Part shown: positions 1-64,000 of the stretch, piece after piece | Layout of the letters: every line of letters begins with the position of its first letter | Position numbering within the stretch: position 1 is the stretch's first letter | Assembly (NCBI RefSeq): GCF_963576615.1 | Contig: NC_088716.1 | Span: forward strand, 43,559,910 to 43,623,909 | Source of the DNA: Watersipora subatra | Taxonomy: Eukaryota | DNA: 64,000 nucleotides | Direction of reading: 5' to 3' | Notes under the pieces: model-generated | What the model saw: only the letters and a program-made list of their open reading frames with translations | Databases searched by the model: none | What the model was told of the DNA's origin: nothing | Position numbers and translations under genes: made by a program

Positions 1-25
1 ATTTAACTGAAAAGATTATTTGATA

Positions 26-1016
26 TACAGTCACACCTCGACATACGAGTGCTCGACATACGAGTGCTCGACATACGAGTGCTCGACATACGAGTGCTCG
101 ACATACGAGTGCTCGACATACGAGTGCTCGACATACGAGTGCTCGACATACGAGTGCTCGACATACGAGTGCTCGACATACGAGTGCTCGACATACGAGT
201 GCTCGACATACGAGTACTCGACATACGAGTGCTCGACATACGAGTGCTCGACATACGAGAATGTCGGAATATGAGCAAAATTCAGAGCGAGTTACTGCCT
301 TGAGATACAAGAAAACTTTGAGATACAAGCATACGAGCCGGTTTTCGATTCGGCCAGTTGGTGACTGAGTATGTGAGAGGCTGCATTCGAAAGCAGCATC
401 GCTTAGTCTTTCTCATCAAACCAGCTTGAAAAAAGTTTTTAAATTTATAGCAAAAGTGAGGCAAAAGGTGTAAAGTCCAGAAAATATGATAATAAAATTA
501 AAAAAGATCCTATTAAATTGGAGTTAAGTTTAGTAAAAGATTAAAACTCAGCCTTGGGTGTGTGTTCTGTAAACTAGAGTAATTTAAGGTAAATTCAAAG
601 TTTATTTTACAATACGTAGCTACACAAAAGTATAGTGTACCAAATGCGTTGCTGTCAAGCCTCTCCCACCGCTGTAAGCCGCCATACTATGTCTGTCTCA
701 AAGGTAAGAACTCCATACAGCACTGTACATAATAATTCTAAATTTTATTAAAGAGCACTAACCAGCACTAACCGCTAAATAGGTATTTGTTACTTTGTAA
801 GTGCAGGTAGTGAATTACAACAATTAAAAACACATTTTTTTCATCAAAATATTATGTTTGAAGTGGTTTTTTCATAACATGAAAACATTAATTTGTAGTT
901 AGTTATTTTATATAGGAAATATTTATAAAGGAAATATTGTTTTGAGATACAAGAAAATTGACATACAAGCTCAGTCCCAGAACGCATTAAGCTCGTATAT
1001 TGGGGTACGACTGTAC
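26..1016 (+). mobile_element. MITE family 1, copy A. It is a non-autonomous TIR element of about 0.8 kb. Its 5' TIR (TACAGTCA(T/C)ACCTCGACATACGAG) is internally expanded into a 15-bp tandem array.
   Basis: The 5' end is TACAGTCACACCTCGACATACGAGTG and the 3' end is ...CTCGTATATTGGGGTACGACTGTAC, its inverted complement. The body is homologous to copies at 11460-12246 and 36744-37565 (shared blocks GTTACGT.GCGTCACAAAAGTAT, TAAGAACTCCATACAG, AATAGGTATTTGTTACTTTGT). Confidence 0.8.
38..258. repeat. 15-bp tandem repeat (CTCGACATACGAGTG)n, about 15 copies, inside the 5' TIR of MITE1 copy A
   Basis: Near-perfect direct repetition is visible. The three overlapping ORF-track ORFs at 3-303 are artefacts of this array. 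Confidence 0.95.
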
Positions 1017-1157
1017 TAACCTGAGGGTAAAACTAGAAAAATTCAACAAACTAAACACACATGCTAAGGAAAAATATCAAATTTCCAGGTTACACAGAGA
1101 GCCTAAAACATTAGATTTATGTTCAAATCCAGAAAAATGGTAAAGTGGGTCTCTTAC

Positions 1158-1241
1158 CATCTTCCTCCAATTCGTGATCGTATGCCATGTAAGGCAGCAG
1201 GTCAAGTTGGAGAGACATCAACAGCTCAGCCATGGTAAGCT
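1158..1241 (-). CDS. PARP4: PARP4-like exon (C-terminal region); the gene continues beyond the window start
   Basis: Acceptor caattttag| and donor G|gtaaga. Translation (E)LTMAELLMSLQLDLLPYMAYDHELEED resembles PARP4 SELIAKEDVDFLPYMSWQGEPQE. Phase matches the previous exon. Confidence 0.7.
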
Positions 1242-2220
1242 CTAAAATTGCACAGCCTGATGAGCAAAATCAAAAAATGAAACGTGACAAATATTAAATT
1301 ATATCCCAAAAAAATAGGATAAAAAAGCATTTGAAAAGAAACCCACAGAAAAACTTCTTAGAAATATCCCAGAGATAAATATATTGATATTTGAAAAGTT
1401 TCAATAGCCCCGCACAAGTTCTGGTTACCAGTTCAGCCAACAAGTTACGAGTGTTTAGGAAGGAGGAACAACAAGTTGCAGCTATATCTACGTGTAGCAA
1501 GAAAATAACTTTTACATCTCTAATGCTGCGCTGGTTGGTCATATATAGGAATCATCTTATCTTGATTTTACAAAGATCAAAAACAGTAAGAAATTTTTCG
1601 TTGCAAGCTTTAAAATCAAGAGCTGCTAAATTTAAATCGATGATATACATGTAATAGAATTTATAGCTCGAACCTCCGAGTTCTAGCTGAACGAAATCAT
1701 TATTTCCTGTTACTACGTAAATAACAGCTATAACTTTGTTTCTGAAAATCAAGATTGAGCAAAAGAAATAATAAGGTATAAAGAGCACAAATAATTAGTC
1801 ACAATGAAAATATGTGAAAAACTAAAATATTACATGAGAATTTTGAACATTATTTTTTAACTAATGAGTAACCGTCAACTAACACCTATTAACGGCCATA
1901 ACTAACATTAACTAAAACTCATTAACTACCATGATCAGCATTAACTAATATCTGCCAACTACTATAACGAACCATGAACTAAGAGTACAAACAAACATGC
2001 ATTATATCAAAGAGTCAAAAGCACAAGTGGTGTCCGATAACTCAATAATTCCCAGTAAGAGTCTGGATTCTCTACAGAAGATTCCCATAATGAGACTGAT
2101 AACTGATCACTGATCTAATACAGTAATCACTCACTACTTCGTGGTTCAGTTTTCACGACTTCATTACATCGCGGGGCAGCTAATAATGAAAAAAGTAGAA
2201 ATAAAAATAACTAAAATATA

Positions 2221-3339
2221 TACAGTGAAACATGGATAACTCGCCCTCGGATATAGCAAACACGTGGTTAACTCGAATGGATTTGCTTGGTCCGTTCCCA
2301 CGCAATGATAAATGGCTCTATATAACTCGAACTCAACACTGTTAATTCGAACTGTCTTTTGCCCAACGGCTACCGAAACGGTTGCTATCGCTTTAGAAAA
2401 TCACTTTATTCAAAGCCACAGAGGTAAACCTCAACTTTTCGTAATTCATAAGCGTCGTTATTACCTCCATCGGCAAAATATTTTTGTCAACGACGTTTCT
2501 AAAGGTTTGGTGAAATTTGATTTATACTGCTATACGATGAATAGCATGCGCGCAAGGATTTTCGCCACGCACATACAAAACAAAAACAGCATGTTGTTTT
2601 TGTTTTGCATTTGCGTGGCGAAAATCCTTAAGTGCGTGACCCGGCTAACCCGTGATGAATAGTTTTCCGACGTTGATTCCGTGTTGAATCAACGTCGAAA
2701 TGTTGAATGTTTAAAACGTCTTAAAAATTGTTGTAATTAAACGTATACATTGTCTTAGCTAAAGAAAACTATTCATCGTTTGACCTAAACACAGAATACG
2801 TGTTTAAATTCAATAAGTATCCATTCAAAAAGCGTGAATGATATACAATGTACCGTAAAACCTCGTAAAACTTTTAATTGAACTGCCTCGGAGTGTTGCT
2901 CTTAACGAATCCCAGGTAAAGTAAGGTAATCTTTGCATAAACATCAAAAAAAATCGGCAAAATTGATCGTGGGTAAAACGCTCAAAAGAAAAAGATGTCT
3001 TTTCTTTTGAGCATTTCAGCAATGATCAAGTTTTGCCAATGTCAATCTAAAAAACGTCCTGGCAATAACATCACCTCAAACAACAAACCAATCTCAAGTG
3101 ATAGAAAAATCTCTATACTTTTTGATAAAAACGTTTTAAACTTTACATTAGAAGCATTTAATTTGAAACAAGCCATTTGTGCTTTTGATTTATATTATAG
3201 TTTGTATATATACATGTATCTACTAATAAATAAGTAAATACATGGACTTGTGACAGTGCTCTGATAACTTGAACGCTCTGATAATTCGAACACTTTTGCT
3301 CGGTCCCTTGAAGTTTGAGTTATCCGAGTTTCACTGTAT
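2221..3339 (+). mobile_element. MITE family 3, copy I (about 1.1 kb TIR element; TIR TACAGTGAAACATGGATAACTCG)
   Basis: 5' TACAGTGAAACATGGATAACTCGCCCTCGG and 3' ...CCGAGTTTCACTGTAT are inverted complements. Colinear with 31456-32402 except for an extra 2520-2900 segment. Confidence 0.8.
2563..2700. repeat. Two hairpin palindromes inside MITE3 copy I (39-bp near-perfect palindrome 2563-2640; 11-bp stem hairpin 2662-2695)
   Basis: AGGATTTTCGCCACGCACATACAAAACAAAAACAGCATG / CATGTTGTTTTTGTTTTGCATTTGCGTGGCGAAAATCCT and GACGTTGATTC..GAATCAACGTC. The segment is absent from MITE3 copy II. Confidence 0.8.
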
Positions 3340-3486
3340 TTAGTTTTTTCAGTCTGACCCTGTAGGATCCACAAGCAATATTGTAATAGCAGTTGAAACG
3401 GTTCGCTGTTTTTTTGCTACGTTTCGTAAAGTGCAAAAGTACTTGTGAAACTTTCCACATGCCCCCTTAAACACTCTTAAACCTCA

Positions 3487-3678
3487 TGATTCTAATGGAA
3501 CAAAGAAAGAGAGGACAATACTTACGATTCTAATGGAACAAAGAAAGAGAGGACAATGCTTACGATTCTAATGGAACAAAGAAAGAGAGGACAATACTTA
3601 CGATTCTAATGGAACAAAGAAAGAGAGGACAATACTTACGATTCTAATGGAACAAAGAGAGGACAATACTTACGATTA
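3487..3678. repeat. 38-bp tandem repeat, 5 copies (GATTCTAATGGAACAAAGAAAGAGAGGACAATACTTAC)
   Basis: Direct repetition is visible. Confidence 0.9.
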
Positions 3679-4279
3679 ATGGTAAAGTGGCATTATTAGA
3701 TACGAGTTTATTAGTTTGTATTTCAAGATGTTCGCTTATCGAGGGGGAGGGGGGGAGGCGCCGTCCCCTGGGGGAGAGGAGCTCCATCCCAATTAATCAC
3801 AAAAAGTGAGGGACTACCATAACTGGTAATGAGATCCACGAATAACCGATGTTGTTAGTGTTAAGAATAACACTAATAACATCAGTTTATAAATTAACTT
3901 CATAAAAATAATGCTAGGATTTTTTTACAGAGCCCAGAACAGATAGATTCATAGAAAGCTTATGGTTTGCATAATAACATGCAAGCCATGATACAAGCAC
4001 AAAATTGGGTTAATTTTCCGTATATAGGTAATTATGCATAAGTTGTGTCATCCCAAACCTTGTTTAAAACATGTCAAAGACCTCTATGTATCGCATCGAG
4101 TAAACAGACCTTGAATTTTGAATGTTAATTTTTATTTCTAATAGCAAAATTGAATCAAAAATAACGATTTATTCAGGAAAAATAGGGATAACTTATACAT
4201 GAGTAATACTTATAACAATGCAATTTACTGTCTTGAAATACATGAGATCGACTTATACATGAGTATATACGGTAACTAC

Positions 4280-4406
4280 CTGATGTCAGCTGAGACTCGG
4301 GCTCTTCTCCCCTCTTCTCAACAGCAACAAAGCTAGTGAACTGTGTGATTATACTGTACTCCTTGCTCATCTCTATGATTGAGGCTTTCTGTTTCTTCTT
4401 CAATAA
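4280..4406 (-). CDS. PARP4: PARP4-like exon (C-terminal region)
   Basis: Acceptor cttattacag| and donor G|gtagtt. Translation LLKKKQKASIIEMSKEYSIITQFTSFVAVEKRGEEPESQLTS matches PARP4 MKKQTLKSLIIKLSKENSLITQFTSFVAVEKRDENESPF. Confidence 0.85.
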
Positions 4407-4411
4407 CTGTA

Positions 4412-4526
4412 ATAAGAAGTTCATAAAATAGTAAAGACTTATCCTGATTTACAGTGCTTTTTAGAACTGAATGTAATAAGTTCATAAAATAGTAAAGACT
4501 TATCCTGATTTACAGTGCTTTTTATA
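4412..4526. repeat. Tandem duplication of about 57 bp, 2 copies
   Basis: TAATAAG(A/T)..TTCATAAAATAGTAAAGACTTATCCTGATTTACAGTGCTTTTTA(G/T)AACTGAA occurs twice. Confidence 0.85.
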
Positions 4527-4976
4527 ACTGAAAAAAGGTTTCTGTACTGTTATTCTATAGAATGTTTTAGATCTGTTGAAAAAGCCAGCCTTACCATGTT
4601 TTGTCTTTGCAAAAACATCTTCATTTGGACTATATTACCCCCTAGAAATTCATTACGTCAATTTATAGATACAATTTATAGATACATATCATATTACAGC
4701 TTATTTTTACTTTATTGGCAATAATTTCATTTTAAACAGGAATGTTTTCCAAACTATGTCATACACATACACCATAAAAAAGGGCAACATTTAGTAAATC
4801 AAATGAAATAAATGGTTTGACATATATAGCATTTAAAATACCTTTTCTGAGAACAGATATTAGGTGGGGCTAGTGCTGAAATTTTCAAACTATTTGTTTG
4901 TAAATTCTTGTTTTTCAAACAGTTTGTCCCGTAACGTAGATTTTGTTGAAGACTAAAGCAGAAACCAGGATCAAAG

Positions 4977-5390
4977 TACCGTACTTTTCGGACTATTAGC
5001 TGCTACTTTTTTCTGATGATTTGAGCCATGGGGCTTATATAAGGGTGCGGCGATTCTGTGACTTTTTCTTGGACCGCTAGGGCGCAATAACCATAATCTT
5101 CGGTTAGTGCGCCTTTAGCAGTGAAATAAAATACGAAACAACGCCTAACGATACTGTTCCGTTAGGCAATAGGTTAAAAAGTGTCGGTTAATACGAAACA
5201 GTGCCGTTAGACACTGTTCCGTTTTAAACAGCAAAGTTGCTGCCGTGTTAAAAAACACCGTCCTTAGTTCTGCGGCCTATGCAAAGGTGTGGCCTATGTA
5301 TTGTTTTATTATCGTTTTTTGGAAAATAAAGCAGATGCGGCTTATATAGGGGTGCGGTTTATAGTCCGAAAAGTATGGTAACTAGGAAAA
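4977..5390. mobile_element. MITE family 2 (TIR TACCGTACTTTTCGGACTATTAGC), full copy
   Basis: 5' TACCGTACTTTTCGGACTATTAGC and 3' ...ATAGTCCGAAAAGTATGGTA are inverted. Internal direct repeats GGCTTATATA(A/G)GGGTGCGG. A related 3' fragment lies at 27520-27634. Confidence 0.7.
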
Positions 5391-5460
5391 AAGTCAAGGC
5401 AACCTGATGATGCTCTGGGCACGAGTGTGACAAAACCATTCACAGACATAGTGAGTTGTA

Positions 5461-5880
5461 CATTGAGCTATATAATACTATGATACATTTATATATTGTA
5501 TAAGTACCATATTTCTAACAATATTTATATTATAATTAAATTATATATTATAATTTATATAATATTTAAATTTTATCTTTTTATACATATACAATTTATA
5601 ATAATATTATATATTTATGTATTATATAAATATAATATAAATATATAAATTGTATAAATATATACTATTTATATTTAACAATATTATATATTATAATATT
5701 GTTATATATTATAATATTATAATATTTAGAAATTTCTTAATAATTTTAGAATTCTAATATAATAAATGTTATATTTATAACAATATTTATATAACAATTA
5801 TACTATATATTATGTGGTATAATGATGTATATAAGATTTATATATTATCTGCATAATATATAATAATATGTATATTGAGC
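5461..5880. repeat. AT-only low-complexity tract (TATA/TAATA-rich), about 420 bp
   Basis: Visible composition. Confidence 0.9.
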
Positions 5881-5904
5881 TAGATAATAAATGAAGCGAC
5901 CCAC

Positions 5905-6066
5905 CTCATGTTCGACTGAGTCAGTAGAGAGACAGCCATTCTCCCAGTCCTGAATAACAGCCCTCGCAGCCAGTCTGTGTATTGTGAGGCCTGTACTTGC
6001 TGTGATGGGGGATGCAGACACAACAGTTGACACCTCCCTCCCATCGATTACAGCTTGTAAAGTCGC
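5905..6066 (-). CDS. PARP4: PARP4-like exon (C-terminal region)
   Basis: Acceptor ctgttgtgcag| and donor GAG|gtgggt. Translation ATLQAVIDGREVSTVVSASPITASTGLTIHRLAARAVIQDWENGCLSTDSVEHE matches PARP4 ATLCALIQEKEFCTMVSTTELQKTTGTMIHKLAARALIRDYEDGILHENETSHE. An alternative acceptor at about 6126 is possible. Confidence 0.8.
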
Positions 6067-6570
6067 CTGCACAACAGACAGGGATAGCAATAGCATTGAT
6101 TTGGAATGGCACCAGGCTAAAACAAGACTACAACCAAAGAATTTAGGATCGACAGAAATTTTTTTTACAATAATTAGATGATTTTACTGCTTCTAACTCA
6201 TTTTCGCAGCGGTAACTTTCATTTCATGAAACTGATAGAATGACAAAAGAATGTATCTAGTTGATGGTGTGAATGTGCCATGTTTGAAGTCTGGCATACA
6301 AATATTTGAATCCCATTGTTCTGATAACAAATTTGATTTTCCAAACAACCAGGTTGAATTTTAAAACACCCTATTTAAGTACTTTAGTATATTAGACAAA
6401 GAGGGAGACAATCGTAACATGTTGCATGCGCTTACTATACAGTCAACCATAATTATAATATACTAATAGGAGAGGTAGGTTTAGCTAATTGGCCAATTTA
6501 ACCAATTGACCTATTTATATCTATTATCTATATATATATAGATTTGAGAAATACACTATATCTACATATA

Positions 6571-7153
6571 CAGTGCCGTCAGAAATTATGAGACCACCTC
6601 ACATTTTAAGAGACAATTGGTGGTAGCAATGATTTACTGACTTAGTTTTACAAAAACTATCATAAACCATATACCATTAGATGCGGAATTTTCTACTGAT
6701 TAATATGAAGCAAATTTCCATCACATAACAATCCATACTTATTTTTTATCTCAATCGAAAGGCATATGCAACTGACATGAATAAAAAAACGAAAAGATAT
6801 TTTCGTTTTTTTATTCATTTTATTATTTTATTCATTTTTTATTTTTTATGCCAAACTATTTGACTTTGTGAGATTACAGAATGCACAACACATAGTGATG
6901 ACATCACGTTTTACCACTAACAAGCTATGTGGTCGGACACTGAAGAGATAACTTGATGACACTAATTCTATCACCAATGCTGTAAAAGAAGAATGAAAGA
7001 CTCCTGATTTACTTTACTAGAACAAGGAGAAAATTCTGCATCTAATGATGTACAATATGTGGCAAATGAATGAATTAATATGGTGCCAGCAGAGGTGCAA
7101 AGTTGAACAAAGGCGAGAATTATTGGGTGGTCTCATAATTTCTGACAGCACTG
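6571..7153. mobile_element. Tc1/mariner-like MITE (about 583 bp) with 28-bp TIRs starting CAGTG and flanking TA target-site duplications
   Basis: 5' TA|CAGTGCCGTCAGAAATTATGAGACCACC and 3' GGTGGTCTCATAATTTCTGACAGCACTG|TA. The TIRs begin CAGTG as in Tc1. No transposase ORF is present. Confidence 0.75.
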
Positions 7154-7204
7154 TATATATACATTTCTCAAAGTTTGTGTGTCATTCCAGCTATAGCTAT
7201 TAAA

Positions 7205-7300
7205 ATCTTGGAATAAAAAATCCGTGTCGCAGGAGATTTGATCTCGGATCAGTCCAGCACCAGTCCGATGCCTTACCAATTCAGCCACACAAGCTTGATA
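7205..7300 (-). other. tRNA-like or SINE-like fragment
   Basis: Minus-strand ...GGACTGATCCGAGATCAAATCTCCTGCGACACGGA resembles a tRNA T-arm/acceptor region followed by oligo-T. No complete cloverleaf could be built by eye. Confidence 0.25.
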
Positions 7301-8214
7301 CCTTCACGCGATATCTGTGAGCACATACGCTACAGCTTTCGGTCACGACGCAAAGTAATGGCATGATTGCGTAATGTCACGGAGAGGGATAGCTCTGATT
7401 CGTAAACTTACCCAAATTATCCATTGGCAATGTATCAGGCTAATAGCAGGTGATAGGCAACTCTCATTATCTCTCATTGTTTATAAGCTGATTTTAATAC
7501 TTGGGCAAAGCTGGGTAGCACAGCTAGTGTGCCGATACATATAGGTTTATATATAGAGGTACAATCACAACCAAATACATATCACTTACACAAGACCTAT
7601 TTACATTCCACTATATACTGTACACTACGTTATACTGTATATACCTCAATATATAAAGCCTGGAAAAAAGAAAATTCTAAGCTGTGGAAGTTTTCAAAAA
7701 TAACAACAGAGGCTAGACAACTCCTGTAATGGCAAATTATATGCAGAAATTTTTTTTCATGCAATGTATTACAACTGTATTGTTTTACTGAGTTTTAAAT
7801 AGGTTTCTTTTTTAAACTTATGTCACGGCTTTTAAAATATTTATGAATCGTCATATTATATTTCATGAAAGCCAAATAATACACAAACGATGGGATTCCA
7901 AAAGGTATAACACTTTTGGAAGTGATTTATATAGACAAGTGTCTCTTGCATTTAATAATTTCCTAAATTTTACTAACAATCATTATAAATCAATTATTAA
8001 TTGTTTGAACGCATCGGCACTTCGATTCTAAGCGCTATGTCCAAATTTTCCCTCTTACCTCATATTCGAACTAGCTGGGTCAATGTTTACGGCGGTAAAT
8101 CGTTATCGGGTCACGAACTTTTAAAAATCACAAGAATGTCATAGATTTACTTAACCGCATCTTAACTTAAGCAGAGTTCGACTTGAGCTGAAAATTTCTG
8201 TCTGTACAGAAAGC

Positions 8215-9690
8215 GTTTAAGATGCACTCTCATGTTAGCAAATGTTAGCAGATTTTATCGGAAAGTGTCGGTATTTTTCTATCATTTGTGATTGTTTTTT
8301 TATGCTTGTGTTGATCTGACTGATACGATATTTCCAGATTACAATTGACACAACTTGATCGCGGTTACATGCTCAGATCAAGAAAGTGTGATTATGACTT
8401 CTATAGTTGCAAAGAGACCGACAGATTAGAAAGGTGTCACGCTGCAACTTGGCCAATAGATCAATAGATCAATAGCAACTAGCGACGTCATTTCGCTTGT
8501 ATTTTTCTTCTGAGCAGTTTAGCCACTAGAAATTCCACTGTCATACAGCCCATGACCAAAGTGATATTGGAAAAAAAGAAAGTGTACTGATGGTTGAGAA
8601 ATGCAATATTAGCAGTGCAATAGGATAACTGCAATGGTAGCTGCAATGTACTGGGTGTGGGTGTTATTATATACAACAAACAGCAATAATGAAAGGAAAA
8701 GATTATATGTTTATATCTCTCCCCTGCAATAGGAGAAGTGCAATATTGGCCAATAATAGAAGTAAAACGCACTGATATTATTAGAATAACCAATATTATT
8801 TATATAGTAATAATAAAAAACTAATGCACAATTTTGTTTACATTTCAAAACGGCATAGCTAACAATATCACGAAGTTGTGATGTTTATATAGATTTTTAG
8901 AAAATCTGTACTACGTAGTCATTGTTCTGTAGTCATCCAAACTTATAATTAATTATTGTAATAATCTCATAAAAACCGTTAGAAAAAATATCATCGTCAT
9001 TTCCTTTACTTACACTGCGTTGGACATCAGTTAGAATACTAAAGTACTCAAAAGTGTCTAAAAATGTCAGTTACTTTGAATTCGGCAAAAATGAAACGAT
9101 TTCAGTACTCCTACGTTAATTACAAAAACCTTCGGCAATTTGACAATGCTATTATAGACTGGTGAAATGTGCATGTTATTTTTTCGTAAAATGCGCACAA
9201 CTTAATCGTTCTATTCTCTGTCGCTCGGCGTTTTAATTTCCGGTCTTGACTTTGATAAAAGTGAGGCTTAGCAAGTTTTAATAACGATTTTCGGCCAAAC
9301 AAATCTGTCTATTTATGTATAATCCGATCAGATGGGTTAGTTTTAGGAATTTGCGGTAACTTTTCAAAGGCTTGGTAACATATTGAAATAGGTTTACATG
9401 CGTTTTGTATCATTATTATACTTGAACGACTTTACTGAAAAATAGTTAAATTTGTTGATAAGATTTCGTTACAAGGGTTTGGTGACGGCCGATAACGGAT
9501 AATTTTCGGGAGTTGTGTGCACATGTGCATTTATCATAAATCTCCCAAACTAATCGCTTCGCTCGTGTTTGGTCGTGGGATGATAAAGTTTTGTTAATTT
9601 TAATCTAGAAACATCCTGACAGTCAGATCACCTCAAACATTAAAAACAATCACAAAAGATGAAAAATACTGATCCTTTATGATACAATCT
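8215..9690. mobile_element. Pair of inverted arms of about 125 bp (8215-8340 reverse, 9560-9690 forward) sharing the MITE3 internal module, about 1.2 kb apart
   Basis: The 9590-9690 motif ...TTTTAATCTAGAAACATCCTGACAGTCAGATCACCTCAAACATTAAAAACAATCACAAAAGATGAAAAATACTGATC and its reverse complement at 8215-8340. The same module occurs in MITE3 at 2990-3130 and 31900-32000. Confidence 0.5.
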
Positions 9691-9715
9691 ATTAAAATGT
9701 TGTACAAGTTCATCT

Positions 9716-10670
9716 TTAGGAACCCAAAGACTATCTTTAGGAATAACCCAAAGACTATCTTTAGGAACCCAAAGACTATCTTTAGGAACCCAAAGACTAT
9801 CTTTAGGAATAACCCAAAGACTATCTTTAGGAATAACCCAAAGACTATCTTTAGGAACCCAAAGACTATCTTTAGGAACCCAAAGACTATCTTTAGGAAT
9901 AACCCAAAGACTATCTTTAGGAACCCAAAGACTATCTTTAGGAACCCAAAGACTATCTTTAGGAATAACCCAAAGACTATCTTTAGGAATAACCCAAAGA
10001 CTATCTTTAGGAACCCAAAGACTATCTTTAGGAACCCAAAGACTATCTTTAGGAATAACCCAAAGACTATCTTTAGGAACCCAAAGACTATCTTTAGGAA
10101 CCCAAAGACTATCTTTAGGAACCCAAAGACTATCTTTAGGAACCCAAAGACTATCTTTAGGAACCCAAAGACTATCTTTAGGAATAACCCAAAGACTATC
10201 TTTAGGAACCCAAAGACTATCTTTAGGAATAACCCAAAGACTATCTTTAGGAATAACCCAAAGACTATCTTTAGGAATAACCCAAAGACTATCTTTAGGA
10301 ACCCAAAGACTATCTTTAGGAATAACCCAAAGACTATCTTTAGGAACCCAAAGACTATCTTTAGGAATAACCCAAAGACTATCTTTAGGAATAACCCAAA
10401 GACTATCTTTAGGAATAACCCAAAGACTATCTTTAGGAATAACCCAAAGACTATCTTTAGGAATAACCCAAAGACTATCTTTAGGAATAACCCAAAGACT
10501 ATCTTTAGGAATAACCCAAAGACTATCTTTAGGAATAACCCAAAGACTATCTTTAGGAATAACCCAAAGACTATCTTTAGGAATAACCCAAAGACTATCT
10601 TTAGGAATAACCCAAAGACTATCTTTAGGAATAACCCAAAGACTATCTTTAGGAATAACGCAAAGACTAA
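9716..10670. repeat. Minisatellite of about 40 units with two alternating unit lengths: 23 bp (CCAAAGACTATCTTTAGGAAC) and 26 bp (with a TAA insertion)
   Basis: Direct repetition is visible. It lies about 45 bp downstream (in gene orientation) of the donor of the exon at 10717-10887. The ORF-track ORF 9679-10773 is an artefact of this array. Confidence 0.95.
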
Positions 10671-10716
10671 GGGACCATCAAGATTGCTAAGGAAACAAAT
10701 AAACCAACATGCCTAC

Positions 10717-10887
10717 CATAAAGCAATTCGAAGCAAAGCCATAGACAACAATCCGATTGCCATTGAACACTGAAGGAATAGAGGCTGGTGCCTGAAGTGG
10801 TGCAGGCATATCCGTGTTCTGCTCCTGCCATATTACCTTAACCTGAGATAGCAAGGGTTCCCCTGCCTTCTCAACAACCTCTTTGAT
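10717..10887 (-). CDS. PARP4: PARP4-like exon (post-VWA)
   Basis: Acceptor ttcttatag| and donor ATG|gtaggc. Translation IKEVVEKAGEPLLSQVKVIWQEQNTDMPAPLQAPASIPSVFNGNRIVVYGFASNCFM matches PARP4 ...VKWQQLNPDAPEALQAPAQVPSLFRNDRLLVYGFIPHCTQ. Confidence 0.8.
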
Positions 10888-11157
10888 CTATAAGAAATTC
10901 AGTCAGAAACATCACAAGATCGCAAATGTAATTTAAAGGAGAAGACAAATTACAAAGATGATGGTCAATGATAGCACCAGCAGGAAGTTAACATGATACT
11001 AAATAGTAGCTGTTCAAGTCTTGCAGTGTAACAACATAAAATATGAGGGTTTCATACTAGCAGCCATACGTATTGACCCTTCAGACAAACTTGTGGTAGA
11101 GTTGTACCATAGTAAAGTTATTATTATCACCAGAAAAAATTAGCTTAGCGCGCCTAC

Positions 11158-11257
11158 CTGTTTGTACCACTTAGACTTAGAGCTAGAATTCAGGTACTCC
11201 ATGGTACCGGAGCCAACTCTAGCAAGCTCCCTCATAATGAACCTGTTGGCGTTTGCG
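11158..11257 (-). CDS. PARP4: PARP4-like exon: VWA domain end
   Basis: Acceptor catcttgtag| and donor CAG|gtaggc. Translation (S)ANANRFIMRELARVGSGTMEYLNSSSKSKWYKQ matches PARP4 STANRHVLRILSQCGAGVFEYFNAKSKHSWRKQ. Confidence 0.8.
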
Positions 11258-11459
11258 CTACAAGATGATGAAAAGCTGTGAAGATATGAGCTTATCTACA
11301 GTTTTAGCCCCACATTGTTGCAATAAGGGACAAAAATTGTCACATCTGAATAGCAAGACGTTTGTTAAATTTGAAAAAAAGGTTTAGTTTAAAAAACATT
11401 TTCATCAAAACTGACTAGCCGAATATCTTAGTAAGAGTTGAACTGTATTGTTGCAAGCT

Positions 11460-12246
11460 GTATAGCTTGTGATACGAGTGTACCGACGTGCGATAGATTA
11501 GACATATAAGGGAAACTACGGGCAAATTTCTGCCTTGAGATATAGAAGACAAATATGGACAAATTTGAGACATGAGACAACAAGACAGTTCCCGAGGCAG
11601 CTGCTAAGTGGTCGAGCATGCAAGAAGCAGCTTACAAGAGCAGCATCGCTCGGTATTTCTCGTCAGATTAAAAAATATTTACAAAGGCTGGCTAAAAGTG
11701 ATGGTGAGAGCAAGTCTTAAAGCGAGGTAAAAAGAGTCAAGCAAGAAAAAAAATTTTAAAATAAAAACGATAAAAAATATTTAAGCTTTGTGTATGATTG
11801 AAACTTATTTCTAAGTGTTTGCATAGTAAGCCAAATTCATTTAAATTAAATTTAAAGTTTATGATATGTTACGTTGTGTCACAAAAGTATATAGCGTACC
11901 AAATGTGTTGCCGTCAAGACTCTCTCACACCATCGTTATCAGTTACTGTCTGTTACAAATGTAAGAACTCCATACAGTACTGTACATAGCGATGTCACAT
12001 TATATTGCAGATCACAACCACTAGATAAGTATTTGTTACTTTGTGAGAAAATGTGGTGAATTAGAATAATTAAAAACATATTTGTCCATTGTAATATCCT
12101 ATTTTGGTGTTTTTTCAGAAGGTGGGAACAGATTTTTTTTTTTTAAATTATTTTATATTAAAAAAGTTGGTTTGGGATGCGAGTGAATTGACATACAAGC
12201 TCAGTCCCGGAACACACTAAACTCGTATGTCAAGGCATTACTGCAC
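11460..12246 (+). mobile_element. MITE family 1, copy B (5' end degraded)
   Basis: Colinear homology with copy A. The 3' end GACATACAAGCTCAGTCCCGGAACACACTAAACTCGTATGTCAAGGCATTACTGCAC. The start is approximate. Confidence 0.7.
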
Positions 12247-13075
12247 TAAACAGCATATCCAGAGAGTTCAATTGATGAAAAAAATTGTTATTGTTTTTTT
12301 AAATGTAAGTTATTTTACTTTGCAACTTCTTACATTAAGCTATATGAGCAATGTATTGAATGGCACAGCAGAGCCCCACAAAGATATGGGAATGAGATAG
12401 TTTTCACGAGGTGATGGTACATGGAAAATCCAAAGATGCATTAGCTGGTCAACTTACGGTCGAAACATAGCCAACAATAAATAGCGTGGTGACTATACTG
12501 TTGAAATACTCGGGACTATTTCACTGAAAAGCACTGACATTAAAGGCTATTGCTGTCCTAATTACAGAGCCAATCTACCAATTTTTTTTATTAAAAAATA
12601 CACATTCTATAGAAATTTATTTGCGGTCTGTTGGGGCAGTGTGCTCCAAATTTAGCAAATTTCAGTATAAATATGGGCAACTGCTTTATGTAATAGTTAT
12701 TTCTGTTTTAGCTATAGATGACCTGTGACAGCATTGAGATCAAATTTTTACCAAAAAAAGTTCGTAAAAATCACTGCTTTTATGTTTGATCGTCATGAGC
12801 AGACAACTAATTGCTTGTCCTTCCATAAACAAAAGCAACAAAAACTGAAAGAATCTTTATTGTAATTTCATTCAAGTCTAGAACCATGCAATTCTGTAGA
12901 GAATATGCAGCAATAGTTCATGTATATCAATCGCCCAAGTTCTTCAATACACCAACTGTATCTGCACAATGACAGGCCAGTCTTTCAACACACTGATTTA
13001 GTTCCAGATATCGAACCTCTGACATGCCATCATCTCATAGAGACTAAGTTAATATGAGCTCAGATCCCACACTAC

Positions 13076-13186
13076 CTTAGTGCCAAAGTGAAGAGTCGAA
13101 TGGTGCCATACATAGAACTGACAGCCTGGAGCGTTTCTCTAGGATGTGTTATATGACCATCTGATATGACCACAACATTACGGTGC
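13076..13186 (-). CDS. PARP4: PARP4-like exon: VWA domain (DG motif)
   Basis: Acceptor acgtgcag| and donor AG|gtagtg. Translation (L)HRNVVVISDGHITHPRETLQAVSSMYGTIRLFTLAL resembles PARP4 SRNILLVSDGHLQDESLTLQLVKRSRPHTRLFACGIG. Confidence 0.75.
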
Positions 13187-13446
13187 CTGCACGTGTCCGT
13201 CAAAATAGAAATATTTGAGAGAGGAGTGAGCAAGTCTGTATTGCCCTGTCTGCTTTTCCTCGTCTAAACATATACATTAAAAACAGATGTAAGGCATTTC
13301 TCAAGTAAATACAAAATAAACTATCATTAAAATCATATTCTTTTGTGGTAGAAAAGCCTTTAAAGTTGCTACTTCTATAGCGTGTGATAATGTGACCAAA
13401 AAACACATAAATAATTAGAATGAGTCAAGTGTCCGGAGCAGCTAAC

Positions 13447-13520
13447 AAGAAAGCAGGTGCTAAGGCTATGCAGTATCCAACAGTGGAGGCCTTCGTTAGA
13501 ATAGTATTGCGCCCCCCGGT
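13447..13520 (-). CDS. PARP4: PARP4-like exon: VWA domain (GG-T region)
   Basis: Acceptor ttctgtatttgag| and donor TT|gttagc (a weak donor). Translation TGGRNTILTKASTVGYCIALAPAF. Its length and phase fit between neighbours (human MGNTDFWKTLRYLSLLYPARGSRN). This is the least certain exon. Confidence 0.5.
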
Positions 13521-14153
13521 CTCAAATACAGAAATGTTATAGAATTTTAAAGCACGAACAAGTTAATCTTTAATTTATACACACATCTCACAATGTTATA
13601 ATTATGTAGTTAGTGTGTATCATTGTGTTATATCTACAAAAACATTAGTAAATACTAAATGGCCTTTATGTAAAATAAAGCCTGAATAAGCTTTATTATT
13701 ACTATATATAAGCAAACATTTTTTCATTCTAACAAACTTAATATAAGTTTGGATCCTACTAATAGTGATGAACAATGACACACTAAAAAACAAGTCAACA
13801 AATCGGTGTAACCATAAAACTTTTTAAAATTTTGTTCCAGTCAGATAGCATTAGGGATTTTCTACTGAAGAACTAAAATTAATAAGAAAACTTTGGAGTT
13901 GTCTTGCCTACTCACAATAAACTCATCCTTTTATCAATGTTTGCCTTGACTATGAATGCCTATGAAGACTAGTTAGATCATTGAAAAAAATCACATCCCA
14001 TAAACCTGAATAAAATAACGGCACATGAGAATGAATAAAACATTTAGAATTGTCGTGTCTGTCCAGTTAACTCTTAATATTTTATCAATGTCTGAGTTAC
14101 TGATGTCTATGCTATCTAATGGTATCTATGGCAACAGTAAAAACAAGACTAAC

Positions 14154-14227
14154 CTGAATGTAAGAAATGGCCCGTGAAATGTTAGACCTGCTAGCAGGCA
14201 TAGACTTCTGAAACAACTCATCATATG
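14154..14227 (-). CDS. PARP4: PARP4-like exon: VWA domain
   Basis: Acceptor ttgttgtag| and donor CAG|gttagt. Translation (T)YDELFQKSMPASRSNISRAISYIQ. The phase-1 start matches the previous exon's overhang (GS-T-YDEL versus human FGTGYKELF). Confidence 0.6.
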
Positions 14228-14593
14228 CTACAACAATTAACATACCCCTGTCAAACATTGTTCACAAAAAGCAATTTTGCTAAAAATCCGCTCACACGTT
14301 TTACATACCAAAGGGAGTTGGCTAATGAACAACGTTTTTGAATCTAAAACTCAATCAAAGAGATCTAAACCGTAGCTGGTTAAAGTTGATGCACAGCGAT
14401 GGCATTTTATGGCAAGTAGCAAAAGGTACCACTTCCAGATTACACAAAATACAAGCTATTGCTGAAACTTTAAAAAACCATCAGCTGGCATAAAGCAGCT
14501 GACGCTCAGATCTCTAAATATATATTTAGAAACAATATTCACGATTTCAAGAAGCCAATTAATTGTAAACCAGCACTACACAGGCGACTGTAA

Positions 14594-14712
14594 ACTTTGC
14601 CTTAACTCAGCAAACATACAGCAAACGTACAGCAAACGTACAGCAAACGTACAGCAAAGGTACAGCAAACGTACAGCAAAGGTACGACAAACGTACGGCA
14701 AACGTACAGCAA
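14594..14712. repeat. 14-bp tandem repeat (CAGCAAACGTACAG)n, about 8 copies
   Basis: Direct repetition is visible. It lies about 130 bp from the VWA exon at 14846-15032. Confidence 0.9.
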
Positions 14713-14845
14713 TTGTAAAACTGCTCAAGTAACCTATAGAACTCTGGAGTTGATATGCTTGAACTGTGCAGCCTACAACCAATATATACAGCTATATGTC
14801 TGTGTAACTGTAGCTGGTGTGACACTTCCGTAAGGAGATACTCAC

Positions 14846-15032
14846 TTGATCCAAAGGCAATCAAGTTGAAGGAGGAGGACTTGCTAAGAGCGGAAAGTAG
14901 AACAAGAGTGACCTTTTTGGCAGCAGAAAGTTCATCAGCAGACATGGAATTGCTCAAGTCAAGCATGATTATCATCTCGTAGTTGGCTTGAGTCGCGCAG
15001 TCAAACTCCGGATAGAAAGTCAGCATGCATGC
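14846..15032 (-). CDS. PARP4: PARP4-like exon: VWA domain start (MIDAS motif DxSxS)
   Basis: Acceptor cacttttag| and donor A|gtgagt. Translation ACMLTFYPEFDCATQANYEMIIMLDLSNSMSADELSAAKKVTLVLLSALSKSSSFNLIAFGS resembles PARP4 EACMLVFQPD...VIICLDCSSSM...NIIQFGT. Confidence 0.85.
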
Positions 15033-15689
15033 CTAAAAGTGCCGGCTAACGTGTTTGAATGAATAGAATTAAGATTTACAGAGACAAAAAATAAGGATAC
15101 TTTCAGATTTCATAAGCTTACTCTAGCAGGTTATGTGTGACAAAATGTCCAAAAAATATTTTTTGAAAATGGCGCAGACAATAAGCATACGTTGTTTTTC
15201 GCAAACATGTAGATTTTGATGTAGTTTTTACATGCTGACTTTAGCCATACGTGCCAAACTTGGTAATTACTTCATCGAAGAACCATGAAACCCTAAATTT
15301 GGGCGCTTGCCAATTCCCCAACATAAGAAAATGTCTATCCTAAAATGGGGTACATGATAGGCATTTGTTTCATTCCATGCTTATCAATAAATTTGGAGTT
15401 ATCCTCTACATGCTACTTTCAACAATATGTGCCCAACATGCTAATTACTCTTGCACAGACTCATGAAAGCAATGACCAATAAAACACTTATGCATATATC
15501 AAACATGGATGTTTTAAGGCAGGACTTTGGCTAGACGTTAACATATTTACTATGATCTGAGGCCATGGCTTTTTCCGATACGTCGCCACGCATGCACTTA
15601 TTCAGCCAACAGACTCGACACGGCTATGGTGTAACATTGTGTAGGTCAATTGTGTCTATATATACAAGTCTCAGTGTTGGTCGTTTGTC

Positions 15690-15800
15690 TGTCATTCGTG
15701 TGTCCAGTTATAGTGATAAAGTCTTAGTAACGGAAAATTCACCTCGCAATGGATTTGAACTCAGAACCTCCAGGTCTGCGGACAAGCGTGTTAGACCAGA
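15690..15800 (-). other. tRNA-derived SINE-like fragment
   Basis: Minus strand CTGGTCTAACACGCTTGTCCGCAGACCTGGAGGTTCTGAGTTCAAATCC resembles a tRNA T-arm (GGTTC.A.TCC pattern). Confidence 0.3.
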
Positions 15801-17601
15801 GGTGGGCAAACTGCAGCCCGTAGGCCAGACCCAGCCCATCGTTCTTTTTAACCTGGCCCATGAAAGTTTAGTAACAGAAATTATGGTTCGAGGTGAATGA
15901 TTGAATTTATTTTTAACCTAAAGCGCACCGATTCCGATGCAGCCGTAAGAACTCACTAATTCACAGACATTTTTAAAACCGTTTTATCTATATATAAATC
16001 TGTGTTATAGCAGCAACTATCGGTTTTAGCAATTATGACGCAATCTGTGCTACCATTTTAATTCAACATTTATTATCTGTGCTTCGCGCACATGTGCAGG
16101 TTGCTATGAGTTCTTGTTCTGTTTTGTGAAAAGTATTCATGAAGCCGTGTAAGAAAGTTTCTGCTGCGTACAAAATGAATTTGGGTGCTGGTATCGGCTA
16201 GTACAGTAGTGAGAAAGAATATTTCAGCACAGAAGTCAGTTAAGAATTTGAGAAATGAAATGAAATTGAATGCCAAAGTGGAAGCAGCAATCAGATCACA
16301 ACTGGTAGCAGAGTCGAAAAGCTAGCGATGCTAAATAAAATTTTTCAATTCTTTTATTTCTGCTTCTGGAAGTATTATGAACACTTTTGTTTAGGACTAT
16401 ATCTTTGTAAAATTTGATGAATTATTATTATATAACTTATTAATTTCAGTAATTTGCATATTTGTGGCATATCGTTAGATAACCTGACAATCGTTACCTA
16501 AACTGCGGTGAATTGAGGCTCATAGCTCATTTTCTATGGCTTATAAAAAGTCAAGTTTTTGCAGCAAAGTGTAGAAAACATAAGAGCCACTGGTATGGAC
16601 TTAAATACATTTTTTACATATATTCACTGAGTCTAAAAATCCACTAGAATATATAATAAATCTAAGAAATAGTCCAAAAATGTGCAACTCACTTTTTAAG
16701 ATATTCATGCCGGAACTCCAAAAAAAATATATCAGTTTGTAGACGATTTCCTCAGCATTCCAATGCATATTTATTTAGGGTTTCTACGACAAGTTTGAGG
16801 TAAATTGCACCAGCTTTCATGCAGCCAAATCTTACTACAAATCAGCTTGGTAGTCTTACCCGACCCGTCTGTCAAATTTTAAAAGTCAATGTGGTCGAAA
16901 AGTTTGTCCACCCCTGCACTAAGCCAACTAGCTACAATGCTACATGATGGAATAAATGTGGTCACATCCATTACATCGGTTAAAAAAATGCGTAGCGACA
17001 TTGTGTGACGCGTAACGTCACACAAGCTGGCTTCTTGGCTTACGACTCTCATTATAGTAAGCTTAACAACATGGTAAGCAATATAAGCAAGCTTAAGTTA
17101 CGAGCTTAAGTCATTCAAATTAGCCAACTTGCTAATTTTGTCATCAACTAATGAGTAAACTTAACCACTGCCAACTACATTACCCGCTACTGTTTATAAG
17201 CGTTTTTTTAGTACCCTCGCAATGCCAGGCATTCATCTAGTATGACAATAAAAGGAGAAACTACCATGTCTCCTAAAATTGTGATGGAAATCAGAATGCC
17301 TGACATGTAATCAATCGTGTGATCTTAACGCGTAAGAAATATTCACACAGTCAAATAGATACAGAAAGCCAATAAATAAAAAGGTACAGTTACTTCCAGT
17401 AATAGAAGAACAATTTTCATTGTTGCTTGGTCATTATAAAACGGAAATAAAATACAGAACGCAAAAGCACATCATACAATAATTGTCACGCTAAAAGACT
17501 AAGAAAATAAATCAGGGCAGATCAAATCTAATCCCTGCGACACATGAACACGCCTAACTAACAACCAAACCACAGGACAGCATGCTGATTTATCTGCAAA
17601 C

Positions 17602-17742
17602 CTGTTCTGACTCTGGTCTATCAGTGTGCTTCTCAATGATCATCCTAGGCACATGTATTTCAGCCAATGAAATGGTCAGCACAAAACCATCAGCCAATGA
17701 CTGGTCAGGTTGCATTTCGACCATCGCTTGCAGTTGTGTTTT
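17602..17742 (-). CDS. PARP4: PARP4-like exon (VIT-VWA linker)
   Basis: Acceptor tgttttag| and donor CAG|gtttgc. Translation KTQLQAMVEMQPDQSLADGFVLTISLAEIHVPRMIIEKHTDRPESEQ resembles PARP4 RTDCKAVISTMEGSSLDSSGFSLHIGLSAAYLPRMWVEKHPEKESE. Confidence 0.75.
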
Positions 17743-17829
17743 CTAAAACACAAATACATGTATGTAACTAAACAGTAGATAGCTATCCTATCATAGCCAT
17801 GCTAAAGTTACAGTTCATTGCAAGTTTAC

Positions 17830-17995
17830 CATAAATACTTGGAAAGGTGAATCAGTGAAAGTGAAACAATTCACTTGAAGCTTCAAGTGAATTGATTTCA
17901 ATTCACTTGAAACTTCAAATGAATTGATTGAATGAATTGAAATTGTTTGAAATTGAATTGAAAGCTTCAATTCAAGCTTCAATTGAAGCTTTACC
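17830..17995. repeat. Satellite-like block of nested palindromes and direct repeats built from AAGCTTCAA / CACTTGAA / GAATTGA motifs
   Basis: CACTTGAAGCTTCAAGTG palindromes and repeated GAATTGATTTCAATTCACTTGAAACTTCAAATGAATTG units. Confidence 0.8.
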
Positions 17996-18224
17996 AAGTA
18001 CTGCCTTATGTTATAATTATTTTATAATGGAAAACTTTACTGTGAACAAACTAGATCAACACATGTTTGGTCAAAAAGTCAAAAATTAGAATAGTTAACT
18101 TTAGTAACAATAGGAAAGTTGAGATGAACCTATTAAAGGGTCTGGTGAACAATACCCAAATGCATGTTATAGAGTTATCTTCACATGACTGTCACATGAA
18201 TGTCACCACTTGTTATCATTATTA

Positions 18225-18625
18225 AAGATGAAATTGCACTAGATTTGGTAGATTTTATCAGAAAGTATCAGTACTTTTTTACAATTTGTTAATGTTTTTT
18301 ATGTTTGAAGTGGTCTGACTGCCAGGCTGTTCAAAGATCGTGGTAAATGCGTTCAAAAGAAAAGGATGTGCGAATTAACGTCACTAATTGCTATCGGCTA
18401 TTGTGTTCAAGTTGCAGCATTACGTGTCTCTAATATGTCAGCCTCGTTGCAATTATAGACGTCATAATCGCACTTTCGCTTGACGTGAGGGTTTTAAACG
18501 TGATCAAGTTTTGTAAGTTTTAATCTTCAAACATCCTGGCAATCAGATCATCTCAAACATCAAATACAATCACAAATTATAGAAAAATATCAATACTTTC
18601 TGATAAAATCTACTAACATTTTGTG
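18225..18625. mobile_element. Foldback-type pair: inverted copies of the MITE3 internal module, each about 125 bp, separated by about 145 bp
   Basis: 18495-18625 (CGTGATCAAGTTTTGTAAGTTTTAATCTTCAAACATCCTGGCAATCAGATCATCTCAAACATCAAATACAATCACAAATTATAGAAAAATATCAATACTTTCTGATAAAATCTACTAACATTTTGTG) and its reverse complement at 18225-18350. Confidence 0.6.
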
Positions 18626-19485
18626 TAAGTTCATATTTAAACCGTTGTTGAGGGAACCGTCTAGTCAATTTACTTTAAACTGGGAAGAGAAATGACTGAA
18701 ATTCTGTCAACAGACTAAAAAATAATACATTAAGAATATAGTATAATAAATACGTAATAATATATTAATAATCCCTCATTTTCCACAGTTAATCAGGACC
18801 GACACTCTTGGCGACAAGTGAAAATTCGCAAAGCAGAAACTAATAAAATTCATTTGTAATAAATGGACTTTTTCATTAACCGTAAGCATTTTCCTTTATT
18901 TTTAGATTCATTAGAGAATTGTGAGGACCGAGGGCGCATGATGAAGAGTGTCAAATACATTGCACTTTTACACTTTACACAACGTAACAAACAGCGAGCC
19001 GCACCGACTGCTATCATTATGATGATGATCATGGAGAGAACCCACTGAGCCAGAGTATAAGATAGGTTTATGTATTTTATTTACTTTAGTTTTTATTTTT
19101 ATATCTATTTTTATTGCTTTGTAATTTTCTAATTAATAATTTTTACCCCACAAAGCACTGAAGCTGTAATAGCTGAAAACCGGCAAGGATTGCTGTAGAA
19201 ATCGTCGATTGCTTTTATTAAAGCAGGTAAAAAGTATCAGCAAGAAAAAGTGGCTTAGAAAATAAGACAATTATCATGATGAATCGCTGAGAGCCTGAAG
19301 TCCTAGTACTAGGCTAGCTGAAATCTCTTACAAACTATAAAGTAGACATTCCTACAACGTAAACCTCCTATATCCTAAATTCTACATAGCGTAAAAAATT
19401 TATGTAAAGCTTTCAAAAAATTCATTAAAATATTCCATATAATGTAAAGTGTCAAGTCAGTGCAAATCCTCAATTCCTATTTGAA

Positions 19486-20724
19486 TACAGTCATACTTCA
19501 ACTTACGAGCTTAATGCGTTCCGAGACTGAGCTCGTATGTCAATTTACTTGCATGTTGGTGCAATTCATTTATATATAGAACAATTATATATATATTGAT
19601 TGGTTTCCATACTCTAGAAACAGCAAATAAAAAACACTCAAAACAATATATTGTAACAGAAAGAACATGTTGGTTATTGTCCTTACGTACTACATGCTTT
19701 CAAAAAGCAACAAATAAAAAATAATGCAAGGAAATGTGATTAATTAAAATGTAAAATTAAATACATACAATTGCAGTTAACACTCGCATTTGCCAGGGAG
19801 AGAGATATAAGTTATCCTTCGTTACAACAGTTGACTTTGATAAAATTGGATTTTATCAAAGTGTTAAAAGACAAACTTAGAAGCAAACCTAAAAGCAAAC
19901 TTTCATTTTCAACTAAACGTAATTAAAATTTCTTCGGCGTTCATAGTTTGAAGTTTCTCGCTGGTTAGCTAGAAATTTGTCCTTTTTTTCCGCTTTCACG
20001 ACTAGCCGGCCGTTTTAAGAAAAACCTATCTAAGGACGTTTGCCTTTGTCGCCCTTGCAACATGTTGCGATTAGGACGAACGCAGGTGTCATCACAAATG
20101 GTTAATGCATGACCACTAGCCAACTTGTCCGAATGCCTATTAAACAGTTTGGATAGATAGCGCCGGCCTTTTCACATAGCATCGTTTCAGTTACGCTGTC
20201 ACCGGCCAATTGTTTGTCCAATGCCATCAGCGGTCGTGAAGATCGCTGCACCGTTTAGAAACTATGGTTAGTCTTTTTGCGAACTAAATGCCCTGAATAT
20301 AATCCTTCTGTTTGATAATTATGAATGTATTTCTGTCATATTGCCGAGCTAGCTCAATCACGCATACACATTTCGCATATTTTTCAATATTTTCCGTTTA
20401 ATATCGACTGTTATCATTTGCTTTTTCTTTGTATTATCTTTCATTTTACTGGCAAACATTCGGTCTACGCACAGTACTCTTAATTCACATAATTCTGCAC
20501 AGAAAATCGTGCACAAAAAACACGGTACAACAGTATAACCTGAGCAGTTGAAAAATACAGAGTGATGCTGTTCTCATAAAACACCTCCGGCATACTTGGC
20601 AACTGACTCAAGTGCTCGTATCTCAAAAATGGCTCGTATGTTAGTGCTAAAACTTGCTTGAAAGCTGGCTCGTATCTCAAGTTTCTCGTACGTTGGAGCA
20701 CTCGTAAGTTGAAGTATTACTGTA
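19486..20724 (-). mobile_element. MITE family 1, copy D (reverse orientation, divergent or insertion-bearing interior)
   Basis: 19486-19560 is the inverted 3' end (TACAGTCATACTTCAACTTACGAGCTTAATGCGTTC...). 20560-20724 is the inverted 5' region (...CTCGTAAGTTGAAGTATTACTGTA). The interior at 19600-20550 is not shared with the other copies. Confidence 0.6.
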
Positions 20725-21282
20725 ATGAGAATATTGTAGTTAGCTTTAAAACGTTGCTTTCTTTTCCCCGCCGCACTTGTAAGACAAAATTACTTACGCA
20801 TAGCGTCATTTCTGTTATACTGTATTCAAGTTCCATGGCATTCTAGTTGGCCGTGACAGATCGTCAGATGTGTCGCATAACAGAGAGAATAAGTAGCTGT
20901 GCAATTATTTTAGAAATACTTAAAGGCGGTCGATTGGTTCAGGTGTTACAACGCCGGTCTATCAATCTAAATGTCACGAGTTGCAGTATCGTCAATCCTA
21001 ACCTTGCCCCCTAGACACAGATACAGGTACAAGCAAGGTACAAACAGGTACAACCCGCTCTTATTATAGTTAAAAAAAATTTTGTTTTACGTTATTGTAG
21101 ACGCATAAAATTTTTGTTATTAGGTTTTCTTTGCAGAGTAGACCTTGCGGTCTAGAAAAAATAAACAAATCATAGTGAATTGACGTCAAAAATGTACTTA
21201 GCTTATTGTAAAATTACCGTAATCATGGTCCATAAAACGAGTGAAAGTGATAAGAAAAGAAGAAAAGTTGGAGATTCAAACC

Positions 21283-21690
21283 AATAATACTGCAGTTATG
21301 GTACAGCCCACAAACCAATAATACTGCAGTTATGGTACAGCCCACAAACCAATAATACTGCAGTTATGGTACAGCCCACAAACCAATAATACTGCAGTTA
21401 TGGTACAGCCCACAAACCAATAATACTGCAGTTATGGTACAGCCCACAAACCAATAATACTGCAGTTATGGTACAGCCCACAAACCAATAATACTGCAGT
21501 TATGGTACAGCCCACAAACCAATAATACTGCAGTTATGGTACAGCCCACAAACCAATAATACTGCAGTTATGGTACAGCCCACAAACCAATAATACTGCA
21601 GTTATGGTACAGCCCACAAACCAATAATACTGCAGGTATGGTACAGCCCACAAACCAATAATACTGCAGTTATGGTACAGCCCACAAAGT
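21283..21690. repeat. 40-bp tandem repeat, 10 copies (CAAACCAATAATACTGCAGTTATGGTACAGCCCACAAAC)
   Basis: Near-perfect direct repetition. Confidence 0.95.
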
Positions 21691-21894
21691 AGAACGCTAA
21701 GTTCTACTCTGTTCTACTAGTTTTTCTTTTTTGTACGACTAAAAGGGTGAGTTTGGAAAGATCTTGAAACGGATTAGGCAATTTACACGTTTTTTACTGT
21801 TCTTATAACGTAAAATCCCTATAGCATAAACATTAGTGGAACGAATTATTTACGTAGTAAGCGAGACTACTGCTTATATAACGAATACCACTAG

Positions 21895-21965
21895 ATCGTA
21901 CCTACAGATAGTACCTACAGATAGTACCTACAGATAGTACCTACAGATCGTACCTACAGATAGTA
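21895..21965. repeat. 14-bp tandem repeat (CTACAGATAGTACC)n, 5 copies
   Basis: Direct repetition is visible. Confidence 0.9.
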
Positions 21966-22042
21966 GAATAGGAAACCAACTATTGTCTTTAGGAGAGTGA
22001 GCGCTGCTGCTGAAATCAACGTTCAGCATGAGAATACCTTAC

Positions 22043-22171
22043 CTTAATGAAAATATTATGTGTGGGACTGCATATCTCCTGAATGTCAAAAGGCATCTGC
22101 ACTGAAACTTGCACTCCGCAAGTCACATCTTTCATCTTGGAGCTGTCCACACCGATCTTCTGAAGGGTAGA
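22043..22171 (-). CDS. PARP4: PARP4-like exon: VIT domain, C-terminal part
   Basis: Acceptor tgttcacag| and donor AAG|gtaagg. Translation STLQKIGVDSSKMKDVTCGVQVSVQMPFDIQEICSPTHNIFIK resembles PARP4 ...SLTMSIEMPYVIEFIFSDTHELKQK. Confidence 0.75.
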
Positions 22172-23009
22172 CTGTGAACAAAACAAGAAGACAGCATATG
22201 TAGGCGCAGAGTCAGATGATGGTAGGTTGATGAATAGCGAATTACATCACAGTAAAGGCATTCGATACATAGTCTACTTGGAAAACACTCAGTATCGGAA
22301 ACAAAAGATTAAGTCTTGTAAAGTGATCAAAGTCGCGGTTTACTCTAAAACTGTTAAAAGGTCAAGGTCGTTGTATACTCTTGTAAGTTGTCAAGCTTAT
22401 TAAGTGGCCAAGGTTACGATGCGCCCTAAGTTTTTTTAATTGGTAATGTCGCTGTATACTCTAAACTTTTTACGAGGTTTAGGTCAAGGTCACTGTGTAC
22501 TCTAAACTTTAAGCAATAGCAATAATTACCTTCTGAAAAATAGGATGAGGTTACACTAATAGCTCGCAGATTTGTTGTACAGTAGGAATTCGTATCTATG
22601 CTGACAGAAATAAATAAGTATAGAAACTAACGAACCACCTAACAGCTTTACGATATTATTATTGAAGTACCACCATCAATATATGCTTGGGGAAATCATT
22701 ACCTAGATGAGTTTATTAAGCCAGTTTTCTCGTAATAAAATATATCATAGACGGATTAAATGACATGTCGACAGTGCAATAATGCGTTACATATAAGACT
22801 GTTACATCATAATCTGTTACTTTGAACACATGATTTCAAGTATGACTTAAGATCGATGGCTTTAGAAAGTGAATAGCACTATTTTTAGTAATATCACATT
22901 TTCCAGTTTTAGCCACGACTGCATATATTTCCATGATATTAAATGTAATTTGATGACTCTTTTTAACAGTCATTTTTAACCACCAGACAATAAAAGTACC
23001 AATTTTTAC

Positions 23010-23174
23010 CTGCGTAGCTGCGGCTAGAGCTTGTTTAGAGTTCCACGGGGCTATATTTGTAGGCAGCTCAAATGTGAACTTGCCATCAGAGACTGAGAGT
23101 TCACAGACATAGGTAATCTTGATGAGCACTGTGCAGTAGGGTGGAAGATTACCTACACTCACAGTGAATACATC
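23010..23174 (-). CDS. PARP4: PARP4-like exon: VIT domain, central part
   Basis: Acceptor ttttag| and donor CAG|gtaaaa. Translation DVFTVSVGNLPPYCTVLIKITYVCELSVSDGKFTFELPTNIAPWNSKQALAAATQ matches PARP4 DVFTVSVGNLPPKAKVLIKITYITELS....PATVAPW. Confidence 0.9.
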
Positions 23175-23809
23175 CTAAAACATAAGTTGAAGCAAATAAT
23201 GTTGTGGGTAGCAAAAGTGTGTGATTAAGTAGCCTTAGAACCTAAATGAGATAACTTGGCTGGTAACCACAAGCAAGTTACACATCGTCCAAAAAGGACA
23301 AAACATTATATTATATATGTTATATTTATGTTACAATTTCATTCAACAATAAAGTGTACGGAACATGAGATAAAACAGAAAAAGACAATATTCTGGGTGT
23401 GCAAAATCAAACGATTATTTATTATATTTATTGGTATTAATAAATCGTTAATTAAAATATGTGAACTCAACTTTTTGGGATAATTTGGTGTTGAGCAATC
23501 AGCCAATGGGTGAGTTGCTCTTCTGCAATCCATAGACCACCATTTGACAAGTTAAAAGATTAATGAGGAACAAGATGGTGTCTGACATCGGAAGATGAGA
23601 AAATTTACCAATCAACCAAGGTTTTGAAGGTAAAATACTTGCCAGTTTTAACAATGACAATGCACCAGACATGGCCATTGATATCAACTCCATAACAAAT
23701 TATTTTTTCCAAGAACCAAAGATTGCTCATTGAAGATGAACTTACACTAAATCTTTGTAGATTTCATCAAAATGTATCAAAAACCACTTTCTTTTGATCT
23801 GAGCGTTTG

Positions 23810-23940
23810 AATCGCGATCAAGTTTTATCAATTTTAATCTTGAAACATCCTGGCAATCAGAACACCCCAAACATCAAAAAGAATTGCAAATGATAGAAAA
23901 ATACAAACTTTTTCAGATGAAATTTACTAAAAATTTTGCG
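23810..23940 (+). repeat. Solo copy of the about 125-bp MITE3 internal module
   Basis: GATCAAGTTTTATCAATTTTAATCTTGAAACATCCTGGCAATCAGAACACCCCAAACATCAAAAAGAATTGCAAATGATAGAAAAATACAAACTTTTTCAGATGAAATTTACTAA matches the 2990-3130 module. Confidence 0.55.
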
Positions 23941-24413
23941 AAAATTTATTTTTAACGTATTTTTATAAAAAAAGAAGACAACTTCAAAATACACTTATAA
24001 TTCTCCATTGAAACAAATTTAAATAAATAGCTTGCCTTACAACTGTATATTTAAAATAATAAGTTGGCACGCTAAACCTAAAATATTTACTATGCCGAGT
24101 GGCTACATTTGAACAGTCTCACAAGCACCCATTTACCATCAGAACCCTGACACGGGAATGTCTATGTGAGTGACGGTTATATTTGTCAGAAAGCAAACAG
24201 GCTAAACACTTGAGACAAAAATATTAAAACGTGTGCAGCAAGTGTAGCATGACAGTAAGATAAGTTTATGAAGCCTTGATAGGTCAGGATGGTAATTGGG
24301 AATGCTTACATGTAACAAATGGGCCAAAGGAAATGATATACGTATGAAATGCTAGTGGTGCATCTGTGAGAACCCAAAGATTATATTGAACTATTTAAAA
24401 GTCTATACATTGG

Positions 24414-25344
24414 TATACAGACGCTCCCCTACTTACGAACATTCGAGTTACGAACAACGGTACATACGAACAGGTCTGCGCGTACATCCGCCGCTAATAC
24501 CGACAGTATTACCGATGTATTAGCGGCGAAAAGAGGCACTACTCGGAAGCACCACCCAGCATCCACCTTCCGCTGCCCAGTTCGTTGCAGTGCATAAATG
24601 CATGAACGTATCTCCAGTGCGCAAAGAACTTTTTTTTTATATTGTACGTATTGTGAAGGAATTTGCTGGCCTTTACTTGGCCCGATCTAGACTAATAAAT
24701 AAAGAGAAGAGAGTGCGTGTAGTTTCATTCAGCTTTTTATTAGCGAAGGAAATTTCACTAGCTGAGAAGCGTGCGGCTATCTGCTCTGCTCAACTAAATG
24801 AGCGCGCTCCTTTATATACAATAATATCAACCGTTCCGGCTAACGGCAAACGGTAAGAACACCGGCTAACAAGGTGAATAAATAGGACCGCTAGCTCGTT
24901 AGTATGACAACAATATGAGTGACGATAAGTGATAGTGTTATGACAGGATATCAGATATAACAATAGCATAACGAGTGAAACAATGATATAATAAAAAGAC
25001 AACAAATACAAAAAAATAAGACAACAACGGTAAGTGATAGCATAATGATTAAAACAACGATATAATAAAAAGGACAACACATACAATAAATAAGAAATGC
25101 AGTGTCATGGCCCGGTGTCCACCAAAGTATTCTCTCCATTTTATTAAATATTTTTCAGTACAAACCAATACAGGTTACTTATACAAGCCTTAAACATACT
25201 TATATGAACCTTCAATATACTTATATAGGCCTTAAACATAAATTATAATACAAAATATAGCACTGAAGCAACTTACGAACGAACTCGCCTTACGAGCGAT
25301 CGTTCGGAACGTAACTCGTTCGTAGGTTGGGGAGCGTCTGTATA
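24414..25344. mobile_element. MITE family 4 (about 930 bp; 27-bp TIR TATACAGACGCTCCCC(T/A)AC(T/C)TACGAAC). It has subterminal ACGAAC repeats and internal hairpins.
   Basis: 5' TATACAGACGCTCCCCTACTTACGAAC and 3' GTTCGTAGGTTGGGGAGCGTCTGTATA. Internal palindrome CGCCGCTAATACCGACAGTATTACCGATGTATTAGCGGCG. Internal duplications of about 75 bp at 24900-25080. ATACATTG is present in both flanks. Confidence 0.75.
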
Positions 25345-26102
25345 CAACAACATATACATTGATATATCCAACATATATATTATTATACCCAACATATATT
25401 GACATGTCCTATATACAGTAGATGCTCTTACTGCGTAGATAATTTGTTCCGGGAATGTTTATGTTATAGGGATTTTATGTTATATGAACAGTAAAATATA
25501 TTTAAATTGCCTAATCCGCTCAAAGATCGCCTCTTTTGCCCTTAAAAAAATCGACATAACTTTTTAATTTAATGACCGTACAGTAGCTGTGGTATTATTG
25601 GTTTATATCGACAAGTTTTCTCTTCTTTTTTATTACTTTCACTCGGTTTAGAGTCCGGTTTAGGGATTACGGTAATTCTTTGACAAGGTAAAGAGAGTGC
25701 ATGCCTTCAACATCAATTTAAATTGATTTTTTTACTTTTTCAGACAGCAAGGTCTATTCTGCAAAGAAACAGTTATTGGAAATGTTGTATGTCTAAAATA
25801 GAGTAAAATAAAAATGTCTTTACTATAATAACAGCGGTGTCTGTCTGTCTGTCAATCTATCCGTCACCAGGGTTCAATGTTATGATAAAAAATAACTTTC
25901 AACGAGACATTCAGTTTGATAAACGGACACTCTGTGACACATGTATCAATCGACCACTTCAAAGGATTCCTGGATAATTATGCGGCTAATTTTTCTATGT
26001 TTTATAGGCACACTAGCTGCATTACCCGTCTACAGGAATAGATTCACGCGCAGCATAAGGTTTATTGAGATTTGTCTTTCATACTGTAAAACAACTCCAA
26101 AT

Positions 26103-26745
26103 ATGCAGTTACATCTCCCTCTCTCCATCTCTCCCTCTTTCCCCTCTCTCCCTCTCTCCCCTCTCTCTCTCCCTCCCTCTTTCTCTCCCTCTCTCTCTCC
26201 CTTCCCCCCTCTCCTCCTCGCTCTCCTTCTCTCTCTCCTTCTCTCCCTCTTTCCCCTCTCTCCCTCTCTCCGTCTCTCCCCTCTCTCTCTCCCTCCCTCT
26301 TCCCCCTCTCCCTCTCTCTCTCCCCCTCTCTCTCCCTCTTTCCGTCTCTCCCTTCTCTCTCTCTCTCTCCCCCCCTCTCCTCCTCGCTTTCCCTCTCTCT
26401 CTCCTTCTCTCCCTCTCTCCGTCTCTCTCCCTCTCTTCCCTCTCTCTCTCCCTCTTCTCCCTCTTTCTCTTCCTCTCTCTCCCTCTCTCTCTCCCCCCCC
26501 CCTCTCCTCCTCGCTCTCCCTCTCTCTCTCCTTCTCTCCGTCTCTCCCTCTCTCCCCTCTCTCTCCCTCCCTCCCTCTTCCCCCTCTCTCTCCCTCTTTC
26601 TCTCCCTCTCTCTCTCCCCCCTCTCCTCCTCGCTCTCTCTCCCCTTCTCTCCCTCCCCCCCTCTCTCTCTCCCCCCTCTCCTCCTCGCTCTCCCTCTCTC
26701 TCTCTCTCCCTTTCTCTCCCTCTCTCTCTCCCTTAGTTCAACGCG
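26103..26745. repeat. Polypyrimidine (CT-rich; CTCTCCCTCTC...) tract of about 640 bp
   Basis: Visible composition. The ORF-track ORFs 25941-26766 (both strands) are artefacts. Confidence 0.95.
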
Positions 26746-27519
26746 ACACATGCGGATAGACAACATTTTTGGTTTTTCTGTCGGGCGTATGAAGAAACAG
26801 TTTTTGGCGTGTGCCTACTTTTGAGCAGGCGACGTATAGCTGGTCATGGCTGATAGAGAACAGCGTTTTTCTACTGGTTGCAAAAAACAAATGTTCACAT
26901 GACCTTTCCGGTACACGTTGACAGTAAATATTAATTAGATGTAATTTACTACTCATTAATTTATTTAAAGAGTAGTAAATTTTATTTAATTCACTACTAA
27001 TATTTACTACTAATTTAATTTTACTACTTACTCATTTAATTAAGTTTGCTTCGTACGATCGAATCTGTTACAATCTTGCCACAATCAATACTCATAGAGG
27101 ATCTATTCTTCAGCCCTGAACCCTTGTATATAGTACATATCAATCAATTTATCTTTGTATAAGCTATCCTGCATTACTTATTTGAAGTCATCCTCTCATG
27201 TAAATTTTCTTTTAACTTTTACACAAATAATCTCAAACTAAATATGAATTGTTCACTACTATCTTGCATTCAGGATTCTTCTACAGTTTCCGTTCTATTG
27301 GATAATATGCCTGCAAATAGAGGCTTTTTGTTATTTTGTTATCAGCAAAATAAAACATTACTAACTAACGATCGAAAAAAAGACCGCCATATAATTTATT
27401 TATATTGCTCATATTTGGGAGTTATCGGTGACTCAATATATCGAGAAGACAACTCGTACTATTAGCATGTCAGTATTTATCGTCTATCCCTACGATGAAT
27501 AGCGGGTTACGTATTATAA

Positions 27520-27634
27520 TAGAGGCGTGTACTAACCGGAGATTCCCGTTAATGTGCCCTAGCAGTGAAAAAAACCACAGAATAGACACGCCCTTATATA
27601 AAAGTAGCGGCTAATAGTCGGAAAAGTACGGTAC
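27520..27634. mobile_element. MITE family 2, truncated copy (internal TAGCAGTGAAA block plus 3' TIR GCTAATAGTCGGAAAAGTACGGTAC)
   Basis: Sequence similarity to 5100-5125 and 5345-5390. Confidence 0.55.
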
Positions 27635-27639
27635 TCTAT

Positions 27640-27700
27640 AAAGCGGACAGACAGATAGACAGATAGATAGACAGATAGTTAGACAGACAGACAACGATTG
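27640..27700. repeat. (AGAC/AGAT)n microsatellite; mirror (GTCT)n at 25835-25860
   Basis: CGGACAGACAGATAGACAGATAGATAGACAGATAGTTAGACAGACAGAC. Confidence 0.85.
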
Positions 27701-28110
27701 CCGTTTATATAGTAGATCTGACAATTTCTCATGACACACTAGGCTACTAGGGTACCAATATGTATACTGTAATAGAGACAACGATACACTTGGTTTCCTC
27801 TTCCAACTGCAGCTAGAAAAGGATATTCTTAAAGCTAAATATCGGACTCTCGTTATTCGAATCGAATTTGAGAAATTTCACCGACTTGACGATTTACATT
27901 ATATAAAAATTATTATGTAATACAAAGCAAAAATCTTACAAAAATTCTTCACATTAAGTAGAATTTACTTTGTATGAGATTTTGTTATAGGAACGTCTAC
28001 TGTATACATGTATATACATAGTCATATGCGATGTACACACTGGCCTATCTAACATAATATGTTGGATATATATTATATATTAGCAGACTGAAACTAAGCG
28101 TAATACTCAC

Positions 28111-28335
28111 AGGCCTTTCCTTGTCCTGCACCATGAGGTAGGCACCGTGCCCCTCACTCACTGCTTGTCTATATTCCTTTTGCGCCTTCTCTTTTTCCTT
28201 CACCTCTCCCACAATGTGTTTATTATTTATAAAAGCCTCAAATCCACAGACGGCTGCCATCTCAGTTAGCGGAAATACAAATTTAGCTTCAATGGCATCA
28301 GGGCTCTCATTCCGGTAGCGCTGAAGCACCACTAC
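28111..28335 (-). CDS. PARP4: PARP4-like exon: VIT domain, N-terminal part
   Basis: Acceptor aatatttag| and donor |gtgagt. Translation VVVLQRYRNESPDAIEAKFVFPLTEMAAVCGFEAFINNKHIVGEVKEKEKAQKEYRQAVSEGHGAYLMVQDKERP is near-identical in pattern to PARP4 VPIEAKYIFPLDDKAAVCGFEAFINGKHIVGEIKEKEEAQQEY..AV.QGHGAYLM.QD. Confidence 0.9.
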
Positions 28336-28484
28336 CTAAATATTGTAATAAGTTAACTTCAGACATGATCTTGTTACACAAATTCCCAAACATATACACG
28401 TATAAGCCAGTGCAATAATAAAAAAGCCGCAGAGAAAAGAGCATTATTATTGATACAAATAAATACAAACTGAAGCTGACTTAC

Positions 28485-28609
28485 CTCTGCAGCCGTATCT
28501 ACCAGTTTAGCTCCTACTTGCAGCTCGGATAGAGGGATGGGCACCTGGTTGTCCCCTTCCACTTGAAGTCCAGGAAGCACATCAGCCAACTTAATATCGC
28601 TGACATCAT
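28485..28609 (-). CDS. PARP4: PARP4-like exon (pre-VIT linker)
   Basis: Acceptor tcctcattcag| and donor GAG|gtaagt. Translation (D)DVSDIKLADVLPGLQVEGDNQVPIPLSELQVGAKLVDTAAE resembles PARP4 AGLQDASGNLVPLEDVHIKGRIIDTVAQ. The ATG at 28643 lies in an upstream region with an in-frame stop, so it is not taken as exonic. Confidence 0.65.
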
Positions 28610-30178
28610 CTGAATGAGGATGGTACAACATTATGTCATTCATAGTACCATTACAACTAAAGGGTTATCTGTCAGATGACTTAGTCTCAATGCGTTTATA
28701 GATACAATAAGAAAATTCAAAAAATTATGAAGCATCAGAGAAGAGACAACTCCATTAATAAACCACAGAATGCGTAGGAAGGTTGGCCGGCTTTAATAGG
28801 AACTAAATAATTCTAGTAGGGAAAAATCTGGCAGACTTGCGGATGAAAAGTTCTACATTTCACGAGTTTTAATATTTCAATGTGAACATGCTTACAATTA
28901 ATCAGTGTCTATCATTTTCTCCTTTTTATGAAAGTAAGTCTGTGTTCTTGTAAGCCTGTGTTCCATGTCTTACATTATTGAATGGTTAACAGGGACATGG
29001 TGACTATGTCATGTGATACTGATCCAAAATAACTTTTATTTATTGCATATGTAAGATTTTTCCTTTCAACAGTCAACCAACTTAGCTGTTCAACCAATTC
29101 TCCATGTTTGTTACACCGGACATTATTGTTGAGACGCATTGCTAAGGAAAACTTTATTCGACTTGGTAACGTATGGCTTACATTTTATGAATGAAGATTT
29201 AGAAAAAACTGTGCATACAAACTAGTACATTCACGCTCACAAAGTTTGAAGAGTCAATGACCACGCAAGAAGCAATGCCACAGAAAAGTTGACCCAATTG
29301 AACAAGTCACACAACGTCATTCAATGATTATGCTTATTCCAACAGCTGCCTCATAGGGTGTTCCCTGCGTTGCATTACATTTAGGCTTAAAATCTGATAG
29401 TCACGCCTTAGGCAGCTTTGAAGTCGTCCCTTCAGCCTGCAGAGGTGATGATTCAAAGTGTTGTCTACAGTGAATGCAACTGACTTAGAAATAGAGCCAA
29501 GCCTCTGCTCTAGAGTCAAGCTACTACACGTACATAAATTTCGAGATTTGAAATGACTTGAAATTTCACTCCTCCCAAACTCATTTCCTCACTCTTCCCA
29601 CATCTATCTTCCTCTACTACACCACCACACATACTCCTACAGTTTATTTAATATGATCTTGCAACTACAGTTTATTTAATATGATCTTGCAACTACAGTT
29701 TTCTGTCTGCTTACTAGTTGAATGCGTATCTAGTAGTTACTACTATAGACATGGGAAGAGTGAGAAAATAAGCCACATATTGATCACCTTATTTAATATC
29801 CTAGGCTAAGCAATGGTCATAATGTACAAACAGGGAATTGTTCCCTCATCCAAAAATTTAGGACGAGTACACAACTCCTTGTTTAGACTTGAAAAAATTT
29901 TTAGGAAAGTTTTTTTTACTTCTTTTTGACAGAGTGATTGTACCTTAACATTATACATTGATCTTTTTAAACCAAAAGTCATCCCTGCAGTTTAATAATC
30001 CCATATACATCTAAAGTCCGGCAAATAAATCATTTCTATAAACCACACTACAGAACAAGAACCAAAACAGTATTAAATGTTTGTCTACCCGCAAAACAGC
30101 ATTATTGACTCTTTTACGTACATATATATATATATATGTATTGAGACATTTATCTACCAAACCTGTCAATTCACTGAC

Positions 30179-30353
30179 CTATAATAGCCTGAGTAGCTGT
30201 CTTGTCATCTTCCCATGGTCGGCTATCTTCAATGTTTTCAAATGAGCTGTCAGTTAGAGCTTTTACACCAGCCTCTCTGTCCGCTCTAGTTGTATAGCGT
30301 ATGACATATCTCAGCGCCTGTTGCTTTGTACTGTACACGCAGTACTCATTGCT
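30179..30353 (-). CDS. PARP4: PARP4-like exon: C-terminal strands of the PARP domain
   Basis: Acceptor ttttctacag| and donor G|gtcagt. Translation SNEYCVYSTKQQALRYVIRYTTRADREAGVKALTDSSFENIEDSRPWEDDKTATQAII resembles PARP4 EDDEFVVYKTNQVKMKYIIKF. Confidence 0.7.
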
Positions 30354-30854
30354 CTGTAGAAAACATTGTTCAAATGGTTACTATCTGTTACATTGATCTA
30401 TTCAATTACATAAAAAACAGCAAAACTTCTCCGTGCTCAACAAGAAATAACCCCCGTTTTCAATCATCTCAGAATTCAAACAAGTATTGGTTAAAACGAA
30501 GTCTCACGACCTGTTTTTCTTCAGATGCTGAATAAAAATTTGGAACACAAACATTAAGCCTAGAAAATCTGACGATGCAGCTTAAATAGCAACTGACTCT
30601 CTCTCTCTCATCAGCCTTTGTATTCAACCTTTGTATGCAGAGTGTTCATTGTGATTTGCAAAATATGGAGTACATTTTGTGTTTTGCATAGTGTACTATT
30701 GCATTACGGCTTTCTATATTTGATTAGAATTTAACACCCAAACTATTTCTACCTTATCCATTGATACTAGCTGCTACATATATGGGAATATACTCAATAG
30801 CCTACTTGGGGAACGTATTTATACTCTATTTATGCTATATGCAGTATAAACACT

Positions 30855-30895
30855 CTATCTATAGAGTATAAATTTATACTCTATAGATAGAGTAT
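30855..30895. repeat. Perfect 19-bp-arm palindrome (CTCTATCTATAGAGTATAAAT|TTATACTCTATAGATAGAG)
   Basis: Visible perfect inverted repeat with no loop. Confidence 0.85.
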
Positions 30896-31194
30896 AAATA
30901 CTCTATATCTAGTACTTATACTCGATATCCGGTATTTTTAAGAAATTCAGTGTGCTGAATGTGTGTTACTGGACCTCTTGACATACACTTCATGGTGTAA
31001 AACAATTTGAAATTGCTCTTCATCAAATATTACTTATACAAGTTCAAGTCTGTTCAAATCAATCTTGTATTTTAACCTCTACCCCTGACACATGAACAAA
31101 CAGACAGACACCACTCTTATTACAGTGAAGATTATTTGTAAGAGGAAAAAACATTTCGGAATTCAAACAATTTTCTTTCTGAACACTTTTTGGA

Positions 31195-31440
31195 ACAGAT
31201 TGTGGTCAGAAGCTAAGGCTAACCTAGATGGTGTTGATAGAGCTAGTGTGTTCTGCACTATCTATACCAACTGATGTTGATAGAGTTAGAATGTTCTGCA
31301 CTATCTATACCAACTCATGTCAATATGGTTAGTGGGTTCTGCACTATCTATACCAACTGATGTTGATAGAGTTAGAATGTTCTGCACTATCTATACCAAC
31401 TCATGTCAATATGGTTAGTGGGTTCTGCACTATCTATACC
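31195..31440. repeat. Tandem repeat of about 43 bp, about 6 copies, abutting MITE3 copy II
   Basis: Repeated (T)TCTGCACTATCTATACCAACT(G/C)ATGT(T/C)(G/A)ATA... units. Confidence 0.8.
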
Positions 31441-31455
31441 AACTCATTTACTAAG

Positions 31456-32402
31456 TACAGTCAAACATGGATAACTCGCCCTCGGATAGCTCGAACACAT
31501 GGTTAACTCGAACGGTTTCTTTGGTCCGTTCCCACGTAATGATAAATTGCTTTAGATAACTCGACCTCAACTCTGTTAATTCGAACAGTTTTTTGCCCAA
31601 TGGCTACCGAGACGGTTCTTTATCGCTTTAGAAAATCACTTTATTCCAAGCCATAGAGGTAAACCTCAACTTTTCGTAATTCATAGGCGTCGTTATTACC
31701 ACCCTCAGCAAAGTAATTTTTGTCAACGACTTTTCTTAAGGTTTGGCGAAATTTGATTTTTACCAAACATCCGCTTAGGAATCGCTCTTCGGAAGCAAGG
31801 AAAAGTGAGGTAATCTTTGCATAAACTTCAAGAAAAATCGGCAAAATTGATCGTGGGTAAAACGCTCAAAAGAAAAAGATGTCTTTTCTTTTGAGCATTT
31901 CAACAACGATCAAGTTTTGCCAATGTCAATCTAAAAAACGTCCTGGCAATAACATCACCTTAAACAACAAACCAATCTCAAGTGATAGAAAAATCTCTAT
32001 ACTTTTTGATAAAAACGTTTTATCAAAAAGATAGTGGGTAAAACGCTCAAAAGAAAAAGATGTCTTTTCTTTTGAGCATTTCAACAACGATCAAGTTTTG
32101 CCAATTTTAATCTAAAAAATGTCCTGGCAATAACATCACCTCGAACAACAAACCAATCTCAAGTGATAGAAAAATCTCTATAGTTTTTGATAAAAAGTTT
32201 TAAACTTTACATTAGAAGCATTTAATTTGAAACAAGACATTTATGCTTTTGATTTATATTATAGTTTGTATATGTACATGTATCTACTAATAAATAAATA
32301 AATACATGGACTTGTGACAGTGCTCTGATAACTTGAACGCTCTAATAACTCGAACACTTTCGCTCGGTCCCGTGAAGTTCAAGTTATCCATGTTTGACTG
32401 TA
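31456..32402 (+). mobile_element. MITE family 3, copy II, with an internal tandem duplication of about 180 bp (31850-32030 and 32030-32200)
   Basis: 5' TACAGTCAAACATGGATAACTCGCCCTCGG and 3' ...CCATGTTTGACTGTA. Colinear with copy I. Confidence 0.8.
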
Positions 32403-32994
32403 TCTCACTTGTTACCTCTTTAGCTATGAAAAGCCATTATAACAGCTCACCTTAGAACTTAAAATAAAACTCAATATTATATAAAAAAAAACATAAAGTA
32501 TATAAAACCATTTATAAGAGCCTAAAAGCATAATATCAGCAGGTCATAACGCAGCCTTAATATATAAAAACGTTGATCCCGAATCACAGATCTAACATAT
32601 CCACCTAGGATTTTGCCACAATAAAGATATGTGTATTGTGTTATCATTTTGTCCAAAAAAACCAGTGTCCTTTGTACTCAGAATGCACAACAAAATATGC
32701 CAGTTTCCAAAACTCTTTTTTCGGTTTAGAATGGTTGAAAAGAAAAATTGTAAACAGCTTTCTGCTTTTCGTATTTTTGCTAGTGAAATTCATCAACAAT
32801 GGGCCTCAAATGTTTTTGATAGCTATATTTCTATATCAGAGAATGGTGGTCTGTTTTGGCCAATGTGTGAGAATGAAAGCATTTTTCTTTTTCACCCAAT
32901 TTCACTAAACTAAAAGAAATACTAAACATGGCTTTTGTTTGTCAGATGCATTGAGGCTTGTAAAGAATTATCTGCTGATTTTAAAAAGCTTTAG

Positions 32995-33360
32995 GATCAC
33001 ATGTGTCAAACTCACGGCCCCCAGGCCACATCCAGTCCACCTTGTAATCATATCTAGCCCGCAAGATCCTTTTACATTATTGTTATTCTGGGCCCGTCGA
33101 TATGAATCACTGATAATATAATCCTGCACAGATACTAAGGATCCTATAATTCAATGATTAAGCTGCCTTGCCACGCACTTCTCGCATCCATTAAACCTGA
33201 AGTTTGTGTCTGAATGATATTCCTGTCTGTTTTTATCCATATTTATGTTCCAACAACTTTTGTTTCAGTGTGTTAAATAAATGTTTATCCTGTTCGGCCC
33301 GCGACCTAGATTGTGTTTTGAATTTTGGTCCCTTGTACAATTGAGTTTGACATCACTGCT
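32995..33360. mobile_element. MITE family 5 (about 365 bp). Its termini are ATGTGTCAAACTCA... / ...TGAGTTTGACATC and it carries GGCCC(C)CAGGCCACATCCAG motifs.
   Basis: Terminal inverted repeat GTCAAACTCA at 33012 and 33343. A related motif (GGCAAACTGCAGCCCGTAGGCCAGACCCAGCCC) occurs at 15795-15850. Confidence 0.5.
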
Positions 33361-33566
33361 TTAGATTAAAGCTCTACGACAGAAACTTCAGCTTTTACAG
33401 CAAAAATGCCGAGTGTATGTCAACCAAAGATTTTTCAGCATGAATTAATTCGACCAAAATGAACCATAATGGAAGTGTTACCCAATTGATAAAAAATCAT
33501 CAGCTCACAGAATGCTATAATAAAATCAATGGACTCAGCAACTACATGACAACGTATGACAGGTAC

Positions 33567-33741
33567 CTTAAAGTCGCCGGACCTGCTACCTCCTTCAGCC
33601 ATAACGCTGTCATATCCGGTGGGAGGCTCAACCAGACCGGGCATTTTAGCCGTGGTTGTGAAGCAACTACCTGTTACCACTTCGCATACAAGCATCAGCC
33701 GCGAATTATCTGAGGAGCAACTAGAGAACCTGTGGCTGGTT
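33567..33741 (-). CDS. PARP4: PARP4-like exon: PARP catalytic core (catalytic Glu)
   Basis: Acceptor tctcttgtag| and donor AAG|gtacct. Translation (R)TSHRFSSCSSDNSRLMLVCEVVTGSCFTTTAKMPGLVEPPTGYDSVMAEGGSRSGDFK matches PARP4 ...TRLLLIC[E/D]VALG...APPGYDSVHGV...TTDF. Confidence 0.85.
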
Positions 33742-34544
33742 CTACAAGAGAAAACCAACAAGACTCCACAAGAACATTAAACATTCCAAAATATTATTGA
33801 TACAAGATATCACAAGGTACTTGTAGATATATTGTACATATACACAATATAGATTAGATATATGTACAATATATCTATACTGTATATGTATACATATCTA
33901 CAATATAGATTGTACATATTGTATACACATACAGTATATATAGCACATATCTTGTAAGATACTACAAGATATTACACTGGTAGTGAAATTAGCTTCACAA
34001 CCAATAAAAGCATGCCTATACAATGACAGCATGTGCTTTCTTCAATTTTGCAGTTTTAGAAAAATTATTGATTTTTTAAAAATTGATAGTTGCGAAGGTT
34101 ATTAAAATTCATCAGAGTTTACTTGTAACCACAAAAGTGACCGTCACCTTCAACTGATCTATTGTGACTAATTCTCAAACTACTTATTATGTCATTTTAT
34201 AATTCTCGTTATTCGTCATTGTTGAAAACTTTCTTGCTGCCCAAGGTAAAAAGCACCACAAGAATTTGATGTTTTTCAACAGAAACCATAAAAATGCATA
34301 AAAATGATCACACCTAGAATTCTAAGCAACTTTTACAGGACAAGCAATGACTGAAACAAACAAGAAAAATCACAAAAGCAAAACAATGCCATCTATCAAC
34401 CATATGCACAGCTATTATCACAACATCAATACTGTGAAAATATCATGAAAAGCAATTCCCAAATAATTAAAGAACGATATCTAAAATAACCTTACATTAA
34501 TTATTTTCACGTTAGCAACTGGTATGCAAATTTTAAAATATTAC

Positions 34545-34643
34545 CGAAAATCATCGGCAAAGTAGATTCCATTTCCAAGATCTCCCGCATCCGTTCTTTT
34601 TCCTCCGAAATCTTCCACGACATGCTTAGGAAGAAGAAGACCT
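34545..34643 (-). CDS. PARP4: PARP4-like exon: PARP catalytic core (nicotinamide-stacking Tyr, GIYFAD)
   Basis: Translation GLLLPKHVVEDFGGKRTDAGDLGNGIYFADDF matches PARP4 GLLLPKVVEDRGVQRTDVGNLGSGIYFSDS. Donor CG|gtaata. Phase 2 at both ends, consistent with its neighbours. Confidence 0.8.
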
Positions 34644-34689
34644 CTACAGAATTCAGTTCAAACTAATAAATAATCTAGACTATTCTAGT

Positions 34690-35215
34690 CTACGATAAGC
34701 AAAATCAAGTGTTTGTAGTCTAGGTTAGACTAGCCTAGGTTAGACTAGCTCTGTATCTTTATCACAACTTCTACCTGCATGAATACTAGTCTAGGTTAGA
34801 CAAGTCTAGGTTAGACTAGCTCCGTATCTCTATCACAACTTCTACCTGCATGAATACAAGTCTAGGTTAGACTAGCTCCGTATCTCTATCACAACTTCTA
34901 CCTGCATGAATACAAGTCTAGGTTAGACTAGCTCCGTATCTCTATCACAACTTCTACCTGCATGAATACTAGTCTAGGTTAGACTAGTCTAGGTTAGACT
35001 AGCTCCATATCTCTATCACAATTTCTACCTGCATGAATACAAGTCTAGGTTAGACTAGCTCCGTATCTCTATCACAACTTCTACCGGCATGAATACAAGT
35101 CTAGGTTAGACTAGCTCCATATCTCTATCACAACTTCTACCTGCATGAATACTAGTCTAGGTTAGACTAGCTCCGTATCTCTATCACAACTTCTACCTGT
35201 ATGAATACAACATCT
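34690..35215. repeat. 60-bp tandem repeat, about 9 copies (TAGTCTAGGTTAGACTAGCTCCGTATCTCTATCACAACTTCTACCTGCATGAATACAAG)
   Basis: Direct repetition with occasional unit doubling. It lies in the intron between the exons at 34545-34643 and 36541-36672. Confidence 0.95.
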
Positions 35216-35504
35216 TTTTCCTGCTGGGACCATAGCTCAATTCTCATGTCTTCGGTGTAAAGACAGTGACCAAAAAAAACCTTTTTATTGATTACTACTT
35301 CATGAATTTAGTGTCTTATGTATAATTTAGTTTTTAGTTAATTTTATCTAAAGCATTTGCATTAATGTTATAAGTCATTATTTTGAAGTATTTATCGTTA
35401 GGTTTTTTGGCTGTGTAACGAATTAAACCGAGTATAATGTATTCTTCTAAAAGCATTTGCTTCAACGTATGAACTGTGACAAAAATATCTCGGAGTGGGT
35501 TAGC

Positions 35505-36400
35505 TCAAAGGTTGACTTGCAGCAAAATTCACATTACAGTTATTTGGTATCAAAAGATTCACCATGCCTTACTCTGTTGTGTTGTAAGTGCCAAATGTGT
35601 GGAAAAGTGATTACAAGCTCTTAAAAGCTCAAAAACGATAAGCCGCCTTAGACTGGAATCTCTTTATTTCTCTGACATAGCCATGAAATTTATTTATTGT
35701 CTTGTCACGGATGTTCTCACGTGAATTGAAAGGTCAATAAAAAGCTCAATATAAAACTTATCGTAGCACTAGTTTATGACAAGCACTTCGGGTTTTACCG
35801 AAGACCCCGTATCAAATATAGATGCTCACTACTTTACAGTTTTGTTTCGGCCTGGTCTAATCGGCAAGTCGTAATCTGATTATGTGACCCAATACTTCGA
35901 AAATAATTTTTGCAGCACTTTTCGATTATCAAAGGCGACCAACAGGCTCGTCATGATTATCAAACAATGATATGTACTCCTTCGAGGTAAGGCTAAAAAC
36001 TAAAAAACTAAATGAATTTTTACGGCAAGTTATAAGATATCACTGCTAAAAGTGACAGCATTTACAATGACGATAAAACAGACGCGTAAGAACAATAGAC
36101 ATGGTTTTATTGAACGTGTGAAGTATATTTGCGAAAATATTTCGACAAATAAGGTTGCATGAAAGTGTAAACAAAAACCATTTTTCACAATTACATCACA
36201 TTTGAGCCGTTTTGGAAAGAGAATCCAAACTACGGCGGTCTCGTGTGGCTGCGATTAACTGTTCATTTTTTAGCTTTTAAGAGCTTGTAATCACATACCC
36301 ACATATTTGGCACCTACAACACAACAAAGTAAGACATGGTGAATCTTTCGATATCAAATAACTGTAATGTGAATTTTGTTGCAAGTCAACCTTTAATGTT
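35505..36400. mobile_element. Foldback/long-TIR element: about 150-bp inverted arms (35505-35655 and 36250-36400) around a 600-bp core
   Basis: The arm GGTTGACTTGCAGCAAAATTCACATTACAGTTATTTGGTATCAAAAGATTCACCATGCCTTACTCTGTTGTGTTGTAAGTGCCAAATGTGTGG... is mirrored by its reverse complement at 36250-36400, with about 85-90% identity. Confidence 0.8.
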
Positions 36401-36540
36401 TAAAATTATTATAATTTTATTAACTAGTTGATATTATTAAACGTCTCCAGTACAATCGAGGTCTGCAACTAAATTCTACCAAACCAAACTGGCAGAGACA
36501 AATACATAGATTCATAAACAATGACAATAATGAAGCTACC

Positions 36541-36672
36541 TGGATAGAATGCCAAGGTAATTCTCACGGCTAGATGAGTGATAGAGGAGTTGTCTTTGCT
36601 TGCCATCTTTCGGGAGATGCTCTGTCGGTCGTGCCACAGCAAATACCTCACTAATGACAATATCCTCCTCAC
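36541..36672 (-). CDS. PARP4: PARP4-like exon: start of the PARP catalytic domain (H-S-S motif)
   Basis: Acceptor ttttttgcag| and donor AG|gtagct. In a frame different from the ORF-track frame it gives (G)EEDIVISEVFAVARPTEHLPKDGKQRQLLYHSSSRENYLGILS(R), resembling PARP4 PVDVLQIFRVGRVNE...RPLLHGSPVQNIVGILCR. The junction to the next exon yields GILSRGLLLPK, matching human GILCRGLLLPK. Confidence 0.7.
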
Positions 36673-36743
36673 TGCAAAAAAATATGAGTAAACGTAAAAC
36701 ACAGGGCACCGTTTTAGACTCAAGTTCTTAGCAATGAGTTATC

Positions 36744-37565
36744 TACAGTCATACCTCGACATACGAGTGTACTACAGTCATACCTCGACATACGAGTGCC
36801 CAAAATATGGGAAAATCGAGATACGGACAAAATTCCAAGCATATTTATGGCTTAAGGTACAAGAACCCTTTGACATATGAGCATACAAGACAGTTCTCGA
36901 TGGCCACTAAACGGCTAAGCATGCGAGAGGTCAAAAGGTCAAGCATGCGAGAGGTCAGTTTGAGAACAGCATTGCTCGGCCTTTCTCATTGACTCAGTTT
37001 AAAAAAGTTTTAAACATGTCGGCTAAAAGTAATAGTGAACGTGAGGCAAAAAGCACCAAGCGAGAACAGATGGTAAAAAATTAACACGAAGACAAAATGA
37101 AAGTTAAGAACAAGATTAAACCTCAGCTTTATGTGTGTGTTTTTAGTGAGCTGAAATCATTTAAGCTAAATTCCAATTTATGTTATGTTACGTAGCGTCA
37201 CAAAATTCTAGTGTACCAAACGCATTGCTGTCAAGTATCTCACACCGCCGTTAGCCAGTACATCTGTCTCGAAGGTAAGAACTTTGAACAGAGCGTAAGT
37301 AGTACTGTTACATTTCACTACATAATTATCCTAACCACTAAATAGGTATTTGTTACTTTGTGAGTGTAGCTACTGAATTCAACAAATCAAAACACGTTTT
37401 GCCATAATTGTATCCTGTGTTTGGGTGATTTTTCAATAGTATGGGAACGGATTAACTTGTATTTAGTCATTTTATATAGGAAATATTGCATTGAGATACC
37501 AGATCATGGACATACGCCCTCAGTGGCAAAACGCATTAAGCTCTTATGTTGAGGTATGACTGTAC
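36744..37565 (+). mobile_element. MITE family 1, copy C (5' TIR duplicated 2x)
   Basis: Starts TACAGTCATACCTCGACATACGAGTG TAC TACAGTCATACCTCGACATACGAGTG and ends ...GAGGTATGACTGTAC. The internal blocks are shared with copies A and B. Confidence 0.8.
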
Positions 37566-38127
37566 TTTCTCAGTATTCTTTGGTCCTGCGTTATATTAAA
37601 AACGTGTCCTATTATAAGTTCTCTATGTATACATAGATTAATAAACCAAAAGACAACTATGCAAATATAAAAATAATCATCACAGCAGACACCAATAAAA
37701 GTAACCTACTATATAAAATTCGATGGCCATATTGTGCGCATGCTCTAACAACTCGGGAACAAATATGATCATAAGACATCGTATCCAAATCTGAGCTGTG
37801 GCTCTCAGGCTAAGATGCTAACACGGAGCTATAGAGTAGTCAGTGAATGGCACATATAATGTGGGTAGAAGCTCGTAACAGAGCTGCATCGAATAAAAAA
37901 GTTAAGTTGCAAGTGGGGGCGCCATGGATCGGGTGTTTGTAGGTTCAATACCTATACACCGCAAGGCTTTTTCCTACATTATCGTGCATATGTAAGCTGT
38001 AGACAATATGGCTATCAAAACGATAACACGCAAATGAGACATGTGACAATACAGTGAATGATGTTGCGAGATGCCATCATAAAAAGCCTGAGATACGACA
38101 AATAAGCTAAAGTAAGCTAAGAAATAC

Positions 38128-38273
38128 CCGCTTTCGATTTCTTTGACGAGCTGGGGCCAATTTTGTTTTTCACATTCAGCAACGTGGCAGTTGAGAGACC
38201 GGAGTTTCGTAGTGATGTCACACTCTAGATTCCAATCCGTAGCCTCTCCAACACTCAACAAGTCATACAGCAG
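38128..38273 (-). CDS. PARP4: PARP4-like exon (regulatory region)
   Basis: Acceptor tcctag| and donor GG|gtattt. Translation LLYDLLSVGEATDWNLECDITTKLRSLNCHVAECEKQNWPQLVKEIES resembles PARP4 SLAKYRALRCKIEHVEQNTEEFLRVRKEV. Confidence 0.7.
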
Positions 38274-39358
38274 CTAGGAATTAAAATAACTGACAGCTTA
38301 AGCAGGTGCTAAAGTTTCCGATAAGATATACAGATAATTAGTTTGAGTACCGTAAAACCTTTATTTGAACGCCATGGCGCTCAATTTTTCAACCTTTCCC
38401 TATTATTAGTGGCTGTCATATCGAGGCGGCAGTCAAATAGAGATTTTACGGTAATTTAGATTCCAGTTGTGTTGGAATGAAGCATGTCATGACAATACAT
38501 TAACAAATGTGTACAATCATACAGTTTGTACAAAAAGGTAACAATGCAGAAATATCCTAAATGACCTGTAATACAAGTTATCTTAAACAAGGAGTAATGG
38601 AAATTAGTAAAGGAAACACGCCACTATGTAAATGAATTCAGACAATCTCACTGGCTGACAGTTTTGTTAGTCTCGCAAAATACCACGTAGCAAAAATAAT
38701 TTTGCAATGCGGTATTATACATATATGTATAATATTTTTTAATTTGAATAAACAGGATAAGTATTCATGGAATGGCCGAGACATAATGAGTTTTTATAGA
38801 ACTTGGCTCTTAGAGTTTTTCATGCTGATAGAGAGTCACTAGCAAATAGTTTTCTTAAATTAATGAAAGTATGATAGATATCCTATTAAATAACACATTT
38901 GATAACATATCTCTCATTTTTGGCGGTTAATCGGGACTCAGTAAAATGAGAAAATTCATGAAATAGAAACTGAAAAAGTGACTTCTTTATTAATTGTAAG
39001 CATTTTCATCTTTTTGTTGGACTCGTTAGATAGTTTTGAGGGTCAAGGGCATTTAAGAGGTATCGTGTTACAAATACTTTGTACTTTTACACTGCACAAA
39101 ATGTAACAGGAAACGGCGAAGCACAATGACTGATATCATTATGGAGAGAGAGAGAGATCTCACCGGGCCAGAATATTATAAATATTTATGTATTTGAATT
39201 CTTTGATTTTTATTTTTAATGAACTTTTTCAATGAAAAAACTGAAACTGTGATAGCTAAACGGAGAAGTGGTGAGGGATTACTGTACAAACAACCTTTTC
39301 CCAAAAAAGAAAAGAAAAGTTACCGTAATCAACAATTAGAATGTTTGAGTAGTCTTAC

Positions 39359-39510
39359 TTGCAGCACACAAAACTTCTTGCTGATGGACATGAGGTTATC
39401 GAGCCTGGAGTGTGTTTCATCCTGGCAAGGAAGGATGCTGTAGAATTCCTTTACAAGTTCTGAGTTGTTTCGACTTTCTTTAAAATTCTCTTTTATCTCG
39501 ATAAGAATTC
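39359..39510 (-). CDS. PARP4: PARP4-like exon (regulatory region)
   Basis: Acceptor ttttaatag| and donor CAA|gtaaga. Translation (G)ILIEIKENFKESRNNSELVKEFYSILPCQDETHSRLDNLMSISKKFCVLQ resembles PARP4 ...TEFYRLIPHK...LLAKKADLCQLI. The phase-1 start matches the previous exon's 1-nt overhang. Confidence 0.7.
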
Positions 39511-39917
39511 CTATTAAAAGATAAAGAAAGATGACATTTTGAAAAAAACGTGGGAGTTATCTGATTTAGACTGATAAAGAGGTGAAAACTCCAAATTATG
39601 ATTTTTAACCAATTCAAAGGCATCCTAGCACATCAGCGTACTAAGGTTACTTTAGGACGAGGAGTCACGCAACTTCCAGATGGTCATTTCCCAATTAGCA
39701 CACTAGTAGGTAGGCATATTTATGGAAAGTCAATACCAGGTAAAACTTACATTCAAAGCGGTACAGAAAATAGTAGCTTCTGCATTGATTTAAAAGTGAT
39801 AGTTGATTTCGTTAGAGTGTTACAATTTATAATTTTGTTTCATTAGGCATCAACTGAGGGCATATAAATTGCATTTGCAAGTTTCCTCAAGTCTGTTTTT
39901 ACTGGAGTATCTCATAC

Positions 39918-40071
39918 CTTCCGCTTGTTCAACTGTTGCCTTGGACAGATCACTCAATGGGATTGACAAGTGCTTCGCCACTTCGCCTACCGCATCAGCC
40001 CACACGGTGTGTACGAATGACTTGACCATGCTTGTCAATTCCCTGCACGAAGTGGCCCATGTGAAGAGAGC
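39918..40071 (-). CDS. PARP4: PARP4-like exon (PARP helical/regulatory region)
   Basis: Acceptor ctttgtttag| and donor |gtatgag. Translation ALFTWATSCRELTSMVKSFVHTVWADAVGEVAKHLSIPLSDLSKATVEQAE resembles PARP4 VEMIWAEALGHLEHML...ISLNDVSKAEG. Confidence 0.7.
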
Positions 40072-40859
40072 CTAAACAAAGAGATCAAATGTGAATGTTT
40101 ACAACCCTGCAATTACAAAACAGGAAACAAAGAATATTCAAAGAGAAGATAAATTTTCACAGAAAGTAAACACAATATTATTCAATAAATTATTACTTTT
40201 ATCTAAGCTAAAAAGACTAAGAAATTAAAAATTGTATTGAGAAATTTTGTTATTTCATACCAATCAATCTTTTTAAGAATGCTCGCTCAACCAATCAAAA
40301 CTTACCTTTTAGTTGCTTAACCTATGAACTGAAAGGGCAATTATAAGAATTATAAAAGGTTCACTTCTAAGTGAAAGTTTCTGGGAAAATACAGAATAGC
40401 ATATCTAAAATTACACACATGATTTTAAATGTGATGTTGATGAACTTATAATGTACGCCAATATAATGTACCATAGAATCAACACTGTTAACAATAGTTT
40501 TCAATAAAAAATATTTACATTAGAAATCTATTGTTCTTTTGTATTTGTTTCAGCCGAAATATACAGAAAAATGAACAAAGTTATTAAATGCGAACACTGT
40601 AAACGCCGTAAAGAAATCCGGACCTTTCATTGGTCAATTGATTTGAACTAAACGCTCTGGAGTTTGTGATATACTCATGAGTTTCACAAGGCAGCAATTT
40701 GAGATATGACATCGTCAAGGTAGTCAAGTACAGAAGTATTCTAAGTGAATGGGCTAGATATGAGCGCTAACTTTTTTGTAGCCCAGGCATATGACAACGG
40801 CAATAGTAATATAACACTAGTCAGTTTAACATAACATTTAAAGAAAATCCCATCGTGAG

Positions 40860-40965
40860 CGTTAAAAAAGAGGATTGCACTGCATGGGAATCAAACCCAT
40901 GATATTCAGATTCTCATTCAAGCAACCTACCACATGCTCCACTCGACCTACCACCTGCTCCACTC
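40860..40965 (-). other. tRNA-derived SINE-like element (minus strand) with T-arm GGGTTTGATTCCC and a terminal oligo-T
   Basis: Minus strand ...GAATATCATGGGTTTGATTCCCATGCAGTGCAATCCTCTTTTTT. Upstream GTCGAGTGGAGCA(G/T)GTGGTAGG is duplicated. Confidence 0.35.
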
Positions 40966-43006
40966 GACCACCTTTGCACATGTAAGAATAATTGTGAATA
41001 TAGTTAAGCATAACGACCTCTCACGTCACGCAGCGCTGCCAGCATACCAATTTACAATAAAAACTTAGTCTTTATATACAAAGATTGTTCAACTCTTCAA
41101 AGTCAAAACACATTTTCAAAAAAAATTGAAAGTCGACATGGATATGTATAATCTTTCATAACTTGAAAAGTAATTGGTATTTCTTTAAACGGAAAATTGC
41201 ATTTTCTTCAGCACATCTTCTTTTTAATGACGACTAGCTTTACTAAGTTTTTCTATTCCATAATAATGAAAAAAAATGGTTTAGAGATATAATTTCTAAA
41301 CCGCCCTAAATTGCAGAAAATCATTGGCTATAAAAAGACAAAAATAATGTTACACATGTTTATGACCTCTCATGTTAGCCATGTACATCATAGTGAGCAC
41401 TGAAACCTTGTCATCATAATAGCTTTATTATTTTGCATTACAGAGGACATGTTTCCATCAAACACCACGAAGAGATATGAGTAGGATTGTGGAAGTTGTA
41501 TGATGAATGCTCTTTTACTTTCGTTAATGCTTTGAGTGAGGACACTCTTTGTAAGTTTGTACAAAATAAAAGTGTTGATTTGTTCTATTTCTAAGCAATT
41601 TAAAAAAGTCATTTCTAGACCTAATACTAACTGAGAAAATTCGGAAACTAAAAGCGCTCATAAAAATGATAGTTGGGTAAGGGTAATTTACTAGCCAGAT
41701 CAGTTGATCAAACACTTTGCTAAAACGCTTTTACTTGGTTGCAGCAGAATCAGGAACTCCTGAAGATTTCGAATAACAAAATTCACATCGATTGTGTGGC
41801 TCGTTTCACAGCAATAAGAAAAATTAAACCGGATACTAAGCTCTGGTAATTTAGCCTTCGTTTTTTATTGCCGATATTGGAAAAATAATAAAACCACTAT
41901 TTTGCTGACATAAGATTTCAAATAGAGTGTATCTTGTAGATAATTTGCGCCGAACACAGCTAAAAATAATTATTTAGCTACCATTAGTGGTTGCTATGCA
42001 ACAAAATGAACTACGCAATGCCAGAAAGCCGCATGGTGCGACCTGCCGACTTTGAAAGAGTTAACTTATTTTTAAATTTTATCTTTTAAATTTTAACTCT
42101 TTCGCTATTGTTAAAGCGTTTGCGCATGGTCAAGAGCCTCATTATCCGGCTTTTGTAAGCTTCGAACAATACGTTTCTGATTAGTGAGTAGTTGATTAAT
42201 TACCCAATCGTATCGTATCTGTACTTTAACGAAAGGAAAGAATTATCTGCATGCGTTGAGCCAATAGAAAATATGTTTAAAACCCGTCCTGAGCATAGCT
42301 TGACTTTACAGAAACTTTCTTTTGTATCGCAATTTCTTCTTGGCAATGACCAGTTGTGTCAGACCCATTAGAGCTACGAAGGTTTCTCTCATTTTAGATC
42401 TTTGGGTTTTGGGTGACTTTTATTGAACAATAGGACTACTGAGAGTGATTATTTTATTTTTAGGAGCAATAATAATAATAATGCCGTAAGCCGTAGCATT
42501 ATTGATAAATCGTGCGACTTGAACATGCTCAAAGCCGCAGTGAAAATGGTCGAAAGAGTGTCGGAGTTCATTCTGCAACATACATGTATCTGTGGTATTA
42601 TCAATCGCATTGACTGATGTTAAATTTTATGCTGATTAATTTGGTATCAAAATATATTTTATAGACCGTGTGGTTCAAATGCTATGACAGCGTATACGCA
42701 CCCTTATCAAATATTAGGTTTTACTAAATATGTAATTATGCCACAGTAAAAAAAATTAATTTGGAAGCAAAAGTTAATGTTAGTTTTCATGTATTAATAT
42801 ATATATATATATATATATATTATTACATGGAAACTAAAATAACACTAAATATAGAAAACATATTGGACAATATTCTAAATTTATTAAAAAGTAATAATGG
42901 AAATGGATACACAGGAAATAAAGACAGAAGCAGCAAAAACAGAACAGAAAGGTTATGTTGTAGTTATTGTTAGAAAAGTTACAAAAGTGATTGTGTAATG
43001 CCACAC

Positions 43007-43162
43007 CTGAATGAGCTTTGGTGATCCTCTGCGTACAGGGATGTAGCTCATGCGAGAATAGCCCAAGTTGTACTCATTGTGAGCACAGAGGCTAGCAAAT
43101 AATAGCTCTGCCTGAAAAGGCCCATTAGCCTCTCTTACTTCTGTGGATGAGCTCTCCTTTTT
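43007..43162 (-). CDS. PARP4: PARP4-like exon
   Basis: Acceptor ttctacag| and donor CAG|gtgtgg. Translation KKESSSTEVREANGPFQAELLFASLCAHNEYNLGYSRMSYIPVRRGSPKLIQ (52 codons, phase 0/0). Confidence 0.6.
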
Positions 43163-44189
43163 CTGTAGAACAAACAGGCATTAAATAGCTGTACAAAGTT
43201 TTCAGATCAAAACATTTGAAAAAGAAACTTCTACTTATGACAGCTAACATAAACTGACATAATTTTATTACGACTACACATAAAGATCATTGAACTAAAC
43301 TTTTAAAATTTCTATAACTCTAATTTCAAAAAGACTTCTTGATACCGAATAAATCATTCAGGCCAGTAAACAATTGGGGTAAAGTAAGGAGTTAAACCAG
43401 AAATTCTAGAGCAGCACCATCTGATACACTAGCACTTCCGATACAACAGGCTTATTTACAACAGGCTCGTTTACCCTTTCAACTCAAAATTGTCTGGATA
43501 AATTTTTAAAAAAGATTTCAAAACACCAAAAACAAAAATTCAAAATTGTGAATTTTATCTCAAAGCTTATAGTGAAGGTAGTTTTCTGCCCATGTGCTAT
43601 GTTAGAGGGTTGTCTTAACTGGGTCATAGTAAATTACTCAGTATTCTAGCGGCAATGTAAGGATGGCATCCCTAACATTGGTAAAAACCTGTGTTAACCC
43701 GAAAGCTTTACCCACATTTAAAACTACATTTTGCAATTCGGGTTTAATTGTGTTTGTGATAGCTATTCCACTGCCATATTTTCACATCCAATAAATTTGC
43801 AAACTAGCCAAGTCTTACAAAATACTTTTCTTGCAAAAATAATTGTGCTCATAAGAAACCTTGAGGAATGGCAGATAAGCAACACAAAGTTCATAAACAA
43901 AAGCGATACGAGTCAGGTTTCACACGGCCCAGCATAAAATTATCAGACATATTTCAAGGCTACCAAACGCTTGACTTTGTTTGTCAGGACAATAACACTT
44001 CAGAAAAGATTTAGTAACAATGTTTGAACACACCTGCCTTGAGGCATGATTGTAGCTATGGCCTTTTTGACTAAATTACAAAAATAAGGATTTAGATTTC
44101 ACTTCTAAAAAGTAAGACAAGTCCAAGTCTATATAATATCATCAGTGATCAGAATATTATACATATATGTATATGTTTTGTGCCAACAT

Positions 44190-44195
44190 ATGTGT

Positions 44196-44256
<61 letters not shown>

Positions 44257-44260
44257 CATT
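44190..44260. repeat. (TA)n microsatellite of about 60 bp; a shorter (TA)n at 42785-42820
   Basis: Visible. Confidence 0.95.
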
Positions 44261-44496
44261 TATATGTATGCGCCATATATATATATGTGTCATATATATT
44301 TGCGACATATACATGTATATTTGTGCCATATATATGCATGCCAAATACATATACTGTATATGTGTGTCACATCTATATCAGGGCCAATAAACAAAATAAG
44401 GTTATTATTAATCTTACATCAACATTTATCTCTGAATTCTCTAAGGAAGGGTAAAGGTCAAGCATATTTTTCCGCATTGTTTGAATAAGATTACAG

Positions 44497-44650
44497 AACG
44501 AGTTATTTTAACCAAGAGTAAGTTATTTTAACTAAGAGTAAGTTATCTTAACCAAGAGTAAGTTATTTTAACCAAGAGTAAGTTATTTTAACCAAGAGTA
44601 AGTTATTTTAACCAAAGTTATTTTAAACAAGAGTAAGTTGTTTTAACCAA
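44497..44650. repeat. 21-bp tandem repeat (ACCAAGAGTAAGTTATTTTAA)n, about 7 copies
   Basis: Visible. Confidence 0.9.
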
Positions 44651-45780
44651 GAGTAAGTAACACCATAAAATCACTTGTAATAAATGTTCACCAGGCGTAT
44701 GCTAAAGCAGTTGTACAGAACTATATGGAGTTCAATCATACAAACATATGCAAACAATACATCTATACAAACATATGGAGTTCGATCTGACAGATTTAAT
44801 AGTATTATTACTATTAAGCTAGCTTTTAACTAGGCCAAATCAATTTATGAGCTGGGCAGTGTATTATTACCCAGTCTTCTAGTTGAAACTTGACTCAGAA
44901 AGTAAAATAATTAGCTAAAAACCTGCTTCTACTGATATAATTGCCAACACAATGGACAGACTTTAAATCTTCACTGTCATTCATTCCCCATCATTAGTTT
45001 GCATTAGTTTTTAAATCAAAAAATTTGCTACTTGAAAATTCATCATTTAGTTTTGCGAATCAAACTTCTGTGAAACATCAGTAAAAAAATGATTTAAAAT
45101 TTTACATTTAAACTGAATTAGAAAAAGAAAACAAATTTTTCTCTCTATACACTGAAAATCCCAGTTTACAACTACTCTACATATGAATCTCTTGAGATAT
45201 GATGTACAAGTGGACAAACATTTAGCAATCAATCTTCATAAAAAAAAGATTTAAATTAATTAGTTTTTGTTTTAGCATAAATCAAAATAATGAAAAATTC
45301 CAAGTTTCCAAAATTTTGTAGAAGCGCCATTTTAAAATTTCAAAAATGGTTTAAGTTTGAGGCACAAAGTTAATCAATTATCATGATATGATGGACGAGA
45401 GTAGAGAATTAATTTAGATCAAGAAAAACTAGCACCATATCACCTGTTCCATGTCACGATATGATGTTGGGAAAAGATAGCATCATACGGGATTCGAACC
45501 AGCAGAACCACAGAATTCAGCATCATCGGACAGCACGCTACTACTTGAGCCAATAAGTTACCTTCACATACTAAAGTATTATTGTACATATACAAGCAGT
45601 TATAAAATGCTTTTTATCAGCCTGCCTGACGATTGCTCTCGGCACCCGAGACTGCCAGAGTACTGTGCGTAACGACAGTACCGTATTATCTTATCCAGCG
45701 ATGATAACTATTGATAGTCGCAATAAGTATTCACACTTCATAGCACAGTTATAGCTCTAGAGATTGTAGTCATGGATTAC

Positions 45781-45873
45781 CATGTCAGGGTAGTGCTGGG
45801 TAGTGACTTTGAACTCTTTCTTGTCGCTGTCCGTCAGGAGAACATGAATCTCAAGAACGCACAGCTCTCCATT
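45781..45873 (-). CDS. PARP4: PARP4-like exon
   Basis: Acceptor gatctgcag| and donor ATG|gtaatc. Translation NGELCVLEIHVLLTDSDKKEFKVTTQHYPDM resembles PARP4 EAVVVELQCSRDSRDCPFLISSHF. Phase 0 at both ends. Confidence 0.6.
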
Positions 45874-46879
45874 CTGCAGATCATTAACACTTTTGAGATA
45901 GAATGAGAATGAAAAAAAATCACTACTAATTTACACAAAATACACACATGTATGTTACCAGTATGCCGTATACTGCATACATAATCTTTCTGAAGTATAC
46001 AATGAATAAGGCAGAAAACTACATCAGGCAAACTAAACATTTTAGGTATATTACGGAAAGTGATGAGAGGAGAGGTACACACAGGCGTAGAGAGACTCAC
46101 ATAAATCTTGTAAAATTACAAGGAATGTCTGGTTAAGAGGAAATTATACGTTACTGACAATAGAGAGCTAGCGATACAGAAAGAGATGGAAACTTCTGAG
46201 AGAAAAGGTAGACTCGTGAGTCTGTGAGACTCGTGAGTCTATGCCTCTTGGCGATTGGATGAACAAATCATAAAACATCGGAATAGTTATAAATAAACCA
46301 ACCAGATTTTGGAATCAAATAATTACAAAAACTAACACGGTGATTTTGCATACACGAGCAAATTTACATAAGGTATAGGAGACTATGAAACTTATACCTG
46401 CAATCGAGCATTTATTAACATTATGTGATCAAAAATATATTCCTAGGATCACATGCTAAAAACCCGCAACATTAAACATCCATAAAAGTGGCTAGTAATA
46501 GATGCTTAAAATTTTCTAAATTGAGTGATTAAAGAACTGGGCATGCATTAACAGCGTGCAGTCGGGTGGGAGGCGGGGTTGAAGTTAGATTATTGTGACC
46601 TCATGCTAGAAATACAACAATCAACAATGCTTTAAAGGCAGCCACCCACTACGGATATGATCTACAGTCCTGATAGAATCGCGAGGTGACCAACTTTGCA
46701 CATATTACGTACTTGATTATCATGGAAACTAGTTGAATTGTAGTGATAATAATTTTCACAAGCAGCCACAATATTGGAGATGGTTGGAAAGTTGTGAAAC
46801 TATGTTCAATATTCTATTTTTTCAACTTTATTTCTGTTTAACTTATTTCAAAAAATAGGCTAATAAGAAACTGTATTAC

Positions 46880-47028
46880 CTTTTTGTGCTGGAATGCCCA
46901 TTTAGGCACTCTATATCTTTTGGGTTCATCTATATAGCCTGTGTACCTATCATCCGTATAGCTTGGAAAGCTTTTCCAGTCTACTGAGCTAGGCAGCAAG
47001 GTGTGAGCAGCTTTGCTCTTGGTATTTC
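46880..47028 (-). CDS. PARP4: PARP4-like exon (linker after BRCT)
   Basis: Acceptor ttttcaaag| and donor AAG|gtaata. Translation (G)NTKSKAAHTLLPSSVDWKSFPSYTDDRYTGYIDEPKRYRVPKWAFQHKK. Phase is compatible with its neighbours. The region is divergent and homology is weak. Confidence 0.5.
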
Positions 47029-48565
47029 CTTTGAAAATATGTAATTGCAAGTCTGTGGATTACCTCAATCAGAGAAAGAAAGTTGATTTGTCAATTCTTT
47101 TTAAATTGAAGGCAGAATTAGGGAAAGTGAAAGGCTGCAATGTTAAACCAAAATGGTCAACACGAGTAGGTTAGTTTACTAACACATAGCCATAGACATC
47201 TAAGCTAAAGACTTGTAATTGAGCACAGAGAAGTAATTTACACATCTCTTCATTTCTTACAATTTATTAACAAAACTAACAAACTTTGACAGCCTTTGTA
47301 TAACATTTGGTATTTCTTGTAGGAACTGAGTGTATAATCAGAAATTGTGTGCACTTGTACTGATAAAATCTCACTGATTAATAACGCTAGTACATAGTCA
47401 AATTTAAAAACCTTGTTTATCAAGGCACTCTTAGATTCCATTTGAGAAGAGGCTACAAACATTGGGTACATATAACATTCCAAGTTAAGTCATGCAACAT
47501 TTACAAATGTAGAATTACACTTGGGGATGGGAGGCGCAAAGACTCATGCTGACTGCGGATATGCGGAGGCACTAACGACATACTCTTGAAAGCGTTCTAT
47601 AAATGTTATCGGAATCATCTACAAATGTTCCTTCACTTGACAGAGTAATTACTACGTCCGCCCATCGCTTATTATTAAAAGTTGCTAAAAGTAGAGGATA
47701 GCTCCAAGCTCATGGGCACCTGTAAGCCTTACACTTGGAAGTCTAGTCATGTGTATACACAAGCGTGTCCCCAGATCCTAGACAGTATTAACAAGTTTCC
47801 ATCAACTATGAAAAACCTATAATAGCACAATCTCTCTCGAACCGAATACCATTTTTAGGATTCAAACATGTAGAACCAAAAAAAACAAAATCAAGAAGAA
47901 TAGTTTTTATTCACACTCTTTCAAAGAAGGGATATTTTAGATGTAACTGAAGATACATAATGATTGCAGTACACTGAGTCTGATAGATAGCGTATAGCAA
48001 ATAAAGTTAGAGTGTGTAAGATCTATCGGAGCTAAGAGTGTGTAAAACAATAGTTGTAGTTTACAACTATTGTTGCTGAAGAAACAAGTTTTCCAGCTTT
48101 TTCCATTTTTGATTTTCATTAAAAAGAATTCTAATCAGTGTGTCATTAGAGATTAATGTTCTGTCAGTTGCCATTTTTCATTTCTCAGTCAGTTAGAAGT
48201 GTCTTTTGAAGTCGGCAATATGTCAAGAAGTAATAGTCCAACTGACTTGGAAATCATATTGAGAACATATTAAGTGGAAAGCAACGAAGATTCCATAACC
48301 CTACGTAAACCGGAAGTACACGGAAATAAAGCAAAACTACGCAGGCGAGTTTGCTTGGGCGTAGAATCAGGGGGAAATGATTCCCTACATGATCTCAGAC
48401 ACAATCTTCAAAGTGTTAAAGATTACATATTGCGGACCGCAGGTCAAACAGTTATTTTATGGTTTTACATAGTGAATCTGCATGATCTTTTAATTACTTG
48501 GGTGGAAACACAATCTTCTGGGTGACTTATATTAATGACACTTACATGTGAATATTGTAACATAC

Positions 48566-48761
48566 CAGAAATCTTTCCTGACTGTAGTTGATTCACCAGA
48601 CGCTGCCCAAATATCATATAGTCATCGTAATGTTTCAAGCTTCCCTGCGCAATGCTGTCAGTAATGTATGTCAAGTCTAATACAGGGATAGACAAATCCA
48701 ATGCTCTCTTGCATTTGTATGACTCTTTGTGTGTGCTGTCGGCTAGGATAACAGCATCAAC
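48566..48761 (-). CDS. PARP4: PARP4-like exon: BRCT domain
   Basis: Acceptor ttgaacag| and donor |gtatgt. Translation VDAVILADSTHKESYKCKRALDLSIPVLDLTYITDSIAQGSLKHYDDYMIFGQRLVNQLQSGKIS is a BRCT pattern. Phase 0 start joins exon 1 (...HILRKE|VDAV). Confidence 0.75.
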
Positions 48762-51369
48762 CTGTTCAAACCATAAAGTTGACAGTCAAAAACAAAAACA
48801 AACATTCGAGGACAAAAACACAGATTCAGGGAGTTATGAAGGGTGAACGGTGCTGATCACAAAACTATCGAATAGGTTTCTCTGCAGCCGCAATGCTGAG
48901 TCAGAAACATGCAATTAACCAATGTATGTTGGTGTCGTATCTACTGTAAACCGAAAAACTTCGCTTTGTTGCGAAAATGTTATATTCGAGTTTTTCCAAG
49001 CCTGCGCTCCTTAAATTGGCATTTGAGCGGTTATTATATAAACGATAGTCATAAAAAATTGTTTCTTCATCCCAATTAACCTAAGTGGATAGTAATGTTT
49101 ACCCAGGCTCGAGTTTCCTACCAGAGAGTCAGAGACCTGAGAAATTGAGCACTCTGCCTCAAGATCTTAAACATTGCCAATAGTAGACTTTTCTGCAACC
49201 CGTTTGTGTTGACTGTCGCCGGTTAAATGTTGCCATCCGGTCACAATTCTTTACTGTATACATATGAACTAAAGAGAAAGCTCAATGTAAACTATATCGA
49301 CAGATATACACAGAGTAGTAGAGCTAAAACTAATTCATAAGACATTTCTTCTCGTATTCTTCACACTCATGTGATAGAAATCTGTTTTAAAAGTTTAAAA
49401 AGAAATTTAATTTTCATTACATTCAATATCAAGATTTATTCCCTCTCTGCTGCATGTATGGCAATTTATTCTGAACCAGATTTATCCTGGTACTAATTAT
49501 ACTATGACCATCTGCGCATGACATTTGGCACAGAATCAATTGTGGCTGCATGCTTTTTATCACTACCAATGGTCCTCTTGTGATTTGAACCACTGACCTA
49601 CTGATAACATGCCAGTGTACTAACCACTGAACCACCGCTGCTAAAGATTTAGTAGGTTCAGTTTTATTGTCCATCTTTAGAGTTCTATTTTCATGAGTTG
49701 CCATGGAAACGAGACACTATCTCCCATATCAGGCAGTGCCACTACACATGATTCAGCACTGTTATTTTTATTACTATCGCTCGCCAAAACTCATGAAACG
49801 CAGCAAAATGTCAGTTAAATATTATCTCTTTTAAAAAAGTGATTGCTTTTATTGACGCCTCAACATCCTTAATAGTCTGCTGTTGTTTAGCTATGCTCCA
49901 ATGCTGACAGAGCTCTTAAACTTAATTCTATCAACAGTCAGCAGAGGATCTTTATTTAGCTGCACTTTTTTTGACCTTGACATCATAGCTCAACAAATCA
50001 AACATGTAGATAATGGTTTTTGTTAAAGATCGGTAACACTAGACACCAGTTACTACTATAGCCTAGTGAACCTTGGCAGCGTAATGAAATGATGATGTTA
50101 TCATCCAGTGTAGCAACATAGTAGTACCAGTGGAGCCAGTAATGTTAGAACCATAGAGTCAAGGCCCAACTAAACTGGGTTATCTTAGACAGATTGACTG
50201 CCCTTGTAGGCAGAACCGATTGTGGAATTTTCATTGAGGAAGCTAATTTGCAACCTCTTAAAAGCCTGGTGATTCGCCAAGAGCACTTGCGCAACAACAA
50301 TACAGCTTGCAAAACTTGTCAGGCCATATCACCAATTTTATTACACGCAAATTGCTGATAACAAATATTTACCTCAATCCGATTTCAGAGTAACTCCACT
50401 ATGGTACTTGAGTGACTAAACAGGTCAATGCATAGCACTGACACAATGTGAACATATTCAACACATCCTTCTGATGACATTACCATTTGGTTGAGCATGT
50501 TGGTAATGCTTCAAACGGCTTTTTGCTTTGCACAATGTTTAGATATGAAAGCGATTGACTCGTTTTTAAAAATATGGAGATGATAAGCATTATTTTCATG
50601 ACTATCAGAATAGAGAAGCTAACATTGAATACGTGACTTCATTAGCCAATATATTGCCAGTCCGGCTGTGATTATAGGACGGTTTATATCACCTACGTCT
50701 AGAGTTCATATTCCTTACGCGTAGAGAGGATACGATTCAGGTACATTATACGAATCCAAATTTAATCGTGTATCTCTCATAATCAAAGCAGGCTTATGAC
50801 AATTTTCCTTGGGTGGAGTAAATGATACCGGGGTTGAGTAGGGTCGTAATAGTTTCATCCCAATGCATCATCAAAAGCCATAGCCTGAGATTTTTAAAAG
50901 TAAGTTGAATGTTCGTGGTCTAAAATAATAGAACGCGTATTTTTATTTATAGCAAAATCATTCAGGGAATACTAAATTTATTTATTGGATTCATTCATGG
51001 ACCATTGATTGAGTAATTACTATATTGATAAGAGGCAAGTAGCGGATAACTCCAAGTTTTTAATGATGCATAGTACTACAAAAATGATTAAAGTATCCCA
51101 TTTTATGGACGACATAAATTTATGGTTTGGCCATGTTTTGTCACGCGCATCTCTCTAGGGAACATGTAGGAAGTCTAAAAGCACCGTTAAAAATACTATC
51201 TATAGGAAAATTAGGCTGAAAATATCGACATACACCATCGACCTAGTCAGCTACTAAAGCATCGATACAATGCTGCACGCCAAACAAAAGCGCCATAAGA
51301 ATGGCCTGTGAGACTGAGAAACTTTAGTTGCAAAATCTGCTACAAAATTGCAGAACAGAAAGTTCTCAG

Positions 51370-51620
51370 CTGTTTCTCTATGGAATAAACAAAACAGGAA
51401 GTCCTAAGATTTTTCTCTATGGCGTAAACAAAACAGGAAGTCCTCAGAGGTTTTTCTATAGGGCAAACGAAACAGCAAGTCCTCAGGTGTTTTTCTATGG
51501 GTTAAACAAAACAAGAAGTCCTCAGATGTTTCTGTATAGAATTAAAAAAAACAGGAAGTCGTCATACGCTTCTCTATGAGGTAAACAAAACAAGGAAGTC
51601 CTCAGAGGTTTCTTGATGGA
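51370..51620. repeat. Tandem repeat of about 41 bp, about 6-7 copies (AAACAAAACAGGAAGTCCTCAGAGGTTTTTCTATGG...)
   Basis: Visible direct repetition with point variants. Intronic, between exons 1 and 2. Confidence 0.9.
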
Positions 51621-51882
51621 ATAAACAAAACGCTTTACCAACATAATTGTTTGAAAGTTTTAAATTAAAAACATCACATCAGTTGATAAGTGTGTCGTAG
51701 CCACATTTTCTTGCAATATAATGAGTGGCGAAGAAGAAGAAGAAACATTAATACTTTGACTTTTTAAATGCTCGATTAAAATTAAATTATGATGCCACAA
51801 GTTGCAAACAAAATACTTAGCTGGTTTTGGCTAAAGCAGTAAAATGACCCGTGGTTACACAATGCGAAGGCACAATGATTAC

Positions 51883-52010
51883 CTCTTTTCGAAGGATGTG
51901 GGAATACGTTCCACCATTAGCAGTTATGTCACTTCTAATCTTTTGCTTAAGATGAAAGGGTGTAGTGAGAGCAAACTCCACATAAAATATCTTATTTTTA
52001 AACACGCCTT
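51883..52010 (-). CDS. PARP4: PARP4-like exon 1 of those resolved (N-terminal start of the BRCT region); the 5' boundary and start codon are unresolved
   Basis: Minus-strand translation ...GVFKNKIFYVEFALTTPFHLKQKIRSDITANGGTYSHILRKE followed by a GTAATC donor. It aligns to the PARP4 N-terminus (GIFANCIFCLKVKYLPQQQKKKLQTDIKENGGKF). There is no in-frame ATG in the ORF (the ORF-track M is TTG). Confidence 0.5.
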
Positions 52011-52109
52011 TTGCCGGTAGCTCCTCCTCCTTCTGCTGAGACCGAGTTCTTTTCCCATGTTTGCCTAGTGAAGTGTCACAGAAAAGAAGGCTAAATGTTG
52101 ATATCAAAT

Positions 52110-52200
52110 AACAATATATAATATATTACATCTTAATATACATTAAGATGTAATATACACCTGCATCTTAATATACATTAAGATGTAATATACAACAGAA
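52110..52200. repeat. Two copies of a near-palindromic 40-bp unit (ACATCTTAATATACATTAAGATGTAATATAC) just upstream of the first resolved exon
   Basis: Visible. It lies immediately 5' (in gene orientation) of exon 1. Confidence 0.8.
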
Positions 52201-54029
52201 ATCATTGAGTTTGTCACCAGTAAGTCTTTTTGTACCACTCACACCAGTCTCTGTAAAACTTGATAAGATATAAAAGCGCTCTTTATTATTATTCGCGCAC
52301 CATAAAAGCAAACCGGATGAAGATGAACTGCATACATGCATGTACAAATTTGCACAACTTTGTGTGCCACAGGTTGAAAAATATGCCTATTCATTTTCTC
52401 TTGCATTTCGAGAAAGATATTTGCACAAACTTTGCATCATATGTCAGCAAATCTGCAAGTTGAGATGCCCGCAATTCGGAGTTTGATGGTTTATATCAGA
52501 CTGACTAGTATGATGACTCTGATTCAACCATCGATAATGCTAGTGGAATCTGTAACAGGGCCAACAGATAACAAATAATGGTTATAGTGAACTAATAATG
52601 TGCTGTTTTACAAAGAGACATTAATCTGTTTTCATTTACTTTGATTAACCGGTGTAGTCAATCTCGATTCACAGCAATCAACGTAAGTATGACCAAAAAG
52701 AGATGGGCCATAATAATTGTTATAAACTTTATGCACACATAACTAACTTTTTATTACTATAACTCCTGCCAAAACCAAAGGTGGTTCCGCCACGCCCTGT
52801 CTGCCCAAATGCTGCCTATTTGTCATTTTTACCATTTTTTACGTGATACTGCATTGTGTACACTTGAAAAGTGAGCCGTTTTTATATTTTAGAGCAGCCG
52901 AAAATGAGAGATTCTGCGTGTATTTTTTCAAGGTTGCCATGAGCAATAGTAATAACTAAGCAGCAGTGATGATTTAAGAAATAATGTAATAGCATTGTAA
53001 TAATCACATTGTTCGGTGTTAAAAAATGCACATTGTATAAGAGACTCAAACAATACATCCCAGAGAATTATGCTCTAAAGCAATTATAGACCCATAATAT
53101 ATATTGGTAAGAATGGTTTTTCTGGCAAAAATAATGCATTGTCAATATCAAAAAAATCTTTAGTTGAGTGCCTGGTCAATTACAGGTTACAACAAAAATA
53201 ATCCCAGTTTCCCATTGGCTTACGCCACTGCTTGCGTACAGGTAAGTCACACAGATATAAATACGTGTACGCGTATGAAGAAATTACCCAGATTAAAATG
53301 AATTCGTTTGTTCGAATTGGTGGCAGTGACATCTCTACTAAGTAATAAAACACGTCGAAAAGATTAATAAATAACGTGTGTAGTGTCCTACCTGATGTTT
53401 CAGATGAGGGTAAAGGGCGCTTTGCTGAGAGCTCTAAACCAGCGAGCAGTCTTGAAGATGTATTCAAGTGGGTTTGAATAAGGGGGTGCGAAGTTGTAAG
53501 AAACTTATTTGCTGGTCGACTAGCACCAATTCTACCAGGAAATTTCTCCAATAAAGAAGAGTGAGTTGAGATCATTGCGATATCAAACACTGCAAAAAGA
53601 ATTACGCATTAACAATACATCAGTGATCAGTACAACATCGGTGATCAGCATTTACCGGTTGTCAAGGATAAGCTACTCACCTGTAACCTAGTTTAGTCGA
53701 TTTATTGAGTGTATCTAAAACGGTTTTAATGATCTGCACATTTTTTTTCCACTTAATCGAATAGCTAAGGTGGCAAAGATAATTGTGGGAAAAACTTGAC
53801 ATTGTTCGTAGTTGTTTGACAAGGAACTTAGCTCTCGCCGCAAGACGATTTCTGTTAGCGCATAAATGTTTTTCTTGCAAGTGGACACGTTTCAGGTAAA
53901 GGGATTGGGACGCCCGTTCTTGGGCACACTGTTGCTAGATTGCCTGCTAAAGTTTCTAGTGTGTCAGTTTTTTTTATTTCTTGTTTTCGGTTTTATTCTC
54001 GCTGTAGTGAGGTAGTCTTCATAATTCAA

Positions 54030-55290
54030 AGTGCACTGTGATGTGTGGTTGTGGAGAAATTATGTTATGCATAACTAATCCGAATCCACACAGAACATCA
54101 GTGTTGAATTTGCTTGTCGTATTATTCTATTTTGACTATGTTTAGTTTGTGCACTTTTACTTAGCTTGTGGGTGCTAATTTGATTATTACCGGTTCAGGT
54201 ATAGTGAAGGTGTTAAGCTATTGCAAGTAATGCTGATATTTACCAGTACAAGTTACTTCTTTATGCTATAAGTCAAACAGTTAAAATAAACAACTAACAA
54301 AATTCTAAAACAATATTAATGACAAAACAAATAGAAGAGCTAATAAAAATTACATCCTTGCTCAAACGGTCGTCTGTGTTTGCTTGTCTCGGTCCATGCG
54401 GCTGCGAGTTTCGATAGTCAAATTAGAGTCGTGAGAGGTCATAGGTAGAGAGTGTCGGCAGTTGAGATAGTGGCGGAGGTAGTGGTAGAGGAGGCTCAGC
54501 TGGTGGAGGAGAAGGAGGCTCCATTGGTAGAGAAGAGAGAGAGACTCCTCAGCAGGCAGATGGGAAAGCGTCCAAGGAGGCCCTCGGGAAGAGAGAGAGA
54601 GCCAGAGCTCAGGCTAGAGCCGGAGATGGAGAGGGGAATGGAGGGAGGTGCTTAGTCATTGGAGCTGTTCTCTTTTATAGATGTCTGGCATGTGGGATGG
54701 TTAGCCTGTGGGTGTAGGTTGAGTGTTAAGGTTCGATGCTTTCTGTCAGGCATGGGAAGATCTCTTGTTTGCGTAAGTCTTCAGCTGGTGCACGTGATGT
54801 TGACATGTAGGGTGGAGCTCGTGGCTTACTCCTGGTGTCTAGGTCATGTTTGACAGGAGTGGCAGATCTGTATGTGACTCATTTAACTCGTCTTTAATGT
54901 TTCTCTGGTAGCTTCTTGATGATAGTGGTTGGTAAGTTTAATTGCTTCGACTTCCCTTTGGCATGTTTTCCATCTGGTGTTGACGCAGTTTCTATGATTG
55001 ATTTCTTCCAAACTTGTAGTTTCTAATTTGCTTTTGACATTTTCAAATTATTGAATCTTTTAATGTCTTTGGGCGTCTTGCTGCTTGTACGAATTATATG
55101 CTTATCCTGTGGTCTGGCTACATTCCCTGTTGGTATCTTGTTTTCGCAGAATTTCCATACAACAGCACTTCTGTCATAAATGAATGAGACTAGCACCAGC
55201 TTGGGTGTTGTAAATTTACTTACTATCAAGTACAGGTAGGAGGTGCAAAAAACTATTACTGGTATATATATTCAAATCTGTCCAATACAT
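54030..55290 (-). mobile_element. ORF2-lacking LINE-like unit, blocks Z-Y-A. It is paralogous to the termini of the LINE-bearing unit at 55300-55410 + 59518-62900, and it preserves the unoccupied gypsy target site at about 54133.
   Basis: Z (54030-54135) is about 80% identical to 55300-55410. Y (54135-54420) is about 80% identical to 59518-59798. A (54420-55290) is similar to 62290-62900 (for example GTCATTGGAGCTGTTCTCTTTTATAGATGTCTGGCATGTGGGATGGTTAGCCTGTG versus GTCAATGGAGCTGTTCTCTTCTATAGATGTTTCTGTTAGCCTATGAGAAGGTGG). In this copy Z and Y are contiguous. Confidence 0.6.
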
Positions 55291-55413
55291 ACACCCCAAG
55301 GCGTTGTCATGGGTGGTTTGGGAAAGATTATGTTAGCCAATATTTAATGCGAATTCACACACAACATTAGTGTTGAATGTGCTTTGTCATCTCATTCTAT
55401 TTTGACTATGCAT

Positions 55414-58400
55414 GTGATGTTATGCAACAATTAACATAGGTTTATGTTTTGGTTAAAAGCAAACTCAACAATATATTCCGGTCTTGTTAGTTTCCATTCT
55501 TTTTCAGAGCAACCCAAAACGAAACTCATAGCGAGTCAACCAAAAACTATAATAAACAACATCCGGTTTATACAAATACATAACATCTCCCTTTCTAGAA
55601 GGATTGTCAAAACAAATAGTATGTATTTAGTTAGAGTTCAGATAGTTAATATTGGCTTTGTCTTTTATCCGCTAGGATCATAGTCCTCCAAGTATAAAGG
55701 CTTCTTCTTCGACCTCTGTGGTCTACCATACCCATGGTCCAAATCAGTATGCCTGGCTACAGTGCCCTCTGCAACATCTGACTTGGACCCCCGGCACTCA
55801 CTAGGACTGGCATGTGGACTGTACCAAGTTGTCCTGCCCTCTGCGTCACCAGTGGCGTCAGGAGAGCGAGGAACTCGACTAGCTTTTGTAGTGGTCTGAC
55901 ATTGACCATGGCCTTCTGTGAAGAGTTCCTCACCCCAGTTCTGTTGTGGAGTCTTGGATTCTGGTTGTACATCTATCAAGGCACTTCTGTTGCGTCTTAT
56001 AACCCCATTTTCAGTCTGAATTGAGTAAGACCTTGGTGCTAACATTTTTATCACAGTACTTTCTCTCTGCTTATCTCTAATATATACATTGTCTCGTGAA
56101 TATAATTCTGGTAGCTCCTTGGCTCAATTCTGATCATGGACACCTTTTGCATACTGTCTCTTCTCCTTTTTAGAATCCTCAATTTGGCTTCTCGCAGTAA
56201 CTTTCTGCAGCAAGTTATCAGTAAGAGTTGGTAGTGTAGTTTGGATAAGTCTTCCCATCAAAAGTTCTAAAGGAGTATACCCATTCTCAAGGGGAGTAGC
56301 TCTATATGTCAGTAAGCTCAAATGAGGATCCGATGTTTTCCACATTCGTTTGATAGTCCCCACCGCTCTCTCCGCTTTTCCATTAGCTCTTGGGTAACAT
56401 GGAGAACTAGTCATATGTATAAATCCATAGTCTTGTACAAACTTCTGAAATTCTCCAGATGAGAATTGTGGGCCATTGTCCGATATCAGCACTTCGCCAA
56501 TGCCATGTTAGCAAACACAGATTTGAATGCCTCAATGGTGTCAATTGAGGTAATTGAAGGCAGTTTTCTAACTTCAATCCATCTGCTGTAATAGTCAACA
56601 ATAAGTAGATAGTGAGACTTCTGGAGTTCAAGCAGGTCGGCTCCAAGCCTTTCCTATGGTCTCTCAGGCAAGGTGGAGGGACACAAAGGTTCTATAGGTG
56701 TATCAGAGTTGAGTTTGCAAACATGGCAACTCTGAACCATCTCATGAATTTGTGTGAACATTCTAGGGCACCATACAGATCTCCTAGCTCTCAGTCTACA
56801 TTTTACAATGCCCTGATAAGCCTGGTAAATTCTGTCTAAGATACTTAGTCTCTCGCTGGTGGGTGCGACAATCCTGCTGTCTTACAGAAGGACTTCATTA
56901 ATCACTTTGAGATGTTCCTTTACTTCCCAGTAAGGATGTATAGCTGTGTATGCATCGGTTTTGTATGTAGGCCAGCCCTCCTGGCAACATTGAACAACCT
57001 TTCTACATATCTCGTCTTTCTCCTGAGCTAACTTCAGCACCTCTACTGCCTAGTTGGTTGGTAAGCTTTCCCTTTTGGCAATCTCCATTTCCTCAACCAA
57101 TAGAATGTCTCCACCTTTGTAAGTGTCTACGGGTGCTCTTGAAAGAGCATCCACTAGACAATGGCTTTTCCCTGGTACATATTCAACCTTGGGAGCATAA
57201 CGCATCAGTCGAAGCCACATACGCAGAATTCTAGGTGATGCCTGGTCAAGGTCTTTAGTTGTCATGATAGGGACCAGCGGTTTATGATCAGTTTCCAAGG
57301 TGAATGTCATCCCTTGAACAAACTGGTCAAATTTGTTACATGCCCATACTGCTCTTAATGCCTCTTTCTCAATGGTAGCGTACCGTTTTTCTGTGTCTGA
57401 TAGTGAGCGATAAGCATAAATAACTGGGCATGTTGTACCATCAGCCTGAATCTGATACAAAGTAGCCCCCAGTCCCACATTACTAGCGTCTGTACCTATA
57501 ATAGTAGGCAGGTTAGGACTGTAATGAGCCATCGTCTTAGACGATTCGAGCGTTTCCTTAACCTCGGTGAAAGCCCTCTCCTGGTCGGAACCCCATAACC
57601 ATTCTCGATTCTCCTCAACAACTCTCTCATAGGTGCATTGAGAGTTGCTAGTTGAGGTACAAACTTAGCCATTTGGCTCAACGTGCCATTCAATCTGCGC
57701 AACTCTGTCTTGCTGGTTGGTGCAGGATATTCTGTAATAGCAGTAACTTTAGCTTGGTCTGGCTCAACGCCATGGCTATCAATGTGTTCCAGAAAATTCA
57801 ATGAATCTTTTCTGAATTCACATTTCTTAATATTCAGTGTAAGTCCTGATGCAAGTAGTCTCTAGAACTTCATATAGCACCTTGTCATGAGTTTTAAGGT
57901 CAATCACATGTATCAGGACGTCATCTATGTGGTAAATCACTGCTGGTATTCCCTCTAAGACTTTTGACATCACTCTCTGGAATATCTCGAGAGCGCTTGC
58001 CATTCCAAATGATAGTCTATTAAATCTGTATCTACCAAAGTGTGACAAGAATGTTGTGAGTTTCTGTGATTCCTCAACCAACTTAACGTGCCAAAACCCG
58101 CTATTGGCATCTAGTTTGCTAAATATTGTACTGTCCCCAAGCTGACTCAAGCTCTCATTCACGGTAGCCATTGGATGGATCTTTCTTCATACTGCTTCGT
58201 TTAACCCAGTGAAATCTACACAGATTCTCAACCCTCCAGACAGTTTAGCGACAGTGACCAACCCACTACACCATTCCGTAGCCTCAGTTACTGGTAATAT
58301 CACACCTTGGTTGACCATCTCCTGTAACTGTGTTTTAGCTTTTTCTCGCAAAGGATGTGCAATATTTCTAGGTGTGTATATACAAGTCGGTTTGCTACCA

Positions 58401-59513
58401 TCTTTAAGAGAAATTTTATATGTATAACCTGTCAGTAAACCCAGTCCCGAAAACAATTTAGGAAACTCGTTAACAATTGGGCTAGCCTCTCAAGTTTGAA
58501 GGCTTAGCAGCTTCATTCACGTGACAAGTCACAAGTCCTAGTTTTGAGCATGCATTTCTACTGAGTAGTGAGGCTGCCTGATTCTTCAGTACATAAGCAG
58601 TCTCCACATGTATCTTTCTCTGGTAAGACATCTTAGCTTCAAAGGTTCCTAATATTTCTAACCGGTTACCTCCAGGTCCATGTAGAACAACATCAGTTTC
58701 ACATAGCTTTATATGCTTCATCCATGGCTCTGTGTCACTTACTATAGTGCCATCAGCACCTGTGTCTAAATTGAACAATGTTTCATGTCCATTTATCCCA
58801 ACCCGTGCATTCCAACGATCCACCTCTCCAATAGTTAGTCCACCAGTAAACAGGAAGTCGTCCTCACTCTCGGCGACCTCTCTCTCTCTCTGATATCACT
58901 TCCTGTACCTGCCTAGACCTGCATTGTCTAGCACAGTGACCAATCTTTTTGCAATTTCTGCACTCTACAGCTCTAGCTAGACATTGTGACAGTGAGTGCG
59001 GTTCTCTGCCACATATACTGCATACTCTATCGATTGGAGAGCTTTGTGTAGCCTTTTTAAAGCCTTATAGCCTTGTAGCCTTATATCAACAAAGCTTGTT
59101 GATACTCAGCAATTTCTCCATTTAACCTAGTTAACACCCTAAAGCATTCCGTCTGCTCTTGAATGTTTTAAAGTTTGATTCACGATCACCACTCAATACT
59201 AGCTCGGCAGGTGGATCTACCCTGGGAATAGGTCTAGCATTATTTACAGTATTTTGTATTACAACTGGTTTTTGAGGCCCTTCTGCTGGCTCTACTGAAT
59301 CAACCATTGTTACATTTATCTGTAAACCACCGCTGCCACCATGTGATGTTATGCAACAATTAACAAAGGTTTATGTTTTGGTTAAAAGCAAACTCAACAA
59401 TATATTTTGGTCTTGTTAGTTTCCATGCTTTTTCAGAACAACCCAAAACGAAACTCAGAGTGAGTCAACCAAAAACTATAATGAACATCATCCGGTTTAT
59501 ACAAATACATAAC
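55414..59513 (-). mobile_element. Compact Ty3/gypsy LTR retrotransposon (about 4.1 kb). It has 180-bp LTRs (TG...CA), a primer-binding site, a polypurine tract and a 5-bp target-site duplication ATG(C/T)A. The gag is short with one CCHC knuckle. The pol PR-RT-RNaseH-IN is frameshifted.
   Basis: LTRs at 55414-55593 and 59338-59513 are about 90% identical. In element orientation the 5' LTR ends ...CATCACA and is followed by TGGTGGCAGCGGTGG, a candidate primer-binding site. The purine run GAAAGGGAGA immediately precedes the 3' LTR start TGTTATGTATTTG. Flanks are gactATGCA[element]ATGTAtagtttg, and the paralogous empty site at 54128 reads gactATGTTtagtttg. Pol motifs: DTGADGT (PR, 58482-58823), YHIDDVLIH and FGRYRFNRLSFGMASA (RT, 57827-58456), TDASNVGLGATLYQ (RNase H, 57050-57532), an integrase core ending CYPRANGKAE (56124-56492), and a gag C..C..GH..C knuckle at about 58890-58990. 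Confidence 0.85.
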
Positions 59514-59517
59514 AATG

Positions 59518-59890
59518 TATAGTTTGTGAACTTATGCTAGTTTGTGGAAACTAATTGGATTATTACTGGGTCAAGTACGTACCAGTGAATGCGTTAGGCT
59601 GTTGTAAACAATACCGATATTTGCCAGTAAAAGTTACTTTTTTATTTTATAAGTCTAACAATTAAAATACACAACTAACGAAATGCTAAACAATAATATT
59701 AATGAAAAATGTTAAAATAGCCAATAAAAGTTCACTTTTACTCGAGCAGTCGTCAGTGTTCGCTTGTTTAGTCCCATACGGTTGCGAGTCTTGACAGTCT
59801 TTTACCTCAGACTATTACCTCAGACGAGGTAGAACTTCCTAGCGATTTAATTTAAATCTAAAGGAACGCCTCTATTTATTGGGTTTGTTT
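59518..59890 (-). repeat. Block Y plus an about 90-bp spacer, the putative 3' UTR/tail of the LINE at 60177-62264
   Basis: Contiguous with the LINE RT C-terminus on the minus strand. Homologous to Y at 54135-54420. Confidence 0.5.
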
Positions 59891-60176
59891 TGAGTCGGGG
59901 TATAATTTGGAGAGCAGCACACTGCTGCTTAGGATTGAGTTTTGGTTGTGAGACCTCTGATGTCTCGAATTGTTCGAGGCAAAAAGCTATTGTTGTAGAT
60001 ATTTTTGTTTGTTGTTACAGAGTTAAGTTCTCCCCTGGAGGCTCTTGTTGTTATTGTCATATTTTCTCTGTCTTGGTTGGCTTCAGAGAGGGAATGGTGT
60101 TTTTCTTCATTCTGAAGAATTCTAATGAGCAGACAGAGTCGGTGGCTTTTTCGCCTGTCTTCCAGTGATTTTATAC

Positions 60177-62264
60177 CTAGCTGGTTTCTTGCTTCCGAAA
60201 CACTTTCCCACGCCCTCTCATGTTACTTATGAACCGTATAGCATCATTCTGTACTAGCTCTATGCATTGGATTGTGTTTTTATTGGTTGGGTCCCAGACA
60301 GCATCTGCATATTCTAGAATTGGTCTACATAGACTTGTGTATGCGAGCAGTTTATCCTCCTTTGTGGCGCTATACATCAGATGTTTAATGCCCCCCAGTA
60401 TCTTCCTTGATTTACTACATTTGCTCTTTATGTGTTGATCGAATTTTAGATCTGACTGGATGATCACACCTAGATATTTTGTGTCCTCTGTCCAGACAAG
60501 AGGTAAGTTTCCTAGGTTATACGTAAACTGCTGGCTCATTGTACCAAAGCATATTGCTTGGCACTTTTTCTCATTGAATGGCATTTTCCATTTTTTTGAC
60601 CAGTTGTACACTTCCTTAATGTTATTTTGGAATATTTGGCATCCCCTGAACTATTAACTTCTTGGTAAATTAGTGTGCCATCAGCGTAAAGGCTAACATT
60701 GCAGAATAAACTCTCAGGTAGATTGTTAATGTAGCATAGGAAAAGGTAGGTCCCAGTACCAAGCCCTGTGGGACTCCAGATGTTACAGCACATTTCTGAG
60801 AACTATTTCTGTTGGGTACTACAGATTGTTCCCTGTCAGATAGGAAGTCGTGGATCCAGTTAATGAGTTGTGTGTTTATCCCTGGTATGCTTTGTAGTTT
60901 TTCAAGGAGCAGTAGATGTGGAACATTGTCAAAAGCCCTTTTGAAATCCATGATGATGGTGTGAGTGGTATGGCCATCGTCTGCTGCTTTTGCCAGTCCG
61001 TTGTATGTGGCACAGAGCTGAGTTTGACAGGACACTCCCCTCATAAAGCCATGTTGTCGGTAATGAAGTACGTCATCAAGTGTCTTGTTTAGATAATGCA
61101 ACACTATGTGTTCCATCATTTTACAGGGTATGCTTGTGAGTGATATTGGCCTGTATTTATTAGGTAACTCTGGGTCTCCCCCTTTATGTACAGGGGTTAC
61201 ATTGACATATTTCCACTGTTCAGGAAGTTTTCCAGATTTTAGAGAAGCTTTGTAAATCAGTGCTAGTGCTTTCGCAGTGGTTGGCAGGTCTATTAGCCTG
61301 TCAGGTTTCCTAATTCCATCAGATCCTGGTGATTTTCCATTTGGCAAGTCGCATATGAGTTTCGCCACTCTATCAGTTGTTATGTTTAGACTGTCATCAT
61401 CACTCTCTATCCGTTTAAAATCCTTGGCTAAATAACCATCTTGGAACTGGCTGTGGAAGAAAATGTTCAGTAGTTCAGCACAGTGCTCAGGGTTTTCTGT
61501 GAGGATATTCTGACCATCCCTAAGTGTTTTCTGGCTAGATATTTTGTTCTTGTCTGCACCAAGGAGTTTGAAGAAGAGCTTTGAGTTTCCTTTTTTAGTG
61601 GTTGATATATTCTATTTGTATAATATGCTTTTCAAATAGCGTCTAGCCCCTTTTTAGTTTCTCCTCGTGTTTGTTTGAATTTTCCTTAGACCTTATATAT
61701 GCATTTCTTTGCATATATCGAAGTTTTAGTGCCCGCTTGCTGAACCAATCTGGTGTAGATGGGTGTCCTCCTTATTGGTACATACTGCTCATTACTTCTG
61801 GTTAGATTTTTAGTAAAGATATCCCACTTTAGCTCAGGGTCAGTCAATTGAGCAAGTTCTTCATTTGTGTTTTGCATATCTATTTGAAATGTTTCCTCGT
61901 CTGCTTTCTTGTACTGTTTGATAGTGTGTGGTCTAGGGAAAGCAGATATGATTTCTTCTTGAAGATACACAGTGATAAAAGAGTGATCACTTAGTCCTGG
62001 TGCTACAACTTCAGTATCAAGAATGTAGGTTTGGTGATTGGTACACACTAAATCTAGAGTATTACCTAGTACATGTGTAGGACCAGTTATTAATTGTTTT
62101 ATCCCGTTGCTGTGTAACACATCAAGAAAGGCTTGCTGCACTCTTTTGAATGGAGCTGATATTTTGACCTTCTCTTTTGTCCAGTAAATACCTGGAAAGT
62201 TCATATCCCCAACAAATAGTATATTGTGTCCCTGGAACTCTCTTTCTATCCCAAAACAAGTCAC
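60177..62264 (-). mobile_element. Non-LTR retrotransposon (LINE) ORF2: the C-terminal part of the APE endonuclease plus reverse transcriptase. It is 5'-truncated or degenerate and interrupted by a frameshift or stop.
   Basis: Minus-strand ORFs. 61686-62264 carries ...GDMNFPGIYW...LSDHSFITV (the APE endonuclease SDH motif). 60670-61368 carries RT motifs YRPISLTSIPCKMMEHIV, HGFMRGVSCQTQL, IIMDFKRAFDNVPH, SGVPQGLVLGPTFS. 60177-60611 carries the RT C-terminus KKCQAICFG...YLGVIIQSDLKF...CRPILEYADAVWDP. Confidence 0.85.
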
Positions 62265-62289
62265 ACAAGAGTCATGACAGTCCTTAGGC

Positions 62290-62900
62290 AGAAGAGCTCA
62301 GCAGTTGAAATAAGAGTTTTGGCAGTGAAGGCAAAAAGGTTTTGCAGACGGAGGAAAAGAGAGCTTAACAGGTGATGAGGGAAGAGGCTCCACAGGCAGA
62401 AGGAAAGAGAGGCTCAACAGGTAGGGGTAAGCTTCAGCAGGCAGAAGAAAAAGAGAGAGCCGTATCGGGTCCTTAGGAAAGAGAAGCTGAGTCAATGGAG
62501 CTGTTCTCTTCTATAGATGTTTCTGTTAGCCTATGAGAAGGTGGTTAGGCGTGCATGTTGAACAATTGAGCGGACTTGTTTTAAGTACGTCATGGGAATT
62601 TACTGATTGAAGATTATGACTAACTCCAATTGTTTTGTTTGGGTCTGGTAGAGGTCTAATTTTTTTAATGGTTTTCTGGCACATCAATTCATGTCTTATG
62701 GCTTACTTTCACTGAAGGTTTCTAATCCACTTGTAGATGGGCATATGATGACTGTCTTTCCTGATGATCCTCTTATGTACTAGGTGTTTTCGTTCATTGT
62801 AACATTATGTATCTGTCCGGTGGTTTAGGCGTTTTTCCATTATGCTATCAGTTTTTGCAAATACTTCCATACAACATACATACATGCATGGACATAAAAT
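62290..62900 (-). repeat. Block A-prime, the putative 5' region of the LINE; homologous to block A at 54420-55290
   Basis: The sequence similarity is described under 54030-55290. No convincing ORF1 was found. Confidence 0.45.
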
Positions 62901-64000
62901 TAAAAGTTTAAATGAGTAACCAAAATTGTTCTATAGGTGGAAAGTAGAAGGAATCTCTGGCCATTTAATGTCTGGCGCCATTCTATTAAAATTGTGTATA
63001 TGTATAAATCTATTTTAAAATGTGGTTTTTATATGCCACAACAGGTCTGGTGAGAGTGGTTTAAAGATATCTAGTTGGAGAGATCTAACGCATATAGACC
63101 AAACTCTATTCTCTTTTGAAACTTTAAATCTAACTCATTCCTTCACTTCCTCTGTCAGACTTTGGATGTTATTTTTTCCATACAATTCATAGTTCTACTC
63201 AAGGGACCTAATCTAAACATCCACCTAACACTCGTCCTCTGAATGGTCTCTTAACTTGTCCGTCAGGCCCTTAGTTTAGAGTGACCATACCTGGCTGCCA
63301 TACTCGAGTAATGGTTGAACAATTGTCTTGAAAGCAACTATTTTTGTAGAGTTACTTGCATTAAAAAGGCCTGGCATGTATAGATATCCTTACATGCCCG
63401 CCAATGCAGCCTCGCAGAAAAAAATATTATTATAAGAGATATGCATATTCATATTGTTGAAAACGCATTCACTACTTTATAGAATACCTTAAAACCTCCA
63501 ATTGAGCGCCAAGGTACTCTATTTTTCAACCCTTTCTCTATAGTCATGGTCAATTGGAGGAGGCATTCAAATAGAGGCTGGCGGTGTATTTTTTAAATGT
63601 TAGAATTTTAGGAAGATAAATTTAGCCCTGTTGTGGCGAAGCGAATATCGCCTATATTTTACTCTCTTTTTCCGGTGGAGCGATATGAAACCTTTTGGAT
63701 GCAATAAATCTGCTAACTTATTTCCAACTTGTCAAAGATCTCTTAATAAATATGCATCGAGAAACGAGAAATATTTCTACCAATTGATATCTATTGCTTG
63801 CAATAGCCTTGCGGTGATATTGTAGGGTGTGTCCTTCTTTGCAATCTGTTGGCATTTTCAATTTTATTTTACTCTAACTTTTAAGACGTTTTTATTTTAT
63901 ATCTGTATTTAACATCGTTACATAAAAGCTCATTGCACTCATTTGCTACAATTTGCAGCCAAAACTAGCTGTTTATGCGCAATAGAAGTGGAGTCATGAG

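Follow-up and report, generated by a model that had tools for sequence, protein, structure and literature searches.

How did fifteen nearly identical copies of a short sequence come to lie head to tail inside one end of a transposable element? The question is raised by the first kilobase of the 64 kb stretch of DNA analysed here (the window), where a preliminary description had reported about fifteen tandem copies of a 15 bp piece of the TIR of an element family that it named "MITE1", and had taken them for a microsatellite born inside a transposon terminus. The features of this copy of the element, copy A, are as follows.

26–27, plus strand: left TA of copy A, a target-site duplication by the family rule.
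28–51, plus strand: 5' TIR of copy A, CAGTCACACCTCGACATACGAGTG; its nt 10–24 are the first array unit, and it pairs with 990–1013 at 17 of 22 positions.
37–261, plus strand: minisatellite of 15 head-to-tail 15 bp units of CTCGACATACGAGTG (TRF, unit table, hairpin ladder).
262–335, plus strand: remaining native subterminal motif copies of copy A, namely TGTCGGAATATGAG, GAGATACAAG (twice) and CATACGAG.
28–1013, plus strand: copy A, a non-autonomous Tigger derivative ("MITE1"), about 790 bp long without the expansion.
990–1013, minus strand: 3' TIR of copy A, reverse complement CAGTCGTACCCCAATATACGAGC; a single unit with no array.
1014–1015, plus strand: right TA of copy A.

TRF finds the array at window positions 37–259, with a period of 15, 14.9 copies, 99% matches, 0 indels and a score of 439. 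Read unit by unit it extends over 37–261 and contains thirteen exact copies of CTCGACATACGAGTG, one variant unit that ends in GAGTA (202–216) and a last unit that ends in GAGAA, so the earlier count of about fifteen was right. Since its unit is 15 bp long the array is a minisatellite, and the name microsatellite, which belongs to units of 1–6 bp, does not fit it. The array starts 9 bp inside the left end of copy A, which reads TA followed by CAGTCACACCTCGACATACGAGTG, and its unit is nt 10–24, the inner 15 of the 24 bases, of the copy A TIR (nt 12–26 of the longer TIR given in the preliminary description, TACAGTCACACCTCGACATACGAGTG); as had been proposed, it is an in situ expansion of a piece of the 5' TIR. 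The unit is also identical, at 15 of 15 positions, to the TIR of another copy of the element in the window, copy C. The TIR tip and unit 1 (ending in GAGTG) flank the array on one side and the orthologue of unit 2 (ending in GAGAA) on the other, and the orthologue of unit 3 follows directly after the last array unit.

When up to two mismatches are allowed, the 15-mer CTCGACATACGAGTG occurs 18 times in the window, where 0.04 occurrences are expected, and all 18 are within MITE1 termini; this search of the 64 kb found the 15-mer nowhere else and no free-standing arrays of it, so that within the window there is no satellite stage. A TIR-like match at 44039–44054 is a chance one; the A/B/C profile has no match there. 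No array is present at the 3' end of copy A, which has a single unit, and the foldback-type arrangement with subrepeats at both ends thus does not apply. The viral-contig collection contains no exact tandem dimer of the array unit, a query with the array translated in all six frames gave no match among public ORF calls (a weak negative), and exact look-ups of four window ORFs, array-derived ones included, also gave no match.

Copy A is one of four. All of the copies listed in the preliminary description exist as members of a dispersed TIR family, but the right-hand coordinates that it gave for A and C were 1 bp too long; with TA included, the whole copies span 26–1015 (A) and 36744–37564 (C). 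The other members are as follows.

About 11455–12245, plus strand: copy B, with a degenerate 5' terminus, the right TA mutated to CA, and one recognisable and two decayed units.
36775–37562, plus strand: inner, complete element of copy C, with TA at 36773–36774 and 37563–37564; unit 1 is intact and unit 2 (CCCAAAATATGGGAAA) is decayed at CpGs.
36743–36771, plus strand: extra end of copy C, consisting of C, TA and the 24 bp TIR, then a TA spacer; a 27 bp exact duplication with a period of 29.
19486–20724, minus strand: copy D, 1,239 bp, an internal-deletion derivative of the autonomous Tigger element; its 5' end carries the motif five times in direct orientation.
19965–20450, minus strand: decayed transposase remnants in copy D (N-terminal HTH region and C-terminal tail, the DDE core being deleted).

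The colinearity on which the preliminary description had staked its family holds: A, B and C align over about 750 sites and are 70.0% (A–B), 74.6% (A–C) and 68.1% (B–C) identical. A profile search matches copy D to them along about 190 bp of its 5' end and about 530 bp of its 3' end. The intact ends all have the form TA/CAGT...ACTG/TA, the element itself running from CAGTC to GACTG, and this form is the signature of TA-targeting Tc1/mariner/pogo elements. The look for target-site duplications that had been suggested found TA at both ends of A, C and D, with the right TA of B mutated to CA; TA also lies on both sides of the element in contig L007, at both recovered ends of that in L008 and at the 5' ends of those in L001 and L002, four public contigs discussed below. 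That TA is duplicated on insertion we take from the family rule. The leading TA of the 28 bp TIR originally given is this target-site dinucleotide; the TIR is real and about 24 bp long, and its two ends match at 17 of 22 positions in A, 20 of 22 in C and 21 of 22 in D. With a size of about 790 bp (the upper limit for a MITE), three short copies in 64 kb, and identities of 68–75%, which is not homogeneous, "MITE1" is MITE-like and not a textbook MITE.

The parentage of the family is indicated by copy D, the longest of the four. Its stitched peptide is 59% identical to the public ORF P0001, which carries HTH_Tnp_Tc5 (PF03221); Pfam gave no meaningful match to the stitched pseudo-peptide itself, and a solved-structure search with it returned a chance match only. 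P0001 is encoded by the public contig L001, where the element starts with the terminus of D (TA followed by CAGTAATACTTCAACTTA) and encodes CENP-B_N (PF04218), HTH_Tnp_Tc5 (PF03221) and DDE_1 (PF03184, E = 1e-39), and the search for a cognate transposase proposed in the preliminary description has thus found one with the same terminus. The L001 element appears to be near-intact; its two ORFs do not share a frame, and the contig breaks off before the stop codon. Among named proteins its DDE part is closest to [quoted passage not shown] (95% identity), followed by dozens of Tigger1-like proteins from vertebrates and arachnids at 55–71% identity; P0053, from Watersipora subatra, is 95% identical to the L001 transposase.

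Copy D corresponds to the L001 element minus about 1.2 kb that contain the DDE core, its positions 1–579 and 584–690 matching L001 1202–1810 and 3030–3136. The profile of A, B and C matches D in turn at profile positions 1–208 and 217–785. From this match to the ends of D, and from the relation of D to L001, "MITE1" is recognised as the two ends of a Tigger element with the entire transposase gene removed. The identity between D and P0001, the L001 domains, the named relatives and the deletion breakpoints between D and L001 are the basis on which the whole family is assigned as internal-deletion derivatives of a Tigger1-like pogo transposon (Tc1/mariner superfamily). These non-autonomous TIR elements are Tigger/pogo deletion derivatives and not an orphan MITE. 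A D-type derivative with identical breakpoints is present in the public contig L002 (7274–8230, 88.8% identical to window 19795–20724), and this recurrence implies that the 1.2 kb D-type form, with the HTH region and C-terminal tail and no DDE core, has itself been amplified as a non-autonomous subfamily.

Complete Tigger1-like elements are found in L007 (541–3320) and L008 (267–2858), which are from unrelated marine metagenome assemblies; their transposases are 67–70% identical to that of L001, and their TIR has the same terminus as the window family (TACAGTAGTACCTCTACTTACGA...). We note that the terminal architecture, a TIR plus 16 bp iterated 5' modules, is strongly conserved across hosts despite the 67–70% transposase identity. 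A description of this TIR and its modules would aid annotation of the Tigger family in lophotrochozoan genomes. The termini of the window family presumably resemble those of human Tigger1 as well; the comparison relied on here is that with L007 and L008. A literature search for the human Tigger1 TIR string found no paper, and the 5' TIR pattern was absent from the JGI metagenomes. Three external matches to the 3' subterminal pattern were all due to chance, with no flanking similarity. A dispersed repeat with 86–89% identity is present at window 35507–35642 and 36213–36398, at L001 915–999 and at L002 278–464, and this common repeat suggests that the ENA metagenome contigs L001 and L002 come from the same animal as the window or a closely related one.

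What the array grew from can be seen when the 5' ends are compared in a 16 bp register. Those of D, L001 and L002 read TA followed by CAGTAATA, CTTCAACTTACGAGTG, CTCCAACGTACGAGAA and ACTTGAGATACGAGCC in succession, and then two spaced copies; units 1 and 2 in D are adjacent and identical at 12 of 16 positions. L008 has the same three-unit 16 bp register and L007 has five direct motif copies, and in D, L001, L002, L007 and L008 two or three adjacent copies of the 15/16 bp module are already present at the 5' end. The motif is enriched in the window, where it occurs 42 times against 10.7 expected. From its iteration in these five elements it follows that the module is a conserved feature of the Tigger lineage, not an accident of one copy. 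The preliminary description had the array born inside a unique terminus and named the short direct repeat CGA..CGAG as the cause of slippage. Both points have to be given up: the seed is a tandem pair of 15/16 bp modules native to the Tigger lineage, and the 7 bp spacing of the short repeat cannot give a 15 bp period, which the native module spacing fits.

The last unit of copy A ends in GAGAA, as does unit 2 of D, L001 and L002, and unit 2 of copy C, CCCAAAATATGGGAAA, is what CTCGACATACGAGAA becomes, mainly by CpG decay. The simplest history is that A and C had an ancestor with two nearly identical adjacent 15 bp units, which grew to fifteen in A and were lost as a repeat by mutation in C. 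Because the unit makes up the inner 15 bases of the 24 bp TIR, and because the lineage has conserved its iteration, it is probably, at moderate confidence, a transposase-binding module. The number of units per 5' end is 15 in A and 1–3 in B, C, D, L001, L002 and L008. Copy A is the one expanded case among the ends inspected (four in the window, two close and two distant relatives), so that a propensity of this terminus for expansion has a single case behind it (n = 1), besides the different duplication in copy C.

The array also carries an indication of its age. There is one substitution in its 14 full units (about 0.5% divergence) and 30 of 30 CpGs are intact, while the K2P distances between the element copies are 0.32–0.42 and the two TIRs of copy A are mismatched at 5 of 22 positions. 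Given this low divergence against that of the elements, the array is much younger than copy A, or continuously homogenised; either way it is the result of a post-insertion, local process. The age of the insertion is not firmly fixed by these values, because the divergence among A, B and C may partly predate insertion if they descend from different source copies.

It is likely, in our judgement, that copy A is an old, immobile, non-autonomous Tigger1-like derivative in which the native module pair grew from 2 to 15 units long after insertion. A deletion derivative of a Tigger1-like element (pogo group) would have inserted at a TA, its 5' end natively bearing two adjacent direct copies of the inner 15–16 bp of the TIR in addition to spaced copies. 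Long after that insertion the unit 1–unit 2 pair would have misaligned, by slipped-strand mispairing at replication and/or by unequal exchange, mechanisms that we infer, and the pair in copy A would have been enlarged from 2 to 15 units. Hairpins of the quasi-palindromic unit may have helped slipped-strand mispairing. As single-stranded DNA the array is predicted to fold as a ladder of 10 bp hairpins (CGAGTGCTCG / ACATA / CGAGTGCTCG), with an MFE of -64.7 kcal/mol against -44.7 +/- 3.2 for shuffles (z = -6.2), and structures of this kind favour slipped-strand mispairing.

The duplication in copy C bears on the choice of mechanism. It had been described as a single duplication of the whole TIR; TRF does find a 27 bp exact direct repeat there, with a period of 29, at 36743–36798, but the repeat takes in one flanking base (C) and the TA and is therefore not purely TIR. 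Because these 3 bp of flank are included, it arose separately, after insertion, and not by slippage of the 15 bp unit. In view of its period of 29, its piece of flank and its TA filler, break repair explains it no worse than slippage does, and for this reason a transposase- or repair-mediated origin is kept as the main rival explanation of the array in copy A. A nested or second insertion at the copy C end is less parsimonious, as the duplicate has the flanking C and is identical at 27 of 27 positions. We note that a TA spacer (36770–36772) stands between the two ends of copy C, where the duplicate includes the flanking C; the spacer might be filler from break repair.

According to this rival the array was made by transposase action: the 5' end was cut repeatedly, or excision there was aborted, and SDSA gap repair followed, with template slippage on the repeated binding modules. 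The array does begin only 9 bp from the cleavage site, and copy C has its independent duplication at the same end, where the TA, the one flanking base and the TA filler resemble break repair more than slippage. A nearly intact relative of the transposase is present in L001 and a Tigger1-like gene is annotated in Watersipora subatra, and DSB-repair routes to TE-derived repeats have been discussed (PMC9659126). However, with TIRs mismatched at 5 of 22 positions and an element sequence 25–30% diverged, copy A would have been a poor substrate when the young array formed; moreover, nothing similar is seen at its 3' end and no footprint-like scars are visible. We consider transposase action unlikely as the source of the array.

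The array might instead have arisen once in a source element and been spread by transposition, copy A then being one of many members of an array-bearing subfamily. Tandem repeats inside MITEs do spread with their elements, as in DTC84 and pearl (PMC3879986) and in the (GTCY)n MITEs and miDNA4 (PMC9659126), but every other copy, whether from the window or from L001/L002, stays within the native 2–3 units or below, the array is only about 0.5% diverged in a host copy that is old, and the six-frame translations mentioned above, as a weak negative, point the same way; such a subfamily seems very improbable. Nothing specific speaks for an error of assembly in which the units of a low-complexity stretch were mis-counted, beyond the fact that tandem repeats are a common source of such errors. 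The array is only about 225 bp long, lies between stretches of unique element sequence and has a variant unit in its interior, and if the source is the Watersipora subatra HiFi assembly (PMC12902671) single reads span it many times, so that an artefactual length is scarcely credible. Local growth of the native pair in copy A is the reading that we carry forward. The locus is a likely length-polymorphic marker.

Whether the family is a general source of such arrays is a different matter. The preliminary description held that it supplies satellite seeds, but among 14 arrays tested in the window only this one matches it; the other 13 have no MITE1/Tigger match, and the claim has no support beyond this one copy. 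If arrays arose uniformly, the background of the window would predict 0.62 of them for the 3.6 kb of MITE1 sequence (P = 0.46 for at least one). The only unusual point is that the array lies within the terminal 50 bp (post hoc, P about 0.03). Minisatellites are plentiful in the window: 11 distinct arrays (period at least 7, at least 3 copies) make up 4.4% of the 64 kb. The stretches noted are 9721–10669, 21277–21688, 34800–35210, 44501–44658, 14608–14712 and 26114–26730, and examples of the arrays are 24 bp x 41.5, 34 bp x 12 and 56 bp x 7; there is in addition a TC-rich tract of about 620 bp.

The four copies had been placed in the introns of a PARP4 gene. Exon-like ORFs on the minus strand between 14610 and 52125 have domain matches in the order BRCT, PARP catalytic, VIT and VWA, most single-exon domain scores being below the Pfam thresholds, as expected for fragments:

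51.8–52.1 kb and 48.5–48.8 kb, minus strand: BRCT.
33.4–33.8 kb, minus strand: PARP catalytic.
28.0–28.3 kb (87 bits) and 22.8–23.2 kb, minus strand: VIT.
14.6–15.0 kb, minus strand: VWA.

This is the order of domains in PARP4. Copies B, C and D do lie between exons of this PARP4-like gene, but A is downstream of the last recognisable exon. A composite query that included the array translations gave no match for the host VWA exon in the public protein collection.

Other mobile elements are present in the window. A second TA-flanked DNA-transposon family, with the TIR TACAGTCAAACATGGA, has copies at 31456–32402 and 2221–3339 that are 89–97% identical; the 31.4 kb copy contains an internal 181 bp x 2 duplication (31849–32202) and adjoins a 43/86 bp array (31232–31447), and the 2.2 kb copy is followed by a 38 bp x 5 array (3488–3677). 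On the minus strand at 55411–59514 there is an LTR retrotransposon with 175 bp direct repeats (94.9% identical) and protease-, RT-, RNase H- and integrase-like ORFs, and it is adjoined by a LINE-like element, also on the minus strand (60177–62264), with endonuclease and reverse-transcriptase ORFs.

Among known systems, the family is most like the Tigger1-like pogo elements, in its TA flanks, its TIR of about 24 bp that begins with CAGT, its partner with CENP-B_N, HTH_Tnp_Tc5 and DDE_1 domains, and its short copies, which consist of the ends of the long element without the gene. It differs from known Tigger derivatives in its apparently bryozoan host, probably Watersipora subatra or a relative, and in having one copy with an expanded terminal module, and from a textbook MITE burst in that the window copies are longer (about 790 bp) and far less homogeneous (68–75%). 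The bivalve and insect tandem-repeat MITEs (pearl, DTC84 and DINE-1-like elements) have AA target sites and a family-wide architecture in which central core repeats are combined with a tetranucleotide microsatellite, and a relation to Helitrons is assumed for them (PMC3879986). They resemble the present family as short non-autonomous elements with internal tandem repeats in a lophotrochozoan; here, in contrast, the repeat is a terminal TIR module, is private to one copy and lies in a TA-targeting Tigger derivative.

The closest parallel to the iterated module itself is Lemi1/Emigrant of Arabidopsis, where a pogo-like transposase footprints the TIR and also the extra subterminal repeats of its inner (3') half, an arrangement described as the same in Sleeping Beauty (PMC1636448). 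The iterated unit in the window similarly comprises the inner 15 bases of the 24 bp TIR, and its binding by the transposase is putative. The subterminal copies in Emigrant are few, spaced and partly inverted, whereas here they are direct, with two adjacent and with fifteen in one copy.

Every unit of the array contains sequence derived from a pogo/Tigger transposase recognition region, which recalls satellites that carry the CENP-B box. This box resembles pogo/Tigger TIRs, and the passage of such binding sites into satellite motifs is a long-held idea (Kipling and Warburton 1997, here as cited in PMC6947457 and PMC3879986), on which the present case bears. The array could be viewed as fifteen copies of a functional Tigger transposase-binding module, midway between a pair of binding sites and a satellite with a pogo-type box in each unit, the route proposed for the CENP-B box; that it is such an intermediate we regard as decidedly doubtful. 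On this doubtful reading, and provided that the array is still bound by the transposase or by a domesticated relative of it, the locus could act as a transposase sink or as a protein-bound patch of chromatin in the PARP4-like gene. In contrast to CENP-B-box satellites it is a 225 bp array, presumably intronic, and not a centromeric one, and its motif is distinct from the CENP-B box.

[quoted passage not shown] In Drosophila, a duplicated part of the outer TIR founded the Tetris repeats, and the TIR repeats of Galileo carry extra transposase-binding sites (PMC4079207). As in Tetris, Galileo and Xstir, a segment of the TIR is repeated in tandem within the element, in numbers that differ from copy to copy. 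The repeats of those elements are longer (about 220 bp in Tetris), are often in both TIRs (foldback-like), are common to many copies and have in some cases escaped as satellites, whereas the repeat described here has a 15 bp unit, is at one end of one copy and has no free-standing arrays in the window. It is a clear but ordinary case of a known minisatellite origin, which changes no current view, and to the known TIR-derived tandem repeats it adds a bryozoan Tigger case in which a single window shows both the 2-unit ancestral state and the 15-unit derived one.

Follow-up and report, generated by a model that had tools for sequence, protein, structure and literature searches.

[quoted passage not shown] The N-terminus of PARP4 is known to have the arrangement BRCT-WGR-HD-ART, with a divergent WGR domain (PMC12212138, PMC10450202), and the MINT (MVPID) domain by which PARP4 docks onto MVP comprises residues 1562-1724 of the human protein (PMC12280208).

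The window analysed here, a stretch of 64,000 nucleotides from Watersipora subatra, very probably carries, on its minus strand from 52011 to 1158, the 5' part of one metazoan PARP4 gene (vault PARP, a 'clade 5' PARP). All features described below lie on that strand. The gene is apparently ordinary and intact, and represents routine annotation rather than discovery. The part within the window is the first two-thirds or so, corresponding approximately to human residues 4 to 1217 of 1724. A single PARP4 orthologue had been proposed in an earlier, sequence-only reading, and this was borne out: the concatenated product, in a 1,068-residue version from which three linker exons were left out, matches full-length human PARP4 (PDB 11jf_P/9bw6/9bw7) with E = 5.8e-204, collinearly over human residues 4-95 and 257-1217. 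The best non-PARP4 matches are to ITIH4 (8.5e-12) and PARP1 (1.3e-8), and the C-terminal part alone matches PARP4 in the PDB with E = 3.7e-42. Similarity at the level expected of orthologues is thus observed directly, and identification of the spliced product as a PARP4 orthologue is supported by these comparisons. Names were looked up for 20 of the nearest relatives, and each is either an unnamed predicted protein or is called PARP4, PARP4-like or 'poly [ADP-ribose] polymerase'. The annotated PARP4s nearest to the product are spread across Metazoa (molluscs, amphioxus, cnidarians, echinoderms, a sponge and vertebrates) at 40-45% identity, and no relative with more than 50% identity was found. 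In the tree its branch is long, and the protein, with bootstraps of 54% for a grouping with Hydra, 11% with molluscs and 8% with vertebrates, does not group with vertebrates.

Exons were modelled with an own-written protein-to-genome spliced aligner, using 39 and 20 independent homologues and human PARP4 as guides. The model contains 25 exons of 74-225 nt, amounting to 3,634 nt and 1,211 codons with no stops, and exon boundaries recur among the 39 and the 20 independent guide proteins. By chance, a path of 1,211 codons in this region would run into about 77 stops, and the probability of meeting none is about 3e-35. The spliced alignment scores 1851 on the true strand, whereas the opposite strand reaches 346 and the reversed sequence 336. 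The last exon in the window ends at 1158 (GAT G|gtaaga) in phase 1, and the coding sequence must therefore run past the window start, as the sequence-only reading had maintained with the same end coordinate; the exon count is accordingly a lower bound of at least 25. That reading had described 26 phase-consistent exons; the phase consistency stands, but 25 exons lie in the window and a 26th is not demonstrable. Its estimates of about 4 kb of coding sequence and a span of more than 51 kb were too high, the values found being 3.63 kb and 50.85 kb. All 24 introns (149-4,936 nt) are GT..AG with matching phase, as had been claimed, but this agreement is not the strong internal check it was taken for: more than 38,000 phase-consistent GT..AG chains are possible across the 8.5-kb interval between BRCT and helical domain, so that matching phase alone is a weak check. 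The splice junctions are convincing only where homology extends right up to them. The introns are rich in tandem and dispersed repeats.

The BRCT domain is encoded by the first two exons. Exon 1 (51883..52011), which was read directly, encodes the N-terminal half of the domain and has an open 5' boundary; its donor at 51883 (GAG|gtaatc, phase 0) was picked by 13 of 20 guides. Exon 2 (48566..48761, phase 0 to 1) contains the second half, with an acceptor (tttgaacag|GTT) chosen by 13 of the 20 guides and a donor at 48566 chosen by seven, against six for the alternative at 48542. Pfam places BRCT_2 (36.5 bits, cut-off 27.3) and BRCT (29 bits, cut-off 21.3) over residues 3-91, and the domain aligns with human PARP4 residues 4-95 and with many relatives from residues 2-4 on.

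Upstream of this domain, no in-frame ATG was found for the BRCT exon, the frame of which is open to 52125 and closed by a stop at 52126-52128. The sole nearby ATG (gcaaacATGg, 52056..52058) is shifted by one base relative to the frame of the BRCT exon; a fifth A in the A4 run at 52052-52049 would yield MGKRTRSQQKEEELPAKGVF.... The N-terminus of relatives has the form M-x(0-3)-[VIL]-F (e.g. MGVF...), and the position of the Met is occupied by Lys (KGVF) in the window. A unitary pseudogene or 5'-damaged PARP4, decaying or untranslated, might look like this if the start had been lost by a 1-nt deletion just past the ATG at 52058-52056. The Kozak context of this ATG is good, and an acceptor-like site closely precedes it. 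Such damage is nevertheless considered very unlikely, given 1,211 codons free of stops where about 77 would be expected by chance, canonical splice sites at all 24 introns and preserved catalytic H-Y-E and DxSxS motifs. The loss of a base from an A4 homopolymer is also a common assembly error, and an upstream coding exon spliced into 52063 is a further possibility. An intact gene therefore remains the preferred reading, and its expression is predicted.

Between the BRCT and helical domains, three exons encode a divergent, putatively WGR-like region that was missing from the domain list of the sequence-only reading. When joined, they match a linker profile built from 39 relatives (E = 3.9e-10, HMM positions 18-151 of 160), whereas two of them (47028-46880 and 43162-43007) are individually non-significant. 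Exon 4 (45781..45873, phase 0 to 0, donor from 7 of 20 guides) is confirmed, its ORF segment being the only one of 402 six-frame segments with an individually significant match to the profile (E = 1.3e-5). Exon 3 (46880..47028, phase 1 to 0) is probable; four guides support its acceptor and three its donor, and it ranks fourth among the de novo candidates. Scored against the linker profile, its ORF segment comes third and falls, as it should, in the upstream part of the HMM, with E = 1.3 alone. Exon 5 (43007..43162, phase 0 to 0), which would extend from the linker to the start of the helical domain, is likewise probable. It is the best de novo candidate (score 19.0), with a donor from seven guides and an acceptor from four, plus three nearby, and by itself it is weak against the profile. 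Pfam WGR was not detected in the spliced product, and the human PARP4 linker/WGR segment gave no tblastn match in the window.

The helical domain continues in exon 6 (39918..40071, phase 0 to 1), the donor of which was selected by 18 of 20 guides and the acceptor, at 40071, by nine, against six for 40042. It also spans exon 7 (39359..39510, phase 1 to 0), with both boundaries found by all 20 guides, and exon 8 (38128..38273, phase 0 to 2), with 20 of 20 for the acceptor and 19 of 20 for the donor. The ART fold begins in exon 9 (36540..36671, phase 2 to 2; acceptor 15 of 20 guides, donor seven), which contains the catalytic His in LLYHSS, aligned with the His of human PARP4. Exon 10 (34545..34643, phase 2 to 2) carries GLLLPKHVVED (34610-34642) and the catalytic Tyr in GNGIYF, exon 11 (33567..33741, phase 2 to 0; boundaries from 14 and 13 guides, with canonical splice sites) carries PPTGYDSV (33603-33626), and exon 12 (30179..30353, phase 0 to 1; 14 and 10 guides) ends the fold with the catalytic Glu in SNEYCVY, aligned with the Glu of human DDEFVVY. 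The H-Y-E triad is thereby retained, the first two human counterparts being LLHGS and GSGIYF. Pfam PARP scores 80 bits (cut-off 26.7) over residues 395-521. PARP_reg reaches 21 bits, under its cut-off of 26.8, and the product matches crystal chain 8sx1 (PARP4 HD-ART) over both subdomains with E = 2.7e-46.

Exon 13 (28485..28609, phase 1 to 0) connects the ART fold to the VIT domain. For its donor, 23 guides preferred GAG|gtaagt at 28485 and 10 an alternative at 28481; the site at 28485 gives a gap-free match with human DTVAQVIVFQTY. The VIT domain (122 bits, above the Pfam cut-off, residues 612-724) follows in exon 14 (28111..28335, phase 0 to 0; acceptor 25 guides, donor 39 of 39), with the 29-residue motif AAVCGFEAFINNKHIVGEVKEKEKAQKEY (28171-28257), and exon 15 (23010..23174, phase 0 to 0; acceptor 39 of 39, donor 18), with DVFTVSVGNLPP (23139-23174) and VLIKITY (23109-23129). 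Exon 14 shares 62-77% identity with full-length PARP4 relatives (1,100-2,500 aa), in which the matching segment mostly begins around residue 630-760.

It is at this connection that a division into two neighbouring genes would have to fall, one encoding BRCT-PARP (52.0-30.2 kb) and the other a separate VIT-VWA protein of the ITIH or VWA5A type (28.6-1.2 kb). PARP-less VIT-VWA proteins do exist, VWA5A among them (PMC10450202), and ITIH1 and ITIH4 match at 1e-10 to 1e-12. The division is extremely improbable all the same: a stop-free, phase-matched frame passes through the connecting exons at 30353-30179, 28609-28485 and 28335-28111, the alignments to human PARP4 (545-640) and to full-length relatives are unbroken across the junction, the VIT exon lies at about residue 630-760 of full-length relatives, behind an N-terminal PARP half, and the VIT-VWA part is far more similar to PARP4 than to ITIH. 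An ITIH/VWA5A-type protein without PARP or BRCT was also considered and ruled out, the BRCT and PARP exons being joined in frame and phase to VIT-VWA and the PARP4 alignment being collinear across the PARP/VIT junction.

Two exons of the ITIH-like region, exon 16 (22043..22171, phase 0 to 0; boundaries from 16 and 24 guides) and exon 17 (17602..17742, phase 0 to 0; 24 and 22), precede the VWA domain, detected as VWA_3 (68 bits, above the Pfam cut-off, residues 866-1017). The domain starts in exon 18 (14846..15032, phase 0 to 1; 22 and 10 guides) with DLSNS, which preserves the DxSxS metal-site motif and aligns with human DCSSS. It continues through exon 19 (14154..14227, phase 1 to 0; nine and seven guides) and exon 20 (13076..13263, phase 0 to 2; seven and eight), and ends in exon 21 (11158..11257, phase 2 to 0; eight and eight). 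Exon 22 (10717..10887, phase 0 to 0), again ITIH-like, has an acceptor from seven guides and is placed by human-guided and PDB alignments, as are exon 23 (5905..6066, phase 0 to 0), with IHRLAARAV (5956-5982), and exon 24 (4280..4406, phase 0 to 1), with ITQFTSFVAVEKR (4311-4349). Exon 25 (1158..1241, phase 1 to 1, donor G|gtaaga) contains DLLPYMAY (1180-1203), and its PDB alignment extends to human residue 1217.

All eight peptides quoted in the sequence-only reading are thus present, all on the minus strand, and the resemblance to vertebrate PARP4 that it pointed out agrees with the solved human chain: identity is complete for ITQFTSFVAVEKR (13/13), DVFTVSVGNLPP (12/12) and VLIKITY (7/7), and reaches 25/29 for the 29-mer, 7/9 for IHRLAARAV and 5/8 for DLLPYMAY. 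The order BRCT, PARP regulatory, PARP catalytic, VIT, VWA that it gave is the order observed with Pfam, with PARP_reg weak.

In order, the part of the product encoded in the window comprises a BRCT domain, a divergent linker that is putatively WGR-like, a PARP helical (regulatory) domain and an ART fold with an intact H-Y-E triad, followed by ITIH-like VIT and VWA domains with an intact DxSxS motif and the start of a C-terminal tail. By homology to human PARP4, the product is probably an NAD+-dependent (mono-)ADP-ribosyltransferase with a BRCT domain that binds nucleic acid; enzymatic activity is a prediction from sequence. The sequence-only reading took the presence of PARP4 to imply that the organism makes vault particles; an association of the product with such particles is a putative one. 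The MINT-equivalent region lies beyond the window, in which the coding sequence stops at about human residue 1217, and no vault RNA or other Rfam family was found within the window. Because the MVP residues that contact PARP4 are reported to be conserved in vertebrates only (PMC12280208), the vault inference is weaker for non-vertebrates.

Among known systems, human PARP4/vPARP (UniProt Q9UKK3; PDB 11jf, 9bw6, 9bw7, 8sx1, 8swy) has the same order of BRCT, HD, ART, VIT and VWA regions, with the WGR-like region between BRCT and HD as a probable further match. Several motifs are identical or near-identical, yet overall identity is about 38-40%, and of the vault-RNA-binding lysines in the human BRCT domain (PMC12212138), K23 is kept, whereas K24 is replaced by Q and K31 by T in the alignment. 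The H-Y-E triad is shared with PARP1, and so, probably, is the whole BRCT-WGR-HD-ART module (PMC10450202, PMC12212138); the HD-ART part matches PARP1 at 1.3e-8. Unlike PARP1, the window product has no zinc fingers and carries VIT-VWA after the catalytic domain. ITIH1/ITIH4 and VWA5A have the VIT and VWA (ITIH-like) region in common (PMC10450202), but lack BRCT, HD and ART, and their similarity is some 190 orders of magnitude weaker than that of PARP4. The best overall matches, at 41-45% identity over some 913 aligned columns, are the annotated invertebrate PARP4 and PARP4-like proteins of Lottia, Potamilus, Biomphalaria, Saccostrea, Magallana, Mytilus, Branchiostoma, Nematostella, Hydra, Antedon, Lytechinus and Sycon. 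These relatives start with the M-x(0-3)-[VIL]-F motif, where the window has no in-frame Met. As in the window protein, their BRCT domain is at the extreme N-terminus, and their VIT domain lies at about residue 630-760.

The PARP4 (vault PARP, vPARP) gene lies on the minus strand of the window, modelled from 52011 downwards, and its final model joins 25 exons into 3,634 nt of stop-free coding sequence (1,211 codons), interrupted by 24 introns that are all of the GT..AG type and range from 149 to 4,936 nt. On a random path of 1,211 codons about 77 stops would be expected, and the probability of encountering none is about 3e-35. With a Nematostella protein as guide, spliced alignment of the real strand reached a score of 1851; the opposite strand gave 346 and the reversed sequence 336.

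The identity search was conducted with the model shortened to 1,068 residues by leaving out the three exons of the linker (the probably WGR-like stretch between the BRCT and the helical domain, HD). The sequence-only reading had called the gene a PARP4 orthologue, and this is supported by a match to human PARP4 at E = 5.8e-204, as compared with 8.5e-12 for ITIH4 and 1.3e-8 for PARP1, the best-scoring of the other families. The 1,068-residue model is collinear with human residues 257-1217, with the BRCT part falling on residues 4-95, and it matches the PARP4 HD-ART crystal chain 8sx1 at E = 2.7e-46. When the joined protein of the full model is checked against Pfam, BRCT (residues 3-91), PARP (395-521), VIT (612-724) and VWA (866-1017) appear in the order that had been claimed, with PARP_reg (278-348) below the cut-off. 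All eight peptides quoted in that reading are present in the window, all on the minus strand, and are ordered from N- to C-terminus between 34.6 kb and 1.2 kb. The similarities to vertebrate PARP4 that it listed hold at the level of motifs (13/13, 12/12, 7/7, 25/29, 7/9 and 5/8 residues against human); identity to human PARP4 over the whole protein is only about 38-40%.

Exons were placed with a purpose-written protein-to-genome dynamic programming aligner that allows GT..AG introns and tracks phase and split codons explicitly. An initial database search supplied 39 partial PARP4-like proteins as guides for the middle part of the gene. From 36.7 to 10.7 kb, 7-39 independent guides recovered identical exon boundaries, in each case with a GTRAGT-like donor and an acceptor AG behind a polypyrimidine tract. 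One ambiguity near 28.4 kb was settled by joining GAG|gtaagt (28485) to tttag|GTA (28335), a junction that reproduces human DTVAQVIVFQTY gap-free. The competing phase 1 junction, 28481/28331, was dropped in favor of this GTAAGT donor and gap-free match, the guide votes being 10 against 23-25.

The C-terminal exons (10887-10717, 6066-5905, 4406-4280 and 1241-1158, minus strand) come from spliced alignment guided by a human PARP4 sequence, which agreed with the full-length human PARP4 in the PDB over every stretch compared. Rechecked against the solved human chain, they match residues 1048-1217 at E = 3.7e-42. The end coordinate of 1158 in the earlier reading coincides exactly with the end of the last exon (GAT G|gtaaga). 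Because this exon ends in phase 1, the coding sequence must run on beyond the window, as had also been proposed.

The BRCT domain is divided between two exons, for which the donor of the first (...CGA AAA GAG|gtaatc, 51883) and the acceptor of the second (tttgaacag|GTT GAT, 48761) were read directly from the minus strand. Human-guided alignment gave 26 blocks, four of which (49080-48909, an extension at 48565-48469, 37801-37778 and 43162-43074, minus strand) were dropped as forced through unconserved linker. A tblastn search of 40.0-48.6 kb on both strands with the human linker/WGR region (residues 96-262) returned nothing better than E = 3.3, and a homologue search with the N-terminal half gave only five matches, none of which spans the linker. 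De novo enumeration of the 8.5-kb interval 40043-48565 produced 38,220 phase-consistent GT..AG chains, with equally negligible similarity to human throughout, and was not decisive alone. The canonical junctions and matching phases that the sequence-only reading offered as a strong internal check are real; by themselves they do not constitute such a check, since more than 38,000 chains of this kind arise in the linker interval. In long introns, chance supplies GT..AG chains of consistent phase in abundance, which calls for care with any gene model built by eye.

When the 75-aa VIT exon (28335-28111) served as the exact query, an exhaustive representative search yielded many full-length relatives, and 20 of these, used as guides, converge on linker exons 47028-46880, 45873-45781 and 43162-43007 together with an acceptor at 40071. 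The last was preferred by 9 of the 20 closer guides and replaces an acceptor at 40042; alternative splice sites are present at 48542 and 40042. The three linker exons are also three of the top four candidates by a homology-free coding and splice score, and their phases are compatible with one another. In 39 relatives the BRCT-to-HD interval was used to build a profile HMM, which matches almost the whole length of the joined linker peptide (E = 3.9e-10). Out of 402 ORF segments in six frames, the profile picks out the carrier of 45873-45781 (E = 1.3e-5), and the other two exons contribute collinearly to the match, each not significant alone.

At the 5' end, relatives begin with M-x(0-3)-[VIL]-F (e.g. 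MGVF), whereas the window protein reads ...PAKGVF, and an in-frame ATG for the BRCT exon is absent as far back as the upstream stop. The sole nearby ATG (52058-52056, minus strand), although in a good Kozak context and closely preceded by an acceptor-like site, is shifted out of frame by one base; it is followed by an A4 run (52052-52049) in which one more A would restore MGKRTRSQQKEEELPAKGVF... Possible causes are a genuine lesion, a coding exon farther upstream or a homopolymer error in the assembly. No upstream exon was recovered consistently with guides that extend further at the N-terminus. A 35-nt GT..AG mini-intron at 52042-52008 would restore MGKELGVFKN..., but it was discarded for its poor donor and acceptor, the shortest intron of the gene being 149 nt. 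Annotators should be warned that this 5' end lacks an in-frame ATG and may reflect a homopolymer assembly error.

The window is AT-rich (GC about 36%), with many tandem repeats and retroelement ORFs, and is thus eukaryotic nuclear DNA. A degraded non-LTR retrotransposon (LINE; 59900-62300, minus strand) retains pieces of endonuclease (Exo_endo_phos_2) and reverse transcriptase (RVT_1) over several frames. A degraded gypsy-like LTR retrotransposon lies upstream of PARP4 on the same strand (55700-59400), and its broken frames encode a CCHC zinc knuckle, RVT_1, RT_RNaseH and integrase (rve). Copies of a dispersed repeat of about 1.1 kb, probably a non-autonomous transposable element, sit at 2221-3339 and 31456-32403, in different PARP4 introns but in one orientation (89-97% identical). 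A 24-bp minisatellite of about 41 copies (9721-10669) begins 48 nt downstream of exon 10887-10717 and yields spurious ORFs of 345-364 aa on both strands. Within a 4.9-kb intron, a 617-bp TC/GA-rich low-complexity tract, (TCTCCCTC)n, at 26114-26730 is the source of false ORFs of 200-270 aa rich in Glu, Arg and Gly; the strongly negative GC skew at 24-28 kb is likely due in part to this tract. Further intronic tandem arrays lie at 37-259, 21277-21688, 34716-35210, 3488-3677 and 51354-51631, with periods of 15, 34, 56/71/127, 38 and 39 bp, respectively. An Rfam scan of the window detected no vault RNA and no other family.

The extrapolation from PARP4 to vault particles is another matter. The MINT domain, which docks on MVP, comprises human residues 1562-1724 (PMC12280208), and the equivalent region falls outside the window. 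In animals, the vPARP architecture is reported from those that have vaults, and a vPARP-like protein is absent from some vault-bearing organisms (PMC2964712). In a more recent study, the PARP4-binding residues of MVP are conserved only in the vertebrates of the alignment examined, and a late joining of PARP4 to the vault has been suggested (PMC12280208). Vaults are plausible here, but their prediction from PARP4 would be weaker for a non-vertebrate; PARP4 alone does not establish them, least of all outside vertebrates. A bolder reading, which we regard as improbable, takes the gene for the PARP4 of a non-vertebrate lineage without a close sequenced relative, with catalytic triad and ITIH-like region (VIT and VWA) intact and an unusual or damaged N-terminus. 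With the MVP contacts reported as conserved only in vertebrates, an intact, constrained PARP4 in this animal would, on such a reading, point to a conserved vault-independent role of the BRCT-WGR-CAT-ITIHL core; alternatively, the out-of-frame ATG would be real, with an unconventional start or recent inactivation.

The preferred reading is that the gene is real, correctly identified and ordinary, and the earlier PARP4 interpretation is supported in all but its extension to vaults. It carries little significance beyond correct annotation, the useful product being the curated 25-exon model. The nearest relatives, at 40-45% identity, are annotated PARP4s from molluscs, amphioxus, cnidarians, echinoderms, a sponge and vertebrates, and a neighbor-joining (distance) tree leaves the window protein on a long, unplaced branch outside the vertebrates; the source is thus most probably a non-vertebrate animal lacking close relatives among the sequences compared. 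The His, Tyr and Glu of the catalytic triad, like the DxSxS metal-site motif of the VWA domain, align with their human counterparts. Human PARP4 is documented to have the BRCT-WGR-HD-ART N-terminus (PMC12212138, PMC10450202), the domain architecture found here is the one that defines the vPARP clade, and orthologues built in this way have already been annotated in animals ranging from sponges to mammals (PMC2964712).

Follow-up and report, generated by a model that had tools for sequence, protein, structure and literature searches.

The described systems closest to the element reported here are the Steamer-like retrotransposons of the Ty3/gypsy group. Steamer carries 177-bp long terminal repeats (LTRs) and a primer-binding site (PBS) complementary to tRNA-Leu; its LTR ends are given as TGTAACA...(A/T)TAAACA and its PBS as TGGTGTCAGAAG (PMC8905726). 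MchSLE1 is 4758 bp long and has one open reading frame (ORF) of 1376 aa, 185-bp LTRs and two zinc fingers, and it has been reported with a tRNA-Asn PBS. Proteins annotated as ‘K02A2.6-like’ are treated in the literature as Steamer-like or C-clade elements.

We analyzed a 64-kb window (the whole 64,000-nucleotide stretch of Watersipora subatra DNA) and located on its minus strand a Ty3/gypsy element of 4102 bp, at positions 55413-59514. This element is very probably a dead copy of a small retrotransposon that is widespread in marine animals, from which part of gag has been deleted, and which resides in one of two old paralogous sequences that we call A and B. The features of the locus are as follows.

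54037-54700, plus strand: paralogue A (blastn and MAFFT alignments, TRF; the right limit is uncertain)
55305-55412, plus strand: left segment of paralogue B, called block Z (81% identity to 54037-54140, E 1e-22)
55413-55585, minus strand: 3′ LTR, 173 bp, TG..CA
55586-55596, minus strand: polypurine tract (PPT) AGAAAGGGAGA, given as the reverse complement, directly upstream of the 3′ LTR (read from the sequence)
55665-59307, minus strand: degenerate single gag-pol reading frame (Pfam, tblastn and frameshift-aware alignment to the relative P0001)
58921-59022, minus strand: nucleocapsid with two CX2CX4HX4C zinc knuckles (translation and alignment to P0001)
59022-59084, minus strand: junction of the internal gag deletion (tblastn and frameshift-aware alignment to P0001)
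59327-59341, minus strand: PBS TGGTGGCAGCGGTGG, adjoining the 5′ LTR (read from the sequence)
59342-59514, minus strand: 5′ LTR, 173 bp
59515-59799, plus strand: middle segment of paralogue B, called block Y (76% identity to 54138-54419, E 1e-51)
59800-62268, minus strand: 5′-truncated, decayed non-LTR (LINE) retrotransposon (Pfam RVT_1 and Exo_endo_phos_2; alignments)
62283-62530, plus strand: right segment of paralogue B, where similarity to A (54420-54700) resumes past the LINE

The anatomy of the element can be observed directly. Its LTRs are direct repeats that align without gaps and show 9 differences over 173 positions (94.8% identity; blastn E ~1e-73 to 1e-75), which corresponds to a raw divergence of 5.2% and a Kimura 2-parameter (K2P) distance of 0.054. 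The description of these repeats in an earlier note as near-identical is therefore inaccurate. The LTR ends read TGTTATG...CATCACA, with TG...CA termini and imperfect 7-bp terminal inverted repeats. Flanking the element are the 5-bp repeats ATGCA (55408-55412) and ATGTA (59515-59519), exactly as previously noticed; the coordinates formerly assigned, 55414-59513, identify the right element but miss each of its boundaries by a single base. The two flanking repeats agree at four of five positions, and this one-base mismatch leaves the target-site duplication (TSD) imperfect, yet is expected at the age of the element.

Published antisense probes directed at the 3′ end of mammalian tRNA-Leu(AAG) (PMC6103689, PMC7997516) begin with the same 15 nt as the PBS; they served for this comparison in place of the host’s own tRNA-Leu. 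A scan of the 64-kb window for tRNA genes found none. Direct LTRs with TG...CA ends and a short TSD, together with a PBS beside the 5′ LTR (its tRNA match made via the published probes) and a PPT beside the 3′ LTR, are the marks of an LTR retrotransposon, and all of them are present in the sequence, as had been claimed.

The domain content is likewise directly observed. Along the minus strand, the degenerate frame specifies, in order, a gag N-terminus, two CCHC knuckles, protease (PR, with DTGA), reverse transcriptase (RT, with YHIDD), RNase H (RH) and integrase (INT, with HHCC and DDE motifs). Pfam matches to RVT_1 (2.7e-20), RT_RNaseH_2 (5e-28), RT_RNaseH (7e-27), Integrase_H2C2 (1e-8) and rve (4e-12) follow the PR-RT-RH-INT order of Ty3/gypsy elements (Metaviridae) and uphold the original classification; the RVP protease match is weak (0.009) and falls under the cut-off. 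Integrase lies downstream of RNase H, unlike in Ty1/copia elements, which have it upstream of RT. No BEL/Pao domains (Peptidase_A17, DUF1759-type) were found in the element, and Pfam detected no chromodomain, the mark of chromoviruses, in the integrase and C-terminal tail. The translation contains two CX2CX4HX4C arrays, CSICGREPHSLSQC and CRNCKKIGHCARQC, rather than the one zinc knuckle counted before.

Decay of this frame is also plainly visible. Alignment to P0001 places six frameshifts at about 59145, 58896, 58472, 57862, 57615 and 56509, and the frame is further interrupted by five or six premature stops (58187, 57050, 56882, about 56655 and 56124, plus one near 58485). That pol is frameshifted, as first reported, is evident in the translation, in tblastn and in the frameshift-aware alignment.

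A protein search with the element recovered 260 proteins at E<=1e-10, the best of which are 61-64% identical, and those that are full-length are single ORFs of 1300-1370 aa. Four relatives show 45-64% protein identity over PR-RT-RH-INT: P0001/L001 (~4.62 kb), P0004/L003 (~4.64 kb), P0010/L004 (4571 bp, TSD ATAAC) and P0009/L005 (4540 bp, TSD AAAAC), the last being an Asterias rubens ‘K02A2.6-like’ protein whose gene model is 1126 aa long. These four elements resemble ours in having LTRs that start with TGT, a G-rich PPT (AGAAAGGGGGA in L003, which is similar to AGAAAGGGAGA) and a tRNA-Leu PBS, of which the core TGGTGGCAGCG(G), 11-14 nt long, is common to L001, L003, L004, L005 and the element. 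The two relatives seen in genomic context (L004 and L005) are flanked by 5-bp target duplications, and LTR length among the four ranges from 125 to 193 bp. Unlike the element, the relatives are intact, with one gag-pol ORF of ~1350-1370 aa (1349-1370 aa by individual count), a full gag, LTRs that are identical or near-identical, and a total length of 4.54-4.64 kb versus 4.10 kb. The lineage to which the element belongs is itself compact. To this extent the earlier proposal of a compact lineage is correct; the extra shortness of this copy and the size of its gag are instead due to deletion.

The deletion itself is observed directly in both tblastn and the frameshift-aware alignment, where residues 67-262 of P0001 have no counterpart in the element. 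The 62 nt at 59022-59084 occupy the place of ~197 codons that in relatives encode this capsid-like region, and the copy is ~0.5-0.6 kb shorter than its relatives. When 21 relatives were scanned one by one with Pfam, the absent region matched Retrotrans_gag or PNMA in 8-9 of them; a profile built from their gag N-termini yielded nothing significant against PDB sequences (best E 0.14). Gag is short because a capsid-like domain of ~0.5-0.6 kb is missing relative to every relative, and the ‘gag of about 150 aa’ that had been taken as a native compact form is a remnant. The pairing of a gag capsid domain with a CCHC nucleocapsid, as expected of Ty3/gypsy elements, is found in the relatives and is absent from this copy. 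Its absence here is damage to this particular copy and leaves the Ty3/gypsy assignment intact.

It is extremely unlikely that the short gag is native, that is, that the element represents an unusually compact gypsy lineage with a gag of ~150 aa and no capsid domain. The compactness of the lineage (relatives of 4.54-4.64 kb) and the fact that Pfam finds no gag domain in the element copy would agree with such an origin. However, all full-length relatives, including the closest (54-61% identity), carry ~260 aa ahead of the zinc knuckles, and the element has kept both the 66 conserved residues at the gag N-terminus and the knuckles with just 62 nt between them, the two sides lying in different frames. 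Moreover, the part that is missing is the one resembling Retrotrans_gag/PNMA.

The loss of ~0.5-0.6 kb from the capsid-like region of gag may have preceded or followed insertion. Trans-mobilized LTR elements with internal deletions are common, and the gag-deleted form could constitute a non-autonomous subfamily in which the deletion preceded transposition and full-length relatives supplied the missing functions. We consider this rather unlikely. The LTRs, PBS, PPT and gag N-terminus, which are likely to include the cis-acting signals for reverse transcription and integration, have all been kept, consistent with such a subfamily. Against it stands the single copy, given that neither a further copy of the element nor a solo LTR occurs within the 64-kb window. 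Furthermore, this proposal departs from our preferred explanation of a dead, gag-deleted copy in timing alone, and a single copy does not separate the two.

Based on architecture and homologue annotation, we infer that the element probably belongs to the Steamer/SURL-like group of Ty3/gypsy, within the Mag C-clade. The architecture of this clade (one ORF, ~4.6-5 kb, ~180-bp LTRs, two CCHC knuckles and a tRNA-Leu PBS) is displayed by the relatives and the element taken together, a match that is suggestive and not exclusive to the clade, and homologues of the element bear the annotation ‘K02A2.6-like’. As in Steamer and MchSLE1, the relatives encode gag and pol in one ORF of about 1350-1380 aa within a total of about 4.5-4.8 kb, and the LTRs are short (Steamer, 177 bp; MchSLE1, 185 bp; the element, 173 bp). 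Two nucleocapsid zinc fingers are present in both MchSLE1 and the element, a tRNA-Leu-complementary PBS directly follows the 5′ LTR in both Steamer and the element, and a PPT precedes the 3′ LTR as in Steamer-like/C-clade elements.

The element nevertheless lacks the LTR ends and PBS that strictly define the Steamer family. It uses a different Leu isoacceptor, with tRNA-Leu(AAG) and TGGTGGCAGCGGTGG in place of the TGGTGTCAGAAG of Steamer, and its LTRs end in TGTTATG...CATCACA rather than TGTAACA...ATAAACA. In addition, unlike Steamer-like elements, the copy described here is dead and is without the capsid-like part of gag. We hold it unlikely, though conceivable, that elements with the TGGTGGCAGCG(G) site form a distinct, unnamed C-clade branch of ~4.55-4.65 kb across marine phyla, or that this copy is a capsid-less derivative mobilized in trans.

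The extent of damage to the coding region was compared with the age indicated by the LTRs. When the coding sequence of an intact relative, limited to the portion retained here, was subjected to simulated decay at half the LTR divergence (K/2, with K=0.054), a mean of 3.8 stops resulted, with P(>=5)=0.33 and P(>=6)=0.19. The six frameshifts and five or six stops observed fit the LTR age, and gene conversion is not needed because the LTR divergence predicts ~3.8 stops versus the 5-6 seen. It had been suggested that the copy is far older than its LTRs indicate, the similarity of the LTRs being maintained by gene conversion. Heavy damage to pol (six frameshifts, 5-6 stops) alongside LTRs that are still ~95% identical might invite this view. 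We find it very unlikely, since the LTRs are not near-identical (9/173 differ, K2P 0.054), the damage matches LTR age in the simulation, the differences are scattered over the full LTR length with no conversion tract seen, and the element may derive from a source that was defective before it inserted. The choice posed in the earlier note between gene-converted LTRs and a compact lineage therefore fits poorly: conversion is unneeded, the lineage is compact, and the copy has been further deleted.

The insertion point of the element is fixed by paralogue A, whose colinearity with the flanks is directly observed. Positions 54037-54140 align with 55305-55410 (81% identity, E 1e-22) on the left, where block Z terminates in the TSD copy ATGCA, and block Y, which opens with ATGTA, aligns on the right at 76% identity. 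Between these matches paralogue A reads TTTTGACT-ATGTT-TAGTTTGTG, with the 5-mer present once (54138-54142). The alignment of 54030-54420 with the flanks, put forward earlier as a check, thus comes out colinear, and the flank is uninterrupted at the insertion point as stated. Paralogue A is equally unbroken at the LINE site, where it carries GAGTTTCGATAGTC (54406-54419).

This uninterrupted sequence is not, however, the element’s ‘own empty target site’ in the sense of a pre-integration allele. The empty site is paralogous and belongs to an old duplicate: A and B are 72-81% identical (~20-28% diverged), and are far more diverged from each other than are the LTRs. Nested insertions whose empty site survives in a paralogue are the usual means by which transposon boundaries are confirmed, and here too the filled and uninterrupted copies define the junction and TSD. 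In contrast to an allelic or orthologous empty site, a paralogue at 72-81% identity confirms boundaries and does not address polymorphism or recent activity.

Similarity between the paralogues extends beyond both insertions. Colinear blastn matches past the LINE pair 54416-54469 with 62259-62312, 54515-54603 with 62384-62461, and 54650-54684 with 62486-62520, and weak similarity in paralogue A may reach to about 55165. TRF identifies a 24-bp minisatellite in A (54489-54548) and a homologous 25-bp minisatellite in the right segment of B (62356-62422).

As an alternative to local segmental duplication, A and B could each be an insertion of the same older repeat family, with a transposon ~0.65-1.3 kb long. 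This origin is possible, and we put it forward tentatively. The left boundary common to both is sharp and starts with TGT (54037 and 55305), the two copies share the same orientation and the internal 24-25-bp minisatellite, and the window is rich in repeats. Conversely, there are just two copies in 64 kb and they are neighbors; terminal repeats, TSD, PBS and PPT were not recognized at their ends; and no Rfam or tRNA-like matches were obtained. A search of the window with Rfam at gathering thresholds gave no match, leaving a SINE or tRNA-like origin of A and B unsupported. Elsewhere in the window, a VWA-like exon at about 14850-15026 yielded just two matches, each 70% identical, and an exact-protein look-up with a window ORF yielded none.

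Two further interpretations were rejected. A and B are not the LTR pair of an older small element enclosing an 885-bp interior: neither a PBS nor a PPT adjoins them, their right ends are not CA-conserved, and their similarity continues past block Y when the LINE is left out. Similarly, blocks Z and Y do not form the 3′ UTR of the neighboring LINE, because that LINE terminates at 59800 in a tandem tail of its own and has a 14-bp TSD. The tail consists of (GTCTGAGGTAAWA)x2, and the duplication, GAGTC[T/A]TGACAGTC, lies at 59786-59799, where it closes block Y, and at 62269-62282. The LINE retains a partial APE endonuclease and RT, and is absent from paralogue A. Paralogue B consequently holds two elements, gypsy and LINE, with the boundaries of both defined by paralogue A.

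From these observations we infer the following order of events. Either an old local duplication or the presence of neighboring copies of an older repeat would have given rise to paralogue A (from 54037) and paralogue B (from 55305). Much later, the gypsy element would have integrated into B at ATGYA, generating the 5-bp TSD, presumably by the standard mechanism in which reverse transcription is primed by tRNA at the PBS, the plus strand is primed at the PPT, and insertion is carried out by integrase. Neutral decay after insertion would then account for the 5.4% divergence of the LTRs, the six frameshifts and the five or six stops. Given a host substitution rate r of 5e-9 to 1e-9 per site per year, T = 0.054/(2r) would put the insertion at about 5-27 million years ago. 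The LINE appears to have inserted independently into paralogue B, 281 bp from the gypsy element.

The locus has little significance outside annotation, where it offers a clean case of two nested transposon insertions with boundaries set by a paralogous empty site, and where the duplication would predate the gypsy insertion by a long interval. The seemingly ‘miniature’ gypsy proves to derive by deletion from a lineage that is widespread and compact in itself, and whose architecture links it to the Steamer-like elements known from work on transmissible cancers of bivalves and on horizontal transfer. The common tRNA-Leu(AAG) primer site could serve to mark a sublineage in repeat annotation.

The Ty3/gypsy copy is an ordinary, old, dead and internally deleted element of a compact, widespread and already described kind, nested together with a LINE in an old duplicate. 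The observation in the earlier note was sound, and four points of its interpretation are amended here: how similar the LTRs are, the number of zinc knuckles, why the element is small and what the empty site is. The element is defined by the following features (window coordinates).

55408-55412, left 5-bp flank, ATGCA
55413-55585, minus strand, 3′ LTR, 173 bp, TG...CA
55596-55586, minus strand, purine run (polypurine tract, PPT) AGAAAGGGAGA, immediately internal to the 3′ LTR
59084-59022, minus strand, gag deletion junction, 62 nt versus ~590 nt in relatives
59341-59327, minus strand, primer-binding site (PBS) TGGTGGCAGCGGTGG, immediately internal to the 5′ LTR
59342-59514, minus strand, right-hand (5′) LTR, 173 bp, TG...CA
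59515-59519, right 5-bp flank, ATGTA

The right-hand LTR is the 5′ LTR because all coding potential of the element lies exclusively on the minus strand. The LTRs, described previously as near-identical, differ at nine positions with no gaps (five transitions and four transversions; 94.8% identity; blastn E ~1e-73 to 1e-75; K2P = 0.054). The element spans 55413-59514 (4102 bp), and thus the proposed ends at 55414 and 59513 were each one base too far inward, but the LTR pair itself, the flanking repeats, and the PBS and PPT next to the LTRs are present as reported.

A paralogue of the flanks is located 1.27 kb upstream. This uninterrupted copy (paralogue A) matches the filled copy (paralogue B) on both sides of the element, with 81% identity for 54037-54140 versus 55305-55410 (E 1e-22) and 76% for 54138-54419 versus 59515-59799 (E 1e-51). 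A MAFFT alignment of 53980-54480 with the joined flanks is colinear across the gypsy junction, where paralogue A reads TTTTGACT-ATGTT-TAGTTTGTG, with a single ATGTT, against TTTTGACT-ATGCA[element]ATGTA-TAGTTTGTG in the filled copy. Therefore, the paralogous flank is indeed uninterrupted at the insertion point, and the structural observation (LTRs plus colinear paralogue) is real and far beyond chance. The empty copy had been taken for the element’s own target site; however, it is a paralogue and not the pre-integration allele, the identity between A and B being no more than 72-81%. Because this divergence is far above that of the LTRs, the duplication (or pair of old repeat copies) is much older than the gypsy insertion. 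The A/B unit may be an older repeat family or the product of a segmental duplication; a search of it for TIR, PBS, PPT, tRNA or Rfam signals found none. Homologous 24-25-bp purine-rich minisatellites lie within both copies (54489-54548 and 62356-62422).

A LINE in paralogue B forms a second filled/empty pair.

59786-59799, left copy of a 14-bp target-site duplication, GAGTCTTGACAGTC
59800-62268, minus strand, 5′-truncated, decayed LINE with partial APE endonuclease and RT
62269-62282, right copy of the duplication, GAGTCATGACAGTC
54406-54419, empty site in paralogue A, single GAGTTTCGATAGTC

The LINE matches RVT_1 (1.6e-23) and part of Exo_endo_phos_2 in Pfam, its ORF2 ends in ...SFLPRTIRDIRGL, and its 3′ tail, (GTCTGAGGTAAWA)x2, ends at 59800. 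A/B similarity ends at 59799 and restarts at 62259-62520, which matches A 54416-54684 in colinear segments (best 91% over 35 bp, E 6e-9) that take in the homologous minisatellite. Since the LINE has its own duplication and a single-copy site in A, paralogue B received two independent insertions 281 bp apart, and paralogue A has neither.

When scanned against Pfam, the stitched translation of the gypsy element’s minus strand matched RVT_1 (2.7e-20), RT_RNaseH_2 (5e-28), RT_RNaseH (7e-27), Integrase_H2C2 (1e-8) and rve (4e-12), with a weak RVP match below cut-off. The resulting domain order, PR-RT-RH-INT, is the Ty3/gypsy arrangement, and the element is filed accordingly; this membership is a tested one. 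Neither a chromodomain nor any BEL/Pao or copia signature is present. The translation carries two CX2CX4HX4C arrays (CSICGREPHSLSQC and CRNCKKIGHCARQC) upstream of the protease, rather than the one zinc knuckle counted before. A protein search recovered 260 proteins at E<=1e-10, the best of which (P0001-P0003, from ENA/Logan assemblies) are 61-64% identical. Named matches are ‘K02A2.6-like’ proteins of Asterias rubens (49% identity), Acropora digitifera, Pinctada and Cordylochernes, and full-length relatives are single ORFs of ~1300-1370 aa.

Comparison of gag by tblastn of relatives against the element and by frameshift-aware alignment to P0001 gave the same result. Residues 2-66 of P0001 correspond to element nt 235-431 and residues 263-1368 to nt 493-3838, and neither method found a counterpart of residues 67-262 in the element. 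When the N-terminal regions of 21 relatives were aligned and scanned one by one, PNMA was matched in nine (best 1e-8) and Retrotrans_gag in eight (2e-5), and therefore the lost part is a capsid-like gag core. The gag of about 150 aa described in the earlier note is the remnant of a deletion and not a native miniature gag.

DNA was retrieved for four relatives (the sequence given follows the 5′ LTR, starting from the PBS).

L001 (encoding P0001), circularly assembled, period 4467, ~4.62 kb; LTR ~151 bp; TGGTGGCAGCGAAAT; target-site duplication not visible
L003 (P0004), circularly assembled, period 4445, ~4.64 kb; LTR ~193 bp; TGGTGGCAGCGGTGC; target-site duplication not visible
L004 (P0010), in a 990-kb contig, 4571 bp; LTRs 128 bp, identical; TGGTGGCAGCGGTTG; target-site duplication ATAAC
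L005, Asterias rubens chromosome, 4540 bp; LTR 125 bp; TGGTGGCAGCGGTTA; target-site duplication AAAAC

The polypurine tract of L003 is AGAAAGGGGGA. Full-length members are ~4.55-4.65 kb, and thus the suggestion of a compact lineage holds in part; it does not explain why the element is 0.5-0.6 kb shorter still, which is due to the gag deletion. L004 2346-6916 and L005 1785-6324 are both young copies: the LTRs of L004 are identical and its 1357-aa ORF is intact, and the LTRs of L005 are 98% identical, with a 1126-aa gene model. These two copies suggest that their sublineage, which is primed by tRNA-Leu(AAG), is active now, or was recently, in other marine animals.

Comparison of the element’s PBS with tRNA 3′ ends, as had been proposed, revealed identity to the first 15 nt of two independent published oligonucleotides (5′-TGGTGGCAGCGGTGGGATTCGAACCC; PMC6103689, PMC7997516) antisense to the CCA-bearing 3′ end of tRNA-Leu(AAG), the reference being mammalian and not the host tRNA. 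In Steamer, whose LTRs are 177 bp (TGTAACA...ATAAACA), a 12-nt PBS for a tRNA-Leu, TGGTGTCAGAAG, immediately follows the LTR (PMC8905726). The element differs in its LTR termini and in the Leu isoacceptor it uses, and it is therefore not Steamer sensu stricto. In Mytilus chilensis, MchSLE1 spans 4758 bp and combines 185-bp LTRs with two zinc fingers and a single ORF of 1376 aa (PMC11046912); two CCHC arrays are usual in Mag-lineage nucleocapsids (PMC2577118); and among gypsy clades, the C-clade is the most abundant in molluscs, and annelids and echinoderms commonly carry it as well (PMC6238403, PMC8220671). The architecture of the element and its relatives fits the published description of Steamer-like, C-clade elements, and membership of the Mag C-clade (Steamer-like elements) is probable on this architecture.

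The reported frameshifting of pol is borne out by a homology-guided path through gag and pol, which has six frameshifts (~59145, 58896, 58472, 57862, 57615 and 56509) and five in-frame stops (58187, 57050, 56882, ~56655 and 56124), with one further stop near 58485 within an inserted stretch. It had been proposed that an old copy might carry gene-converted LTRs. In a simulation that took the intact L001 coding sequence minus the deleted part and mutated it at K/2 = 0.027 per site, new stops averaged 3.8 (P(>=5) = 0.33; P(>=6) = 0.19). Because the internal damage is as predicted from LTR divergence, gene conversion need not be invoked. With r between 5e-9 and 1e-9, an assumed range and not a host rate, the insertion age (T = K/2r) would be ~5-27 million years.

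Several other features of the window were observed. A long tandem array at 9679-10773 (33/36-bp units, ~92-95% identical) gives an uninterrupted 364-aa reading frame of (N)PKTIFR repeats; this is almost certainly a minisatellite rather than a gene. The 68-bp-period tandem repeat at 21277-21688 was probably expanded or homogenised recently, because its copies are >99% identical. On both strands, AG/CT-rich low-complexity sequence at 25900-26770 gives ORFs of 220-270 aa that are spurious. A probable host exon at ~14850-15026 (minus strand) carries a VWA-like motif, YEMIIMLDLSNSMS...NLIAFGS, whose database relatives are two fragments only, 70% identical. A dispersed repeat pair (2221-3339 and 31456-32403; 89-97% identity), much younger than most repeats in the window and with internal palindromic segments (2953-3040 and 31837-31924), may represent a DNA transposon or MITE with recent activity. 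An old repeat family of ~0.6-0.8 kb has three copies (202-1017, 11610-12249 and 36755-37566), which share ~68-69% identity.
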